Origin: Actinomycetes bacterium
Lineage (GTDB): Bacteria; Actinomycetota; Acidimicrobiia; Acidimicrobiales; JAMCPL01
Length of the DNA: 64,000 bases
Direction of reading: 5' to 3'
Assembly: GCA_021841005.1 (NCBI GenBank)
Contig: JAKBVZ010000036.1
Location: forward strand, 33,933 to 97,932
Position numbers and translations under genes: made by a program. Below the pieces are notes generated by a model. That model worked only from the letters and a program-made list of their open reading frames with translations. It made no database searches and was not told where the DNA came from. Shown one piece after another: positions 1-64,000 of the stretch. How positions within the stretch are numbered: the first letter of the stretch is position 1; every line of letters starts with the position of its first letter.

Positions 1-961
1 TGAGAGTATGAGGTGACGTGGCCTTGGAACGCACCATATGCTCGGCAGTCCGGCGCCTCATGTTGTCAAAAGGTATCACCTCATCGGTACCGGCAAACGT
101 TCCAGAGGACTCCGCCAGAATGGCTCCCCCGCCGGCGCCGACTTCCATCTCCATCTGGACAGGCACCCCAGACGCTGTAACCACGCTGCCGGCACTGGGC
201 GGGACTGTGGTACTGGTGGGTGGAGTTTCTGTACTGGGTGGAGTTGTTGTACTGGGTGGAGTTGTTGCACTGGGTGGAGTTGTTGCACTGGGTGGAGTTG
301 TTGCACTGGTGGGTGGGGCTCCAGTAGCCGCATGAGACTGCACATCGTTACGAGTGATCCTCCCACCTGCACCAGTCCCTCGTATCTCGGATGGATTGAT
401 ACCTTTTTCCGCAATCAGTCGCCGGACGATGGGTGACGTGACTATGCCTGACAACGATGCGCCAGACCCTGCAGAGGTTGGAGTTGGAGTTGGAGTTGGA
501 GTTGGAGTTGGAGACGGTGATGTGGCTGGGAATGACGGGGTTGGGGCCGGGGATGTGGCCGGGGATGACAGAGGGGGAAAGGATGGCGGAGAAAGTACAG
601 AGGATCCAGCAGGTGCTTCACCGTCCGGCGGCGGGGCGTCTTGTGAAGTGACGACCGGCGGCGCTGTGGCGAAGCCAGTCCCTACAGGAGGTGACCCCGC
701 GGGAGGTGGCCCCGTCATCGGCTGCGATATGACAGCAAGCGGAGTGCCTACCGGCACCGTTTCTCCCTCGCGTACCAATATCTCCGCAAGCACACCTGAT
801 GCTGGGGAAGGGACCTCCGAGTCGACCTTGTCCGTGGATATCTCGAAGAGGGGCTCATCGCGCTCCACTGTCTCTCCTACAGCCTTGAACCATCTGGTCA
901 CCATGCCCTCCGTGACCGTCTCACCCAGCTGCGGCATCTCCACATTAATAGAATCAGCCAA
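1..961 (-). CDS. dlaT: Dihydrolipoamide acyltransferase (E2), runs off the left edge
   Basis: Manual translation from TTG at 961 (overlapping the lpdA stop) gives a lipoyl domain ([13 protein letters not shown]...[14 protein letters not shown]), a P/T/S-rich linker, a peripheral subunit-binding motif ([13 protein letters not shown]...[13 protein letters not shown]) and the start of the catalytic domain. Not in the ORF track because it is truncated. Confidence 0.9.
217..310. repeat. 18-bp tandem repeat (ACTGGGTGGAGTTGTTGC, about 5 copies) in the E2 linker
   Basis: Visible directly; encodes TTPPSA-type repeats on the minus strand. Confidence 0.9.
477..513. repeat. (GTTGGA)n microsatellite, about 6 copies, in the E2 linker
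   Basis: Visible directly; encodes a (PT)n run. Confidence 0.9.
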
Positions 962-2423
962 TATGCAAACCCCTTCCCGTCAACGATATCATTACTTCCC
1001 CGAACGCTTCGCTCAAGGTTGGATGAGGCTGGATGAGCCCAGCGAAATCATCCGGTGTAGCTTCCCAATTCACCGCCAGGTATCCCGGCGACAGCAATTC
1101 TGTTGCCCAGGGCCCGATAATATGCACCCCGAGTATCCTGCCCGACGAGCCGCCGGCCGCAACCTCTGCGACCACCTTGACCATGCCATCGGTCTCCCCC
1201 AGCACCTTGGCCCTCGAATTGCCACCAAAGGGGTCTTTGCGAACCATGACCTCGTAGCCTGCAGCCCTTGCCTGCTCTTCGCTCATGCCCGCAAATGCAA
1301 CTTCGGGATGGCTATAAATGCCCCAGGGGACTTTCCCGTAGTCGATGGGAAGCGCAGGCTCTCCTAGTATGTGCTTGATCACCTGGATGCCCTCCAGGAA
1401 ACCGACATGAGCCAGTTGGGGAGTATCGACGATGTCGCCCACAGCCCATACCCCCGTCTCTCCCGTCTGAAGCTCACCGTTCACGACTACAAACCCTCGC
1501 CCATCAAGCTTGACATCGACGCCTTCACCCAGCACACCGTCAGTGAAAGGACGCCTGCCAACGGCAACCACGACCATCTCGACAACCACCGACTCGCCGT
1601 CCCCGAAGGACACCGTGGTAGTGGACGAAGATGGCTCATGCCCCCTTACCTGCACTCCGGTATGTACCTTTATCCCCCTGCGCTTGAACGACCGGGTAAG
1701 CGCGTTGGATATGTCCTCATCACAACCGGCAAGAAGTCTGGGCAGGGCTTCCAGAACCGTCACGTCTGCGCCCAAGTCTGAGAAATATGATGCAAACTCG
1801 CAACCAATGGCGCCTCCTCCTATCACTGCAACGGTTCTCGGCAAATAATCCAGTGAAAGCACTTCGTCGGAGGTCACGACCATCTTGCCATCTATGTCCA
1901 GCCCGGGTATTGAACGGGTAACTGAACCTGTCGCAAGCACGACATGATCAGCCGCAATCACTCTCTCCCCACCACCGTCTTCGGCCACACGAACCCTCTT
2001 ACCAGGTAACAGAGTCCCTGTGCCACGTTCCACGTTTACGTGACGCCCCTTCATCAGGCCGGACAGCCCCTTATGTAGTTGGTCCACCACCGCAGTCTTG
2101 CGAAGCTGCATAGCCGCCATATCCATCCTCGGAGTACCGTCCACCACCACGCCAAATTCACCCGCATTCTTTACGGATCTCCATACTGATGCGGCTTCGA
2201 GCAATTCCTTCGCAGGAACGCATCCCTTATGCAGGCAGGTTCCACCCACCTTCGCCTGCTCGACTACGGTGATGCGCAGTCCGCACGATGCACCATAAAG
2301 AGCTGCCGCATATCCTGCGGGTCCACCCCCTATTATGATGACATCCCTCTCGTTTCCCTGCCCTTGGATATCTTGTCCCTGCCCATCAATCTGTCGTATT
2401 GTGTCCTGCCGACCAGCCATCAT
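954..2423 (-). CDS. lpdA: Dihydrolipoamide dehydrogenase (E3)
   Basis: GGGPAGY FAD motif, [11 protein letters not shown] redox disulfide, GGGAIG NAD motif, C-terminal HPTLSE. Confidence 0.97.
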
Positions 2424-2661
2424 GTATCAGAGTCTAGCCTACAGCAGCTTATCTCGTAACCGTACCAGCTATCGCCACACCATCACATGCCACGATATAT
2501 GTAGGATGGAACACGCCCGACCGGTATCATGCCCGGCATCTTCAGGAAGACTCCGCCAAGCTCCGCCAAGGAAATAGATGTGTGTCTCGGTCACTAGGAC
2601 GGATTTCGCCAATAGATCAAGCAAATCAGTGAACTAGCCAGCTCGCGGCTCTGCGTACCGC

Positions 2662-3684
2662 TCACCAGGCGGACTTGGCTGGCCTCGTATACCTCTCTAT
2701 TGTCCTAGAAGCCAGAAGTTGTCCAGCCTTGACGGCACGCGATACTGCCGCCGGGGGTCCTGACGATGGTCTGTACGCTTTCGATGCCTGGTCCAACTCG
2801 CTGTCCTCGTCATCACTCAGCTCCAGATCCGCCGCATCCACGTTTGCCTGTAGCTGAGAGAGCGATCCCGCTCCCGGAATCGCTACTACGTTGGGCCTGC
2901 GTATAAGCCAAGCAAGGGCAACCTGAGTAGGAGTCGCTCCGTGATCACGAGAGATGCGCCTGAGTGCCTCTACCACCGGCTCGGCTCTGGCCAGATTGCC
3001 AGGCTGGAATGCGGCAGTATACGCTCTCAGTCCATCGGGTACGTTGCCCGCCGAATAGCGACCCGACAGCAGACCCTGAGCGAGCGGGCTGTAAGCTATC
3101 ACGACATGGCCGGTCTCCTGCGCCCACGGCAGGATATCTGCCTCGATCCGCCTGTCCAGAAGGTTGTAGCGTACCTGATTGCTGAGGACATTGCCTGCAA
3201 GAAACCGTTCAGCCTGCTGCCAGGCCGCCAGAGAAAAATTGGACACGCCTGCATGCTTCACGATGCCGTCCCGTTGCAACCCGGCCATTGCCCTCATGGT
3301 GAAATTGAGCGGAATCACTGGGTTGGGCCAGTGGATCTGGTAAAGATCTATCGTATCCACGCGCAACCTTGCTGCGCTACGCCTCGCCCTGTCCCTCACC
3401 ACTGGGTCCACGGGCATGACGGGGAATACCTTCGTCGCGATAAACGCCTCTTCCCTGCGGGAGCCGAGCACCCTCCCCACAGCACGCTCCGACCGCCCCC
3501 ATCCATAAACTTCTGCGGTATCTATAAGATTGACACCCAGGTCGAGGGCCTTATTGACTATCGCTGCAGACTCTTTTTCCTCGTAGCTCCGGCCATAGTT
3601 CCACTCCTTGGAACCAAACTGCCACGTACCGAGCCCGATGGCGGAAAGCCTCTCTCCATGGGCTTGCACATATTGCATAACCAT
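2662..3684 (-). CDS. Aldo/keto reductase
   Basis: IGLGTWQFG, DTAEVYG, ATK, DLYQIHWP, GVSNF, AYSPLAQGLL motifs. Confidence 0.93.
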   Translation of the reverse strand: MVMQYVQAHGERLSAIGLGTWQFGSKEWNYGRSYEEKESAAIVNKALDLGVNLIDTAEVYGWGRSERAVGRVLGSRREEAFIATKVFPVMPVDPVVRDRARRSAARLRVDTIDLYQIHWPNPVIPLNFTMRAMAGLQRDGIVKHAGVSNFSLAAWQQAERFLAGNVLSNQVRYNLLDRRIEADILPWAQETGHVVIAYSPLAQGLLSGRYSAGNVPDGLRAYTAAFQPGNLARAEPVVEALRRISRDHGATPTQVALAWLIRRPNVVAIPGAGSLSQLQANVDAADLELSDDEDSELDQASKAYRPSSGPPAAVSRAVKAGQLLASRTIERYTRPAKSAW

Positions 3685-3709
3685 ATAGTATCGCCATCCA
3701 ATCCCTAGT

Positions 3710-4477
3710 TTACTTTGGAGGGAGCCTTATCCCTCCGTCAAGCCTGATGACTTCACCGTTCAAATAGCTGCACGAAACGATGAATGCCACCACGTCGGCA
3801 TACTCGGATGGCTTGCCCAGCCGCTTGGGGAAAAGCACCGACTGCCCGAGGGCCTCACGCTGCGGTTCTGGAAGAAGACCGAGAAGTGGTGTGTCGAACA
3901 GACCTGGAGCAATGGCACATACCCTGATGCCGGTAACGGCAAGATCCCTGGATGCCGGCACTGTCATGCCGACGATGGCACCTTTCGATGCAGAGTATGC
4001 CAGCTGGCCGATCTGGCCTTCAAAAGCCGCGACTGAAGCCGTATTGACGATAACTCCCCTGTTGCCATCCTCCAGCGGCTCTACCTGCGCTATCGCCGAA
4101 CTCGCCCTCGTCATGACGTTGAAGGTGCCGATCAGATTGACATTCTGGATGAGCTGGAATGCCTGCAGATCATGAGGGGAATTGTCACGATTGATGACCC
4201 GGCCTACCCATCCGATACCGGCACAGTTGACAGCAATCCTGAGCCGACCACCTTCTGCGGCCTGATCTACCGCTCTCTGGCAATCCTCCGGATTGGATAC
4301 ATCTCCTGTAACATAATTCGTTCCTGCACCAAGCTCATCTGCAAGCTTCTTCGCAGGCTCCTCCTTTATGTCAAATATCGTACAACGTGCTCCCAGAGAG
4401 GTGAGCTTGCGTACGGTGGCTTCTCCGAGTCCCGAGGCACCACCGGTCACTATTGCTGAACATCCATTTATTTCCAT
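3710..4477 (-). CDS. SDR, 3-hydroxyacyl-CoA dehydrogenase type II (HSD17B10-like)
   Basis: [52 protein letters not shown]. Confidence 0.93.
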
Positions 4478-4552
4478 GAAGACGATGCTAGACCATCCAT
4501 GCGGCTACGCGCCAAATCGATTGCCCACCTGGCGCTTCAAAATGCTGAGCCG

Positions 4553-5236
4553 TCAGGCAGGCCCGCTTCCTCGCTGTGTCCTAGCGGCCTCGTTGGCCAT
4601 GGCATCCACGAGTTCGTTCATCGCATCTCCTGAATGCCCGCGAGTCCAGGAAAAGTCGACTTCGATAGGACCGTCCAGCACCAGATGCAACAGAGGTTCC
4701 CATAGATCACGATTGGCAACGCCATCACCTTTGGCGTTCCTCCAGCCTTTCTTTATCCATCCTTCCCACCAGTGATGGCTGAAGCAGTTGACCAGATAGG
4801 ATGAGTCGCTGATTATAGTCAGCCTGACCGGGTCAATGCCCGAGCCGCATGACCGGGAAGGAGCGGAAGTGGTAACTCCACCGGCTAAAGTAGTAAGACC
4901 GAGCCGGTCAGTTCGATCAGTTCGATCAGCCAGGTCATTGCACTCGTCAAAAGTACCGTTTATTTGGGTCGTTACAGCGTATCCGGTCGCTCCGGCGGCT
5001 GTGCCTGATTGGCGCACGGCACCACCAGCAATAATTCTGGAATCGCATCGCTGGCCTACGAGATGGTCAATGTGATCCACTATCCACTGCATCGCCTCCA
5101 GCGCAGCAGTGAGCTCCATCCTCTGATTCGTGGTGGAGCGCTCCGCCCCGCTGGCGGTTGGGCCGCCAACGAGTGCCCAAGCCCAGCCACCAGGCCCCGG
5201 ATTCCCGAGACACGAACCGTCCGTGTAGGCAATCAC
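4553..5236 (-). CDS. rnhA: Ribonuclease HI with a long internal insertion
   Basis: YTDGSCLGNPGPGGW, TTNQRMELTAA, SDSSY, VANRDLW, GHSG...NELVD motifs, with about 70-80 extra residues between helix A and the ISDS strand. Confidence 0.92.
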   Translation of the reverse strand: MIAYTDGSCLGNPGPGGWAWALVGGPTASGAERSTTNQRMELTAALEAMQWIVDHIDHLVGQRCDSRIIAGGAVRQSGTAAGATGYAVTTQINGTFDECNDLADRTDRTDRLGLTTLAGGVTTSAPSRSCGSGIDPVRLTIISDSSYLVNCFSHHWWEGWIKKGWRNAKGDGVANRDLWEPLLHLVLDGPIEVDFSWTRGHSGDAMNELVDAMANEAARTQRGSGPA

Positions 5237-5450
5237 GGCAAGCCCTTAGCGAGAATATCTAACCCGGCGACTGAATAAAATACATCCATCAGCCGACAAT
5301 TTACCCCAACGCCAACCGGTAGGTAAAATACTGTCGATCCAACCGCGCCAACCGCTCCAGTATGCCGGTATGCGAGCCACGCTATCGTTAAACGGCGTGT
5401 GGCAGCACGGCGCACTGCCCCGGCAGGCGCCGATGCGATCAAAGGCACAG

Positions 5451-5501
<51 letters not shown>

Positions 5502-5564
5502 GCTGCCAGGCAAGTGCCGGCACAGGCATCCTGCCAACGTTAACGCATCTACAAGTGAAAGAAT

Positions 5565-8411
5565 ATGACCATGCTGTTTGATGGGCTGTCGCACCAATTG
5601 CCTGACATCGATCCGGAAGAGACCATGGAGTGGATGGACTCCTTCGACGCTGTCGTCGATACCAAGGGCCGTGGCCGTGGGCGGTTCCTTCTTATGAAAA
5701 TGCTCGAACGTGCCAGGACAAAGCAAGTGGATTTCCCCGCCACTATATCCACCCCCTACGTCAATACCATAGCGAAAGATCAGGAGCCATGGTTTCCTGG
5801 AGACGAACAAATGGAGAGACGGATAAGGGCTTATATACGCTGGAATGCCGCCGTCATGGTCATAAGGGCGAATACACGCAATCCCGGCATCGGCGGGCAT
5901 CTATCCACTTACGCAAGTTCCGCAACACTGTATGAAGTAGGTTTCAACTATTTCTTCAGGGGAAAGTCGGATGGCGGGTTCGGAGACCAGGTCTTTTTCC
6001 AAGGGCACGCATCACCAGGGATATACGCTAGGGCGTTTGTAGAAGGCCGGCTGAGCGAAGAGCAGATGGACAGCTTCAGGACAGAGGTAGACAACGGAGG
6101 GCTACCAAGCTACCCTCATCCTCGCCTCGCTCCGGACTTCTGGGAGTTCCCCACAGTTTCGATGGGCCTAGGGCCGCTGTTCGCCATATACCAGGCACAT
6201 ATAAACCGCTACCTGCAGAGCCGCGAACTCGTCGATACCTCCAATGCCAGGGTATGGGCGTTTGCCGGTGATGGGGAGATGGACGAGCCTGAAGCAATAG
6301 CAGCGCTGGGAGTAGCGGGCCGGGAACACTTGGACAACCTCATCTTCGTGGTCAATTGCAACCTCCAGCGCCTCGATGGCCCGGTACGGGGAAACGGAAA
6401 GATCATCCAGGAACTCGAAGCGACCTTTCGTGGCGCCGGATGGAATGTAATCAAGGTCATCTGGGGTTCCAAGTGGGACGACCTGCTTGCCAGAGATGTA
6501 GACGGCGTCCTGCTCGACAAGATGAACACCACCCCCGATGGTGATTTCCAAAAATACGCCACCGAATCGGGTGCATACATTCGCGAGCACTTCTTCGGAC
6601 CGGACCCAAGACTGCGCAAGATGGTGGAACATCTTACCGACGAAGAGCTCCAGAACCTTCCTAGAGGAGGCCATGACTACCGCAAACTCTATGCCGCCTA
6701 CAAGCTGGCAACTGAAGAACGGGAGGCGCCTACTGCCATCCTGGCAAAGACGATCAAGGGTTGGATGCTGGGACCAGAGGTGGAGGCACGCAACGCCACC
6801 CATCAGATCAAGAAGATGGGCAGCGCTCAGCTAGTGGCGCTACGAGATCGCCTCAATCTCATAGAGGAAATACCTGACAGCGCCTTGGATGGCGATATCC
6901 CCCCTTACTACCGACCGGAAAAAGGCTCTACCGCTTACGACTATATCATGGCTAGACGTAAGCTGACGGCAGGCCCGGTGCCTCAACGAGTGGTCAGGAA
7001 GCGCACTACCGGTAAACCGGACGCCAAGGTTTTCGATGACCTGCTGGAAGGATCCAACGGGCAAGCCGTCTCCACCACCATGGTATTCGCTAGGTTGTTA
7101 CGCAACATGGCCAGGGATGCCGAAATCGGCAAACTGGTGGTACCTATCGTACCTGACGAAGCACGCACTTTCGGCCTCGAACCACTTATTTCCGAACACA
7201 AGATCTACGCTCCCGAGGGGCAGCTGTACACACCCGTCGACGCAGGTCTGCTGCTGACCTACGCAGAGGCAAAAAACGGCCAGATACTCGAAGAGGGCAT
7301 AACCGAAGCGGGAGCCATGGCTGCTTTTGGTAGCCTAGCGACCGCCTATGCCACCTGGGGTCGGCCCATGATACCTATACTGCTCTTTTACTCGATGTTT
7401 GGTTTCCAGCGCGCAGGAGATATCACGTGGCTGCTCGGCGATATCCGGGCAAGGGGGATACTCGCTGGCTGCACAGCAGGACGTACCACACTTGAAGGCG
7501 AGGGACTCCAGCATGACGATGGGCATTCCCCCCTGCTGGCATCGGTAAATCCCGCCTGCCGCATATATGACCCTGCTTTCTCGTACGAGATAGCGGCAAT
7601 CATGCAATATGCAGTGAAAGAGATCCTCGACCCCGACAGTGAGGATGCCTTTTTCTATCTCACCTTATACAACGAGAATTATCCCATGCAGGCACTACCG
7701 CCTGGGATTGACAGGGATCGCATCCTGGAAGGCACGGTCAAGGGTATGTACCTCTATGCAGAACGCCCAGACGGCGTTAGCCGTGCTACGGACAGGAAAG
7801 ACAGCCAGGACAGCAGGGACAGCAGGGACAGCAGGGACAGCAGGGACAGCGCAACCAGTGGCAACGGCCCAGCCGGCAAGGTGCCCTCATCGCACGAATC
7901 AAACGGACTTTCCGCAACGTTGCTTTTCTCAGGTCCGCTCTTCGGGGAGGTAATGAAAGCCCGAGAATTGCTCGCTTCGGACTGGGGGATAGGTGCCGAC
8001 GTATACTCTGCAACCTCGTACACCACATTGCGCCGGGAAGCTCTATCCACGATGCGCCACAACATGCTGCATCCGACTATTGCTCCCAGGTTGCCATATG
8101 TCACCCAGATGCTCTCCGGCGGTACGGGACCGATTGTAGCCGTAAGTGATTACATCCGGTCGGTTCCAGACCAGATAGCCCGATTCGTTCCTGCCGGACG
8201 GATGTTTATGTCACTCGGCACAGACGGGTTCGGCAGATCGGACACGCGTAGTGCACTGAGACGTTTCTTCGAGACAGATGCGGCACACATAGTCGTTGCC
8301 ACGCTGTACGCGCTCGCTCTCGCCGGGGAGATAGGACCCGAAACGGTTGCTGCTGCGATAAGGCGATACAGTATCGACCCTGAGCTACCCGACCCCTGGG
8401 CACTGAAGTAG
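5565..8411 (+). CDS. aceE: Pyruvate dehydrogenase E1, homodimeric type
   Basis: DIDPEETxEW, GGHLSTYAS, FPTVSMGLGP, GDGEMDEPE TPP motif, NCNLQRLDGPVRGN, GEGLQH, LGTDGFGRSD. Confidence 0.97.
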   Translation: MTMLFDGLSHQLPDIDPEETMEWMDSFDAVVDTKGRGRGRFLLMKMLERARTKQVDFPATISTPYVNTIAKDQEPWFPGDEQMERRIRAYIRWNAAVMVIRANTRNPGIGGHLSTYASSATLYEVGFNYFFRGKSDGGFGDQVFFQGHASPGIYARAFVEGRLSEEQMDSFRTEVDNGGLPSYPHPRLAPDFWEFPTVSMGLGPLFAIYQAHINRYLQSRELVDTSNARVWAFAGDGEMDEPEAIAALGVAGREHLDNLIFVVNCNLQRLDGPVRGNGKIIQELEATFRGAGWNVIKVIWGSKWDDLLARDVDGVLLDKMNTTPDGDFQKYATESGAYIREHFFGPDPRLRKMVEHLTDEELQNLPRGGHDYRKLYAAYKLATEEREAPTAILAKTIKGWMLGPEVEARNATHQIKKMGSAQLVALRDRLNLIEEIPDSALDGDIPPYYRPEKGSTAYDYIMARRKLTAGPVPQRVVRKRTTGKPDAKVFDDLLEGSNGQAVSTTMVFARLLRNMARDAEIGKLVVPIVPDEARTFGLEPLISEHKIYAPEGQLYTPVDAGLLLTYAEAKNGQILEEGITEAGAMAAFGSLATAYATWGRPMIPILLFYSMFGFQRAGDITWLLGDIRARGILAGCTAGRTTLEGEGLQHDDGHSPLLASVNPACRIYDPAFSYEIAAIMQYAVKEILDPDSEDAFFYLTLYNENYPMQALPPGIDRDRILEGTVKGMYLYAERPDGVSRATDRKDSQDSRDSRDSRDSRDSATSGNGPAGKVPSSHESNGLSATLLFSGPLFGEVMKARELLASDWGIGADVYSATSYTTLRREALSTMRHNMLHPTIAPRLPYVTQMLSGGTGPIVAVSDYIRSVPDQIARFVPAGRMFMSLGTDGFGRSDTRSALRRFFETDAAHIVVATLYALALAGEIGPETVAAAIRRYSIDPELPDPWALK
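7791..7850. repeat. 9-bp in-frame repeat (GACAGCAGG) inside aceE
   Basis: Encodes DSQDSRDSRDSRDS within a roughly 45-aa low-complexity insertion. Confidence 0.9.
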
Positions 8412-8509
8412 GCCTGGAACACAAGTGGGGCGGTCGCGATTTATATTACCTCCTATCGCGTCGTAATGGGTGGCTGAAGTAAATCTGGAACAGAGGTGGG
8501 GCGGTCGCG
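8403..8509. repeat. Repeat-insert-repeat unit 1 (36 bp + 35 bp + 36 bp, period 71)
   Basis: 8403-8438 CTGAAGTAGGCCTGGAACACAAGTGGGGCGGTCGCG vs 8474-8509 CTGAAGTAAATCTGGAACAGAGGTGGGGCGGTCGCG (5 mismatches). The first copy spans the aceE stop. Confidence 0.8.
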
Positions 8510-8514
8510 GTCAA

Positions 8515-8814
8515 CGGCACCCGACCCCCATTTCCACCCAGCTCACTCCACCGGAAGCAGCCTACATATTATCGGACTGCGATGCTAATGCTCTGGTGGT
8601 TTCTCGGGAACTAATCACTGTGGCCACCGATGCTTTGGATATCCTGAAGCATGAAGACGCTGCACTCCCTGCCAGGATACTCAAGCTGTCCACCGGTACC
8701 GGGGTTTCCGGTGGATACCCATGTCACACGTCTTGCGATCCCTGCCAGGATACTCAAGCTATCCACCGGTACCGGTTCGCATGCCAGCTGGTTATCAATA
8801 CACACTACATGTAG
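8515..8814 (+). pseudogene. Fragment of an AMP-binding acyl-CoA synthetase
   Basis: TPISTQLTPPEAAYILSDCDANALVVS resembles the PINxxLTxxEVAYILxDS segment of acyl-CoA ligases. It has no proper N- or C-terminus and is frameshifted by unit 2. Confidence 0.6.
8666..8775. repeat. Repeat-insert-repeat unit 2 (37 + 36 + 37, period 73)
   Basis: 8666-8702 and 8739-8775 TCCCTGCCAGGATACTCAAGCT(G/A)TCCACCGGTACCGG, 1 mismatch. Confidence 0.93.
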
Positions 8815-8896
8815 ACAATATCGCCACTATTAGTATTTTTTAAGCAAAAAGGTACTATAATTAGAGGTAGAGGCGTAGGCAGGAGAAAGCCAGACA

Positions 8897-9976
8897 GTGC
8901 CTACCAGGTACTATCTGCAACCATCCACAAGACAGTTGCGTAACCGGAGAGTGAGGATGATAGCTGCAACTACCAGCACAGACAGGTCAAACGGATCGGA
9001 CAGGGCAACGCAGTTGCGTAAAACACACCTGACCGGACCTACCGATGACCCGTTCATCAATGCCGTTATACGACGATCCCTAGATCCAGATCCAAAGCTC
9101 AGACGACTGGCTGCATCCAGCCGGCATGCCACCCCATTTATACTGGCGTTCCTTGCCCTTGACGACGATGGCATTACCCGTATGAAAGTGGCCGGCAACG
9201 CTATCACGCCGAGCGTAGTGCTGGAACACCTCTCTCTGGATTCGCTGGACAGCGTGAGGGCCGAAGTGGCCGGCAACCCAAATGTCACCCCTGCCTTACT
9301 GGAAGAGCTTTCTGATGATCAATCATTCCTGGTAAGGGCACGCGTGGCAAGCAACAGGGCTTCAGACGTGAGCGTGCTTGCCTACCTGGCAGACGATGCC
9401 AACTGGAGCGTACGGGAAGCGGTTGCCTCCAACCCCATGACCCTGCAAGAAACACTTGATCAGCTGGCTACGGACGACTCGTCACATGTGCGCCGCGCAG
9501 TAGGAAACAACCCTGCCACATCGCTCAAGTGGCTCATGGCGCTCGCTGACGATCCGGACCGGTCCGTGCGTACAGCCGTATATGGCAACCCGTCCAGTAA
9601 CGATCAAGTGAGGAACAAGGTGGAAGGATACCTTTCAGTACGGGTAGGTATCCATCCTGCTGCAAGTCTGGCAACAGATGCACGTAGGCTCATGAATATG
9701 GCAAGCAACCGCAACTGGGTAATCCGCCAGGGCGTCGCCATGAATCCGGTAGCTCCTAGGCACGCGTTGACACAACTGGCCAAGGACCCCGACTGGAGAG
9801 TAAGACGAGGCGTGGCGGCAAACCATGCCACACCCAGAGACACCCTGATCCTGCTTGCAGACGACAACCATCCTGAGGTATGCCAGGCGGTAGCCGACAA
9901 CTCGGCCGTCCCTCCCGCCGCTCTCACGATTGCCTTGGCCAACTTGGCCAAGGTGCACCGGCGTTACGTTGTATAG
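8897..9976 (+). CDS. Leucine-rich-repeat-variant (LRV)/HEAT-like repeat protein, paralog 1
   Basis: About 24-aa repeats LAxDxxxxVRxxVAxNPxxxxxxL throughout. The start may be the ATG at about 8957. Confidence 0.8.
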   Translation: MPTRYYLQPSTRQLRNRRVRMIAATTSTDRSNGSDRATQLRKTHLTGPTDDPFINAVIRRSLDPDPKLRRLAASSRHATPFILAFLALDDDGITRMKVAGNAITPSVVLEHLSLDSLDSVRAEVAGNPNVTPALLEELSDDQSFLVRARVASNRASDVSVLAYLADDANWSVREAVASNPMTLQETLDQLATDDSSHVRRAVGNNPATSLKWLMALADDPDRSVRTAVYGNPSSNDQVRNKVEGYLSVRVGIHPAASLATDARRLMNMASNRNWVIRQGVAMNPVAPRHALTQLAKDPDWRVRRGVAANHATPRDTLILLADDNHPEVCQAVADNSAVPPAALTIALANLAKVHRRYVV

Positions 9977-10081
9977 AGCGCCATCTAGCGGGTCCGCTGA
10001 TGCCAGAACCTACAGCACCGAAGGCATGACGGCGTTTACGCTGTGGGTTGCCGCGCTGCCGACTGCTGTGCTACCACACGA

Positions 10082-10185
10082 TGCACACCTGCACACCTGC
10101 ACACCTGCACACCTGCACACCTGCACACCTGCACACCTGCACACCTGCACACCTGCACACCTGCACACCTGCACACCTGCACACC
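10082..10185. repeat. (TGCACACC)13 microsatellite
   Basis: Thirteen perfect 8-bp copies between the two LRV genes. Confidence 0.97.
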
Positions 10186-10283
10186 GCACCAGGTACCCGG
10201 GCCCAGACACGGGCTACACAGACTATATTGCCTCCATGCCCAGGCACTGGTATGCACCTGTGTGGCAGAACATCATGCTATGA

Positions 10284-11393
10284 TTGAGTGTAGAGGATAC
10301 GGAGGAGACCATAGAGTTGGCCATCGGTAAATGGGTACAGGCAGGCAGGAACCATGGTTCTGGAAAGAACATACAGCAACAAGGTAGGGGATCGGATAGC
10401 ACGGGTACCGGCCCGGGTACTGGTGAAGGCGACCACTCCGAGAAGGTCGGCAGTCCAAGCAATATACCGACGCTTAACAGCCTGATCAGGCGGGCCCTCG
10501 ACCCTGACTATAAGAAAAGGAAACTTGCAGCGGCGGATCGTAACGCCCACCCATTCATACTGGCATGCCTGGCCATGGACGAGGAAGAAAAGGTGCGCGC
10601 AGAGGTTGCCGCGAACCCGTCCGCCACGCTTGAAATACTTACCCACCTGCTCCATGACCCCGATGAAAACGTCAGGGTGAAGGTGGCGACAAGCCGGACC
10701 GTCACCGCCCAGATGCTCGACGCGCTGGCAGGTGACAGCGCTTTTGCCGTCCGCGTCGAAGTGGCCAAGAGCAGAACCGCCGAGCCTGCAGTGCTCACTT
10801 ACCTGGTCAACGATCCGAGCCATGATGTCAGGAGCGCAGTTGCCTCGAATGCCGGCGCCACCCCTGATATCCTTGCTATTCTATCGGAAGACGATTCACC
10901 AGCGGTACGTATGGCAGCAGCCAGGAACGCACGCACTCCCGAACACGCCCTCGAGACTCTGGCAAGAGATGAAGACAGGTCAGTGAGAATGGCTGCATAC
11001 GGCAACCCCTCCGCCACAGAAGAGGTTCGCAAGCTGGCCGAGGAAATTTCGATCACCACCACCAAAGTACATCCGGCCCTAGACGCTGGCAGTGACCCGG
11101 ATTCACTTGGCGCGATGGCGGTCAGCGACAATTGGGTCATACGTCAAGGCGTTGCAATGAACAAGGCAACACCGAAAGACCTGCTGGCAAGCCTGGCGAT
11201 GGATCGTAACTGGCAGGTGCGCAGGGGAGTGGCACTGAATACGGCCACACCCGAAAAGATCCTCCATGATCTTGCCTCTGATCCCGAAAGAGATGTCCGT
11301 CAAGCAGTGGCTGACAACCCGAGTGCCACTAAAGACGTCATAGATATAGCCCTGCGCAGTCTGGAAGTCCACAAGCATCGCCAGCCGATATGA
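10284..11393 (+). CDS. LRV/HEAT-like repeat protein, paralog 2
   Basis: Same 24-aa repeats. Shares the IRRxLDPDxKxRxLAA, PFILAxLA and NWVIRQGVAMN blocks with paralog 1. Confidence 0.82.
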   Translation: MSVEDTEETIELAIGKWVQAGRNHGSGKNIQQQGRGSDSTGTGPGTGEGDHSEKVGSPSNIPTLNSLIRRALDPDYKKRKLAAADRNAHPFILACLAMDEEEKVRAEVAANPSATLEILTHLLHDPDENVRVKVATSRTVTAQMLDALAGDSAFAVRVEVAKSRTAEPAVLTYLVNDPSHDVRSAVASNAGATPDILAILSEDDSPAVRMAAARNARTPEHALETLARDEDRSVRMAAYGNPSATEEVRKLAEEISITTTKVHPALDAGSDPDSLGAMAVSDNWVIRQGVAMNKATPKDLLASLAMDRNWQVRRGVALNTATPEKILHDLASDPERDVRQAVADNPSATKDVIDIALRSLEVHKHRQPI

Positions 11394-12076
11394 GTGAGCA
11401 ATCACCTTCCCTCGATCAAGCCAGGATTTACCTGTGCGTACCGGCAATGCCTGACATAGAGCACTTCTTGGAAAGCGCCATCAGGGGAGGCGTGGATGCC
11501 GTCCAACTTCGCGAGAAACACCTTGAAGCCCTGGGAATACTCGGGTATGCCAGGAAAGCTTTACGTGTCTGTCGCGCCATGGGGATACCCTTCATTGTAA
11601 ACGATAGGCCTGACCTGGCCTTGGAGGTAGAAGCTGACGGAGTCCATGTAGGTCAAGATGATGCTCCCCCATCGCTTGCCCGCAAGATACTCGGTTCCCT
11701 GGCAGTAGTAGGCCGTTCCACCCACGCTAAGGCGGAACTGGATTCAAGTATCACCGAACCGGTGGATTATGTCTCTGCGGGGCCTGTCGTTTCCACTCCC
11801 ACCAAGCCGGGCCGTGAGGGCACCGGCATGGAATACGTGAAGTACGCTGTGACCAATTCGCCCAAACCAGTCTTCGTCACAGGAGGTGTCACCCCAGAGA
11901 CTGTTCCCCAGCTCGCCGCCGTAGGTGTGACGCATTACGTAGTGGTCAGGTATCTAACCGAGTCCAATGATCCATACCGCGCAGCTCGGGCGCTAAAAGA
12001 AGCTGCAGCTAGAGCATTTGACCGCTGCAAGGTTTCCGGCACGGCTAACGCTTTGCGCGGGCGGCATTGCCAATGA
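11390..12076 (+). CDS. thiE: Thiamine-phosphate synthase
   Basis: VQLREK, FIVNDRPDLA, DGVHVGQDD, GRSTH, TPTKPG. Confidence 0.95.
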   Translation: MSEQSPSLDQARIYLCVPAMPDIEHFLESAIRGGVDAVQLREKHLEALGILGYARKALRVCRAMGIPFIVNDRPDLALEVEADGVHVGQDDAPPSLARKILGSLAVVGRSTHAKAELDSSITEPVDYVSAGPVVSTPTKPGREGTGMEYVKYAVTNSPKPVFVTGGVTPETVPQLAAVGVTHYVVVRYLTESNDPYRAARALKEAAARAFDRCKVSGTANALRGRHCQ

Positions 12077-12079
12077 CAG

Positions 12080-12862
12080 ATGCACGGCCAAGAAGGTACC
12101 TCTCACCGTACCTCATCCTCACCTCGGGCGCGGTATGGTGGAACGGCCGTGCCTGAACGGTCGCGAAGGAACCTCCTGAGGGACGATGTGTACAGGAGAC
12201 CGCTCGAAACCGCACTCGACAGGCTGGGCGTGTCAGACGGCTGGAAGTGCGTGGATGCCGGCGCCGGCGGTGGCGATGTTTCAGTTGCACTGGCGGAAAT
12301 TGTCGGAGCCACAGGACGTATATACTCTGTCGACATTGATCCCGTAGCAAGGGACGAGGTGGCCTCGAGAGCAGCCGCATACAGCCAGGTAATTGCAATC
12401 ACCCAGGCAGCAGAAGACCTATTGCTACCGGAACCAGTGGACCTGGCATTCTGCCGCTTTCTCCTAATGCATGTCCATGACCCTCTGGTGGTCGTGTGCA
12501 GGATGGCGACTGCCGTCAGGCCAGGAGGGTTTGTAGTCGCCCAGGAGCCGGTGACATCGGCCGGCAGGATAGGTGGACTGCCCTTCTCCATGGAAGGAGC
12601 GTTGCATCCCGACGCCGGTGATGTCCTGCCTTCCCTAATACGCCAAGCAGGTCTTGAACTGGTCGACTGCTGGGCGGAATCTCCCGCATGGGCCGGTGAG
12701 GGACCAGTTGCCCGCTATCTCGAGCGCTTGACTGGGGTAGATCCCTGCGACAATCCAGTCATACTCCCCCCCCTAGTGACGGCGGTAGGCCGTGTACCGG
12801 AGAATCGTCCGGTAGACAGCCAGAACAGGATACCGGTAGCTGACCGTCCGACCGATTGGTGA
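12080..12862 (+). CDS. Class I SAM-dependent methyltransferase
   Basis: VDAGAGGG motif I, VDID, DLAFCRFLLMH, VRPGG. Confidence 0.88.
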   Translation: MHGQEGTSHRTSSSPRARYGGTAVPERSRRNLLRDDVYRRPLETALDRLGVSDGWKCVDAGAGGGDVSVALAEIVGATGRIYSVDIDPVARDEVASRAAAYSQVIAITQAAEDLLLPEPVDLAFCRFLLMHVHDPLVVVCRMATAVRPGGFVVAQEPVTSAGRIGGLPFSMEGALHPDAGDVLPSLIRQAGLELVDCWAESPAWAGEGPVARYLERLTGVDPCDNPVILPPLVTAVGRVPENRPVDSQNRIPVADRPTDW

Positions 12863-12935
12863 GCAACCTCTTTGCTAGAACCCTGACTCCGGTGAACCTG
12901 GATACCGGTAGCTGACCGTCCGACCGATTGGCGAG
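12828..12935. repeat. Repeat-insert-repeat unit 3 (36 + 36 + 36, period 72)
   Basis: 12828-12863 and 12900-12935 GGATACCGGTAGCTGACCGTCCGACCGATTGG(T/C)GAG. The first copy contains the methyltransferase stop. Confidence 0.93.
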
Positions 12936-13043
12936 AGTGCCTCAACTACGAGAGCAAGTACGAGATGGAGGAGAGAACAGCAGGATTGATAGAATGACTC
13001 GAACGCAAGTCACAAGTCACAAGTCACAAAAGGAGGATATGCT

Positions 13044-14729
13044 TTGAGCACGGACGAGCCTACGGAGGACCTGATGGACCACCCTGCAGACATACTGGAC
13101 ACATTCCGACCGGAAGAGGATCTTGACAGGGCCGGCGGGGTACTGGATACGGCTGAAAAGGTAATCGAATCAGCAATCGCACGCATCGCGTCCAGGGGAG
13201 GCATAGATGCGAACCAGGCGGTTGCCTACGACCTCGCCCACATGGCCTCAGCCATAAAAATAGCTGAAAGTGCAGTATCATATGGACACCTTGGCAGGGA
13301 GGAGGCGGGGATTGCCTGCGCATTCGCTGCTGACACTCTTGGAGACCTGCTCTCACGGGTGGTTGGGAGGGAGGAGGAATGGGGCATCTCCACCAGCTTC
13401 CTCTTCGATGCCCACCCATTCACCACCAAATATCGTAATCCATCCTACCTGGCGGGCATCGCGGGAATTACGGGCGAATACCATCTGGACCAGGAGTTCG
13501 ACCTTGTGCGAGAGACCTTTCACAGATTTGCGGAAGATCGTATCAGGCCCCATGCCGAACACGTCCACCGGCACAACGATGACATTCCCGAGGACATCAT
13601 CAATGGGCTTGCAGAACTGGGTGGGTTTGGCCTGTCCATACCGGAGGAATACGGTGGTTACGCCACCAGCGGGAACAGTGATTACAAGGGAATGGTGATA
13701 GCAACGGAAGAGCTTTCATGGGGCGCTCTGGCCATAGGCGGATCACTCATCACCAGGCCCGAAATACTGGCCAGAGCATTGATGGCGGGAGGCACCGAAG
13801 AGCAAAAGCAACGCTGGCTACCGAGGATGGCCACAGGTGCCCTCATGACTGCAGTGGCAGTCACTGAGCCTGACTATGGATCGGACGTTGCCGGCATCAC
13901 CACCACCGCCCAGCCGCTGTCTGGCGGATGGCTGGTGTCGGGCGTAAAGACCTGGTGTACCTTCGCCGCCAGGGCAGACCTACTGATGCTGCTCGCCCGC
14001 ACCGACCCGGACAAGTCGAAAGGACACAAAGGGTTATCCCTATTCGTGATCGAAAAAGAAAGGGCAGATGGAAAAGGCTTCGTGCTCACGCAGGATGCAC
14101 ATTCACGCTCCACCAAAGATGCTACATTGCCAGAGGGCCATCAGGGAAGGTTGGAAGGCCGCCCGATAGACACGATCGGATATAGAGGTTTGCACTCTTA
14201 CGAGCTTTCTTTCGACAAGTGGTTCGTACCTGACGTTTGCCTGGTTGGCGGAGAACAAGGGCTGGGTAAAGGCTTCTACCTGCAGATGCAGGGCTTCGAA
14301 AATGGTAGGCTCCAGACAGCGGCCCGGGCCGTAGGTGTCATGCAGGCCGCGTACGAGGCGGCCTGTTCTTACGCCAGTAGCCGGGTGGTGTTTGGCACTC
14401 CGATAGATCAGTACCAGCTCACCCGCGTAAAGCTTGCCCGTATGGCTGTACTGATCCAGTCGATCCGGCAATTCACTTACAAAGTTGCCGACCTGATGGC
14501 ACGAGGACAGGGGTCGCTCGAAGCATCGATGGTAAAGGCGTACGCCTGCAAGGCGGCCGAATGGGTTGCACGTGAGGCCATGCAGATTCACGGGGGCATG
14601 GGGTATGCCGAAGAGTTCCCTGCCAGTAGATACTTCGTGGATTCAAGAGTATTATCGATATTCGAGGGAGCAGACGAAACGCTTTCACTGAAGGTGATCG
14701 CCCGGAGGCTGCTCAACCAGGTCGGCTGA
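13044..14729 (+). CDS. Acyl-CoA dehydrogenase with N-terminal extension
   Basis: IPEEYGG, VTEPDYGSD, GVKTWCT, QIHGGMGYAEE, IFEGADE. Shine-Dalgarno AGGAGG upstream. Confidence 0.93.
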   Translation: MSTDEPTEDLMDHPADILDTFRPEEDLDRAGGVLDTAEKVIESAIARIASRGGIDANQAVAYDLAHMASAIKIAESAVSYGHLGREEAGIACAFAADTLGDLLSRVVGREEEWGISTSFLFDAHPFTTKYRNPSYLAGIAGITGEYHLDQEFDLVRETFHRFAEDRIRPHAEHVHRHNDDIPEDIINGLAELGGFGLSIPEEYGGYATSGNSDYKGMVIATEELSWGALAIGGSLITRPEILARALMAGGTEEQKQRWLPRMATGALMTAVAVTEPDYGSDVAGITTTAQPLSGGWLVSGVKTWCTFAARADLLMLLARTDPDKSKGHKGLSLFVIEKERADGKGFVLTQDAHSRSTKDATLPEGHQGRLEGRPIDTIGYRGLHSYELSFDKWFVPDVCLVGGEQGLGKGFYLQMQGFENGRLQTAARAVGVMQAAYEAACSYASSRVVFGTPIDQYQLTRVKLARMAVLIQSIRQFTYKVADLMARGQGSLEASMVKAYACKAAEWVAREAMQIHGGMGYAEEFPASRYFVDSRVLSIFEGADETLSLKVIARRLLNQVG

Positions 14730-14748
14730 AACGGCCTGCAAATTGGCA

Positions 14749-14857
14749 CGACATCTCAATCCTCAGCTAGATCCTCGGTAGTAACCTGATGCCCCGTCAA
14801 AGTATGGCGTCGATAGATATCGACATCTCAACCCTCAGCTGGATCCTCGGTAGTAAC
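14749..14857. repeat. Repeat-insert-repeat unit 4 (37 + 35 + 37, period 72)
   Basis: 14749-14785 and 14821-14857 CGACATCTCAA(T/C)CCTCAGCT(A/G)GATCCTCGGTAGTAAC. The second copy contains the lgt stop. Confidence 0.93.
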
Positions 14858-15805
14858 GGGTTGACCCCCGGTACGAGCATCCGTTGAACCGTTCCTCACT
14901 CCGTTGTCCCCGTCCAGGTCGCTGCTTTCCATAACCTGACTGCTAAAGCTGTCTCCGTTGTCCCCGTCCAGGCTTGGACTGACACTGTCCACCGTTGCAC
15001 CACTGGCACCAGCCATGATAAATGCCCTTTCAGCCAACGGCAATGGGTGACTCTCTCGATGAGCAAGAAGCCAAACCGACCAGCCAAGTCCAACCGCAAA
15101 CAGACCCAGCCCTGCCAGCTGCACCAGAACCGCTCCCAAGTGTCCCGGATATGCAAGCCATAGGTGCTCCTCGAAAAATCTGCCCAACCCCCACATACCA
15201 ACCGTAGAAGAAGCCACAAACCCGGCAGGGCGATTGGCCATCCTCTTCTCTATCATAATTACGGTAAAAAATATCCCGAACGAGATCATCGCCTGGAAAA
15301 TTGGAACCGGCAGTCGCTTGCCGACTTGATCAGCGTAGTACATGCCGAACCACTGATGAGTAGGGTGACCACCGCCTGCAACCATGAGCTGTGGTCCGAG
15401 GAGCCTTCCTACTCCCCATGCCGCTATGAGCACCGGGGCAACCAAGTCTGCAAGGTTAGCCAGGGACAGATCAGGGCAGCGCTTGCGAGCAATGATAAAT
15501 CCCGTAGGTATACCTGCAATCAAGCCCCCAAACGAGGAGAGACCCCCATGCCAGACCTGAACAATCTGCGCTGGATCAGCAGTGTAGAAAGACAGATTGG
15601 CAAGAACATGCATTACGCGAGCACCAATTATTGCTGCCACGATCACCCAGACAAACATCCCGGTAACCCATGCCCACGGATACCCTCTCTGCTTGAGTCT
15701 ACGCTCGAAATATCTGTACGCGAACCAGAACGTGATCGCCAGTCCTATGCCGTAGGTATGGACAACCAATGGACCTATATGAAACTGAACCGGTATTGGC
15801 TTCAT
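14828..15805 (-). CDS. lgt: Prolipoprotein diacylglyceryl transferase
   Basis: Start reassigned to MKPIPVQFHIGPLVVHTYG. IIGARVMHV, WHGGLSSFGG and GRL motifs with multiple TM helices. The longer ORF overlaps the divergent gene. Confidence 0.85.
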   Translation of the reverse strand: MKPIPVQFHIGPLVVHTYGIGLAITFWFAYRYFERRLKQRGYPWAWVTGMFVWVIVAAIIGARVMHVLANLSFYTADPAQIVQVWHGGLSSFGGLIAGIPTGFIIARKRCPDLSLANLADLVAPVLIAAWGVGRLLGPQLMVAGGGHPTHQWFGMYYADQVGKRLPVPIFQAMISFGIFFTVIMIEKRMANRPAGFVASSTVGMWGLGRFFEEHLWLAYPGHLGAVLVQLAGLGLFAVGLGWSVWLLAHRESHPLPLAERAFIMAGASGATVDSVSPSLDGDNGDSFSSQVMESSDLDGDNGVRNGSTDARTGGQPVTTEDPAEG

Positions 15806-15932
15806 CCACAGCCTCCCGCCATGCATGTCCGCTCGTTGTATATCACTGCTTGCACTATAGCACCGGGCTACGGATACCAGTAGGCAGATCTCCGGTCGAG
15901 TTGCCAGGCGATCGGCAACGACGCTATTATCG

Positions 15933-16880
15933 ATGACCATGTCCGAAAGAAGTAGAGATTTACCGCGTCGTTCCTGCCTGTCGGTTCCGGGATCCAACGA
16001 AAGGTTCCTCCAGAAGGGCCCTACTGTACCTGCTGATATGACCTTTTTAGATCTCGAGGATTCGGTAGCACCACTGGAGAAGGAAGCGGCCCGAGCAAAA
16101 GTGGCTGATGCCATCAAGAGTCTCCCATGGGACGACAGGGTGCTGTGCGTACGCGTCAATGCATGGGACACCCGTTGGACTTACGGCGATGTCATAGAGG
16201 TGGTATCCAACGCCGGCCAGAGATTGGACGAGATCATGTTGCCCAAAGTGCAGAGTGCAGCAGAAGTGGTGGCGCTGGATCTCCTTCTCACCCAGATAGA
16301 AGCCAACTGCGGATTACCGTACGGACACATAGGAATAGAAGCGCAGATCGAGACCACAAGAGGCCTCATCAATGTCGAAGAGATATGCGCTGCATCTCCA
16401 AGGCTGGAAACCATCATCTTCGGTCCCGCCGACTTCGCAGCTTCGATGGAGATGCCAGTTCTTACGGGAGGAGTCGCCATAGAAGAGTACCCTGGCGACC
16501 ACTTCCACTATGTCTTCTCCAAGATACTCATGGCAGGTCGCGCCAATGGCCTTCAGGTCATCGACGGACCTTACTTGAAAATAAGGGACTTGGACGGCCT
16601 AAGGGAGTTCTCACAACGCACCAGAGTCCTTGGATATGACGGTAAATGGGCGCTGAACCCGGATCAGGTAACCGTACTCAATGAGGTGTACTCGCCCACC
16701 CAGGAACAGTTCGATCGCGCTCACGATATTCTCGACGCATACCGCCAAGCCACAGAGAGCGAGCGCAAGGGCGCAGTGATGTTCGGCGAGGAGATGATCG
16801 ACGAGGCAAGCAGGAAGATGGCACTGAAGTTTGTCAAGCGCGGGGAACGAGCCGGCTTCAAGCGGAGTGTTGCTGGCTGA
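15933..16880 (+). CDS. CitE/malyl-CoA lyase family (HpcH/HpaI aldolase/citrate lyase)
   Basis: RRSCLSVPG, LDLEDSV, VRVN, MLPKV, QIET, FGPADF, GYDGKWA, EMIDEA. Confidence 0.92.
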   Translation: MTMSERSRDLPRRSCLSVPGSNERFLQKGPTVPADMTFLDLEDSVAPLEKEAARAKVADAIKSLPWDDRVLCVRVNAWDTRWTYGDVIEVVSNAGQRLDEIMLPKVQSAAEVVALDLLLTQIEANCGLPYGHIGIEAQIETTRGLINVEEICAASPRLETIIFGPADFAASMEMPVLTGGVAIEEYPGDHFHYVFSKILMAGRANGLQVIDGPYLKIRDLDGLREFSQRTRVLGYDGKWALNPDQVTVLNEVYSPTQEQFDRAHDILDAYRQATESERKGAVMFGEEMIDEASRKMALKFVKRGERAGFKRSVAG

Positions 16881-16903
16881 GTGCCAACTGAACCGCCCTG
16901 GCT

Positions 16904-17782
16904 TCAGGAGCTTGGGAGCGGTGGCCTGCCGGGTCCAGGGGGGCCTGCAAATGCCTGTGCTATTTGCATCCATTCCAAGGCTTTCTCGCCATCTATCCGC
17001 AGGGAAACATCTGCAAGGTTTCTACGTTCTGTAACTATCAGGCAGAAGTCGAGAGCTGAACCGCGAATGGAACCACCGGACTGCGCCGGGAGGGTGGAAC
17101 CTTCCCCTCCATCTCGAACCTTGCCACCACCCGCAGCAACCCACCTCCAAACGCCGCCGCCCCCACTATCATTGCCACTGGATGGAAGCGCAGGCGCAGT
17201 CAACTCGACCAATATCTCTTCAGTCGGGGTTTCAATACCTCTGACGGCATAGGAAAATTCACGGGTTCGCACTCCAAGGTCTGCAATATGCCTGAGACGC
17301 ACCGTAGGCTCCCTAGACACCCCTAGGGCATCACACACATCCTGGCCGTGTGCCCAAGTCTCCATCAGCCGAGCGGTGACAAACGACCGCATGCCCATAG
17401 AAGGCCCATACCAGGCGATCCGAGACACCGGATCAGCATGCTCGAGACATTGCAACAGGGACATCCGGGCATCTCTCCACCATTGAAGCATAAGAGCACC
17501 ATTCATGGCCCTGCCCTTAGCCAGATGTTCAGCAATAGGATCGAAACGTAGGGAACGCACCCCTTCCACTTGGGCCTTGAAGCCAGCAGGATCTTCTATG
17601 GCCATACGAGCGGCATCATCAAAATACGCAAGGTGACCGATGCTGTCCCGTACATCCCATCCCTCCGCCGGAGTCGGACGCAACCAGGCATTTTCGTCGA
17701 TGCCTGATGCTATCCTGTCCAGATCAATATGTTCTGCCTGCAAATCTGACAGTAAAGTCGGCCACCACTCAGGAGCACTCAT
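16904..17782 (-). CDS. TIGR03084 family metal-binding protein (MDMPI-like)
   Basis: PTPAEGWDVRDSIGHLA, WYGPSM, ARLMETWAHGQD, C-terminal AQAFAGPPG. Confidence 0.88.
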   Translation of the reverse strand: MSAPEWWPTLLSDLQAEHIDLDRIASGIDENAWLRPTPAEGWDVRDSIGHLAYFDDAARMAIEDPAGFKAQVEGVRSLRFDPIAEHLAKGRAMNGALMLQWWRDARMSLLQCLEHADPVSRIAWYGPSMGMRSFVTARLMETWAHGQDVCDALGVSREPTVRLRHIADLGVRTREFSYAVRGIETPTEEILVELTAPALPSSGNDSGGGGVWRWVAAGGGKVRDGGEGSTLPAQSGGSIRGSALDFCLIVTERRNLADVSLRIDGEKALEWMQIAQAFAGPPGPGRPPLPSS

Positions 17783-17852
17783 CCATACAAGATTAACCCG
17801 AAGATATCATAGCGTGCCATCCAGTGCGTGAGAATGATGGCGTACGGCCGCG

Positions 17853-17958
17853 GGACATCACAGAGTGGGGGTGGAGGGATTCGAACAATACACGGGCTGC
17901 GGCATAGTGGCCGCAGCGGACATTGGACATCACAGAGTGGGGGTGGAGGGATTCGAAC
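17853..17958. repeat. Repeat-insert-repeat unit 5 (34 + 38 + 34, period 72), duplicating the tRNA-Leu 3' end
   Basis: 17853-17886 is identical to 17925-17958: GGACATCACAGAGTGGGGGTGGAGGGATTCGAAC. The insert holds the hairpin GCTGCGGC-N6-GCCGCAGC. Confidence 0.93.
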
Positions 17959-18011
17959 CCTCACTGGAGGCGGTTTAAGCGCCTTGCCTCTGCCGGTTGG
18001 GCTACACCCCC
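17938..18011 (-). tRNA. tRNA-Leu(TAA), short variable region, CCA not encoded
   Basis: Acceptor stem GGGGGTG/CACCCCC, anticodon arm AGGCG-CTTAAAC-CGCCT, T arm GAGGG-TTCGAAT-CCCTC. Confidence 0.92.
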
Positions 18012-18209
18012 GATGCAATGTGGGTACACGACAAGACCTTATATATACTACCGCGAATGGTAGACCGCAGCCGCTGATACCATCTGACGCTCCGTTCTGT
18101 GCAACCCAAGGAGCTATCGTCCGTGACGAGAAACACGGCTGTCGTGAGTGGACTGACTATTCCTTTGAAAAGGCAACCCGCCCCGCAAATGACAGTGCGC
18201 TCCCACCAC

Positions 18210-19820
18210 CTATCTATGATATCCTGCAGACGGACGCAAGCCGACATCTTCCCATACCTGCAGTTCCTCTCCCCTGGGATCGTAGTCGACTCGTCGCTCC
18301 CGGCCCAGGATCATGGTTGGACGATCGGCGCCATAGGCAGGCCACTCCCCGACTTCCTCGCATGACGGATCCCCACTATGAGCAAACGCAACCCAGGCCC
18401 GTTGCATAGCCATGGACAGGTCATCCGCTTCCGGGCCCGAGCCTGCAAATGGCTGAACGACTGGCTCTTCGATCGACCCAAACACAAACGGGATCTCCAG
18501 CGCATGGCAGGACCCGAGCGAAGTCCCCATAAAAGAGGTCTCCCAGTCAAACAAGTACACATATGCTGGTAAACCATTAAGCATGTGCGCCGATGCAACC
18601 TCGATACTGGGCAGCCTGAAGACGTAATCCGTGCTTACCGCCGTCCATATATCAACAGGAGATACACCTTCGCCTCGTGTTGCGCGTATCTTCCCGTATC
18701 GCTCCACAACTCGACCAGCCGTATCTTCTTCCAGGATCTTAGATATGCGATGGACTACCTTCTCCTCTTCCAGTCCCCCTCCAAGGATCTCTCCAGCGGA
18801 AAACAGTGCCGTCTCATCACGATTGGTTCCTATGAGCAATGGTACCCTAGCCGTTTCTCCAGATGTTATCAAGTCCGCGAGAGACGTCCCGAAAAGGCCT
18901 CCATCGACCACCGGGAGGAATGCAAGAGGCATGGCTCCTTCGCCAGTCACCTCGAATCCAAGCTGCTGATCCGCCTTGATAATCTCGTCTGCCCGTATCC
19001 CTCCGAGCCTCTCCCGAAAGCCGCTAGGAGTGTCCACGCCAACTATCTCCCCAATTCTTGCCGCCCGATTGGCAGCCAGATCAAGACTGATACTGGACGG
19101 TGGGCCGCTCTCGATAATTGCCTTATGGAACAGCCCCCTTGCCTCTTCGCATACCAGCAATGCCGCAACGCTCATTCCCCCCGCCGACTCACCGAATATG
19201 GTCACGTTAGAAGGATCCCCGCCAAAGCCCGCAACGGCATCCCTCACAAAATGCAAAGCCGCGATCTGATCCATCAATCCCCAATTCCCGCAGTAGTACT
19301 TGCCCGCGTGACCGGCAGGCCAAGTGGCACGCAGTTCGGGGTGCGCCAGGAACCCGAATGAGCCAAGCCGGTAGTTGATCGTAACCACGACTACATCTCC
19401 ACGCATGGCCAAGCGCCCGCCCCGGTACAGAACCTGCCCAGAACTCCCCGTCGAGAATCCTCCGCCATGTATCCACACCATTACGGGCCGCTTGGCGCCG
19501 TCGAGACTCGGAGTCCAGATGTTCAGGAATAGGCAATCCTCATTCCAGTCCACTGGATCGCCGGCTATGCTCATAGCTGGGATTGGAGCCGGCTGAGGAG
19601 CAATAGGGCCAAAGTTCACCGCATCCAGTACGCCTCCCCAGGGATCCAGGGTCATCGGCGGTAAAAATCTGGATTCACCAGACGGAGCAACAGCAAATGG
19701 TATGCCCTTGAACGCCAGCACCTCCCCCTCCTGGCGCCCCCTAACGGCTCCCCACGGAGTCCTTACGACCGGTTCTATGTCTTTATGCGATACATCCTTG
19801 TGGCCAGCCCCGTGATCCAT
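18210..19820 (-). CDS. Type B carboxylesterase (PnbA-like)
   Basis: FKGIPFA, EDCLFLNIW, WIHGGG, NYRLG, GESAG nucleophile elbow, HALEIPFVFG. Start uncertain (ORF extends to 19877). Confidence 0.93.
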   Translation of the reverse strand: MDHGAGHKDVSHKDIEPVVRTPWGAVRGRQEGEVLAFKGIPFAVAPSGESRFLPPMTLDPWGGVLDAVNFGPIAPQPAPIPAMSIAGDPVDWNEDCLFLNIWTPSLDGAKRPVMVWIHGGGFSTGSSGQVLYRGGRLAMRGDVVVVTINYRLGSFGFLAHPELRATWPAGHAGKYYCGNWGLMDQIAALHFVRDAVAGFGGDPSNVTIFGESAGGMSVAALLVCEEARGLFHKAIIESGPPSSISLDLAANRAARIGEIVGVDTPSGFRERLGGIRADEIIKADQQLGFEVTGEGAMPLAFLPVVDGGLFGTSLADLITSGETARVPLLIGTNRDETALFSAGEILGGGLEEEKVVHRISKILEEDTAGRVVERYGKIRATRGEGVSPVDIWTAVSTDYVFRLPSIEVASAHMLNGLPAYVYLFDWETSFMGTSLGSCHALEIPFVFGSIEEPVVQPFAGSGPEADDLSMAMQRAWVAFAHSGDPSCEEVGEWPAYGADRPTMILGRERRVDYDPRGEELQVWEDVGLRPSAGYHR

Positions 19821-20139
19821 GATTCCAAAGATAGCGCATGTGACCACTTCCAGCCAAGTACTGTTAGGCATAGCCAAGTACCACCCTCAGCCGCACATGG
19901 CGTGACCGCTCGTCGTTAGCAGTAACGTTGAAAGTAGAGTTATAGAATAGGGATACCATGCATGACCCTTACCGATATTGGCTATTTGTATAATCTTCAG
20001 ATGTTGCCCTGCATACGATGTTGGGACTGCAAAGAGCAGCTATCGCATACATGACGGCAGCAACGCAGGACATGAGAAGGCAAGGTATGAAGACAAGGTG
20101 TGAGAAAACGCATGACGCACGCAGGAAAACGGTGAGCAT

Positions 20140-21249
20140 TTGAACGAACCAGCCCCCTGCATCGAGCTTACGATTGTCATACCGGCCTACAACGAGTCGC
20201 AACGGCTCCCTGCAATGCTCACCCGCCTGCTCGAGGGGTTCGCTAGCGGTGCCTTCAGCCACCTGACAACTCAGGTACTCGTTGTGGACGATGGGTCAAA
20301 CGACGATACAGCTAACGTAGCAAGATCTTATTTGCGGGACTTGCCGTGGGCAGATGTTGTAAGGATGCCGGCAAACCGTGGCAAGGGCGCCGCAGTGCGC
20401 GCCGGAGTCGTAAGGGCCAGAGGCGAGAAACTCGTGTTCATAGATGCCGACATGTCCATAGACCCGTACAGTATCCCCACTCTCGTGACCTCTCTCGACC
20501 ATGCCGACATTGCAGTCGGTTCCCGTGCGCATCCGCAATCGTGCGATGACGGGCCGCTGGTGAGCCGTAACGTGGCGGGTAAGCTTTTCAATATTGCCGT
20601 ACGCAGGGCCACCGGACTTGACATACTCGATACCCAGTGTGGATTCAAGGGTTTCAACACCCGAGTGGCAAAGCTGCTCTTCCACCTGTCTACAATAGAT
20701 CGTTATTCCTTTGACGTAGAGATACTATGGATGGCCAGAGCACTGGGCATGACCATCGCCGAAGTGCCGATCACCTGGAAACACGTTCCTGGCAGCCATG
20801 TACATGCACTCTCCGATGGGTGTTCCATGCTTCTCGACATTCACCGGGCACTTTCACAACCACCATTGTCGCGTGGAGTACCGATAATCACCGTATGGCC
20901 CCCGAGGGAAGCCCACAGCAGGCTTTCAACGGCCAAACCGGCAGGATCTGGTGGAGGAGCTAGTGGAGGAGCTGTTGCCGGGAATGCCGCATGGGTGGAA
21001 ACCGTCAAGCAAACCGTAAGGGCGAGTAACCTGGCCATTCCTTGGCAAGGAGGAGCGGAAATAATTATGCCGCTCAGTTCGGCACCCGAAAGGCATGCCA
21101 TGATCACCTCGTTGGTCCACCGACTGCCTGGAATCGAATGCGAAGAATCATGGGCAACAGTTGGCAGCTTGGTGCAGTCGGGAATAATATGGCCAACCCG
21201 CAAACTACCAACACCGTCCCCGCAATTCATTACCGAAACGCCCACCTGA
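20140..21249 (+). CDS. GT2 polyprenyl-phosphate glycosyltransferase (dolichyl-phosphate beta-glucosyltransferase-like) with C-terminal extension
   Basis: VIPAYNE, VDDGSND, NRGKGAAV, DADMS, DTQCGFKGF, FDVEIL. Confidence 0.9.
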   Translation: MNEPAPCIELTIVIPAYNESQRLPAMLTRLLEGFASGAFSHLTTQVLVVDDGSNDDTANVARSYLRDLPWADVVRMPANRGKGAAVRAGVVRARGEKLVFIDADMSIDPYSIPTLVTSLDHADIAVGSRAHPQSCDDGPLVSRNVAGKLFNIAVRRATGLDILDTQCGFKGFNTRVAKLLFHLSTIDRYSFDVEILWMARALGMTIAEVPITWKHVPGSHVHALSDGCSMLLDIHRALSQPPLSRGVPIITVWPPREAHSRLSTAKPAGSGGGASGGAVAGNAAWVETVKQTVRASNLAIPWQGGAEIIMPLSSAPERHAMITSLVHRLPGIECEESWATVGSLVQSGIIWPTRKLPTPSPQFITETPT

Positions 21250-21361
21250 ACTAAGAGGCTCAATCACCAGCACCGTATCTGCTGGTACCCGCAATTACCG
21301 CCAGCGCACACCACCACATGTCCGCTGGCAAGCGCAGCTGGATAGCGATAACATTCATTAT

Positions 21362-22330
21362 GTGGCTATCGACAAGGCTCCAGGCAAGCCAAGCAAGACA
21401 CCATTGAACAAACTGGAAGCACAGGCACTGTCCCCAGACCCAGAAGGCTCCAGGGAAGAAACGGGCCTCGTGCCTGTACAGTCACTTCAGGATACAACTG
21501 CACCGGGCGATGGTTCGGCTTCCGTCGATCAGGACCGGCTCGGAGACGTGGACGAATGGGGACGGTCGGAACATATGCGCGCGATAATGCGACAACTCAT
21601 GGATCCTTTTTACAATCACTGGTTCCGGGTAGAATGGGAGGGCCTCGAAAAGATACCCAGAGAAGGTGGCGCATTGCTCGTGGCCAACCACGCCGGAGCA
21701 ATCCCGCCGGATGCTCCCATTATCATACATGGCATAGAGAAGGAATTGGGGCGCCCTGTCTATGGCTTAGCGGATTATTGGTTCAGGACCATTCCCTTCG
21801 TGAACGTCATGTGGTCACGCATGGGCGGCGTAACGGCTCATCCTGACAATGCCCTGAGGATTATGCGTGACAACCGGCAACTTGCGCTCGTCTTCCCCGA
21901 GGGCACCAAGGCGACATCAAAGACTTTTTCTGACCGGTACCGGCTCAGGCGCTTTGGCAGGGGCGGCTTCGTGGAGATCGCCATGCGTGCGGGAGCGCCC
22001 ATAATACCCCTAGCGGTAGTCGGCGCGGAGGAAGCTATGCCTATCCTGTTTCGCGTGCCGGGCATAGCATCGATGCTCAATCTCCCCTACTTTCCTATTA
22101 CCGGCAATATGCTTGCATTTGGTCCGGTGCTGGGGCCTTTGGGTTGGTTCCTCTACTTCCCATCCAAGATCAAGATCAAAGTGCTGGATCCAATCCATTA
22201 CGATGTCGAACCAGGCCAGGAGCGCTATTCCAGGAGCTTCGTCATGGAGGAAGCCGAACAGGTACGTACAATGATACAGGATGCTCTCTATGATATGTTG
22301 AGAGACCGCAAGAGTGCCTTCTTGGGATAG
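21362..22330 (+). CDS. Lysophospholipid acyltransferase (PlsC family, Rv0502-like)
   Basis: NHAGAIPPD (HX4D-type), VFPEG, FGRGGF, APIIP. Confidence 0.9.
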   Translation: MAIDKAPGKPSKTPLNKLEAQALSPDPEGSREETGLVPVQSLQDTTAPGDGSASVDQDRLGDVDEWGRSEHMRAIMRQLMDPFYNHWFRVEWEGLEKIPREGGALLVANHAGAIPPDAPIIIHGIEKELGRPVYGLADYWFRTIPFVNVMWSRMGGVTAHPDNALRIMRDNRQLALVFPEGTKATSKTFSDRYRLRRFGRGGFVEIAMRAGAPIIPLAVVGAEEAMPILFRVPGIASMLNLPYFPITGNMLAFGPVLGPLGWFLYFPSKIKIKVLDPIHYDVEPGQERYSRSFVMEEAEQVRTMIQDALYDMLRDRKSAFLG

Positions 22331-22344
22331 GTAGACGTAACGCC

Positions 22345-23382
22345 ATGGGAAGAAGAGTACTAATTACAGGAGTTGACAAGTTCTGGGGAGGCAGGATGGC
22401 GCAGGCGCTGGAACAGGATCCTGACTTCGATGTCATCCTGGGAATGGGAACGAAAGAGCCACGAGTCGCGCTCGAAAGGGCAGAGTTTGTCCGCTCGGAT
22501 CAAGCATACTCCATACTGTCACGGATAGTACGGGCAACTCATGTGGATACGATAATACACACCTTCGTAATCACCAACACCTCCGAAGCCAGCTATCGAA
22601 CCCTTCACGAGACAAATGTGATCGGTACCATGAACCTGCTGGCTGCAGCAGGACAGCGTGGCAGCATGGTTCGGCAAGTGGTGGTAAAATCGTCCTCCAC
22701 GGTATATGGAGCTACCGAAAACGACCCAGTATGGTTCAGGGAGGAGACTCCCCGCTCTAAGTCGGTTCGCTCGAGGCTGGAGCGGTCCCTGATTGACGTG
22801 GAACAGCTTGTAAAGGACTTCGCCGAGGATAACCCTGCCACCGTGGTAAGCATGGTCAGATGCGCCAACGTCTTGGGTAGCGAAATCGTCACCCCGCTGA
22901 GTTCCAACCTGGCACGTAAATTTGCTCCTGTAATCGATGGCTTCGATCCGCTGGTGCAATTTGTGCATGAATCTGATGTGGTCGAATGCCTGCTGCACCT
23001 CACCAGGAAGCGAATACCCGGCCTGTATAACCTGGCAGGTGACGGTAAGATCCCATGGAGCGAAGTGCTCGGAATATGTGGGACCAAAGCCATGCACCTG
23101 CCTGCCTACGGAACCATGAATATTGCATCTCTACTGGTGCACCTAGGGCTCATCCACTTCACCCCGGAGATGGAACCGTTGCTGCGCTATGGCCGGGGAA
23201 TTGACACGACCAGGATCAAGCGCACGGGTTTCGAACCTCGCTACACGACAGCCGGAACGGTGCGAAACTTTATCAAGGCGATGAGACTGGCGCGGAATAT
23301 GGGAAAGGAACCGCCATCTTATACCTTCGAGCAGGACATAGAACAGTTCTTCCGCCACTCTCCGGCCGTCGTGAGGAGCTGA
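22345..23382 (+). CDS. NAD-dependent epimerase/dehydratase (Rv0501-like)
   Basis: VLITG, NVIGTMNLLAA, KSSSTVYG, GFDPLVQFVH; adjacent to the acyltransferase as in other actinobacteria. Confidence 0.88.
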   Translation: MGRRVLITGVDKFWGGRMAQALEQDPDFDVILGMGTKEPRVALERAEFVRSDQAYSILSRIVRATHVDTIIHTFVITNTSEASYRTLHETNVIGTMNLLAAAGQRGSMVRQVVVKSSSTVYGATENDPVWFREETPRSKSVRSRLERSLIDVEQLVKDFAEDNPATVVSMVRCANVLGSEIVTPLSSNLARKFAPVIDGFDPLVQFVHESDVVECLLHLTRKRIPGLYNLAGDGKIPWSEVLGICGTKAMHLPAYGTMNIASLLVHLGLIHFTPEMEPLLRYGRGIDTTRIKRTGFEPRYTTAGTVRNFIKAMRLARNMGKEPPSYTFEQDIEQFFRHSPAVVRS

Positions 23383-23406
23383 GAATACCTTGATCATGGA
23401 GACGCC

Positions 23407-23883
23407 GTGGACCATATAGGGGTGGTGGATACCATGTTCGCCCGCGTCGACATGGCTGCAGAGGCAATGGATGAGTTGCGCTCATGCGATGGATATGGCA
23501 GCAAATTCGAGGTGGTCCATAGAACTGTACCCGGCTTCAAGGATCTGGGGGTCGAATGCAAGCGCCTGATCCACCTGCACGGGTGCAATATAGTCATTGC
23601 CATCGGCATGGCCGGGAGCGCCCCTGTGGATCAAATCTGCGCGCATGAAGCCAGCCAGGCCATCATGCTGGCACAACTGCTGACAAATACACATGTGCTC
23701 GAAGTTTTCGTATACGAAAACGAGGCTGATGATCCATCGAAGCTTGCGGAAATCTGCAGGCAACGTGCCCGCAAACATGCACGCAACGCCTACTGGCTTC
23801 TCTACGATCCAGATCAGCTCGCAAGGAGGGCAGGGCAGGGTATCCGCCAAGGGGCTGCCGATGCAGGTCCGTTGCCGGAGTAG
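23407..23883 (+). CDS. ribC: Archaeal-type (pentameric, lumazine-synthase-fold) riboflavin synthase
   Basis: GVVDTMFARVDMA, RTVPGFKDL, CAHEAS, AQLLTNTHVLEVFV and AGQGIRQGxxDAGP match the archaeal riboflavin synthase signature (GIVDTTFARVDM...TVPGIKDL...CAHEAS...GLRQG..DAGP) as recalled. Confidence 0.9.
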   Translation: MDHIGVVDTMFARVDMAAEAMDELRSCDGYGSKFEVVHRTVPGFKDLGVECKRLIHLHGCNIVIAIGMAGSAPVDQICAHEASQAIMLAQLLTNTHVLEVFVYENEADDPSKLAEICRQRARKHARNAYWLLYDPDQLARRAGQGIRQGAADAGPLPE

Positions 23884-23988
23884 GGCATTACCTGCTTAGG
23901 GCATTACCTGCTTAGGGCATTACCGGAGTAGGGCATTACCGGAGTAGGGCATTACCGGAGTAGGGCATTACCGGAGTAGGGCATTACC
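23881..23988. repeat. 16-bp tandem repeat TAGGGCATTACC(TGCT/GGAG), 7 copies
   Basis: Begins at the ribC stop codon; two variant unit types (2x TGCT, 4x GGAG, then a partial unit). Confidence 0.95.
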
Positions 23989-24148
23989 TAGCTGCTTAGA
24001 AGTCCTCCGGCGTAGGACATACTAATGTACGATATTCGTGTCATAGGATATTCACGTTATGGGATATTGACACATGCTATGCTATGCTATGCTCCAAGCG
24101 CTCTTTCCAGCCGGGCTCTTGACCACCTGACTGGAGGTACCGGTCAGA

Positions 24149-26089
24149 TTAGTAGCCAAGCTCCATGCTCTTCCCTATTTCCCTGGATTGCTCCGGCCCC
24201 ATATGCAGCCTTAACCTGGTCTGACGAACCATTCTCTCCAGATCATTGGTCTCAGCCAACCGCGCCAAGGAAGACCTGGCCGCGCTCGGCTCATCATTGG
24301 CATATGCATTATCATCTGCGTCGATACCATGTGCCGGACCGCTTCCTGCGTCTCTTGCAGAACCTGGCAGATAGCCACTATTGGAGCACCAATAAGGGTC
24401 GGTAGTATGAAGATCCATGTGCTTACGGCCTTCCTGCAACCATCGGTCGGCATAGGCTTGGATGCTCTCCCTCGTTCGCGTCCAGACGGCCAACTCGACG
24501 GGATGAGCAGGCCGTGGCCCTATCCTCTCCATCCAGCTATTCACGACACCTGCAGACGTGACATCTACGGATCGCGCAGGCGATCCTGCGACCCTGCCTG
24601 CTCCATCTTCAGGACTCTGTCCGGTACCTTGCATCTCGAGATGCCTACCGTAATCCACCATGGTTTGCTCCACTAGGATAGCCTTCCAGCGAGCAAAAGC
24701 GCTCTTTACCGAATGCAGCTCATGACGCTCTTCATGCACGCCCACTCGCATTTTCTTACCCGTGTTGTCCAGCACTGAATCCACCGTTTGCTCGATCTGC
24801 CCCAAAGACGCACCCTCTGTCAACGCACCGCTCCAAGCCCGCACAAGTTCCCTGCGGCATACTGGCACGCCTCTCTCCGCGAGGGAGTCCAAGGCACGCA
24901 TCCCAGCCTCAACCATCCTATTCGCGCTCTCCCCTACATCCGGCGAGCGCTGCGGAGACCTGTCCAACACCCCTTCGAGTTGCCTAGGTCCAAGCCCTCT
25001 GTGGATGGCGCGTTCTCTCCATGTGGCAACCAAGTCGTCTGCCGATATGGACAGATCCTTCTCCGGTCGAGTGGCCATTCCTGCGACATATCGGGCACGA
25101 GACGACGCGCCTGCACTGAGTCCGAAAGAATTCAGGCGATCGTGAATCTGTGCCTGCCGCGTGGAGAATTCTTCTATCACATCTCGCGAAATGCCCTTGA
25201 TGTCTGCCCTTCCTCTCACCGGCGTGTTCCACTCCACTCCAAGGCTGCTCGCCAGGTCATGACGCAACACTGCATGATAGAGTGCGTCTGCAGCACTCCT
25301 GTGCGCATAAAGCCCTCGCCCATCCAGCGCAGACCAATCCAGCGCAGACCAATCCAGCGCACCGGCCTGGATACCGCTCGGCCTGCCATGAGCGTCCGGC
25401 AAAATGATGCCGGCACCGGCGCCAGGCCCGTTGAGAGGTTCTCCGTCGCCGTAGCCGTCCAGGCCTATACCCGTGGTGTCGCCAACTTCGATATCCGTAT
25501 CAGCACCCATGATCTTGACGGTGCCGCTGAATCCGATATTGGCCACCACCGAATGCGTATGCAGATGCGGATCGAGAGCGCGAGATGTCCTGTGTAGGAA
25601 ACTTGCTCCCAGCGCGCCACCTGTGGGAAGGACCACCCTGCCCACACTGGTTTCCACCGACTCATTGGACGCAATGTGATCGGGAAAACCCCGAGCATGA
25701 CCACGCTGGCGCCGTACGGCCAGACCGTGCTCCTCCAGGTAAGAAAACGCCTCTGAAACAGCATGGACGTGTCCCGACACGACCCGCTCAGCAACCTCTG
25801 TATCCCCCAGGGTAGCCAGCAGGCTGACCGATTTCGGTGCGCAAAAAGTAAGGTCAAATCCTACAACCTTGACCCTTCCCTGGTTCGCCGAGAGATTCCC
25901 GCCGAAAGGGTCACGGCCTGACAGCATCAGCCGCCATTCTTCGGGTGTCACGATACCGTCCAGTCCAAAGACTGCCATGCCGCGCCCTACCCATGACCCT
26001 AATGGCTCCACCTGCCTGTTCCCCAGCACGCCGGTAGGCAACAAGTAATAATCTGCTCTGCCGTAGCCCAGTTTCGATAGTCGTAGCAC
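24149..26089 (-). CDS. MobF (TrwC/TraI-like) relaxase lacking a helicase domain
   Basis: Start GTG at 26089 with GGAGG Shine-Dalgarno. ADYY catalytic tyrosines, GFDLTFCAPKSVS, HRTSRALDPHLHTH HUH motif, FSTR, TRPEK. No Walker A motif seen. Confidence 0.9.
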   Translation of the reverse strand: MLRLSKLGYGRADYYLLPTGVLGNRQVEPLGSWVGRGMAVFGLDGIVTPEEWRLMLSGRDPFGGNLSANQGRVKVVGFDLTFCAPKSVSLLATLGDTEVAERVVSGHVHAVSEAFSYLEEHGLAVRRQRGHARGFPDHIASNESVETSVGRVVLPTGGALGASFLHRTSRALDPHLHTHSVVANIGFSGTVKIMGADTDIEVGDTTGIGLDGYGDGEPLNGPGAGAGIILPDAHGRPSGIQAGALDWSALDWSALDGRGLYAHRSAADALYHAVLRHDLASSLGVEWNTPVRGRADIKGISRDVIEEFSTRQAQIHDRLNSFGLSAGASSRARYVAGMATRPEKDLSISADDLVATWRERAIHRGLGPRQLEGVLDRSPQRSPDVGESANRMVEAGMRALDSLAERGVPVCRRELVRAWSGALTEGASLGQIEQTVDSVLDNTGKKMRVGVHEERHELHSVKSAFARWKAILVEQTMVDYGRHLEMQGTGQSPEDGAGRVAGSPARSVDVTSAGVVNSWMERIGPRPAHPVELAVWTRTRESIQAYADRWLQEGRKHMDLHTTDPYWCSNSGYLPGSARDAGSGPAHGIDADDNAYANDEPSAARSSLARLAETNDLERMVRQTRLRLHMGPEQSREIGKSMELGY

Positions 26090-26221
26090 CCTTGGACCTC
26101 CAAGATGCACAGTAGCATATTAGTATGGTTCATGTATCCTCATGGCATTACATAGCTAACTGTACAACTGTAGCCATACAGCACCCGCCCCTTGAGGTAG
26201 GAGGAGCGTAACGACTGCTGA

Positions 26222-27199
26222 TTATCCAGAGATATAGCGATCCAGTACCCTTTGGGCAGCTTGACGGCCCAACCCTATGAGTTCCGGTGGTTCGACCACT
26301 TCGACGTAACCCCCCAACTGCAAGAGCAATCTTTCCAGGAATACGTGGCTACCTGCATAAATCGTTACGACGAGGCTACCGTCCTCCCTCTCTTCGGCGG
26401 ATTGGAGTGGGTATGATTCAATTACCGGCCTCGCTTCAGGTCGCACCAGCAGTGTCACCACCATGGAGTCAGGGGAAATAGCTAACGGCTCTACAAAAGT
26501 ACCGGCAGCATCATCGAATGGCACTCCCGCTCGCAACCCATGGAGGTCCTGGCAGGCAGGTTCTCCGGTCGGCCAGGCAGCATGTATCCTAGACACCCTG
26601 AAACGCCTGGGGCCGTTGACCAGATGGCAGAATGCGTCCAGATACCATTGACCCTCGATAGACGACAGTGCCACTGGATCAATCGTGCGACTGGACATCT
26701 CGTCTCGCGAGAACGAATAGTACTCGATAGTGACCTTCTCCATCTTCTCGAGAGCTTCCTTGAGTACACCGGTCAGGGCAGGTGAACCCTCGACATGCGC
26801 TCGAAGGGCACTGGTCTTCTCCCCTGTCGCCTTCTCCAACTTCTGAAGGACACCGGCAAGCACATCATGGTCCTCCATGGTCGCCCACGACAGCATGGCC
26901 CTTGCCATGAGAATGAAGCCGAGTGCATCCTGGTATGTAAGGCGGCGCGGGCGCAGCAAGCCCAAGCCAGGGCTGGCCGATACCCGGTCGCCATCCACGA
27001 TGATCTCCAGCAGCTGATCAGGTGTATAAGGAGGCCGGCCGCAGCATGCGGCCATTTCCAAGTCAGATACCAGCTCCTCTTCGTCCACCTCGAACTTCAC
27101 GGCAAGCTCGGAGAGCGACATGGAACCCTTGCTCACAAGCGCCATCATGATCGCAGAGAGCCGCGTAAAACGGGGACCTGCCGCTGGGCGAGGACTCAA
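26222..27199 (-). CDS. pafC: WYL-domain transcriptional regulator PafC-like
   Basis: N-terminal HTH, CGRPPYTPDQL, RRL, YYSFSRDEMSSRTIDP, WYLDAFCH, RRFRVSRI. Confidence 0.88.
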   Translation of the reverse strand: MSPRPAAGPRFTRLSAIMMALVSKGSMSLSELAVKFEVDEEELVSDLEMAACCGRPPYTPDQLLEIIVDGDRVSASPGLGLLRPRRLTYQDALGFILMARAMLSWATMEDHDVLAGVLQKLEKATGEKTSALRAHVEGSPALTGVLKEALEKMEKVTIEYYSFSRDEMSSRTIDPVALSSIEGQWYLDAFCHLVNGPRRFRVSRIHAAWPTGEPACQDLHGLRAGVPFDDAAGTFVEPLAISPDSMVVTLLVRPEARPVIESYPLQSAEEREDGSLVVTIYAGSHVFLERLLLQLGGYVEVVEPPELIGLGRQAAQRVLDRYISG

Positions 27200-28200
27200 T
27201 GCGAGATCGACCTCTTCCCCGCTGTGCGCCCGGACATGGAGCGGAGCCTTGCCACCAGTCCATCGGTTACCTCAGGTGGACCAAGGATCTTTGCGTGCAC
27301 ACCCATGGAGAGAACCCACGAATACAGCGCCTCAATATTGACTACGTCCAGAGAAAACACGGTACCGCCTTGAAGTCGCTCAACGACTTTTTCGGTACCC
27401 AGGTCGAGTTCGACTTCCGAAGCCATAGGATGGTCCACCAGCACTTCCACTTTGACAGGGTCACCTTCCGCCATCATCCACACAAAGTCGGCAGTACCAT
27501 CCACCGGCACGTTGGCCTGATCATCCACCGGCACGTTGGCCTGATCATCATGCCCCTTATCCGGCTCCATTCCAACTGTGACCTCTCCCTTAATGCGATC
27601 CAACCGGAAGGTACGGCGAGAGTGCTTGTCTATGTCCCAGGCCACAAGATACCAGTGACCCTTCACAAAATTTAGCGTCCCCGGCATCACATGACGAATC
27701 TTCTCCTGATAGCTGAATACGGTAGGCCGCTTTGTCACGATACCCTTGTAAAGTGTGTTCAATACGGCTCCTGCAGGCAAGCTTATGAATAGGTGCGCAG
27801 ATGATGGCGAGCTGTAACACAATGTGCTATTATCGGGCTGCGATCTGACAGCCGCCAGCACCATGTTCAGTACAACCTGCTCGTTTGGGGTAAGGCCCAA
27901 GTCCTCGATGAAGTAATCTTCCTGCCTGATGCGGTACCCGAGCTTTGATGCATCCTCGGTCAACGGCTCTGTGCTCACCGGTATGCCTTCAGCGCTCAAC
28001 AGATTCCGGTCTCTCTCGAACGCTTGTCGCCTGGCTTCGATACCTGTAGGATATCCAGGCACCTGGTCAGCTATGTTCTGCAGGGTAAGCGGGTACTTGG
28101 TGTTACTCAGTAGCAGCGTCAGATCGATCAACCTCTCCACACGGTCTACCTTGCCGGAAGCGGTGGCCGCTACTGCCGGATTCATGACACGCTCCTCCAT
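27196..28200 (-). CDS. pafB: WYL-domain transcriptional regulator PafB-like
   Basis: RVERLIDL, VPGY, RQAFERD, GYRI, HWYLVAWD, RTFRLDRI; overlaps the pafC start. Confidence 0.88.
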   Translation of the reverse strand: MEERVMNPAVAATASGKVDRVERLIDLTLLLSNTKYPLTLQNIADQVPGYPTGIEARRQAFERDRNLLSAEGIPVSTEPLTEDASKLGYRIRQEDYFIEDLGLTPNEQVVLNMVLAAVRSQPDNSTLCYSSPSSAHLFISLPAGAVLNTLYKGIVTKRPTVFSYQEKIRHVMPGTLNFVKGHWYLVAWDIDKHSRRTFRLDRIKGEVTVGMEPDKGHDDQANVPVDDQANVPVDGTADFVWMMAEGDPVKVEVLVDHPMASEVELDLGTEKVVERLQGGTVFSLDVVNIEALYSWVLSMGVHAKILGPPEVTDGLVARLRSMSGRTAGKRSISH

Positions 28201-28386
28201 ATTACACCTCCCCCAATAACTACCCTATACCTGCTGCAGCATCTCATTCAGGTTGGCAGGCGATCTATCCGCATACTTGCTGATAGCCCGCACGCCCGTA
28301 CATGTCTCTGTAGCCCAACTTGCCCGCAACGCCTTCGGCGCCACATGGTGGAACCCAGACCACTGACCGCCCCACGGACCACCACA

Positions 28387-28959
28387 TCAATTATACATCC
28401 TCATGGCGGCCTCCACCCCCTGGGAAAGGATGACCTCCAACGCGTCGGCAGCTATATGGACTCCATCATTAAACTCGCGTCTGTGCATGCCACGAGGCCT
28501 GGAAAGCACGTAACCGGCGCCGGCTTCCCTGCTCCTCGGCTTTCCTATGCCTATCCTCACCCTCGTAAAGTCACTCGTATGCAAGTGCGCCTGGATGGAC
28601 AGTATGCCGTTGTGGCCAGCAGCACCGCCTCCCACACTGATCTTCACCCTGCCTGGCTCTATGTCCATCTCGTCATGCACCACGACGAGCGATGAGAAAT
28701 CGTCCAACGCACACCTCCTCATAATAGAACGTACAGCGATCCCAGACGCGTTCATGTACACAAGGGGAACCGCCAGAAGCACCGACCGGTCCGCCTCTTG
28801 GCCAGATATATTTACGTGCGTGCCTGCAATCCTGCATTTCGCGGCACGATCTCTTTTCATCTCCACGCCCAGACGGGTGGCCAGTATCTCTACGGCCAAA
28901 GCACCGGCATTGTGCCTAGTGCCCTCGAACTCGACACCGGGATTATTCAGCCCCACCAC
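28387..28959 (-). CDS. pth: Peptidyl-tRNA hydrolase
   Basis: VGLNNPG, TRHNAG, YMNASG, VVHDEMD, GHNG, RVRIGIG. The true start may be a few codons further upstream. Confidence 0.95.
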   Translation of the reverse strand: MVGLNNPGVEFEGTRHNAGALAVEILATRLGVEMKRDRAAKCRIAGTHVNISGQEADRSVLLAVPLVYMNASGIAVRSIMRRCALDDFSSLVVVHDEMDIEPGRVKISVGGGAAGHNGILSIQAHLHTSDFTRVRIGIGKPRSREAGAGYVLSRPRGMHRREFNDGVHIAADALEVILSQGVEAAMRMYN

Positions 28960-29116
28960 TATTACGGTCGGACGAGTACCGGCATCGCCACTGGACTTCT
29001 TGAAACGCTTCAGCGCACTCTATCCATGCAGGCGTGCCGACACCAGCACGTTTGAAGATCGCAGGGAATGTCCATCAGATATCCGGAGACGATCCTTACG
29101 CGGCCACATACCTGCT

Positions 29117-29770
29117 CTACCTGTCAGAGCTGTCGCTGCCGGACGTACCACCCTCCGCCTCACCGCCGAGTTCCGTTCCACCCTCGCCTCCCTCTGCGGC
29201 GATATCGCGCACTCCTTTCGGTACCATGCCAGCAACAACCAGGGCATCAGGATCGTTCTCCACCTCGACGCCAGGCGGTACATTTATATCAGCCACCCTT
29301 AGGGCTCCGCCGACAGGCAGGGAGGTAATATCCAACTCCAAGGAGTGCGGGATCGAACCGGGTAAGGCTGCGACAGTGACGCTAAAGAGCTGCTGGTCCA
29401 CAATGCCGCCCGCCATCTGCAAATGCGATGCATGCCCCGTCAAGGTCAGCGGTACCTCCACCGTCACCGGCTTGTCTGGATCGGTCACCTGGAAATCTAT
29501 ATGGATAGCGGTACCTTTAACCGGATGGCGCTGTATGTCCTTTGCCATCGCTGTATAGAATATCCCATCGACCTCTAGGCGCAGCAGCGCGTTCAAGCCG
29601 ACCTCTCCCTGCAATGCGGTCCTGAGCGCTTTTGCATCCACGTGCAACGCGTACGGACCCACGTCACGCCCGTAGAGAACCCCTGGAATCTTGCCCTCCC
29701 TGCGAAGTCGACGGCTCGATCTGCTTCCTGTTGCCCTGCCTGTTTCTGCTATCAAGGTTGTTTCAGCCAT
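29117..29770 (-). CDS. rplY: 50S ribosomal protein L25/Ctc
   Basis: SRRLRREGKIPGVLYG, IQRHPV, HIDF; prs-rplY-pth synteny. Confidence 0.95.
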   Translation of the reverse strand: MAETTLIAETGRATGSRSSRRLRREGKIPGVLYGRDVGPYALHVDAKALRTALQGEVGLNALLRLEVDGIFYTAMAKDIQRHPVKGTAIHIDFQVTDPDKPVTVEVPLTLTGHASHLQMAGGIVDQQLFSVTVAALPGSIPHSLELDITSLPVGGALRVADINVPPGVEVENDPDALVVAGMVPKGVRDIAAEGGEGGTELGGEAEGGTSGSDSSDR

Positions 29771-29899
29771 AGTGTCAGCTATATTAGCTCAAAATCGATC
29801 ACGCTCGATACGCCCCCGCTCGCCACCGAAACACCTAGTGGTCCGTCCCGTAAATGGCAGTTCCAAGCAACCTCCGGAAGTGAAACGACGCCCCGACCG

Positions 29900-30874
29900 T
29901 TACAGTGCGAGGTTGTCACCACCAAAGATCTCAGAAACAGACGTATCCTGGAATACCGCCTCGATAGCATCTGCAATTAGCTTGGCCACAGACACTACAC
30001 GCACCTTGGATATCATTTTTTCGTCAGAGATCGGAAGGGTATTGGTCACCACCACCTTCGATATGACGGATTTCTCCAGGCGTTGCATAGCCGGATCCGA
30101 GAGCACAGGATGGGTAGCCATCGCCCATACTTCTCTGGCACCTCTGTCCACCAGCAACTCCGCAGCGGCGCAGATCGTGCCGGCAGTGTCAATCATGTCA
30201 TCGACAATCACACATCTGCGACCCTCCACCTCCCCCACCACCTGTAGCGCCTCGACTTCGTTGACGGAACCCCTTGGCCGTCGCTTGTGCACGACCGCCA
30301 GATCAGCACCAAGATGCTGCCCGTAGCGTTCCGCGACTTTCACCCTCCCCGCATCCGGCGCAACGACAACAAGCCCGTCACCGTCCAGCCGGCGCAACTC
30401 CGCCTCTAGAACAGGCAGGGCGGTCAGGTGATCAAACGGGATATCGAAGAACCCCTGGATCTGGCCAGAGTGAAGATCTACGCTGACAACACGATCTGCG
30501 CCTGCACGCTGCAACATATCAGCAACCAGTTTGGCAGTGATTGGTTCGCGTCCGGCCGACTTACGATCCTGCCTGGAGTATCCGTAATAAGGGCAGATGG
30601 CAGTGATGTGCTTGGCAGATGCCCGCTTGGCTGCATCTATCATGATCAGCTGCTCCATCAGCGAGTCGTTCACGTTCCTGCTGTGCGTCTGGATGATGAA
30701 CACATCCGTACCGCGCATGGAAGAGGCGTACCGGCAATGCATTTCACCATTGGCAAACTCCCTGAGATGCGCCTCGAGGAGTTCCACACCCATATTTCGC
30801 GCCACCTCTGCAGCCAGTACAGGGTGGGAACGACCGCTCACCAATGCAAGCCGACGACGAGATACTAATTCCAC
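29900..30874 (-). CDS. prs: Ribose-phosphate pyrophosphokinase
   Basis: FANGE, PYYGYSRQDRK, DLHSGQIQGFF, VAPDAG, VDDMIDTAGT. Confidence 0.97.
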   Translation of the reverse strand: MELVSRRRLALVSGRSHPVLAAEVARNMGVELLEAHLREFANGEMHCRYASSMRGTDVFIIQTHSRNVNDSLMEQLIMIDAAKRASAKHITAICPYYGYSRQDRKSAGREPITAKLVADMLQRAGADRVVSVDLHSGQIQGFFDIPFDHLTALPVLEAELRRLDGDGLVVVAPDAGRVKVAERYGQHLGADLAVVHKRRPRGSVNEVEALQVVGEVEGRRCVIVDDMIDTAGTICAAAELLVDRGAREVWAMATHPVLSDPAMQRLEKSVISKVVVTNTLPISDEKMISKVRVVSVAKLIADAIEAVFQDTSVSEIFGGDNLAL

Positions 30875-30931
30875 ACCGAAGAGGTTAGCAGATAACGTGC
30901 CAGCGCAACATGTGATCTGAACTACTAACTA

Positions 30932-32086
30932 TCAGTAAGGTTTCGGCAAGCCCAGTGAGTGCTGTGCCACAAAATTGAGGATCATCTCACGGCTGACCGG
31001 AGCGATTCTGAGTAGGCGCGCCATACCCCAGAAATCGGCAAGGCCGTACTCCGAAGACATGCCGTTACCGCCATGCGTCTGTATGGCCTGATCAAGACAG
31101 GTCAATGCTGCCTCAGCACCGGCGTATTTCGACATATTTGCAGCCTCCCCGGCATCGATACCGTTGTCGTAGGACCAAGCCGCCTTCTGATACATGAGTT
31201 TGGCCATTTCGAGATCGACTTTTGCCTTGGCTAGAGGGTGCGCCAAGCCCTGATGCCTTCCAATGGGCGTACCCCATACCGATCTGTCCCTCGCATAAGA
31301 CGTAGCCTTTGAGAGAGCGTAACGACCTATACCTACTGCTATGGCCGCAGACATGATCCGCTCAGGATTGAGCCCCATGAAGACTTGACGCAACCCCTCA
31401 CCCTCCTCACCTAGAAGCCTCTCCTTCCCGACTTCAACGTTGTCGAAGAAAAGCGTGAACTGTTTCTCGGGAGCGGTCATCTCCACAGGTATGAGAGTCT
31501 TGCTGAGCCCAGGCGAATCCAGGTCCACGACAAACAATGACAACTTGCTGTAGCCTGTGGCTTCGTCTTTCGACGTTCTGGTCACAACCAGCACTGCTTC
31601 AGCCTCATCGCACCCTGATATATAGTACTTCGTACCATTGAGTCGGTAGATATCACCATCCCTGGTTGCGGTGGTAGAAATATTATGTGAGTTGGAACCG
31701 GCATCCGGCTCGGTAATGGCGAATGCCATTTTCAGCGATCCATCTGCAAAGCGGGGAAGCCACTGCTGCTGCTGACTTTCAGTCCCAAACCGATCTATTA
31801 GCGTTGCGCATATCGCGGGTGACACCACCAGGAAAAGTATTGGACAACCCGCAGCCGCCAGCTCTTCGCATACAGTAGACAGCTCTGTCATGCCCATACC
31901 TCCACCTCCCCATCGTTGCGGGACACTCACCCCGAGGTAGCCTGACCCGGCAAGCTCGTCCCAGAGCTCCTGCTGCTTCTTACCCGAACGTGACTGCCCT
32001 ACATAGTACTCATGCCCGTACTTGGTGGCGACCTGCGCGACCGCCTCCCGTAGCATCCGCTGCTCGTCACTCTCCTGAAAATCCAT
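30932..32086 (-). CDS. Acyl-CoA dehydrogenase
   Basis: AITEPDAGSN, NGTKYYISG, LNPER, IQTHGGNG, APVSREM. Start set at MDFQES. Confidence 0.93.
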   Translation of the reverse strand: MDFQESDEQRMLREAVAQVATKYGHEYYVGQSRSGKKQQELWDELAGSGYLGVSVPQRWGGGGMGMTELSTVCEELAAAGCPILFLVVSPAICATLIDRFGTESQQQQWLPRFADGSLKMAFAITEPDAGSNSHNISTTATRDGDIYRLNGTKYYISGCDEAEAVLVVTRTSKDEATGYSKLSLFVVDLDSPGLSKTLIPVEMTAPEKQFTLFFDNVEVGKERLLGEEGEGLRQVFMGLNPERIMSAAIAVGIGRYALSKATSYARDRSVWGTPIGRHQGLAHPLAKAKVDLEMAKLMYQKAAWSYDNGIDAGEAANMSKYAGAEAALTCLDQAIQTHGGNGMSSEYGLADFWGMARLLRIAPVSREMILNFVAQHSLGLPKPY

Positions 32087-32379
32087 CTTCCATCCTTTCC
32101 GATTCGTGGGTCTTCGTATCTTGTGTTCCCCTACGCACGGTGCCCGCAATAGCCTGCCATGCCGCTGTCAGCCCGCTGGTAGCCCGCATCCATGCATACT
32201 AACACCGTCCCGACCAAATGCCCGTAAGCCACATCGTCGTGGCCGTTCGAGAAGCGCTCGGTGACCATCCGGGCGGGCCACCTAGGCACTGATAGCCATA
32301 ATCTCATGATGTTACCTAGAGCACCTCGATGTCGGCTACTGTAATTGTGTTGTATTATCGGTGGATTGAACGGTTGATC

Positions 32380-32452
32380 GGGCCGCTAGCTCATCTGGTA
32401 GAGCAGGGGACTTTTAATCCCAAGGTGCCGGGTTCGAGCCCCGGGCGGCCCA
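32380..32452 (+). tRNA. tRNA-Lys(TTT)
   Basis: Acceptor stem GGGCCGC/GCGGCCC, anticodon arm GGGA-CTTTTAA-TCCC, T arm CCGGG-TTCGAGC-CCCGG. Confidence 0.95.
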
Positions 32453-32456
32453 CTGA

Positions 32457-34430
32457 TCAATACAGCCCCACGAAATATGCAGCGGCATTCCCGTCGCCAT
32501 TGCCCGTTGCCGTGACTTCCAGCCTGTCTCCAGCAACTGGCGGTAGAGGATCTATATGAAACGGCCAAGGCCCGCTGTACTGGCCCTTGCGAAGGGCCTT
32601 GGGTTGCAATTCAGACAGGTGAAATGGAAGCTCGAGAAGCGTAGCGTGCCGATGGGGCGTGAAGGTACGTCTTGCCAACAACACGTTCCTTGTAACGTCC
32701 CTCACCGTTATAGTCAGTGGCATGGTGGATCTTGCCATTACAACTGCTACATACCTTCCCGGTGTCTCCCTCCAGCAAGCGTGGTTGACAAGGTAACCGG
32801 CCCTGTGGTCAAGCTGCACCCTCCAAGTAGACGATGGACCTGCCAGAACAGGTGTGCCAGACCCGCCAGGAAGCGTCCAGGCAGGGATGGCAGGGGTATT
32901 AGAGGGAAAGCTGACTTTGCTGGTTGCCCTGGACGGCTGCCAACGAAATACCCAGATGCCGCTGCCGTGCAACATGAGTTGCGCGTGTAGCCCGTCGGCC
33001 AGATACCCGATGCTTGCTCTGGCGTTGGCGGTCGATTGCAGCTCGATACCTTGCGAGGCGGCTATGACGAAGTATACCGGTGCCGTCTTCACCGGAAAAG
33101 TCCCGCCATTATACAACATGCTGTAGATCCATCGCCTCGCGCTGAATCGCCCTACGACTCCAAGTGATGATATAACCTCTGCGTTGCCTGGTATCTGCGA
33201 GCGGGCACGGTTGAGCACCTGGGCAGCGGAGGGCGATACTTGAAGAAAACTTTGAGGGGCTGTGGGCAGCCATGTTGCAGCCCATCCTATCGAGTTGGCC
33301 AACAGCAACAATGAAACCGGTAGAACACAGCGCCTTATTCCTGCCCATCGTGAGTGTGCCATTCTCAGGACTATCAGTATCGTGCCGAATGCGGTGAAGA
33401 TGTATACTGCCGGATTCTGAAAACCGGGTACTACGAATGTGGAGTATGACTGCAAGCCGCTTTCCAGCAGGACCAGCAGCCCCGCCAATGCCCATGGGCC
33501 GGCAATCCCTATGTATCCTGTGGGGCCTATGTTGGCTAGTAGGTCGACGCGATGCGACCACAACATGGACAGTGCCCGATTTAGATGCAGCAAGAGCCCA
33601 ACGAGTACCTGTAGAATGTGTACGTTTTGCAAGTGCCGGCCACCAGCTGAGACCAGGTAGGCATACCCCCCCAGCGCCGCTCCCTGCGTACCGCCAATCG
33701 CCGACATCAGGACCAGCCAGGCGGTCGCAATACAGATAATCGCCAGTCCGGTATATTTCTTGCGTTGGATGAGCGCTACAATACCTATAGCTACGATATA
33801 TGTGGCTCCGAGCCCGCTGGAGAGTGTCGCCAGCGCCATCCATACGAATACATACTTGCTGTTCTTCCACAGGGCTCTTGCAGCGAGCAGGGCGAGGAGA
33901 GTGCTGACAGCTTCCAGATGATAGTCAAAGCTGTCCGCAAGGTACAGCCAGGGATTGCACGTTACGAGCAGCAGGCCAAGAAGAGCAAGCAGCCGGTAAG
34001 GGGCGGTGATCGAGCCCTGCTCTATGCGAGAGTCGATCAATTCGAGAAGCCATACCAGCACCACTGCTCCCGACAGGACAGTAGCTACATCCTGCAAGAG
34101 CAGCATGGTGATGGCATGGGGCCACAGAAGGTAGAATACGGCCAGTGGCCACATGATGAACTGTGCGTCATTCTGCCAGTAGGAAAAATGCTGTACCGAG
34201 TTGTACGGATCCAGTACTCCGTGGGCGATCAACGACCATCCCTGCTGGTAGCTGGCGAAGTCCTGCGTAAGCGAGAAGCGGCTGTACAGGGTGAAGCTCC
34301 ACGCAATCAGTATGGCGAGTTGGACGCCCAGCAACACCATACCGACCACGGTAACGTTTCTTGCGCTCATCATGCCGGTACGGGTATCGCCTGGTGACGC
34401 CGTTTCGGTCTCTAATATAGTGGAGGCCAT
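32457..34430 (-). CDS. Multi-pass membrane protein, DUF2079-like (probable GT-C fold)
   Basis: TM1 followed by SLTQDFASYQQ, LLLLQ, DYHLE, about 11 TM segments and a soluble C-terminal domain. Confidence 0.65.
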   Translation of the reverse strand: MASTILETETASPGDTRTGMMSARNVTVVGMVLLGVQLAILIAWSFTLYSRFSLTQDFASYQQGWSLIAHGVLDPYNSVQHFSYWQNDAQFIMWPLAVFYLLWPHAITMLLLQDVATVLSGAVVLVWLLELIDSRIEQGSITAPYRLLALLGLLLVTCNPWLYLADSFDYHLEAVSTLLALLAARALWKNSKYVFVWMALATLSSGLGATYIVAIGIVALIQRKKYTGLAIICIATAWLVLMSAIGGTQGAALGGYAYLVSAGGRHLQNVHILQVLVGLLLHLNRALSMLWSHRVDLLANIGPTGYIGIAGPWALAGLLVLLESGLQSYSTFVVPGFQNPAVYIFTAFGTILIVLRMAHSRWAGIRRCVLPVSLLLLANSIGWAATWLPTAPQSFLQVSPSAAQVLNRARSQIPGNAEVISSLGVVGRFSARRWIYSMLYNGGTFPVKTAPVYFVIAASQGIELQSTANARASIGYLADGLHAQLMLHGSGIWVFRWQPSRATSKVSFPSNTPAIPAWTLPGGSGTPVLAGPSSTWRVQLDHRAGYLVNHACWRETPGRYVAVVMARSTMPLTITVRDVTRNVLLARRTFTPHRHATLLELPFHLSELQPKALRKGQYSGPWPFHIDPLPPVAGDRLEVTATGNGDGNAAAYFVGLY

Positions 34431-34540
34431 TCGCACACAACTTATCATGCAGGGTGTGAACGTGGGTAAGATGTGGGGGTGGCAGGCATTGCATTTCTAG
34501 GATCATGTGACAGCATCCAGAAAGCGCCGGGTCTTGCCGA

Positions 34541-35461
34541 TTGGTGTGGCTGTATGGAGGAGCCGAGAGAACGTCCGTGAGGTGCAATGCTAACAAAATC
34601 GAAGGTCAGCATCCGCTTCCGTCCTTGGCGTCTTCCTGGTCATTGCTGTCTGCATTCCGTTACGAGCAATCTGACCCCGATCGGTTTTATAGGCTGCTTG
34701 CAGAGGACACTGCTGCTCTTGTCCAACTCTACATACCATTCGAGGGCAAGCTGATCCTGGAAGTAGGAGCCGGTCCGGGGGATCTGGCGGAAGCCATCAG
34801 GCGCAGGGGGGGCCGCGTCCTGGCTGTCGACAGCAGCTGGAGTGAGATGCACTGCAGGGAGCGCTTGCTCGCCTGTGCAGTACAGGCAGACGGCTGCAAG
34901 TTGCCATTGGCAGGGGACACGTGTGATCTTGTATGTGCATCCAACGTGCTGGAGCATGTACCCGATCCTTTTGCCATGGCGATGGAAATGATTCGGGTGG
35001 TCAAACCAGGCGGGATCGTGTTCTTCAACTACACGACCTGGCTTTCGCCTTTTGGCGGCCATGAGACCTCTCCCTGGCACTATCTGGGTGGAGCCAGGGC
35101 AGCGAAACGGTATTCGAGGAAATACGGGCACCTCCCAAAGAACATGTATGGGGAAAGCCTCTTTCCCATGGGGGTACACAGGTTCAAGAAAAGGCTGGAT
35201 TCCGGCATGGTTGGTGCAACTATCATTGATGCATTCCCCAGGTACTTTCCTCGCTGGATGAAGCCGGTGGTGTCCGTGCCTGGCTTGTCGGAACTGCTGA
35301 CTCTCAATCTGGCGGTGGTAATCAGAAAAGAAGGCGAGTCAGTACATCAGGGCTATCGCCGCGAGCATGGCACAACCCCGTCCGTAGGTACGGAGGTGCA
35401 TGGTGGGCTCAAGAGCCTGCCTGCTGAGCGGTCTCGATCTTTGGCAACCGGCCTGGAATAG
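34541..35461 (+). CDS. Class I SAM-dependent methyltransferase (Rv0224c-like)
   Basis: AFRYEQSDPDRFY, LEVGAGPG, SNVLEHV, WLSPFGGHETSPWHYLGG, PKNMYGESLF. Start uncertain. Confidence 0.85.
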   Translation: MVWLYGGAERTSVRCNANKIEGQHPLPSLASSWSLLSAFRYEQSDPDRFYRLLAEDTAALVQLYIPFEGKLILEVGAGPGDLAEAIRRRGGRVLAVDSSWSEMHCRERLLACAVQADGCKLPLAGDTCDLVCASNVLEHVPDPFAMAMEMIRVVKPGGIVFFNYTTWLSPFGGHETSPWHYLGGARAAKRYSRKYGHLPKNMYGESLFPMGVHRFKKRLDSGMVGATIIDAFPRYFPRWMKPVVSVPGLSELLTLNLAVVIRKEGESVHQGYRREHGTTPSVGTEVHGGLKSLPAERSRSLATGLE

Positions 35462-35470
35462 ACAGGCAGC

Positions 35471-36925
35471 GTGAAGATACAGATCATGCCAAGAGCGGGT
35501 ACTGGCACCGGTGGCCCGGTGCCTGGAGCACGTGGGATCTTCGCAGCTGCACCCATTGTCATTGCGGGTGTTGCAATAGCTCTAGCCAATGTCGGAAGCA
35601 CCGTGGTGGTGGCCAGGTTGCTGATTCCAAGAGAATATGGCGCTCTCACGCAATTGTTAGGATTGTTCTTTATCCTGTCAATGCCGGGATCAGCTCTGAT
35701 GGTAGGCGTTGTGCATCGAGTGACGGCATGGCGGATTGCGGGTGACGAGCACCGGCTGAAGCCGTGGCTGGGAAGAGTGGAGATGTTCTGCTTTGGTGGT
35801 CTTGTCCTGTTCATGGTTACTGTCTGGATATTACAGGGCAGGATTGCCACCTGGCTCAGCCTTCCCAGCCGGGCCGGCATCTTCGAGACATTGGTGGCAG
35901 GTGCCTTATGGGTCATAGTGTCAGTGAATAGAGGCGTGTTGCAGGCGCGCAAAGAGTACCACTGGCTTGGCTGGAACTTGGCCATCGAGGGGTTGACGCG
36001 GACGGTGTTCATGATAGGTCTTGCGGCAGCCGGCCTGGGACTTACCGGTGCCGCGATGGGGATATTGCTGGGAGAAGCACTGGCGCTCACCCATGGGATG
36101 ACTGGCGCCTTCAGGGGAATGACTGGCGTTTTCAGAAGGTCGGTAGATTCTTCCAAGTGGGCAGCCAGTACCTTCAGGGAGCCGGCTGCACACCTGGAAC
36201 AGGCCGGATATCCCGGACATGGACATGGACATGGACATGGACGATCCACGCATGGTAGGAGAGAATTGGCGGGAGATGTACTTACCGCTTTTGCTAGTCT
36301 CGGGCTTCTTGCAATACTCCAGTACATGGATGTGGTGATGGTCGGTGCTTTTTCACCATCCCGTGCAGGGGATTACGGAGCCATATCGGTATCCGCCAAA
36401 TCGCTTGTGTTCTGGACGATCATGCTTACCAACTACCTGTTGCCGGAGGCTACCATCCGATGGCATATGGGGGGGCATGCCCTTGGCGAGCTTCGCAATA
36501 CGTTGGTGCTGGCGCTCCTTCCTGCACTTTTGATGCTTGCCATAGCTCTCACGGTTCCATCACTCTTCCTTGGGGCAGCTTTTGGGAGCAATCTCGAAGG
36601 TGCGGCTTCCGGGTTCCCTTATCTTGTTGGGGCTATGGCCTTTCTATCGGTGACAATCATCTTTACCAATTACTTTTTCGGGGTTGCCTGGCGCGGCATA
36701 CCGGCTGTATTGACCGTAGGTGCTGGGGCGCTAATCGGATCTATCGTGGCAGCGGGCGGCAGGCCACTGCAGACAGCGCGTATGGACTTGGTGGTGCAGG
36801 CCTGCCTGGCGGCGGTAGTAGTAGGGTGTTTTGTAGTATTGGACAGGCGGCAGGCGCATAACCAGGCCGGGCTCTCGAAACAGCCGTGGAGGAACGGTCA
36901 GTATGCGGAATCAGACGTAGCCTAG
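35471..36925 (+). CDS. Polysaccharide/oligosaccharide flippase (Wzx/MATE-like)
   Basis: About 12 TM helices, ARLLxPxEYG, RGVLQ, AGDYGA motifs. Confidence 0.78.
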   Translation: MKIQIMPRAGTGTGGPVPGARGIFAAAPIVIAGVAIALANVGSTVVVARLLIPREYGALTQLLGLFFILSMPGSALMVGVVHRVTAWRIAGDEHRLKPWLGRVEMFCFGGLVLFMVTVWILQGRIATWLSLPSRAGIFETLVAGALWVIVSVNRGVLQARKEYHWLGWNLAIEGLTRTVFMIGLAAAGLGLTGAAMGILLGEALALTHGMTGAFRGMTGVFRRSVDSSKWAASTFREPAAHLEQAGYPGHGHGHGHGRSTHGRRELAGDVLTAFASLGLLAILQYMDVVMVGAFSPSRAGDYGAISVSAKSLVFWTIMLTNYLLPEATIRWHMGGHALGELRNTLVLALLPALLMLAIALTVPSLFLGAAFGSNLEGAASGFPYLVGAMAFLSVTIIFTNYFFGVAWRGIPAVLTVGAGALIGSIVAAGGRPLQTARMDLVVQACLAAVVVGCFVVLDRRQAHNQAGLSKQPWRNGQYAESDVA

Positions 36926-39570
36926 TCTGACTTTGAACGGTATGATCGTATGCCGATAATAGCAAGTGCCACAATGACAATGATGGCCAGGATGGCGGCG
37001 ATAATGCCTGCCGTGAAAGCAGTTGGCCAGTAGGTAAGATCTACAGTGTCCTTTCCCGCCGGCAGGGGGATGGCCAACATGGTTCCCGCAGCTCTTTCCA
37101 CAGGTACCGTGTGGCCATTGACGCTGGCATGCCAGCCTGGGACGTCTGTGATGCGAGCGAGAAGTTCTGACCGCCTGCTGGAAGCCGCCATGACAACCAG
37201 GTGATTGTCACTTGTCCACTTCCATGATGTCACCTTGCCATAGATGGTGGAATCCTGCTCTGCGTTATGGACAACGTCATTCAGGTCAGGCTCTACAAGC
37301 GTGAAGCGATGCGCGCCAGGCACCTCATAGAGGGTGAAACCTGGTTCGGCAAGGACACAGTAGGACCCAGACGGAGCCTCCGTCTTTCCCTGGCTGCCTC
37401 GGACGGTAAGGAGGTACTTGACTCCGTAGAGTCGGGCAAGTGCGGCATTGGGAAATGAGGGCATGAAGTTGCCTCCTGTTGGCAACGGGACTGGGGTCTG
37501 TGGCGTTGCCGCGGCGTTCCAGGAGTATATGTATTCCGCTTGGAGCATCGGATCATATGCTCCAAAGAGTGAGATTCTGTAAGGCATATTCGTCTCGGGT
37601 GAGAATGCATTGGTTAGACTTGAGCTTATGGACTCGCGCTGGCTAGTATCTCCGGGCGGTGGCGGCCCATCTCCTATGAGGTGATCTCCGACAATGACTT
37701 TGAGCGTCTGCACTGTTGGATCGCTTGGGAAGAAACGATGGCTATAACTGGCTGCTCCGGCTGCAGGCGGCAAGAGCAGCATAATTTGGGAAGCCAGCGC
37801 CGCCAGTACTGCCAGAGACGGTAATAGCAAAGCTAGCCATAGGGTTCTGTTCCGATTGAACAACGTTCTGATACCTGCCCCTATCAATAGTCCTCTGAGC
37901 CGAGCCGGTAGTTGACCAGGCGAATTACGGATATGCAGATCTCCTCGCTCCGGGATCTTTTCCCGGCCATGCGGGAATTGCGTGCTATTCCACTTCACTG
38001 GCTGCTCGCTACTGGTTCGCTCCGGGATCTTTTCCCGGTCATTCGAGGGTTGGAAGATGCGAAATAGGTAAAGCCATCCCAGCAGGAATATTGATCCAAG
38101 CACCAGGGAACCAATCGACCAATCCAGTGACCCTAGGCGGATATGCTTTTCTTGCGAGGTAAGCGTACCCAGTTTCTCCACCCTTACGTACAGCCATATG
38201 ATCAAAGCAGCGATGCTCCCGCATGTAATGGCGAAGATATGACCGTCAGTACGAGCATGCCTGCCAAGCATCCCGTTCTCGCGTACATGTGCATATGCAT
38301 ATGAAGGTGACCGGATCAATCGAGTGAATCCCAGTGCGGCCAGGATGGCAACGAGAAAGTCAAGGGGCATAAGCAGCCTGTTAAAAGATATTACGGTTCC
38401 ATAGGGTAATGTGCTGACGACACGCTGCAGTGGACTTATATGGAATATAACAGCAAATAGCACTAGGGCGCTGGCTAAAGTACCGGCGATTACTGGTCGT
38501 TTGATCATCCGGATAACGGCGAATACGGCAAGTGCCAGAGCAACCGGTCCCACACAAGCGCTCAGTTCGTAGAAGTTGGATCCGTAAAACCACCTGCTGG
38601 AGGTAATCGGGTAACCATAATATCCCGTGGTGATAAAATTAACGGCTATATTTGGAGGTAGCCCGCCGTAATGGTGCATCCGTGCCAAATTTTTGGCCGT
38701 TCCATGCACCAGTTGCATCGCAGGCAGCAGCATAGGTGCGGCAAGCATGCCTCCTAGAAGGCCTCCGATGAGGATCTTCGCCGCTCTGCGTGTAAACATA
38801 AGCCCGTCCAGTTCCCTTCGTACGAGCTTGAATGACATGATCGACCCCCCAAGCAGCAGGACGGTAAAGCCGTCCAGCACGTAGGAGTCCGGATGACCTG
38901 CCCATAGTGCAAACGCCACACTCATAGCAAGACCTATCATGGGGCCGGCGGCCCGTTTACTCCGGTAGGTCAATATGGAGAAGAATACGACCCATCCGAG
39001 CCAGGCATTCACCTGAGCCTGTGGCCATGCTATCCAGTTGACAAAAGATCCTGACAGCTCGAAGGTGACCGCTCCGATCAGGGCTCCAGAGGTGCTGGCG
39101 CCGAGTATCCTGGCTGCAGCATATGCGCCGGTCCCTGCTATGAAAAGTGCCACCAGCACCGATATGCCGTATCCCAGAGATACTGGAAACAGGTAGGAGA
39201 TCAGATGAGGCAAGGAGAACACCGCTGACTGAAAATTGAACATCTGGGGCATGCCGAGGAGGGTGTAGCGATTCCACAATGGCAGGACACCGTTGTGGAT
39301 GGAATGCCAGTTGAATGCCAGCCACGGGCTTTCCTCCCTTACCTGGTCTGAGCTGACCAGATTGTGCACATGGTTGAAGAGGCCATGGGTGACCGGGAAC
39401 AAGGTCAACAGGTCCATCGATCCATATACCGTTCCGTGGTCAAGCGCAGGGTAAAAATAGGCGATACTTACCAGGGCAATGATTCCTATTGCCAACAGAT
39501 CATTCCTGCGCAATCCCTGGCTTGCTCTTTCAAGCACGGACAATCTCGATACAGGTGGGAGTGGTGCCAT
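36922..39570 (-). CDS. YfhO-family membrane glycosyltransferase (GT-C)
   Basis: PLWNRYTLLGMP, LAAPMLLP, many TMs, C-terminal PGWHASVNG...AIPLPAG...YWP and a terminal TM. Confidence 0.85.
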   Translation of the reverse strand: MAPLPPVSRLSVLERASQGLRRNDLLAIGIIALVSIAYFYPALDHGTVYGSMDLLTLFPVTHGLFNHVHNLVSSDQVREESPWLAFNWHSIHNGVLPLWNRYTLLGMPQMFNFQSAVFSLPHLISYLFPVSLGYGISVLVALFIAGTGAYAAARILGASTSGALIGAVTFELSGSFVNWIAWPQAQVNAWLGWVVFFSILTYRSKRAAGPMIGLAMSVAFALWAGHPDSYVLDGFTVLLLGGSIMSFKLVRRELDGLMFTRRAAKILIGGLLGGMLAAPMLLPAMQLVHGTAKNLARMHHYGGLPPNIAVNFITTGYYGYPITSSRWFYGSNFYELSACVGPVALALAVFAVIRMIKRPVIAGTLASALVLFAVIFHISPLQRVVSTLPYGTVISFNRLLMPLDFLVAILAALGFTRLIRSPSYAYAHVRENGMLGRHARTDGHIFAITCGSIAALIIWLYVRVEKLGTLTSQEKHIRLGSLDWSIGSLVLGSIFLLGWLYLFRIFQPSNDREKIPERTSSEQPVKWNSTQFPHGREKIPERGDLHIRNSPGQLPARLRGLLIGAGIRTLFNRNRTLWLALLLPSLAVLAALASQIMLLLPPAAGAASYSHRFFPSDPTVQTLKVIVGDHLIGDGPPPPGDTSQRESISSSLTNAFSPETNMPYRISLFGAYDPMLQAEYIYSWNAAATPQTPVPLPTGGNFMPSFPNAALARLYGVKYLLTVRGSQGKTEAPSGSYCVLAEPGFTLYEVPGAHRFTLVEPDLNDVVHNAEQDSTIYGKVTSWKWTSDNHLVVMAASSRRSELLARITDVPGWHASVNGHTVPVERAAGTMLAIPLPAGKDTVDLTYWPTAFTAGIIAAILAIIVIVALAIIGIRSYRSKSD
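37945..38052. repeat. Repeat-insert-repeat unit 6 (36 + 36 + 36, period 72), in frame inside yfhO
   Basis: 37945-37980 vs 38017-38052: first 22 bp identical (TCGCTCCGGGATCTTTTCCCGG), 5 mismatches overall. The protein shows REKIPER twice, 24 aa apart. Confidence 0.85.
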
Positions 39571-39677
39571 GCGACATTCGACATCTTCTCATGAATGTTT
39601 AACCTTGGATAGCCTTTGCGCTTGGCTCGTCGGGAAAACTATGCGACATTCGACATCTTCTCATGAATGTTTCACCT
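39569..39677. repeat. Repeat-insert-repeat unit 7 (37 + 35 + 37, period 72) at the yfhO start
   Basis: 39569-39605 and 39641-39677 ATGCGACATTCGACATCTTCTCATGAATGTTT(A/C)ACCT. Confidence 0.93.
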
Positions 39678-39799
39678 ACTACCAAGTAGCATTAGTGTTT
39701 CCGTTGTACTATGATACCGGTATGGATAATGCTGCTGGTAGCGGGTGTAACGGTGATCGATGATGGTGGTCGGCACGCCCGCCGCTCGAGGTCGTCGGC

Positions 39800-41122
39800 A
39801 TGCAGGCCGTTGGGAGTCCGGATCAATGGGATACAGGAGTGGCTGGCGGAATGACAACCAGGATGGCCAGTGAGAAGCCGGCAGGCATGGCTGACTGGCC
39901 AGAGGCCGGAACCGGCGCCAAGGCAAGGATGGAAGTTCCTGACAGCGAGAGCATCCTTCGCAGCGTAGAGCAAGTACGGGCAGCCGGCATATCATGCGTT
40001 GAAATCATAGCATGGCGCGATGCCGACGATCCTGAGGCGGGTGGATCTGAGATGCATGCTCACAGGGTGGCCTCGGAGTGGGCGGGCGCTGGACTGGATG
40101 TGGTCATGCGCACTTCAAGGGCGCCAGGTCGTGCTGAGCTGGAATGGCGCAACGATTACAGGGTGGTCAGGAGATCGGGCCGTTACTGGGTGTTTCCGAG
40201 GACGTTCCTGGAACTCTCCACTGGAATTGGATACCCGGCTGAGGCTGATGCAGTGGTGGAAGTATGGAACGGCATGCCATTCCTTGGGCCGCTCGCCACC
40301 CGAAAACCCCATGTCACAATCTTGCACCATGTGCATGCCAAGATGTGGAACATGGTTCTACCTCCGATGCTGGCGTGGATGGGTAGGACGGTGGAATTGA
40401 AGCTGGCGCCAAAAGCATACAGGTCCAGCCGGATAATCACCCTGTCCGAGTCATCGCGAGGCGAGATAGCATCCACATTGGGCATCCCCGTACAGCACAT
40501 ACGGGTCGTGCCTCCGGGCGTAGATCCCGGTTTCTCTCCGGGTAGGACAAAGGCTCCCTATCCTCTGGTGATTGCCGTAGGAAGGCTGGTGCCTGTAAAG
40601 CGGTTCGATCGGCTCATCGAGAGCTTGGCGGCCGTCAAGCAGGAGATACCTGACCTGAAGGCAATCATAGTCGGTGAGGGCTACGAGAGGCCAAAGCTGG
40701 AAAGTATACGTGCCTTATATGGAGCGGATGGATGGATACGGATGCCAGGGAGGCTCTCCGATGCAGCACTGGTGGACATCTACCGTAGTGCATGGATGGT
40801 GGTGTCCACTTCCAGCAAGGAGGGATGGGGCATGACGGTTACCGAAGCAGGTGCTTGTGGTACCCCGGCAGTAGTGACCGACATCGTGGGCCACAGGGAT
40901 GCAGTGATACATGGGGTAAGCGGCCTGCTGGTGCCTGCTTCAGAATCGTTACCGCAAGTCATCAAGCGCGTTATCCAGGATGAAGTGTTGCGCGAAACGC
41001 TCTCCGTCGGCGCACATAAATACGCGCGGACTCTTACCTGGAAGGCGACGGCCACAGCGATACTCGATGAACTGGTTGCTGCGGCACAACAGCGTAGAGC
41101 TAGTGGTCTGTCCCGCAAATAA
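39800..41122 (+). CDS. GT4 glycosyltransferase (Rv0225-like)
   Basis: WRDxDDPEAGGSE, EVWNGMPF, HHVH, GRLVPVK, EGWGMTVTEA. Start uncertain. Confidence 0.9.
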   Translation: MQAVGSPDQWDTGVAGGMTTRMASEKPAGMADWPEAGTGAKARMEVPDSESILRSVEQVRAAGISCVEIIAWRDADDPEAGGSEMHAHRVASEWAGAGLDVVMRTSRAPGRAELEWRNDYRVVRRSGRYWVFPRTFLELSTGIGYPAEADAVVEVWNGMPFLGPLATRKPHVTILHHVHAKMWNMVLPPMLAWMGRTVELKLAPKAYRSSRIITLSESSRGEIASTLGIPVQHIRVVPPGVDPGFSPGRTKAPYPLVIAVGRLVPVKRFDRLIESLAAVKQEIPDLKAIIVGEGYERPKLESIRALYGADGWIRMPGRLSDAALVDIYRSAWMVVSTSSKEGWGMTVTEAGACGTPAVVTDIVGHRDAVIHGVSGLLVPASESLPQVIKRVIQDEVLRETLSVGAHKYARTLTWKATATAILDELVAAAQQRRASGLSRK

Positions 41123-41226
41123 CCATGGGTTCCCGCCAGCCAGATGACACCCCTGACTTGCCGGATAATGTCATGCTATTTACAGGACAGACCACTAGGA
41201 AATCCACAGCATCGCCGCGGTAGTGC

Positions 41227-42735
41227 TCAAGCCCAGGGCGTCTCGGCAATATAGCTGGAAAAGCCAAGTTTCCCTGGGTTGAGGATGCCAGTAGGGTCAA
41301 AGGCGTCCTTGAGTGCTTCCATGACCTTCCATGTGGAGCCCATTGCGTCCCGGAGATATCTGGAACGTTGGATACCGATGCCGTGGTGATGACTGATGGT
41401 GCCGCCTGCCTGCATGACCGCCGCCATTACGCGTTGCCAGGCAGCATTGTAATACGCTTCTGCAGTCGCAGCGGTTCTTTCCCCGTCCATCTGACCCGCG
41501 AAAGTCATGTAGATGCATGCACCATCGATGTAACTATGGGACAGGTGTGCTGACGCATACAATGTACCCTCGAGCGAGTGGAGTGACTCCATGCATCCGG
41601 TGTAAAGACTGTGGAGCTTGGACCATGATGCGGCCACTTCTATTGTATCCACAACTATCCCGCTCTTGTATAGAGGTGCCAGAGCGGAAACGTCGTTACG
41701 CTTCTCGAACCACCGGTCGACCAGGCCCGTATCGGCTATCTCGCCACCCTGTGCGGCGCACTCTCGGTTCACAGCTGCACCTGTCCAGTCCAGGAGTCCC
41801 TGGTCTGCTTCATCGTACACAATAAGGATCGAAACCCCATCAGTTCCAAAGTGCAAGGCCGACTCGTCGCTATCGTACAGCCTCAATACTGCAGGAGTGG
41901 CACCGCTGCGCAATATCATCCTGCAAGCTTCCAGCCCATCCGAGAAGCGGGTGAACGACCAGGCTTGCCGGCAGCTTGCTGTCGGTACGGGGTGGATGGC
42001 AAGTGACGCCTCGGTGATGACCCCCAAGGTGCCTTCCGAGCCCATGAAGAGATGGTTGAGGTCGGGCCCGGTGGAGCTTCTGGGTGCAGTGTAACCCGTA
42101 TGTATGATCGAAGAATCCGCCAGCACTACCTGTAGGCTTCTAGCCATGTCCTCCATCTTGCCATAGCGTGTCGAATACTGGCCAGCTGACCTGCAGGCCA
42201 GCCAACCACCTACGGTGGATATATCGAAGGATTGAGGCCAGTGACCGAGCGTGAATCCGTTGTGTTGCAACTCATCCTCGAGCGGGGGGCCGAATGTACC
42301 TGCCCTGACTCTCGCTGTAAGAGACTTGGAATCTATATCAAGTATTCCGGCCATAGTTGTCATGTCCAGTACTACTCCGCCGAACAGGGGTACTGCTCCA
42401 CCGCATACTCCTGAACGGCCTGCTGACGTGGTGACCGGTACGTGAGATTCCCTGCATACGGCAAGTATACTTGCGACCTCCTCCGCGCTTGCTGCAACAG
42501 CTACCGCTGCCGGCAGTGCAGGTACCGTGCCATCTATTGCCCACTTTATCGATATAGGCCACCAGTCCCTTGATGCTCCTTCCAGTGATGCATCGTCAGT
42601 AAGAACTACTTCGCAAATATCCTGCAGGCGCTCCAGGGTATCGTCATCTGGGATAACGCGAGGAACTTGCATGCGGCTGGGATGTCCAGCTGTGTTGCCA
42701 CTGCCTGCCAGCTCTACGGGCTGCTGACGGCCCAT
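41227..42735 (-). CDS. FAD-binding oxidoreductase (alkyl-DHAP synthase-like, VAO family)
   Basis: GRSGVCGG, GHWPQS, STVGGW, GQYSTRYG, GSEGTLGVIT, SHHHGIG, DPTGILNPGK. Confidence 0.9.
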   Translation of the reverse strand: MGRQQPVELAGSGNTAGHPSRMQVPRVIPDDDTLERLQDICEVVLTDDASLEGASRDWWPISIKWAIDGTVPALPAAVAVAASAEEVASILAVCRESHVPVTTSAGRSGVCGGAVPLFGGVVLDMTTMAGILDIDSKSLTARVRAGTFGPPLEDELQHNGFTLGHWPQSFDISTVGGWLACRSAGQYSTRYGKMEDMARSLQVVLADSSIIHTGYTAPRSSTGPDLNHLFMGSEGTLGVITEASLAIHPVPTASCRQAWSFTRFSDGLEACRMILRSGATPAVLRLYDSDESALHFGTDGVSILIVYDEADQGLLDWTGAAVNRECAAQGGEIADTGLVDRWFEKRNDVSALAPLYKSGIVVDTIEVAASWSKLHSLYTGCMESLHSLEGTLYASAHLSHSYIDGACIYMTFAGQMDGERTAATAEAYYNAAWQRVMAAVMQAGGTISHHHGIGIQRSRYLRDAMGSTWKVMEALKDAFDPTGILNPGKLGFSSYIAETPWA

Positions 42736-42762
42736 ATCGCGCGTGGTGTCCCTGGAGGCATC

Positions 42763-44616
42763 TCAGCCCCCCTCATCGGCTTTACCCGCAGGTGCGGTCT
42801 GAGAAAGGCCGCGAGCACGGCCAGTGCCTGCGCTGGCCCTCGAGTCGGCAGGAGAAAATGAAGGTGGTAAAGTATCTGGCGAGTTGTAGATCTGAGCCTG
42901 ATGCTCGAGATCGCCGGTAAAGCTGTCTATTTCGTGTTGCACGTCAGATGGATCTCTCTGCCACGCTGCTGCCAGGGCGTCGCGCATGGTGTGAGCGGCT
43001 TCGCACGCTGCAGATGCATCCATGAGGGATAGGCGCATCCTTCGAGAAAAGACATCCTCAACCGTGCAGGCCATTTCCTTCTTTACCGCCCAGATGGCTT
43101 CCATCCTCAGATAGGGCGCTTCAGGGGAGAGAGGCTCCAGCGATCCTGGGTAGGAAGAGGCAAGCTCCACAAGGTTGGGCGTTTCGGTACCGTAGCGACT
43201 TACCAGGTGCGCCAGCCGATCAGGCTGGAGGCCCAGTCGATCGGCAGTGCTCGGTGCCAGAAGCTCCCTGAGAGCCAGGGTGTCTCCAGATCCAGCGATT
43301 CGTAGGTGCCGCGTTGCCGATCTGCCGGCGCCTGCAAACGTGGAAAGCGATCTTGCGGCCATGGCTCTGTCGACCGCCTCCTCCGCCATCTTCCTGTATG
43401 TGGTCAGCTTGCCGCCGGTAACCGTTACCAGGCCGCTACTGGACACCTGCACGCTGTGATGCCTGGATAGGTCAGCGGTACGATTTGATCGCTTGCCACC
43501 TGACCCACCAGCGAGCAGGGGGCGTACACCTGCCCAGCTTGCCGTGATGTCCGAGCGGGTGAGGCAGTTGTCGAGATGGGAGTTCACGGCATCGAGCAGG
43601 TAATCGACATCGTCGCTGGAGCACGGCGGATCATCTATCGACCCTTGCCAATCGGTATCGGTGGTACCTATATAGGCATAAGATCCATCGTTCCACGGTA
43701 TGACAAAGATACTCCTGCGGTCGCTTCGGACCGGTAGCACGGCTGCTGATTTTACAGGAAGCCTTGATAGCTTGAATGAGAGATGCACACCCTTGGCGGG
43801 CCTGATGGTCCTGCCGTGGCCTCCTGTGTCCATGGCTCGTACGCTGTCCACCCAGGCGCCAGTGGCGTTCACGACCACATTTGCCCGTATCTCGAAGTCG
43901 GTGCCGGGCTCCTGCGAATTGCTGTAGGGTAAGCGTGAACCAGCGGAAACTGCACGGACGAACCCAGCGCTGTCATGCAGCAACCCGGTCGCTTCTACGT
44001 AGTTGGCACACACCCCGCCATAGTGTCGTGCAGCTGTTGTCAGGATGGCAAGAGTGAGGCGTGCATCGTCTCCGCTTGCATCGTAGTACATGAACCCGCT
44101 CTCAACGCGGTCCTTGCCGAGAGCGGGCAGCAGATCTAACACATCACCTTGCGATAAGCGCGAGTGGAGTTTCCCTATGCGCATGCCGCCCGTGAGGTCG
44201 TACATCCATAATGCAGCGGAGATGGCTGCAGTTGTGGATAGCGTTACCCCAGGACGTTTCGAGGAGAAAATAGGGATGACGAAAGGAAGCGGTTTCACAA
44301 GGTGCGGCGCGTTGTCGAGGAGGCGCTGGCGCTCGTGCAGGGCTTCATACACGAGAGTGAAGTCACCATGCTGGAGGTAGCGAAGGCCGCCATGTACGAG
44401 CTTGGACGACCTGGATGACGTGCCTGAAGCGAAGTCATTGCGTTCGATAAGAGCGACCTTCAAGCCTCTTGCTGCGGCATCCAGCGCGGTCCCAGCCCCG
44501 GTGATACCTCCTCCAATCACCAGCAGGTCGAATGTTTCGCTTTGCAACCTTTGCAAGGCCGTGTTCCGGTCCAACGCATCGTCGGTAGCTGGTCGAGCAC
44601 GGTACATACGGGTCAC
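42763..44616 (-). CDS. glpD: FAD-dependent glycerol-3-phosphate dehydrogenase
   Basis: IGGGITGAG, DFASGTSSRSSKLVHGGLRYL, DDARL, GTTD, AGVRPL, GGKLTTYR. Confidence 0.95.
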   Translation of the reverse strand: MTRMYRARPATDDALDRNTALQRLQSETFDLLVIGGGITGAGTALDAAARGLKVALIERNDFASGTSSRSSKLVHGGLRYLQHGDFTLVYEALHERQRLLDNAPHLVKPLPFVIPIFSSKRPGVTLSTTAAISAALWMYDLTGGMRIGKLHSRLSQGDVLDLLPALGKDRVESGFMYYDASGDDARLTLAILTTAARHYGGVCANYVEATGLLHDSAGFVRAVSAGSRLPYSNSQEPGTDFEIRANVVVNATGAWVDSVRAMDTGGHGRTIRPAKGVHLSFKLSRLPVKSAAVLPVRSDRRSIFVIPWNDGSYAYIGTTDTDWQGSIDDPPCSSDDVDYLLDAVNSHLDNCLTRSDITASWAGVRPLLAGGSGGKRSNRTADLSRHHSVQVSSSGLVTVTGGKLTTYRKMAEEAVDRAMAARSLSTFAGAGRSATRHLRIAGSGDTLALRELLAPSTADRLGLQPDRLAHLVSRYGTETPNLVELASSYPGSLEPLSPEAPYLRMEAIWAVKKEMACTVEDVFSRRMRLSLMDASAACEAAHTMRDALAAAWQRDPSDVQHEIDSFTGDLEHQAQIYNSPDTLPPSFSPADSRASAGTGRARGLSQTAPAGKADEGG

Positions 44617-44773
44617 TGTCTTGCGGCTTCCGGCCTTACCTGCACATACCCCTGCAGGGCTGGTCGAGCACGGTACATACGGGTCACTGTCTTGCGGCTT
44701 CCGGCCTTACCTGCACATACCCCTGCAGGGCTGGTCGAGCACGGTACATACGGGTCACTGTCTTGCGGCTTCC
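44588..44773. repeat. Repeat-insert-repeat unit 8, expanded (44 bp x3 with an identical 27-bp insert x2, period 71) at the glpD start
   Basis: GCTGGTCGAGCACGGTACATACGGGTCACTGTCTTGCGGCTTCC at 44588, 44659 and 44730, all perfect. Confidence 0.95.
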
Positions 44774-44845
44774 TTCACGACACTATATTACCGGCTGGTA
44801 TGCCGCTCATCCAATCGGTCAGGACAAATGCACATCAATATCACT

Positions 44846-44860
44846 TGAGAGTGACTATCA
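44846..44860. promoter_or_regulatory. Putative Fur/Per-type 7-1-7 box upstream of the fur-family gene
   Basis: TGAGAGT-G-ACTATCA, a near-perfect inverted repeat resembling TGATAATnATTATCA. Confidence 0.55.
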
Positions 44861-44897
44861 TTAAGGATATGCCTGCTAAGATGTAACAACAGTCATC

Positions 44898-45362
44898 ATG
44901 AAAGAGATGAATGAATTGGTGGAGATGTTCAGGGAACGTGGATACAGGATCACCCCGCAACGCCAATGTGTGTTCAGGCTGCTGCAGGGGAATACCTCGC
45001 ATCCATCCGCAGAAAGTATTTATCGTGAGGCGAGAAAGGAAATGAGTTCCCTGTCGCTCCAGACGGTGTACAGGACACTGGCGGAACTGGTGTCTCTGGG
45101 GGAACTCATTCCCGTAGACCTGGGTACCGGAACGGTCAGATTCGATCCCTTTGTGGAGGTGCCCCATCATCACCTGGTGTGCCGATCATGCGGCAAGGTG
45201 AGTGATCTTTTCGCCGATCTCCGGCCACCGGATATGCCGGAAGGTTATGCGCAGGATTTCGAGGTTTCATCTACCGAGATTGTATTTCGTGGCATATGCA
45301 AAGCATGCATGGCCAGTAGAGAGGATCTGGGAGAACGGGAGTACCGGGTTTCCAGTAAGTAG
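44898..45362 (+). CDS. Fur/PerR family regulator
   Basis: GYRITPQR, HPSAE, TVYRTL, HHHLVCRSCG, GICKAC. Confidence 0.93.
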   Translation: MKEMNELVEMFRERGYRITPQRQCVFRLLQGNTSHPSAESIYREARKEMSSLSLQTVYRTLAELVSLGELIPVDLGTGTVRFDPFVEVPHHHLVCRSCGKVSDLFADLRPPDMPEGYAQDFEVSSTEIVFRGICKACMASREDLGEREYRVSSK

Positions 45363-45420
45363 TACAATATCATGTATTGTACAAATATAGGTAATATAGA
45401 CAACAACTAGAAATGGAGGA

Positions 45421-45849
45421 ATGACAAACATGGCATCTTTAAAAGGATCCAAGACTGAAACCAACCTGAAAGAAGCTTTTGCCGGTGAGAGCCAAGCAAA
45501 CCGCCGTTACATGTACTTTGCCCGTAAGGCGGACGTAGAGGGCTATCCGGAAGTGGCGGCGCTCTTTCGCTCGGTGGGAGAGGGCGAGACGGGGCATGCC
45601 TTTGGCCATTTTGATTACCTGAGCGAGGTTGGCGACCCTGTCACGGGTCATGCAGTAGGCTCTACAACCGACAACCTGCGGTCTGCGATTGAGGGCGAGA
45701 CCTACGAATACACGGAGATGTATCCTGGTTTCGCTAGAACGGCTCGCGATGAAGGTTTTGAAGAAATTGGGGAATGGTTTGAGACTCTTGCACGCGCAGA
45801 GAAGAGCCATGCTGGTAAGTTTAAGGAAGGGTTGGAGTCGATCGTCTGA
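45421..45849 (+). CDS. rbr: Rubrerythrin (short form, no rubredoxin domain)
   Basis: [44 protein letters not shown] Shine-Dalgarno. Confidence 0.93.
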
Positions 45850-45948
45850 ATTCCCCCCCGTATTCGGTCGGTCGAGCTGGTTGCAGGATCCCTCCCCGCG
45901 CAACCAGCTTCTCCAACCCTGCTGTGTGCAGTGAGGTAGTGTGGTACT

Positions 45949-47511
45949 GTGTCTACAACCTACAATCCTGATGATCTTCCGTTCTCGGACCCTGGCGACC
46001 TGCGCCAGGAATTGGGAAGGGTGTTCGAAATCTGCCATGGCTGCAGGGTCTGTTTCAATCTATGCCCATCGTTCAACGATCTATTCAATGCAATAGATCG
46101 GTACGATGGGCAGCCCGCGCGCATGACCTTTGCTGAGCAGGACAAGGTTACACAGGAATGCTACCAGTGCAAACTCTGCGCTCTCCGGTGCCCGTACGTC
46201 CCCCCGCACGAATGGTTGGTGGATTTCCCGAAGCTGATGATGCGTGCGATGATCCAGAGGCGGGTAGCCGGCCATATGCCTCTTAGGGAAAGGATATCTG
46301 ATGAAGTACTTTCCAGAACGGATCTTTCCGGCAGGGTGGCAACGGCATTTGCGGATCTCGTCAATCCTGTGCTCGCAGCCAGGAACGGCACTGCGCGTAA
46401 AGTAATGGATATCACATCGGGCGTATCCTCCCAACGGCTGCTGCCGCCTTACGCGAAACGGAGATTCTCGACATGGTTCAGGAGAGACCACGTCGAGAAG
46501 GTGGCGATACGGGGAAGTCGAACCATCGCACAACAAGTAGACAGCGATGGAGAGGATGCCAGCGTGAGCGGTGCCAGCGTGAATCGTGGAGGTGAGGTTG
46601 GAGCGCTGGAGTCCAACAGCGCTACAGTTCATATAGGAGAGAGTGCAGGATCAAGTTTGCCGGTTACCGGGCCCGCGACGTACAAGCGAGAAGTGGCCAT
46701 ATTCCCTACCTGTTTCGTAGAGTACATGGACCCTGGTATAGGCAGGGATCTGGTAGGCGTTCTGGAGCATACCGGAACAGCTTGTACCTTGCCGCAGGGA
46801 ATCCGGTGTTGTGGGGCCCCCTGGCTTCACTCCGGCCGTATCGATCGATTCCGCAAAGTTGCAAAAGCAAACATCGAAGCCATGCAGGATAGCATGAAAC
46901 GTGGCAGTCCGGTCATAGTACCCCAAGCTACCTGCGGCTATGTCATGCGAAAGGACTACCCAGCCCTGATCGACGGTGAGGAAGCGAAGCTTCTGGCATC
47001 TCGGGTACGTGACCCGGCTGAATACCTACTGGATCTGCGCCGGACAGAGAGGGAGGTCTTTGACAGCTCATTTCCGCCCGAAGTTGTCGGGGGTGCCGGC
47101 GAATCTGGAGTTGCCCGCCGAGCTGGTCTACAGTTAGATGGAGGGACTGGCGACGTAGCAGGGAAGGTGGGCTCTCCAGAAAATAAGGCGATCACCTATC
47201 ACGTCGCCTGCCATACTCAAGCTCAGGGAATTGGATTGAAGGAGCGTGACCTCCTCAAGCTGGCTGGTTACGAGGTCAACCTGGTCAACAAGTGCGCCGG
47301 CATAGATGGTACATGGGGGTACAGGTCGAAGAACTATTCTTTGGCCCGTGGTGTCGCTCAACCGATGAAGAGGGCGATAGAAGGTGGTGGTAGCGATGAT
47401 GTGTGCGGGGATTGCCACCTGGCAAACTACGCCATCCTCGAGGAGACCGGTATCCGACCGGTGCATCCTATCCAGGCGATAGCTCGTGCGTATGGCATAT
47501 ATCCAGATTGA
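45949..47511 (+). CDS. Rubrerythrin-associated Fe-S oxidoreductase (GlpC/HdrD-like)
   Basis: [11 protein letters not shown] and [12 protein letters not shown] clusters, CCG domains. Confidence 0.88.
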
Positions 47512-47655
47512 CACTTGAGCTAACGAAGGCGCAAGTCCCTTCCGTGGTAGGACGGTCAAACGATAAAAGGCAAGCAACTATGCCTCTTGGCCTCTTGGTG
47601 AGCAGCGATGTTCAGGCAGGTGGAGGCGGGTGAACAGTAAAGGAGGAGTGATCAG

Positions 47656-48255
47656 ATGGATGAGCTTGTTCTGAACGACATATGGGACTTGCGTGAATAT
47701 GAAAGGCGAAGGAACGAGTACCGTTCCTGGATAATGGAGCGGAAGCGTAATCGCAGGGTCGCCCTAGGCGACTTCGTTACTCTGGTATTCGAGAACAGGG
47801 ACACCGTCAAGTTCCAGATCCAGGAGATGGTTCGAGCTGAGCGGATGATCAGCGATGAGCAGGTACAGGGGGAACTCGATATCTACAACGCCCTCATACC
47901 GGCCACAGGCGAGCTCTCGGCAACGTTGTTCCTGGAACTTGTGGATGAAGAGTCACTCCGCAACTGGCTTCCAAAATTAGCGTACATAGAGAGATCCATC
48001 GAATTGCACCTTGGTGGTGAGGATGGCAATGCCAAGGTTGTGACCTGCTTCCCCGAGAAAGCACATGAAGCGATGCTTACTAGGGAGGATGTGACATCGA
48101 CGGTTCACTACATACGATTCAAACTGGAAGGACCCGACATCGAGTCGCTTCGCAACGGCGGCGGCACACTTGTGGCAAACCATCCTTACTATAAAGCCAC
48201 CACTGAATTGGGCCGTCAGGTAGTTGACCAGCTACTGGCAGATCTGTCCGGCTGA
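47656..48255 (+). CDS. DUF3501 family protein
   Basis: FENRDTVKFQIQEMVRAER, YNALIP, STVHYIRF; typical position after rbr and the Fe-S oxidoreductase. Confidence 0.85.
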   Translation: MDELVLNDIWDLREYERRRNEYRSWIMERKRNRRVALGDFVTLVFENRDTVKFQIQEMVRAERMISDEQVQGELDIYNALIPATGELSATLFLELVDEESLRNWLPKLAYIERSIELHLGGEDGNAKVVTCFPEKAHEAMLTREDVTSTVHYIRFKLEGPDIESLRNGGGTLVANHPYYKATTELGRQVVDQLLADLSG

Positions 48256-48489
48256 TACATGACCTGTGGGCTCGGCATGGCCTTGAACTTACATGGCCTT
48301 GATACACAGCTACGTTGGACCGTATGTTGGACCGTATGCGCTCAGGTGGTGACCGTATCGTGAGCGACGATGCCTTGGTGCAAGGCATCGTGTCCAGTCA
48401 TTGCCGAGGTCGTTACTGGGTCTGCCGCCGTGTCCGGCGTGGCACGGCTACTGTTGCTGGGGCTTTAGCTGGCGTGGCTGCTGGAATAG

Positions 48490-49278
48490 TCATTGGCGGC
48501 GAGATGTCGTGGTGGCTCTGGCGCTGAGAGCGTTCAGCTTCTCTTGGCTTAGTGTAATGAATATACCTTCTGCCTCTGCTGTCAACTCCCCATTGTAGGA
48601 TATTTGTCCTACAGCAATAGTCTTTCGGCTGCCCTTTTCCTTGATGCTTGCCATGAGCTCCAAGGTGTGCCAGAGAGGCGTGGGTTTCCTATAGCGTATG
48701 TTCAATGTGCCCGTCATGGCAGGCGATCCGGCTGCGAAGTTGGCAAGACCCAGTAGCTCATCGAAAATTGCCGCGATAATTCCACCGTGCACGCAACCCG
48801 GAGGTCCCTGGTACGCGGTACCGAGCCACACTGTTCCCGTAATCTCCCCATTACTGTGGATGCTTGCTTTTACTGGAGGAGCCAATGGGTTGCATATCCC
48901 CATTACGGGGCTGAGGGGAACATAGTCGAGTGGATCTCGTTCGGGCGGCAGGTTCGTCGCTTTTGAGTTTACCAGTGCCATTTCCTCGGCTGTCGAACCA
49001 TGTTGTACCAATCCTGCCCGCAAAGGGTCTTCTACCGTATCCACTGCCACTCTGATGGTTGCCATCAGAGTGTCGTACTGGTGGCTGCTCAGACGGGATC
49101 TGGCAGTGAGGTCGATCAGTCGCCTTACTTGTATGGCCAGTTCGGCCTGTCCAGGAGTACCCTTGAAGTCGTTCGTAGCGACCACCGGTTCCGGCTCGAA
49201 TAATGTATTTCCCTCGGCGTTTGTCTCAGTGCCGGGAGTCTCTGAATTATCATATGGTACGCGTTGCATATAAACCAC
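48490..49278 (-). CDS. PaaI/hotdog-fold thioesterase
   Basis: NPLAPP, YQGPPGCVHGG, FDELLG, MTGTLNIRYRKPTP. Confidence 0.88.
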   Translation of the reverse strand: MVYMQRVPYDNSETPGTETNAEGNTLFEPEPVVATNDFKGTPGQAELAIQVRRLIDLTARSRLSSHQYDTLMATIRVAVDTVEDPLRAGLVQHGSTAEEMALVNSKATNLPPERDPLDYVPLSPVMGICNPLAPPVKASIHSNGEITGTVWLGTAYQGPPGCVHGGIIAAIFDELLGLANFAAGSPAMTGTLNIRYRKPTPLWHTLELMASIKEKGSRKTIAVGQISYNGELTAEAEGIFITLSQEKLNALSARATTTSRRQ

Positions 49279-49420
49279 CTTGCCTAATTTGCCTCGCCTT
49301 GTCCAGCCGGTGCCTTATATATGTCGAGGCCGTATAGCTATCAATGTGTCTCTACGCGATCAAGTATGGGCCGGTTGGATCTGGAGCACTCTTCATGGTA
49401 TCCACCACAACGGTCACGAG

Positions 49421-49660
49421 TGTCAAGCTCCAGTGAAACAGTCCGCACTGGCGAATTAGTCAACTAGAGGGCAGAGAAGAAATTACTCCAATGACTATCA
49501 CAACGACAACTGTTGGCGACACGAGCCACCAAAATGGTGGTGTGACCGAACCACCAACACCGAACCCCGAGGTTCTCGAGCGCTCCGCGGGACGCCGACA
49601 GTTCTCGGCCAAGTACAAGACCAGGATCCTCGCCGAGTACGAAGCGCTGCCTCGCCGGCT
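49421..49660 (+). mobile_element. IS3-family remnant (probable left end plus truncated orfA)
   Basis: PNPEVLERSAGRRQFSAKYKTRILAEYEA resembles the actinobacterial IS3 OrfA N-terminus. A TG-starting candidate end lies at 49421; no orfB. Confidence 0.65.
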
Positions 49661-49739
49661 CCCCTGTCACAACAGCTGGCAGTGTAAGTAACAGCGACGG
49701 AATCAACACGCTCAGGATATACAATAGCACCCGGGGCTC

Positions 49740-50863
49740 GTAGCGCCACCGCCGCAGTTGCTACAACCTCAAGTACCAGTACAAGCAGTACCACGGGCTA
49801 TTTTCCTGTTTCTCCTTACCGCATAGTGGACACTCGATGTGCATAGGTTGCGGTAATCCCGAACCCATCATTTTGCTCAAGTGAGAAGTCTCTAGGTCAT
49901 AGCTTGGGTTTTGCACCTCTTACGGCAAGCGGGCCGGGATGGTCATGGCCGGTTACTGTGGACAACGTCCAACTGCCGAGTGGCCCCTCTCTCCAGTCTG
50001 TCTCCTGTCCAACGTCTTCTTTCGATACAGGTCATGCCTCACCTGCCCCCAGGTCAGGTCCTCTCCAGTCTGTCTCCCGTCCAACGCCTTCTTTCTGTAT
50101 GGCGGTAGACGGTAACGGCAACGCACTTAGCTATACTTCCACGTTCGCGCACCGGACAATCACCGCTCAGGTGGGTAACACTGGCGGGCCGTATCATGTT
50201 ACTGGGGTAGTCATGGACGTAACCGTAACCGGCGCAACCTCCGGAGGTTATCTGAGCGCATACCCAGCAGGGACAAAAGTGCCCATGGTTTCGAACTTGA
50301 ACTTTACATCGGGCGCAATCGTGGCGAACCGCATCATGGTCCCTCTTTCCTCAGCCAAGCTGTCAATTCACAACGGCTCCTCATCTACAGTAGATATCAT
50401 GCTGGATATAAACGGCATCTACACCACCAGCGTCACCGGAGCACTGTTTACCCCAAAGACTACCCCGGCACGCATATTGGATACCCGCTGTGCTGTCTCT
50501 CCGGCACCAGCGTTTTGCTCGACGGAGAACCTGCCAAGTCAGAATGCCGCCGTTGGAGCTGTCGGCCCTGATAGCTCGATTACATTCGATGTTGGGGGTA
50601 TCGCGGGCATACCCCTGAGCGCTACTGCAGTCGTTGCAAATCTGACCGCAGTCGCTCCCGTCGCTGGAGGTTATCTCACGCTTTATCCCGCGGGTGAGGC
50701 CCAGCCTCTAATATCCGATGTCAACTTTCATGCCGGCAGCATTGCAATACCGAACCTCGTAGTCGCAAAACTCGGATCTGGCGGGAAGGTCACGATTTAC
50801 AACGGCTCCCCTGGTACGGTCGAGGTGGTTCTGGACGTATTTGGATGGTACAGCACTTCTTAG
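49740..50863 (+). pseudogene. Degraded secreted/surface protein with actinobacterial PxRILDTR / NLTAV...GYLTLYP repeats
   Basis: An upstream fragment (GYFPVSPYRIVDTRCA*) is disconnected from ORF 49904-50863, which carries SVSCPT..FCMAVD and two C-terminal modules. Flanked by IS remnants. Confidence 0.65.
49989..50095. repeat. Repeat-insert-repeat unit 9 (35 + 37 + 35, period 72), in frame
   Basis: 49989-50023 and 50061-50095 CTCTCCAGTCTGTCTCC(T/C)GTCCAACG(T/C)CTTCTTTC. Confidence 0.92.
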
Positions 50864-50869
50864 TCCAAC

Positions 50870-51258
50870 TGGCGGATATGTATATATATGACCCTAACCA
50901 GGGTAGGAGCCGACTTCAAGGCATTGTGAAGCGACCTTGGATTACGTCCTATCTTCCATCACTCCATCTCGATCACGACGGCGCACTTTTTCATCTCAGT
51001 GCCCGCCTCTACCACCTACCGGCAGCGATCGAGGGGAGCCTTGCGGGCATTGGCGACAATCGCGAGTGGTCAACGATCAAAGAGATTCTTGCCACCCATC
51101 AACGCTCCACGATAGTCCTGGCCGAAGGTAAGGATCAGATCCACCACACAAGGGTTGCATCGACTCTTGCTCGGAGGCGAGATCATCTGGTGCAAACAAC
51201 GCGGATTCCTGGACAAGGGAGCCACCCCCATATGCTCCTACGTTGTGATATTCTTTGA
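50870..51258 (+). mobile_element. IS1634-like transposase C-terminal remnant (frameshifted)
   Basis: Across frames: DLGLRPIFHH...AHFFISV / YHLPAAIE...WSTIKEILATHQRSTIVL. Confidence 0.62.
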
Positions 51259-51289
51259 TGGTGATTGCTGACATGGCCAGAAGGATCTC

Positions 51290-52192
51290 GTGAGAGTTCT
51301 CGTTACTGGTGGAAGTGGCTTCATCGGGCGGGTATTGGTTGATAGGCTTTCTACGAGTGGACATGAGGTGCATCGTGTGGTGCGCGGCACTCCGGAAGCT
51401 GGCGAAGTCGGACTCGACCTTGGTGCCCACAAGATCGATTTATCGGGGTTGCCCGGCAACAGTCTGGATGGCATCGACGCAGCGATCAATCTGGCCGGCG
51501 AACCGATAACAGCATCCCGCTGGTCGGCGACCAAGCGTGAGCGTATCCGCTCCAGCCGGATACTGACCACAGATATCCTGGCTCGCGCTCTTACGACCTG
51601 TACTCCTGTTCCAAAGGTGCTGGTATCAGCGTCAGCGATAGGCTATTACGGCAATCGGAACGAGGAGGAGCTGGTCGAGGATAGCCCACCCGGCAAAGGA
51701 TTCCTTGCCGAGGTCTGTATTGGCTGGGAAGCCGCTACCAGGCCAGCCGAGGAGCACGGCATCCGTGTCGTGAAAGTACGAACCGGGATCGTGCTCGGCC
51801 GTGGCAGCGGCGCCCTCGCTGCCCAGGTACGACTTTTCAAACTTGGGATGGGAGGTAAGCTGGGCAGGGGTCAACAGTGGATGAGTTGGATCGCTCTCGC
51901 AGATGAGGTACGGATCTTCCTATACGCCCTCGAACAGGAGAGTCTCTCGGGTCCAGTCAACGCGTGTGCACCTCACCCTGTGCGTAATTCAGAGTTTACC
52001 AAGGTACTCGCTTCAACGCTTGGTAAGCGCGGCATGCTCGGTGTGCCGGCAGCCGTACTGCGCCTAGCCCTTGGTGAGGTAGCTGACGAGATGCTGCTTA
52101 CAAGCCAGCAGGTACAGCCGAAGTGCCTACAGGATGCGGGATTCCGTTATGAGATAGACCATGTTGGCGAGGCGATCTTCGCTGCACTTTAG
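51290..52192 (+). CDS. TIGR01777 family oxidoreductase (YfcH-like)
   Basis: TGGSGFIG, NLAGEPI, SASAIGYYG, RTGIVL, GQQWMSWI, GPVNACAP. Confidence 0.93.
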   Translation: MRVLVTGGSGFIGRVLVDRLSTSGHEVHRVVRGTPEAGEVGLDLGAHKIDLSGLPGNSLDGIDAAINLAGEPITASRWSATKRERIRSSRILTTDILARALTTCTPVPKVLVSASAIGYYGNRNEEELVEDSPPGKGFLAEVCIGWEAATRPAEEHGIRVVKVRTGIVLGRGSGALAAQVRLFKLGMGGKLGRGQQWMSWIALADEVRIFLYALEQESLSGPVNACAPHPVRNSEFTKVLASTLGKRGMLGVPAAVLRLALGEVADEMLLTSQQVQPKCLQDAGFRYEIDHVGEAIFAAL

Positions 52193-52701
52193 CCTTTGCT
52201 GGTTGCGTTGTGTTCAGGTGGTTTGCAAAGTCGCGATCGACCAGGGTGTTCGTACATCGGGGTTCGGACGTTCGCCCAAGCCAGGAAGCGTATTTCGGGG
52301 ACCTTGCCAATACCCCGCGTTGCGTTCCTTGCTGAACTCGAGAATACTCACGATGGATCATGTGGCACGATACGTTGGATGCTTTGCCCAAGCGGGCAAG
52401 CGTGCTGGTGCGATGGATCCTTTGTGATCATCTGATGGTATCAGTGCCAGTGTGCCTGGTCGCATGAGCTGCAATATACTAGTCCCTGACGATGCAGCCC
52501 GTACTGGACAACGCGAATGAAGTGCGCGATAATAGCACTATTGGGGCTGCTTCGCGTGAACATGCAGGTTTTGTGCAACTTCAGCCAAGCAGTGGAAAGC
52601 GTATGCGGGGCCTTAAGTGTTTTGCACTACCTGTTCTATCCATATAATATAAGCGTTAAACAATTTAGTTGTTACAAAATGTATAGGGAAGTGATGTTAA
52701 A

Positions 52702-52953
52702 ATGACCGTCCAGACTGGCATGGCTTGGCGCAAGCAGGCTGCATGCCGTGGTATGAGTACTGTGATCTTTTACCCGGACCCCGAGGGGCCAGAGGAAGAC
52801 ATTACATCTGCCAAGGCAGTCTGTGAACAGTGTCCAGTTAGAGAGACCTGTCTCGAGCATGCCCTCACCAATCGTGAGCGTTACGGGATATGGGGCGGTA
52901 CCACGGAGCGGGAACGCAGGAGGATCATCCGCCAGAGACGTAAGTCTGCATGA
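52702..52953 (+). CDS. WhiB family transcriptional regulator
   Basis: Four Cys (AAC...CEQCPVRETC) and GIWGG. Confidence 0.95.
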   Translation: MTVQTGMAWRKQAACRGMSTVIFYPDPEGPEEDITSAKAVCEQCPVRETCLEHALTNRERYGIWGGTTERERRRIIRQRRKSA

Positions 52954-54029
52954 AACCGATGCCGGCATCGGAAGGTGGTTTGGGAAAGTTCGAATCTGCC
53001 GACTGGCCCGGTGTCCTTGCCAAGTTGCTGAAAGGCATCGACCTGGAAGAATGGGAGGCCCGAGAACTAATGGGGTGGGTTCTTGCTGGAAAAGCAACTC
53101 CTGCCCAAATGGGGGCATTGCTGATTGCGCTGAAAAGCAAAGGGGAATCAGCGGAGGAGATGTACGGTTTTGTACAGGCCATGCTGGATGTAGCGGAGAG
53201 GGTAGATCCAGGCTATACGGTACTGGATACCTGCGGTACTGGAGGGGATGGTACCGGCACTATCAATATCTCCACCATTGCAGCGTTTGTGGCGGCGGGA
53301 GCAGGTGCGAAGGTGTGTAAACATGGAGGCAGGGCGGCATCCTCTCAGGCAGGCTCAGCTGACTTGCTGGAAGAGCTTGGGGTGGTGATAGATCTGGACG
53401 CCGCCGGAGTCAGTAGATGTATAGATGAAGCGGGTATGGGGTTCTGTTTCGCTCCTGCGTTCCATCCTGCCATGCGCCATGCCGCGCCTGTACGCAGGGA
53501 GTTGGGCGTGCCCACCGTATTCAACCTCTTGGGGCCGCTGGCTAATCCTGCCGTAGATGTCCGTCAAGTACTTGGAGTGCCCGCGGTGGATGCATTGCAG
53601 AAGATCGGTCAGGTTCTCTCCCGCAAAGGTTGCGATAGAGCCATGGTTGTCCGCGGGGACGATGGGATGGATGAACTCTCACTTTGCTCACCGAGTACCG
53701 TGCTCGAAATCACGGAAGGTGGTGAGATAACGCACTTCGAGTTACACCCGGGCGATTTCGGTCTCGAGCTGGTTCCACCGGAAGCCATCAAGGGTGGTGA
53801 CGTAAAGCGCAATGCCGAGATAGCTCTGTCAGTGCTGTCAGGCGAGAAGAGCGCCTACAGAGACGTGGTGGTCCTGAATGCTGCTGCAGCTATTGTGGTG
53901 GCGGGGCTGGCTGCCAGTTTCGAAGAGGGCATAGAGCTGTCGGTTACAGTGCTGGGCGAAGGTCGCGCTCAAAGTGTTCTGGACAATCTCGTCAGGTTGT
54001 CGCACCAGATTGCTGCCGGCAAGCGGTAA
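52950..54029 (+). CDS. trpD: Anthranilate phosphoribosyltransferase
   Basis: DTCGTGGDG, NIST, KHGGRAASS, FHPAM, FNLLGPLANP, GMDE. Confidence 0.96.
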   Translation: MKPMPASEGGLGKFESADWPGVLAKLLKGIDLEEWEARELMGWVLAGKATPAQMGALLIALKSKGESAEEMYGFVQAMLDVAERVDPGYTVLDTCGTGGDGTGTINISTIAAFVAAGAGAKVCKHGGRAASSQAGSADLLEELGVVIDLDAAGVSRCIDEAGMGFCFAPAFHPAMRHAAPVRRELGVPTVFNLLGPLANPAVDVRQVLGVPAVDALQKIGQVLSRKGCDRAMVVRGDDGMDELSLCSPSTVLEITEGGEITHFELHPGDFGLELVPPEAIKGGDVKRNAEIALSVLSGEKSAYRDVVVLNAAAAIVVAGLAASFEEGIELSVTVLGEGRAQSVLDNLVRLSHQIAAGKR

Positions 54030-54287
54030 CGGACTCTTTGTACTGTCCAGCGATACCATTCGTCACGCAGCCAAGTGGTAACGCTGTATTGGTTTGTAAC
54101 CGCTGGTGGACATCGCCGTCGATCTTCCTCGTGGCTTTTTTCCTCGTGGCTTTCTTCACATGGCTTGCGGAGCACGTCGGGTCAACATCGTAGGCAGACG
54201 CGTAGAGTCGCATTTCCTGAATCCAAGACGATCCGGCGATGTCGATCGCGTGTAGCACGGCTCGGATTGCTGGTAACCTTGAATCGT

Positions 54288-54521
54288 ATGAACCAAACAC
54301 GTTATCGCTGTACAGGATGTGGCAACTTGACCCGGTTCGATGTCGTGACTGACATACGTAGCAAGTCTTATTACCACTATACGGTTGGAGGGGAGTTGCA
54401 CATAGAGGATGAGGTTGTCATCTCCAAGGAAGTGGTAGATATAGCTTGCCGGTGGTGTGGTCCGGGAATTGCAATAGAGGAGGTCGAGGTTCCCTATGCA
54501 GAGATTGCAGGAGCGGATTAG
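54288..54521 (+). CDS. Small conserved actinobacterial zinc-ribbon-like protein
   Basis: YRCTGCGNLTRFDV...CRWCG. Confidence 0.75.
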   Translation: MNQTRYRCTGCGNLTRFDVVTDIRSKSYYHYTVGGELHIEDEVVISKEVVDIACRWCGPGIAIEEVEVPYAEIAGAD

Positions 54522-54568
54522 GGCGGCGGCTCCATAAGTTGCCTCTAGGTCTTCCGGGATACTTCAGG

Positions 54569-56473
54569 GTGGGGGCGCTTCGGACGCGCCTCTGGGTGCC
54601 TGTGCTGGTGGCTGCAATGCTACTGATCAGCGGATGCAGTGTGCCCGGGCAGCACCATACAAGGCAAAACACTGCTTCATCTGTGCCTGTGAAGCTGGTG
54701 AAAGAGAGAAGTGCGCAGATGAACATCGTAGTTGGTCAGGTGCCTATGGCATTAGACAGTCACCTGCAGTCCGGTCATAGTGAAGCGATAAGGATGGTGG
54801 ACTCGCTGATATGGCCGTCGCCTTTCGTCGTAATGCCAGGCAGCATTCCACAGCTGGATACCCTGGTTACAACGAGCGCTGTGGTGGTCCACTTGAATCC
54901 GGAGACGGTTGTCTACACGATCAATCCGGCAGCGACTTGGTCTGATGGTGTGCCGATTACAGCAATGGACTTTATACGGCTGTGGAAAACCGTTATAGCC
55001 AGTGATAAGTTCAGGCCGGATACTGGATACAGGGACATAGCTTCTGTTGCGAGTACGTCCGGAGGCAAAACAGTGACAGTGGTGTTTTCGAAGCCTTATG
55101 GCGAATGGAACAGCCTGTTCAACAACCTCATCCCTGCCGGCCTGTACGCTTCCACCTCCACCTCCGCGCCGTTATCCGGCCCCACCTCCGCCACCTCTAC
55201 ACTTTCCACTGGCGCAACCAGTGCCACAGGGGCGCCAGCTACTGCAGTGCCTGCCACGCCCGGCACGCCCTCGGTCTGGCGGTTTCCATCTCTCGGGAGT
55301 ACGGCAATCGCCAGCGCCGCCCGCCCACTTGTTTCGGGTGGCCCTTTCCAGGTGATAGGTTTCACGCCCGGTCAGGAAATAATACTGGATCGCAATCCCC
55401 ACTGGTGGGGTCCAGTCCCCGCTGTATCGTACATTACCATCCGGAGCGCCGGTAGCGGATCGGGTGTGACAGGTACTCTGGGTTCTTCATCTTACGACTT
55501 GGCATACCTCGATAACTTTGGGCAGTCTTCGCTCGCGCAGGCGACGACGCAAGCGAATGCAACAAGCTTCGTAAAGGATGGTGATACAACAATGCAGATT
55601 CTCTTCAACCTTGCATCGCGATCGCTGACTGGATCGTTACCCTTCAGAACAGGGCTCGCAAGCCTGATCGATCGTCCAGCCATAGTATCGCAAGTGGTCA
55701 ATCCCATCCTGCCTGGGAGTAAGCCTGCCGACAATTTTCTATATGCCAATGGCCAGCCAGGATATGTTGCGGATGGCGCAGGATACAACCACCCTCACCC
55801 TCGTCGTGCTGCCGATATTTTCCAGGCGTTGGGCATGCGCCAAGTTGCGGGGAAAGGGCCAGGTGCAGGTTACTGGTTACTGAATGGCGTACCCGTGGTA
55901 CTGAACATCGCATGGGATGTGAATGACCCGTGGGCCGAACAGTCAGGCCCACTTATAGCGTCGGAGTTGTTTGCCGCTGGCTTTACGGTGAGGACCATGC
56001 CGGTATCGGGAACCATGCTGCTTAGAGATGTATTGCCATCCGGTGGATACAACATTGCTCTTATGCCGGTGAGAACCAGCCCATTCCCATCACGGATGGA
56101 AGGGTCCTACATGCCCTTACCAGTCCATTCCGTACCGAGCGGCAGTGTCTCGGTGCTTGCGCCGCCACAGAGATACCCGGAGTACGGCGATGGGCTGCGT
56201 CAAGACCTGAATAGCTTTTACGATCCTGCGGTGGGTATCCTTTTTTCACAAGCGGAGAGACATATGAATCCCATGAGGTCAGCACCGGTATACCGGCAGA
56301 TCGACGAGTTGCTGTGGCACGATATGCCTTCGTTGCCGCTGTTTACAGTTCCTGTGCTTACGGTATATAGGAATTGGATCGCAGGGATAGGAAGTGACGT
56401 AAGCGGATCGGGGCCATTCTTCGATATCTCCGAATGGCAGCTGTTTGCAGCTGTTCCGGACCACAAGTCGTAA
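54569..56473 (+). CDS. ABC transporter family 5 substrate-binding lipoprotein
   Basis: Lipobox LISGC, INPAATWSDGVPITAMDF, SGGPF, RNPHWWG. Start uncertain; no permease genes adjacent. Confidence 0.85.
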   Translation: MGALRTRLWVPVLVAAMLLISGCSVPGQHHTRQNTASSVPVKLVKERSAQMNIVVGQVPMALDSHLQSGHSEAIRMVDSLIWPSPFVVMPGSIPQLDTLVTTSAVVVHLNPETVVYTINPAATWSDGVPITAMDFIRLWKTVIASDKFRPDTGYRDIASVASTSGGKTVTVVFSKPYGEWNSLFNNLIPAGLYASTSTSAPLSGPTSATSTLSTGATSATGAPATAVPATPGTPSVWRFPSLGSTAIASAARPLVSGGPFQVIGFTPGQEIILDRNPHWWGPVPAVSYITIRSAGSGSGVTGTLGSSSYDLAYLDNFGQSSLAQATTQANATSFVKDGDTTMQILFNLASRSLTGSLPFRTGLASLIDRPAIVSQVVNPILPGSKPADNFLYANGQPGYVADGAGYNHPHPRRAADIFQALGMRQVAGKGPGAGYWLLNGVPVVLNIAWDVNDPWAEQSGPLIASELFAAGFTVRTMPVSGTMLLRDVLPSGGYNIALMPVRTSPFPSRMEGSYMPLPVHSVPSGSVSVLAPPQRYPEYGDGLRQDLNSFYDPAVGILFSQAERHMNPMRSAPVYRQIDELLWHDMPSLPLFTVPVLTVYRNWIAGIGSDVSGSGPFFDISEWQLFAAVPDHKS

Positions 56474-56637
56474 TCCTGAGACGTTGGCGCCAAGCCAGGT
56501 GCCCATAGTGCCCAGGGACAGCCGAAACGTCGCCTCAACCAGGAAGGATGCTCGTATACGGCGATTGTGATATGATGCTGCAGGAGGCCGAAACGTCAAC
56601 CGGCTCGGCCTGTAACATACCACAGTGATATTTACCG

Positions 56638-56721
56638 GTCGGAGTGGCGGAATAGGCAGACGCGCCAGCTTGAGGGGCTGGTGCCCGCAAGGGCGTGGGG
56701 GTTCAAGTCCCCCCTCCGACA
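56638..56721 (+). tRNA. tRNA-Leu(GAG)
   Basis: Acceptor stem GTCGGAG/CTCCGAC, anticodon arm CCAGC-TTGAGGG-GCTGG, long variable arm GCCC-GCAA-GGGC, T loop TTCAAGT. Confidence 0.95.
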
Positions 56722-56803
56722 CCGCTACGGCACATCAAGGTCGATCATCACAGCACCATCCAATCGGAAAATTCCCCTGCATCTATTTCCGGCTGTCAAG
56801 CTA

Positions 56804-59800
56804 TCACCTTACTGTAACTGGCGGACTCGCAATCACATAGTTCCCAGTAGGAAAGTAAAATGTAAGGTAAACCTGGTGCACGCTCCCTGGCGAGAAGCTA
56901 GGTGTAATCGCCAGCCATCCGCTATCCGAAGAATAGCACGGCCCGGGACTGGTGGATGGAGCATCCCAGCTCTCACACCAGCCCGAGGACCACGGCGGAA
57001 AGTTGAACGACCATCTAACGGCATTAGGCGTGGACAGGCTGTTGGGCCCAGGATATACCTTCTCACCAGCTGCACCACTCCATCCGATAGCAAGCGGCGA
57101 CATACTCAAATTTACTCCTACCGGAGGACTCTGGACTACTGCTCGCGTACCATTTGGCCAGTAGAAGGTAAGAAATACATATTGAGAATACCCTGGAGCG
57201 AAACTAGGTGTAATCGCCAGCCATCCGCCAGAAGATCCATAGCATGGCCCGGGGCTGGTGGATGGAGCATCCCAGCTCTGGCACCAGCCCGAGGACCCTG
57301 ACGGAAAGTTGAATGACCATGTAACGGCATTAGGCGTGGACGAGCTGTTGGGCCCAGGATATACCACCTGCCCAGCCGCACCTCCCCAGCTGACGGGCAC
57401 CCAGGGAGTGGTGATCGTGACTGGAGGACTCTGGACAATCGCTCGCGTACCGTTTGGCCAGTAAACGGTAACATACACTTCATGCTGGCCGACACTCATC
57501 CCGTTTGTGGATAGCCACCCAGCCTGATATTCGCCTGAGCTGCCGCCATAGCATGGCCCGGAGCTGGTGGATGGAGCATCCCAGCTCTGGCACCATCCAT
57601 CAGATCCGGGTGGGATCCAGAAATACCACGTCACATTTGGACCGGGAACGTTGGTCTGCCCTGCCGCACCTCCCCAGTGGACATCGACCCAGGGCCCACC
57701 GTATCCAGGCGATATTGTGACCGGACCACTTTCAGCAACGCCCCTCGTACCGTTTGGCCAGTAAACCGTAACGAATACATGATGGACGCCCGGACTCAAA
57801 CCGTTGGTGGCCAGCCATCCCCCTTGCCAGGAATTAGCCGGAGCATTAATTGCAAAGCACGGCCCGGGGCTGGTGGATGGAGCATCCCAGCTCTGGCACC
57901 AGCCATTGGATCCGGGTGGAAGGTAGAATTGCCATTGCACCTTGTTGTTTGGGGAAGGATTGGTGATCTGGCCAGAGGCGCTAGGCCACAATGTCTCCCA
58001 GTGAACATTGATCCAGGGTCCACTGTACCCGGGCGTAATTGTAACCGCAGGACTCTTTGCTACAACGCTGGTGCCATCTGGCCAGTAGAAGGTCAAGAAC
58101 GCAGTGTGCAGACCAGGGGCCATCCCATTGGTGGACAACCAGCCTGATCCGTCCGCACTGGGATAGCACGGCCCGGGGCTGGTGGATGGGGCATCCCAGC
58201 TCTGGCACCAGCCATCTGATCCAGGTGGAGAATTGAATGACCATGTCACGAGAGGACCGTTGGGACCAGGAGGACCAGGAGGACCAGCAGTGACAGCCTG
58301 CCCTGCCGCACCTCCCCAGTGGACATCGACCCAATCCACTCCCCAAGTTCCAGCTCCAGTCGGTATGGTAACTGGAGGGCTTTCAACCACTGCCCGTTGC
58401 CCGTTGGGACCATAGAAGGTGAGATAAACTTCATGTATGCCCACGCTCAATCCATCCGTGGACAACCAGCCTGCTCCGTCCGCAGTGGGATAGCACGCCC
58501 CCGGGCTGGTGGATGGGGCATCCCAGCTCTGGCACCATCCAGTAAGTCCGAGCGGAGAGACGAAGGACCATGTAACGAGCGGACCGGAGCTTGTCAACTG
58601 CCCTACGGCAGCGCCTCCCCAGGTTACCGTTGGAACGGCCATTGCAGGCTGCGCCATGGAGTACTGTGTTTGAACTTGCGCACTGGACATCTGGTAAGGG
58701 AAAACAGCTACCTGGCTTATCTTGCCTATAAAGGGCATAAGCGAACTGCATCCATAAGTGTGCGGCCAGCATATGCCTGGGAGCTCCCCTATGCGCCAGT
58801 ATCCACTGTAGCCGGCCTGTCCCTGCGTGGTGCTATTCGAAGCAACCAGAGCACCATCAAGGTAAAGCTGCATACCGGATGGACCAAGGGACGCAACGGC
58901 AAAATGCCACTGGAGATCGGTCACTGGTGCAGGCGACGACAGCTCAACATAATTATTGATAGCCAGATTCCACACTCCGAAGTGCAGATGCCCGCCCGGG
59001 CCCACCCACAGCATCTTGCCATTTTCACTCGTTAGGCCAACTGGACCGTTGCCGAAGCCCATGATGCCACCGGGCATATTTGTCTTAAACCAGGCTTCAA
59101 TCGTGACAGTGCTGGGATTGGTCTGTTGAGCGCTGGTCGCAATGCCCCAAGAAGAATTCCATGGGGCCCAGGACGGTAGTGCGCTGAAATCAAGAGATGA
59201 CTCGGTCGGGTTGCATCCCACCGGGGAATACCCGCTACTCGACAATCCTCCCTGACCATAGCCGTAATTAGCCCAGTTGTTGTTGCCCCAGGGGGTATCT
59301 GGCGGTACTGGACCATTGCTTGTACTGGCAGAGTTGAAGAAAACAGGACCGCTTCCATTCCCACTATTAGGCAGGTCGTTATTTTGATCGTCCAGTCTCC
59401 AGTAGAAACTTGGAGACAAGATATTGGACACGTAATTGGAGTAGCAGTAGTCGGAAGCAGCCAGTGTGGTGCTTGCCTGCCCCATCCGCGCAGAACTGGG
59501 AATCCCGCTTGAAGGCGTACTCGCCGCGGCATACTCCTTTTGCAGGTCAGATTGCGACAGCGCACTGGAAAACAGCGCTACTTGCCCTACGTCACCCTGA
59601 AGGTAGTCACCATTGTAAGCAGGGTCATAGCCTATCGCCACAGGGTATGGAGATGCAGCTATTGCTCCTCCATTCCAGTTATTAGAGGCGACAAGCTGCC
59701 CGTCGATATAGGAATTGATGCTGCTTCCATTGTAGACACCCGCATAGAAATACCACTGCTTGAGTAATAGCGGATTCGACAGGCTCCAGACCGCCTTGCC

Positions 59801-61486
59801 TTGGCCACTCCCGTTTCCAACGTCGAAGAAGCCGCCCCGCCCACCGTTGTTGACCACGAGCTCGAATCCCGTGGAACTGACATCGGTATGGGCATTGGCG
59901 ACTATCCTAGCATTTCCGCAACATGGATTGGATGTATTGGTAGGCCAGGAATTGACCTTGAACCACGCCTCCACTGTCAGCTGATTCGGCGTAAAGTTCT
60001 TGAGAGATGTAGTGACCTCACCGTTGCCGTTCAGCTGCATGGCGGTCTCCGCCGGGTTGCACAGTGCAGGTCCCGGGCTCACGCCTTCAGTAATGCTGCC
60101 ATTCAACGTGCCGTTGTAATTATTCCCCGAATAGTCCGTTGCCGTAGGCGTGGTGCCGGTCAGAGGCCAGTACGCTGTCGGACCGTAGCTGTGGACCACC
60201 TGCTCGTAGCAGTCGAGTGCAATACCTTTCAGGCTCACCTGTACATCCTGGTTGTTGGTGGCATCACTGCTAATATCAAGGGTACCGTAGTAGGTGTAGA
60301 CGCTTGTATTGTTTGGCTGGAAATCCACCGAGACCGTACAGGTCTGGCCGGGATTGATAGTCACCGGCCCTCCCGAACCCACGCAGGAGCTGCCGCTCGT
60401 AACCGCAAATGTCGACCCGTTGGGACCGCTGGTAGTGGCGCTGGATATGGTGAGCGGCCAGGTGCCTATATTTGTCACCGTTACACTCTTCGACGCGCCA
60501 GGCGACGTAAACGAGCTGTCGGTGAGGGTAAGGGAAGTGGGAGTGACCGAGATCTCCGGATGCACGTTGCGTGCAGCGCTGAGGGCACCACATCCTCCGA
60601 AGCCACCCGCCTCGGCGCCTGTACCCACACCCGAGGTGTAAAGGGGGACTACGCTTGTCTGGTTGGTGCAGACGACCACGTTCCTTGCAGCACCGGTCGG
60701 GCTGACCGCCTCATAGGTGGCAGGATTGGAGCTGTTCGGCGAGGTGGCATTCACATTTATGAAGAAGGCACATCCGTTGCTGTCATACTGTGACACGAAG
60801 GTCTCGTACCCGGCTACGCTATTGCCGGTCAGGTACACGGGCTTTCCGGAGGATCCCGGTCCCCCGTAGACAGCCACATAACCGTAGCTGGGACTGTAGT
60901 AACTGGACGGCGTGTCTATGAGAGCACTTGCGCTTACCGAGTAGTGATGATTGTGCAGCATGTAGCCGACATCCACCACCACATTGACCATTGCCGCCGG
61001 ATAGGGACTGATCGACGGGCTCGCACACGACGACGATGGCGAGGTGGAGGCGTAGGAGGGAGAAGACGCCCAGTCCAAATGATAGGAGACAGTGTAAGTG
61101 GCAGCGCCTACCCGCTCCGAGGCAGGAAGCACACCCTGCGCCTGCTGGAACACTCCGCAGGAAGTGAGAGCACCGCCGAAGGGATTGTTGCTGGGACCAG
61201 TATAGGGATTGCAGATTGCAGGCATAGGAGGGTAAAACGCGCTCAGGGCGGTACGCAGCTTGGATACCTGCCCGGACGCTATCGAGATTGCCGTGGTCCT
61301 GATGCTCGAACTCTGTGCGAGATTGATACCCGACACCAGGAAAAGCGCTGCCGGCACGAGCACCAGCATCAGAAGCACCAGCGATATGAGCACCTCTACG
61401 AGCGTCATGCCGTTCTCAGCACCCCTGGTCCTCCTGTAGGTATGCTTTCCGTACCTGCCGGTATGCCGCATACTGTGTGCCGACAT
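56804..61486 (-). CDS. Giant type IV pilin-like adhesin: prepilin motif, Ig-like (choice-of-anchor D-like) domain, two LamG domains, six C-terminal repeats
   Basis: Basic leader then G|MTLVEVLISL. VTVTNIG..PLTIS..CTVSVDF; two LamG modules (TVEAWFK, WYFYAG/WHFAVA, YxDG, QVA); six GWC(Q/E)SWDAPSTSxGxC repeats. Confidence 0.82.
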   Translation of the reverse strand: MSAHSMRHTGRYGKHTYRRTRGAENGMTLVEVLISLVLLMLVLVPAALFLVSGINLAQSSSIRTTAISIASGQVSKLRTALSAFYPPMPAICNPYTGPSNNPFGGALTSCGVFQQAQGVLPASERVGAATYTVSYHLDWASSPSYASTSPSSSCASPSISPYPAAMVNVVVDVGYMLHNHHYSVSASALIDTPSSYYSPSYGYVAVYGGPGSSGKPVYLTGNSVAGYETFVSQYDSNGCAFFINVNATSPNSSNPATYEAVSPTGAARNVVVCTNQTSVVPLYTSGVGTGAEAGGFGGCGALSAARNVHPEISVTPTSLTLTDSSFTSPGASKSVTVTNIGTWPLTISSATTSGPNGSTFAVTSGSSCVGSGGPVTINPGQTCTVSVDFQPNNTSVYTYYGTLDISSDATNNQDVQVSLKGIALDCYEQVVHSYGPTAYWPLTGTTPTATDYSGNNYNGTLNGSITEGVSPGPALCNPAETAMQLNGNGEVTTSLKNFTPNQLTVEAWFKVNSWPTNTSNPCCGNARIVANAHTDVSSTGFELVVNNGGRGGFFDVGNGSGQGKAVWSLSNPLLLKQWYFYAGVYNGSSINSYIDGQLVASNNWNGGAIAASPYPVAIGYDPAYNGDYLQGDVGQVALFSSALSQSDLQKEYAAASTPSSGIPSSARMGQASTTLAASDYCYSNYVSNILSPSFYWRLDDQNNDLPNSGNGSGPVFFNSASTSNGPVPPDTPWGNNNWANYGYGQGGLSSSGYSPVGCNPTESSLDFSALPSWAPWNSSWGIATSAQQTNPSTVTIEAWFKTNMPGGIMGFGNGPVGLTSENGKMLWVGPGGHLHFGVWNLAINNYVELSSPAPVTDLQWHFAVASLGPSGMQLYLDGALVASNSTTQGQAGYSGYWRIGELPGICWPHTYGCSSLMPFIGKISQVAVFPYQMSSAQVQTQYSMAQPAMAVPTVTWGGAAVGQLTSSGPLVTWSFVSPLGLTGWCQSWDAPSTSPGACYPTADGAGWLSTDGLSVGIHEVYLTFYGPNGQRAVVESPPVTIPTGAGTWGVDWVDVHWGGAAGQAVTAGPPGPPGPNGPLVTWSFNSPPGSDGWCQSWDAPSTSPGPCYPSADGSGWLSTNGMAPGLHTAFLTFYWPDGTSVVAKSPAVTITPGYSGPWINVHWETLWPSASGQITNPSPNNKVQWQFYLPPGSNGWCQSWDAPSTSPGPCFAINAPANSWQGGWLATNGLSPGVHHVFVTVYWPNGTRGVAESGPVTISPGYGGPWVDVHWGGAAGQTNVPGPNVTWYFWIPPGSDGWCQSWDAPSTSSGPCYGGSSGEYQAGWLSTNGMSVGQHEVYVTVYWPNGTRAIVQSPPVTITTPWVPVSWGGAAGQVVYPGPNSSSTPNAVTWSFNFPSGSSGWCQSWDAPSTSPGPCYGSSGGWLAITPSFAPGYSQYVFLTFYWPNGTRAVVQSPPVGVNLSMSPLAIGWSGAAGEKVYPGPNSLSTPNAVRWSFNFPPWSSGWCESWDAPSTSPGPCYSSDSGWLAITPSFSPGSVHQVYLTFYFPTGNYVIASPPVTVR

Positions 61487-61587
61487 GCTACTGGCACCTA
61501 CAATGCGACTGGCACCTACAATGCAACTGGCAGACCTGCTCCCACTCCATGATAATCATAGCCCTCTCTTCCACGAGTTACAGTATA

Positions 61588-61701
61588 AGCCATGCCGGAC
61601 CCGAATTGTTAGCGTAATTTCACCTGTTGTCGAGCCAGGTCCCCACCGAGTCCATCTTGAGCCATGCCGGACCCGAATTGTCAGCGTAATTTCACCTGTT
61701 G
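61588..61701. repeat. Repeat-insert-repeat unit 10 (42 + 30 + 42, period 72)
   Basis: 61588-61629 and 61660-61701 AGCCATGCCGGACCCGAATTGT(T/C)AGCGTAATTTCACCTGTTG; extends to 46 bp with one more mismatch. Confidence 0.92.
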
Positions 61702-61875
61702 CCGACAGGTGATTCCACCTGTGAAGGTGTCCCGTGCTCCGTACGTATCCAATGCGCATTTCTCCTCTAGCATTGCGGATCGGCACTACTTATACTACCT
61801 GGTATGAGGAGAACGCAGCCTGATCGCAATTGTATCCGCGCATGCCAGGTCCGACCCGCCAAAGGTCGACAGGTG

Positions 61876-62772
61876 ATGAAGAGAGTACGCGCCTTGACCA
61901 CAATTGTACCCCTGTCGCTCTTGCTCGGGCTGGCAACCAGCGCCTGCAGCGGGAGTGCTCAAAGTGCTTCTGCGGGTGCTTCTGCGGGTGCTTCTGCTAT
62001 CAACCCAGCAACCCTTGTCCAGACAACCAGCAACGCTGGGAGTGTACTGGCCAAAATGTCTGTGGAAATAGCGCCATCAGCCAATCAGGTCAAAGTAGTA
62101 GGGCAAGCAACGGGCGGTTTCAACTTCAAATCCGGAGCCGGCAGCATGAGCATGACGGGATTCGGCCTGCATTCGGGAAACGCCATACCCATATTGTTTA
62201 CCCCGAACATATTGTACATGAGAGTACCCTCGAGCTACCGTATCAGTTATCCAGGAACGATGCCGTGGCTGGTACTGTGGTACAGCGATTTAAATGCAAT
62301 CGTTACCGCTCAAGATGGGTTCGTCATCACCGCCGAGATGGTCAATCCGGACTTCCTGCTCCAAGAACTGGCCACCGGGGGGCAGGATATGCACCGGTCA
62401 CGACAGGTAGGCGTTGCCGTATCGTACAGTGGATTCATTGATCTCAATACAGTCGCCAACGCCGAGAATAGCCTGATTTCCAATGTAATCGACCAGGAAA
62501 TACGCTATATAGGTACAAACCGTATACCAGTCACTGTATGGGTGAGCAACGGCAGGATCGTCAAGCTCGTGGCGGTGCTGGTTCCATCCTCTGCAAGTGG
62601 CGCCTCTCATCTGGCACAGGGAACCACCGTTACGATGACGCTGTCGGGATATGGGAAGCAGGTCTTGGTAAACCCTCCTCCCCTGAAGGATACGAGCAAT
62701 CTCGACACCGTACTCGAGAATATCTCCGGTGGAGAGATGGGAGAACCTCCGGGTGAACCTCCGGGACAGTAG
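61876..62772 (+). CDS. Lipoprotein, possibly LppX/LprAFG-like
   Basis: Signal peptide with lipobox LATSAC, beta-rich body, IPVTVWV and TMTLSGYG...V.PP typical of this fold. Confidence 0.6.
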   Translation: MKRVRALTTIVPLSLLLGLATSACSGSAQSASAGASAGASAINPATLVQTTSNAGSVLAKMSVEIAPSANQVKVVGQATGGFNFKSGAGSMSMTGFGLHSGNAIPILFTPNILYMRVPSSYRISYPGTMPWLVLWYSDLNAIVTAQDGFVITAEMVNPDFLLQELATGGQDMHRSRQVGVAVSYSGFIDLNTVANAENSLISNVIDQEIRYIGTNRIPVTVWVSNGRIVKLVAVLVPSSASGASHLAQGTTVTMTLSGYGKQVLVNPPPLKDTSNLDTVLENISGGEMGEPPGEPPGQ

Positions 62773-62800
62773 CCAGTCTGACGATCCTGCACATACTGAT

Positions 62801-64000
62801 ATGGCACTTGACGAAACGGGCGATCCGGCGTTGCCGGAGTCCCGGATAGCAGCATCTAAACCGCCACTGCCGCCGGTAGCAAATGGAAAGATAGGGACGG
62901 CAATGGGCATGCCCAGGCAAGCAGCACGGCACGCAGTGACAACAGCCGGCAAGAATTTGCCGGAGAATGCACCAATCATGCCAGGCGTAGATCTGGCGAG
63001 CCTTCCCCTCGTAGGCAGGTTTGTAGACAGGATACTGCGCTGGAGGGCTTTCCAATTCCTCCTGATCCTGCCCAACCAGATACTCTTCTGGCTCGTCCTG
63101 ATCACCGGCTTGATAGGAGGTACGCTCCTCCCCCCGGGCCACGTGACCACGGTGGTGCATTTCGGTACCACGTCCATCTTTCCTACCGCCGGCGGATCGG
63201 CAGGCGGAGCTACACCAGGCCTGTTTGGCTCTGCCCTTGCAGATACCTGGCAGAAACTCAATTTCTCCACAGTAATCACATGGTGGATATGGTGGTCGCT
63301 TGTATGGGTGCTGATGGCAGCCGTGGGACGCGGCTGGTGCATGATCTGCCCGTTCGGAGGATTCGCAGAATGGGTTCAAAGACGATCCCTCTGGAAGCGT
63401 CGGCATCGCAACATCGGGCTGAACCTGAGATGGCCACGGCAACTGATACGTCTGGGCATACTGCCCGCAGCCGCCGCTTTTGTAATACTCACCTTCATAG
63501 AGGAATACTACAATATCTCGGCATCAGCGGATCCTTTCACCACCGGGTTGCTCGTACTTGTGATCATCGGTCTGGCACTGGCCATGCATCTCGTGTTCGA
63601 GAGGCGCACTTTCTGCACTTACCTCTGCCCCTTGACGGCAGTCTTCGCACCGCTTGGAGCAACAGGAGCCGTAGCTGGGTTCCGTGCAAGAGATCCAGCA
63701 CAATGCCTCGACTGCCCTACAAAGGACTGCATGCGGGGTGGAGAGAGAGGTTACGAGTGCCCGTGGTATGAATGGCCCGGAAGCAGCACATCCAATGCCA
63801 TGTGTGGACTGTGCAGCGAATGCTACAAGGCATGCCCCTACGGCAATGTCGGTCTCTATGCCCAGGCACCGCTCACTTCCGTCATCACTCCCGGCAGGCG
63901 CCGGGTGGATATAGCTGCTGCTGCCGTTATCGTGAGTGGCGTAATCGTATTCATGACGGTCAACGCCACCCTGACCTATACAAAAGTCGATCTGTGGCTC
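62801..64000 (+). CDS. Membrane 4Fe-4S binding protein (Fer4_5 polyferredoxin type), runs off the right edge
   Basis: Manual translation from ATG 62801: TM helices, GRGWCMICPFG, FCTYLCP and further Cys clusters (CPW..., CGLCSECYKACP). Confidence 0.8.
   Translation, partial: MALDETGDPALPESRIAASKPPLPPVANGKIGTAMGMPRQAARHAVTTAGKNLPENAPIMPGVDLASLPLVGRFVDRILRWRAFQFLLILPNQILFWLVLITGLIGGTLLPPGHVTTVVHFGTTSIFPTAGGSAGGATPGLFGSALADTWQKLNFSTVITWWIWWSLVWVLMAAVGRGWCMICPFGGFAEWVQRRSLWKRRHRNIGLNLRWPRQLIRLGILPAAAAFVILTFIEEYYNISASADPFTTGLLVLVIIGLALAMHLVFERRTFCTYLCPLTAVFAPLGATGAVAGFRARDPAQCLDCPTKDCMRGGERGYECPWYEWPGSSTSNAMCGLCSECYKACPYGNVGLYAQAPLTSVITPGRRRVDIAAAAVIVSGVIVFMTVNATLTYTKVDLWL

Follow-up and report, generated by a model that had tools for sequence, protein, structure and literature searches.

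Dispersed 72-bp target-insert-target units in a bacterial genome resemble spacer integration away from CRISPR arrays

Introduction

Integration of spacers outside CRISPR arrays has been described in E. coli, where, as other papers relate of the work of Nivala, Shipman and Church (2018), rare events arose with overproduced Cas1-Cas2 and supplied oligonucleotides; new array-like loci are said to originate from such off-target integration, and circumstantial evidence is mentioned for two further species. For type I-G systems, PMC10504553 describes prespacers being trimmed irrespective of sequence by the Cas1 domain of Cas4/1, the optimal prespacers consisting of a 22-23 bp duplex with overhangs of 5-7 nt, about 32-37 nt in total. 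In the openly searchable literature, the only precedents found for dispersed integration were the overexpression study in E. coli and reports of off-target events in vitro. Until now, off-target integration has counted as a laboratory side reaction that happens rarely, and as a cost that CRISPR adaptation might hypothetically carry. Casposons are multi-kilobase elements, bounded by terminal inverted repeats and encoding a casposase and a polymerase of their own, and they generate a duplication of about 14-15 bp.

The DNA analysed here is a window of 64 kb from G000, a metagenome-assembled genome of 2.45 Mb in 36 contigs with N gaps. The earlier note on this window had described ten loci at which a direct repeat flanks an insert at a nearly constant period, and had proposed that a promiscuous Cas1-Cas2, or another integrase, writes single-spacer units across the chromosome.

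Results

Ten units within the window

A direct-repeat search of the window recovered all ten of these units in their places, with repeats of 34-47 nt and a period of 71-73. One neighbouring tRNA gene is listed with them.

Unit 1, 8403..8509, no strand: target copies 8403-8438 and 8474-8509 (31/36 identical, 86%; period 71), insert 8439-8473 (35 nt)
Unit 2, 8661..8775, no strand: target copies 8661/8666-8702 and 8734/8739-8775 (42 nt at 93% identity; period 73), insert about 31-36 nt
Unit 3, 12828..12935, no strand: target copies 12828-12863 and 12900-12935 (36 nt, 97% identical; period 72), insert 12864-12899 (36 nt)
Unit 4, 14749..14867, no strand: target copies 14749-14785 and 14821-14857 (47 nt at 87% with a 37-nt core, weaker likeness extending to 14795/14867; period 72), insert 14786-14820 (35 nt)
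Unit 5, 17853..17958, no strand: target copies 17853-17886 and 17925-17958 (34 nt, 100% identical; period 72), insert 17887-17924 (38 nt), a copy of the R3 palindrome
tRNA-Leu (anticodon TAA), 17937..18011, minus strand: found with ARAGORN and Rfam
Unit 6, 37945..38052, no strand: target copies 37945-37980 and 38017-38052 (36 nt, 86% identical; period 72), insert 37981-38016 (36 nt)
Unit 7, 39569..39677, no strand: target copies 39569-39605 and 39641-39677 (37 nt, 97% identical; period 72), insert 39606-39640 (35 nt)
Unit 8, 44588..44773, no strand: 71-bp period in 2.6 copies, 100% identical; about 44 nt of target and 27 nt of insert, repeated
Unit 9, 49989..50095, no strand: target copies 49989-50023 and 50061-50095 (35 nt, 94% identical; period 72), insert 50024-50060 (37 nt)
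Unit 10, 61588..61705, no strand: target copies 61588-61633 and 61660-61705 (46 nt, 96% identical; period 72), insert 61634-61659 (26 nt as scored)

Direct-repeat families with copies within 150 bp number 19 in the window, and the spacing is 71-73 in 10 of them; the remainder are microsatellites or short-period arrays, one 20-nt pair at a spacing of 54 and two short pairs (21, 24). The inserts, of 26-38 nt, code for nothing, and in alignments the identity of the middle segment falls to background in every unit except that at 44588. The earlier description of unique inserts needs correcting at two places: unit 8 also copies its middle, in 2.6 tandem periods, and the insert of unit 5 belongs to the palindromic R3 family of 78 copies. 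A canonical CRISPR array, in which one repeat recurs at least three times with different spacers beside a leader and usually cas genes, was rejected as the identity of these loci: their repeats are locus-specific and unrelated to each other, as had been claimed, and differ also from R1 and R2, the repeats of the canonical arrays, and the window indeed holds no cas gene.

The initial count of six units at gene termini and two in-frame was roughly right, the units concerned being 8403, 12828, 14749, 17853, 39569 and 44588 in the first case and 37945 and 49989 in the second. The first copy of unit 1 spans the stop codon of a pyruvate dehydrogenase E1 ORF (5565-8411, plus strand; Pfam), a methyltransferase ORF (12080-12862, plus strand) has its stop codon in that of unit 3, and that of unit 7 spans the start codon of ORF 36922-39570 (minus strand). 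The second copy of unit 4 reaches into the lgt ORF (14828-16171, minus strand) at its 3' end, whilst that of unit 5 takes in the final 22 nt of the tRNA-Leu, leaving the gene intact with its 3' end duplicated. At unit 8 the overlap is with a glycerol-3-phosphate-dehydrogenase-like ORF (42763-44616, minus strand), at its 5' end. Unit 6 forms an in-frame 72-bp insertion in the YfhO-like membrane protein encoded by ORF 36922-39570, and unit 9 lies in-frame within ORF 49904-50863 (plus strand), a gene with internal repeats. Units 2 and 10 are intergenic, the former upstream of ORF 8897-9976.

A genome-wide peak in repeat spacing

Direct repeats throughout G000 were scanned at spacings of 40-119, CRISPR arrays being excluded. 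Of 181 events, 140 fell at 68-78 bp, including 100 at 71-73 and 54 at exactly 72, with the other 41 scattered across the remaining 69 spacings of the scan; this peak is far beyond chance. It is also present in a 400-kb sample of the congener G004, which contains 12 units, seven of them young, since their target copies are perfect. The peak is absent from a 120-kb sample of G002, and two genomes of the same order, G018 and G011, gave no events in 200 kb each; a 280-kb sample of G005 contained three weak events with spacings of 68-72.

Genome-wide unit counts below refer to 141 dispersed units in G000, of which 127 are simple and 14 tandem. Clean dispersed units have a mean duplication of 36.6-37.0 nt and a mean insert of 34.7 nt where this is R3, or 36.1 nt otherwise, and the mean period of units outside genes is 72.1. 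The modal duplication is 36-37 nt, 43 of the 127 simple units having exactly 36 or 37. The DNA added by the approximately 140 fixed events amounts to roughly 10 kb.

With respect to genes, 34 units lie inside ORFs, 61 at their edges and 46 between them, when about 78-82% of random sites would be expected inside ORFs. The period is divisible by three in 26 of the 34 units inside ORFs, as against 40 of the 107 elsewhere. This depletion of gene interiors and excess of in-frame periods show, across the whole genome, a selective filter of the kind previously suggested, which spares harmless events.

Empty sites and the polarity of the events

G004, a relative from the same genus with a 91% complete assembly, was aligned with the window. 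Single-copy, insert-free sites, which had been proposed as a check, were found there for four of the ten units (12828, 17853, 39569 and 44588). Of the rest, one unit is shared, one is complex and four could not be aligned. The intergenic region of unit 1 is not alignable and that of unit 2 is diverged; the region of unit 4 holds another, different unit of period 72, the orthologue of the gene that contains unit 9 is rearranged, and at the place of unit 10 the duplication is shifted and the insert is another one, the target being single-copy in a G004 paralogue (C27:13626-15708). In the reverse direction, G000 is empty at four units specific to G004, with overlaps of 37, 37, 37 and 45 bp; the overlaps at empty sites span 34-45 bp, four being exactly 37. 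The 22-mer at the end of the tRNA-Leu, present twice in G000, occurs once in G004 and once in each of the outgroups used for this site, G002 and G005. As read from these alignments, the units are shown to be insertions with target duplication. Unit 6 is found at the orthologous position in G004, where it is more diverged, and is on this evidence an old event; hence insertions both predate and postdate a species split.

The same observations bear on whether the units might be artefacts of metagenome assembly or binning, through strain chimeras or mis-joins in the graph, as could be feared for a 36-contig assembly with N gaps. The target copies diverge by 0-14%, unit 6 recurs in the independently assembled genome of another species, and the intragenic depletion and in-frame excess are biological signatures. 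Furthermore, the period matches no usual k-mer size, and Logan contigs of eight runs from two studies contain 0.98-0.99 of the 31-mers sampled from window positions 12000-18500, although some of these runs may be the source sample. We accord an artefact next to no probability.

Sources of the inserts

Unrelated inserts are held by 86 of the 141 units, and the 80 non-R3 inserts that were compared are mutually unrelated, with nothing in common. When these were searched against the genome, as had been suggested, ten matched elsewhere in it, five of them over their full length of 31-37 nt at 100% identity to distant chromosomal segments, and the identity ends at the insert boundaries. Within the window, the insert of unit 7 is identical over 35/35 nt to G000:C10:13950-13984, whilst that of unit 4 has 94% identity over 34 nt with G000:C19:52588-52620. 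One insert shares a 23-nt overlap with a canonical type III-B array spacer, so that unit and array drew on one and the same source DNA. The shared flanking PAM that had been sought was not there: nine chromosomal sources of inserts had no common motif in their flanks, and only one of the nine had a flank of the TTN type, which we take to be the expected type I-G PAM.

The remaining 55 units (about 40%) have as their insert R3, a palindrome of about 31 nt with an 8-bp stem and a 6-nt loop. It is confined to two close species: G000 has 78 copies, mostly outside genes, and G004 has 12. The register varies across about 12 nt, such that the insert is a 35-nt window moving across the palindrome; in 23 clean R3 units, between 3 and 15 nt precede the core on the left and between 1 and 12 nt follow it on the right. 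R3 thus looks like a spacer-sized element amplified by the insertion process. A transposon or MITE with recognised ends was rejected, as the non-R3 inserts share nothing and the boundaries of R3 slide. A REP element with its RAYT was likewise rejected, as no R3 was found in the examined flanks of the Y1_Tnp matches (C16:55045-55407 and C31:72151-72318).

These inserts also bear on the idea that the units arose when about 72 bp were duplicated locally in tandem, or through slippage during replication, the middle subsequently diverging. Of the 141 units, 14 are indeed genuine tandem arrays with at least two periods, the one at 44588 included. In the other 127, however, the middle is unrelated to the flank whilst the outer copies are 86-100% identical, and slippage would neither fix the period at 72 nor recruit one palindrome 55 times. 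As a general cause it is refuted by the inserts copied exactly from distant loci, and we regard it as extremely improbable in that role; it is likely to be a secondary step in the tandem cases, and unit 8 is read as an insertion unit later amplified via slippage or unequal exchange. A different form of growth is seen at C34:48598, where three target copies have two different inserts between them; this is array-like growth.

Relationship to the resident CRISPR-Cas systems

True arrays are found on contigs C19, C24 and C33 of G000, and both canonical repeats are 36 nt long. Spacers of the type I-G system are 33-39 nt (mean 35.2, n=25) and those of the type III-B system 35-42 nt (mean 38.8, n=58), giving array periods of 71.2 and 74.8; the unit mean of 72.1 falls between the two, which weighs against the attribution to Cas1-Cas2. 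The comparison of repeat and spacer lengths called for at the outset came out in favour of a likeness, for spacers with the type I-G array. The search for cas1, cas2 and cas4 was also positive elsewhere in the genome: two Cas1 and two Cas2 genes adjoin the arrays. On C19, a type I-G module has a Cas4g/Cas1g fusion with Cas3g, Csb1 and Csb2; on C33, a Cas4-less Cas1-Cas2 lies beside type III-B Cmr1-6/Cas10. The contigs bearing these genes themselves contain units. Both Cas1 genes lie within cas loci and the inserts are gene-less and of 26-38 nt, and a casposon was rejected.

The target sites resemble the canonical repeats weakly at most (+1.2 and +2.2 SD) and are not enriched in hairpins, and therefore repeat-like recognition is not evident; neither is any sequence motif across the approximately 140 sites. 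This weighs upon the suggestion that the units are functional single-spacer mini-CRISPR arrays, or neo-CRISPR loci, yielding guide RNAs for defence or regulation. The repeat-spacer-repeat geometry, the locus with two spacers and the inserts matching the host chromosome, as regulatory self-targeting guides would, are in keeping with it. However, the 'repeat' differs at every locus and is unlike the canonical repeats that are processed, so that Cas processing enzymes would have nothing to recognise; many units lie inside ORFs or over stop or start codons, and no leader was seen. Such a function is very improbable.

Discussion

Integrase-type insertion by the resident CRISPR adaptation complex, away from its array, is probably the best explanation of the units, because their dimensions match those of the arrays and two Cas1-Cas2 modules are present. 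The proposal that an integrase writes single-spacer units across this chromosome is thereby supported, and from the dimensions and the co-occurrence we infer that this is Cas1-Cas2. Two staggered nicks at a distance of about 36-37 bp would take up a fragment of about 35-37 bp, and the stretch between the nicks would be duplicated by gap repair to give a target-insert-target structure with a period of about 72. The enzyme would be the adaptation complex acting off its array, the candidates being the type I-G Cas4/Cas1-Cas2 on C19 and, next to the type III-B system on C33, the Cas1-Cas2 that lacks Cas4. Some fragments are copied from the host chromosome and others would stem from foreign DNA; in about 40% of units the fragment is R3 in variable register, the repeated capture of which would have spread it to 78 copies. 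Selection then purges most intragenic insertions, the survivors being intergenic, at gene termini or in-frame and 24 codons long, and some units were afterwards amplified in tandem.

The principal competitor is an integrase or transposition system unrelated to Cas proteins and common to G000 and G004, which would make staggered cuts about 36-37 bp apart and insert short fragments. Such a system would naturally carry R3, as a mobile element of the miniature palindromic kind; the unique inserts would then be by-products and the match to CRISPR sizes coincidental. In its favour, G004 has 12 units in 400 kb, young ones among them, yet a Pfam search of its 91%-complete assembly found no Cas1, and neither R1, R2 nor the 20-kb cas-bearing regions of G000 were found in it. 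Cas islands are, though, often absent from binned assemblies. Against Cas1-Cas2 as the agent, Cas1 homologues are present in G018, yet no units were seen in its 200 kb. The absence of a PAM and of repeat-like targets favours the competitor, as does the dominance of R3 in units when no R3 or full-length self match occurs among the 83 canonical array spacers; attribution to Cas1-Cas2 therefore needs such spacers to be lethal within arrays. Nevertheless, we know of no transposase that inserts arbitrary sequences of fixed length, and the unfixed ends of R3 are unlike transposition that recognises ends. The unrelated inserts of 86 units, the one overlapping a canonical spacer, and the equality of dimensions with the resident arrays are also against such a system. 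The only Y1 transposase genes of G000 have no R3 nearby, and no reverse transcriptase was found. A non-Cas integrase is accordingly unlikely.

With Cas1-Cas2 as the preferred agent, R3 could be a new type of mobile element, gene-less and end-less, that spreads through preferential capture as a prespacer and integration at sites other than CRISPR arrays, making Cas1-Cas2 a genome-wide 'spacer transposase'. We consider this possible, though somewhat short of probable; it echoes the transposon ancestry that has been proposed for Cas1. We also infer, rather than observe, the reason for the preference for R3. If true, R3 would be a parasite of the memory-writing step of immunity, and the same activity would be a mutator, placing 24-codon in-frame insertions in proteins.

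Off-target spacer integration appears here as a sustained natural process that reshapes a genome. Should the attribution hold, the units would allow the genomic cost of adaptation, and selection on it, to be measured directly; they would offer a natural system for studying what keeps Cas1-Cas2 on target, one Cas1 being without a Cas4 partner, and would reveal a route for the birth of new arrays. The R3 family would represent a previously undescribed mode of sequence mobility. Builders of DNA recorders would likewise be interested in an integrase that discriminates little between targets.

As a short palindrome in 78 copies lying mostly outside genes, R3 resembles REP/BIME elements and MITEs, but it differs in being flanked by target duplications of 36-37 bp, in its unfixed ends and in not lying beside Y1 transposase genes; to our knowledge, REP elements make no such duplication. 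Casposons are similar in that the chemistry of a Cas1-family integrase yields target-site duplications, whereas the units carry 35 nt of gene-less, arbitrary sequence between duplications of 36-37 bp. Closest is CRISPR adaptation by type I-G Cas4/Cas1-Cas2, a system encoded in G000, in which a ruler-set fragment of about 35 nt, of any sequence, is inserted through staggered integration and gap repair, duplicating a ruler-set target of 36 nt. The units depart from it in having about 140 unrelated chromosomal targets in place of the leader-proximal repeat, no PAM beside their sources, and products outside any array. In this last respect they resemble off-target, or neo-CRISPR, integration in E. 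coli, where spacers insert elsewhere in the genome; relative to that case, the work of Nivala, Shipman and Church (2018) as described in other papers, they differ in comprising about 140 fixed natural events in 2.45 Mb, from before and after a species split, with a footprint of selection and one amplified family of inserts.

Dispersed 72-bp units in the source genome

Direct repeats of 34-47 nt at a spacing of 71-73 were recovered by a repeat search of the window at all ten of the places from which an earlier note, made from sequence alone, had described repeat-insert-repeat units (named here by their starts). The claim that the middle of each unit was not copied along with its flanks holds for nine of them, in which alignments found the outer target copies to be 86-100% identical and the middle at background; it fails for 44588, where a 71-bp period recurs perfectly in tandem for 2.6 copies. 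The window itself is bacterial DNA densely packed with genes, three of them for tRNAs, and was placed on contig C17 of the source genome (36 contigs, 2.45 Mb, 56% GC, 94% complete). The units gain indirect support from Logan contigs, in which eight runs from two studies contain 0.98-0.99 of the words sampled from window positions 12000-18500, some of these runs possibly being the source sample; other runs contain 0.46-0.73 of these words, and runs with small shares were left out of account. The runs with the highest share of window words are labelled mine drainage or tailings.

The predicted genome-wide spacing peak was also found. A scan for direct repeats at all spacings between 40 and 119 bp, after removal of low-complexity repeats and of CRISPR arrays, gave 181 events across the source genome; 140 of them had a spacing of 68-78 bp, including 100 with 71-73 bp, and filtering left 141 dispersed units. 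The duplicated segment is most commonly 36-37 nt long, the insert has a mean of 34.7-36.1 nt in clean units, and the mean period of units outside genes is 72.1. Among samples of related genomes, 12 of 21 events had a spacing of 70-74 in 400 kb of the congener G004, as against none of seven in 120 kb of G002, another congener; three of four events, all of them weak, had a spacing of 68-72 in 280 kb of G005, a member of the same family, and no events at all were detected in 200 kb each of G018 and G011, from the same order.

Many of the events at other spacings were seeded by short-period arrays resembling three perfect or near-perfect ones in the window:

217-309: 18-mer, 5 copies
10082-10189: 8-mer, 13.6 copies
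23875-23988: 16-mer, 7 copies

The window also contains, at 41099-41199, a MITE-like element of around 100 bp with terminal inverted repeats, which is not related to the 72-bp units; five to six more copies are present in the source genome, and many in the congeners G001, G003 and G004.

Insertion polarity in related genomes

G004 is approximately 90% identical to the window and syntenic with it along G004 contig C27. Empty sites of the kind anticipated, having a single target copy and no insert, are found there at 12828, 17853, 39569 and 44588, whilst the surrounding DNA of 8403, 8661, 14749 and 49989 was not alignable. The unit at 37945 is common to both genomes and more diverged, and hence represents an old event. 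The polarity is also found in reverse: where G004 has four units of its own, the source genome has single-copy sites, with overlaps of 37, 37, 37 and 45 bp. The 3' end of the tRNA-Leu gene occurs once in each of G004, G002 and G005 and twice in the source genome, such that its duplication is derived in the latter; for 12828 and 44588, outgroup polarity was precluded by the divergence of the intergenic DNA in G002, G005, G001 and G003.

At two homologous target sites, the two species carry different inserts: C5:50827, compared with G004 contig C10 (L040:16717), and window unit 61588, which in G004 contig C27 has another insert and a shifted duplication. Both were apparently hit separately in each species, or had their insert replaced, although two cases are too few to define a hotspot.

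Placement and age of the units

According to crude ORF calling, the units number 34 inside ORFs, 61 at their edges and 46 between genes; random sites would fall inside ORFs in approximately 78-82% of cases, compared with 34 of 141 here. The period is divisible by three in 26 of the 34 units inside ORFs, against 40 of the 107 elsewhere. Within the window, the reported association with gene termini was broadly confirmed: units lie over the stop codons of two genes (PDH E1 and a methyltransferase), the 3' ends of two others (lgt and tRNA-Leu) and the 5' ends of a further two. The presence of two in-frame units within ORFs was likewise confirmed.

Both target copies are perfect in 80 of 127 simple units, hence the activity is recent as well as old. 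Fourteen units, 44588 among them, consist of at least two tandem periods whose inserts are identical; slippage or unequal exchange at a later stage is the best reading of these. At C34:48598-48780, three target copies, the third of them diverged, surround two different inserts (39 nt and around 33 nt); this is a two-spacer neo-array, produced by two successive hits at one site.

Origin of the inserts

The inserts had been described as unique. This is correct insofar as the 80 non-R3 inserts are otherwise mutually unrelated, but not for 17853, the insert of which is a copy of a palindrome, R3, having an 8-bp stem and a 6-nt loop. Searching the inserts against their own genome, as had been proposed, found matches elsewhere for 10 of the 80 simple non-R3 units. 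Five match distant DNA at 100% over their full 31-37 nt, including that of 39569 (C10:13950-13984), and the insert of 14749 matches C19:52588-52620 at 94%; identity between copied insert and source stops at the insert boundaries. A shared flanking PAM was not found, there being no common motif beside nine chromosomal sources. The insert at C4:15933 overlaps a spacer of the type III-B array by 23 nt, offset, so the same DNA was sampled both at the array and at a stray site. No exact match was found in viral contigs for R3 or for two motifs taken from inserts; R3, singly or as a repeat pair, had none in JGI metagenome contigs.

The R3 palindrome family

R3 is carried by 55 of the 141 dispersed units. 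There are 78 copies with up to two mismatches in the source genome and 12 in G004, but none in the 29 other relatives searched, in agreement with a loop-degenerate search over 13 genomes. Target duplications flank 70 of 94 core matches (up to four mismatches). By arithmetic from these counts, R3 accounts for approximately 40% of events whilst covering roughly 0.1% of the genome. The conserved stretch is only around 31 nt; among 23 clean cases, the commonest insert length is 35 nt, with starts 3-15 nt before the core and ends 1-12 nt after it. Given this sliding register and fixed insert length, R3 appears to be a preferred source sampled at fixed length, without defined ends. Some R3 inserts consist of another R3 locus plus a few of its flanking bases (that at C31:134475 is identical to the window copy apart from a shift of a few bases), which in these small numbers hints at copy-of-copy spread.

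No longer master copy of R3 was found when looked for. A retron or msDNA source was rejected, as the source genome has no RVT_1 match, as was a REP/RAYT origin, there being no R3 in the examined flanks of the Y1 transposase genes; an intact IS200/IS605-type Y1 transposase gene at a contig end (C16:55045-55407) and a broken copy (C31:72151-72318) are both unlinked to R3. Six loci (C36:5651, C25:97575, C28:12747, C14:46533, C15:16868 and C25:66921) share a common target-R3-target unit of around 110 bp altogether. The whole unit, or a short sequence hosting it, has itself been dispersed to these loci; that this family is an IS element was discounted, the dispersed piece being only around 110 bp. 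An assembly gap, represented by a run of N at C14:40259-40459, falls within a tandem target-R3 array, hence arrays of this kind may be incompletely assembled, with copy numbers that are too low.

Resident CRISPR-Cas systems

The source genome has two kinds of true CRISPR array, with repeats, R1 and R2, both 36 nt long.

CRISPR arrays of the source genome
R1 array: C19, 19 repeats; C24, 8 repeats; spacers 33-39 nt, mean 35.2
R2 array: C33, 59 repeats; spacers 35-42 nt, mean 38.8

A search for cas1, cas2 and cas4 revealed two Cas1-Cas2 modules adjoining these arrays. Next to R1 are Cas2, a Cas4g/Cas1g fusion bearing the sole Cas4 domain in the genome, Cas3g, Csb2 and Csb1, constituting a type I-G system; next to R2 are Cas2, a Cas1 without a Cas4 domain, a Csb2 fragment and Cmr1-6/Cas10, of type III-B. 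The closest homologues of the fusion, at 50-68% identity, are in Actinomycetota and two Chloroflexi MAGs; a housekeeping protein likewise hints at Actinomycetota. At C33:7644-9562, the Cas4-less Cas1 is preceded by the fragment, which matches Csb2 over its C-terminal half only; the arrangement resembles a type I-G module that has decayed whilst its adaptation genes survived. The type I-G spacers at C19:545 and 617 overlap type III-B spacers at C33:6703 and 5660 by 20-25 nt, both arrays having drawn on the same invader DNA. None of the canonical spacers has a full-length self match, and R3 is absent from the canonical arrays, which we assume is attributable to lethal self-targeting.

Compared with these arrays, the dispersed units have the dimensions of a resident repeat plus a type I-G-sized spacer. 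Their targets, however, are not repeat-like: in-register likeness to R1 and R2 is +1.2 and +2.2 SD respectively, and position counts around 39 clean targets, with pooled end profiles, reveal no more than a weak preference for G at the start of the duplication (42 of 110 ends). A visual impression of hairpin-rich targets was dismissed, as folding energies did not differ from those of random sites matched for location class (p 0.18-0.90).

Mechanism of insertion

Cas1-Cas2 is the only enzyme known to insert DNA of any sequence at a ruler-set length and to duplicate a target whose length is likewise ruler-set. Taken with published prespacer data and off-target events in E. coli, this makes it probable that the units arose when one of the two resident modules integrated DNA off target. 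Of the two, the type I-G module is favoured by the insert length, whilst the absent PAM would fit the Cas4-less one. Weighing against integration by a resident module, Cas1, R1 and R2 are all missing from the G004 assembly (91% complete), though this genome has young units, and the two cas-bearing 20-kb regions of the source genome were not found in it either; conversely, G018 has Cas1 homologues, yet zero units in the 200 kb sampled. Further points that weaken the attribution are the targets unlike CRISPR repeats, the lack of a PAM and the absence of R3 from the canonical arrays.

According to PMC10504553, the Cas1 domain of a type I-G Cas4/1 trims prespacers without sequence preference, and optimal prespacers comprise a 22-23-bp duplex with 5-7-nt overhangs, a size which fits the 35-37-nt inserts found here. 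Nivala et al. 2018, as cited in other papers, reportedly observed off-target insertion of spacers in the chromosome of E. coli cells overproducing Cas1-Cas2. Literature searches restricted to accessible papers, whose supplements could bear on earlier sightings, found nothing comparable to this genome. The chemistry and laboratory off-target events are already known; what is new is a natural genome with around 140 such scars, in which selection has clearly filtered the insertions, the activity extends across a speciation and a palindromic cargo has been amplified.
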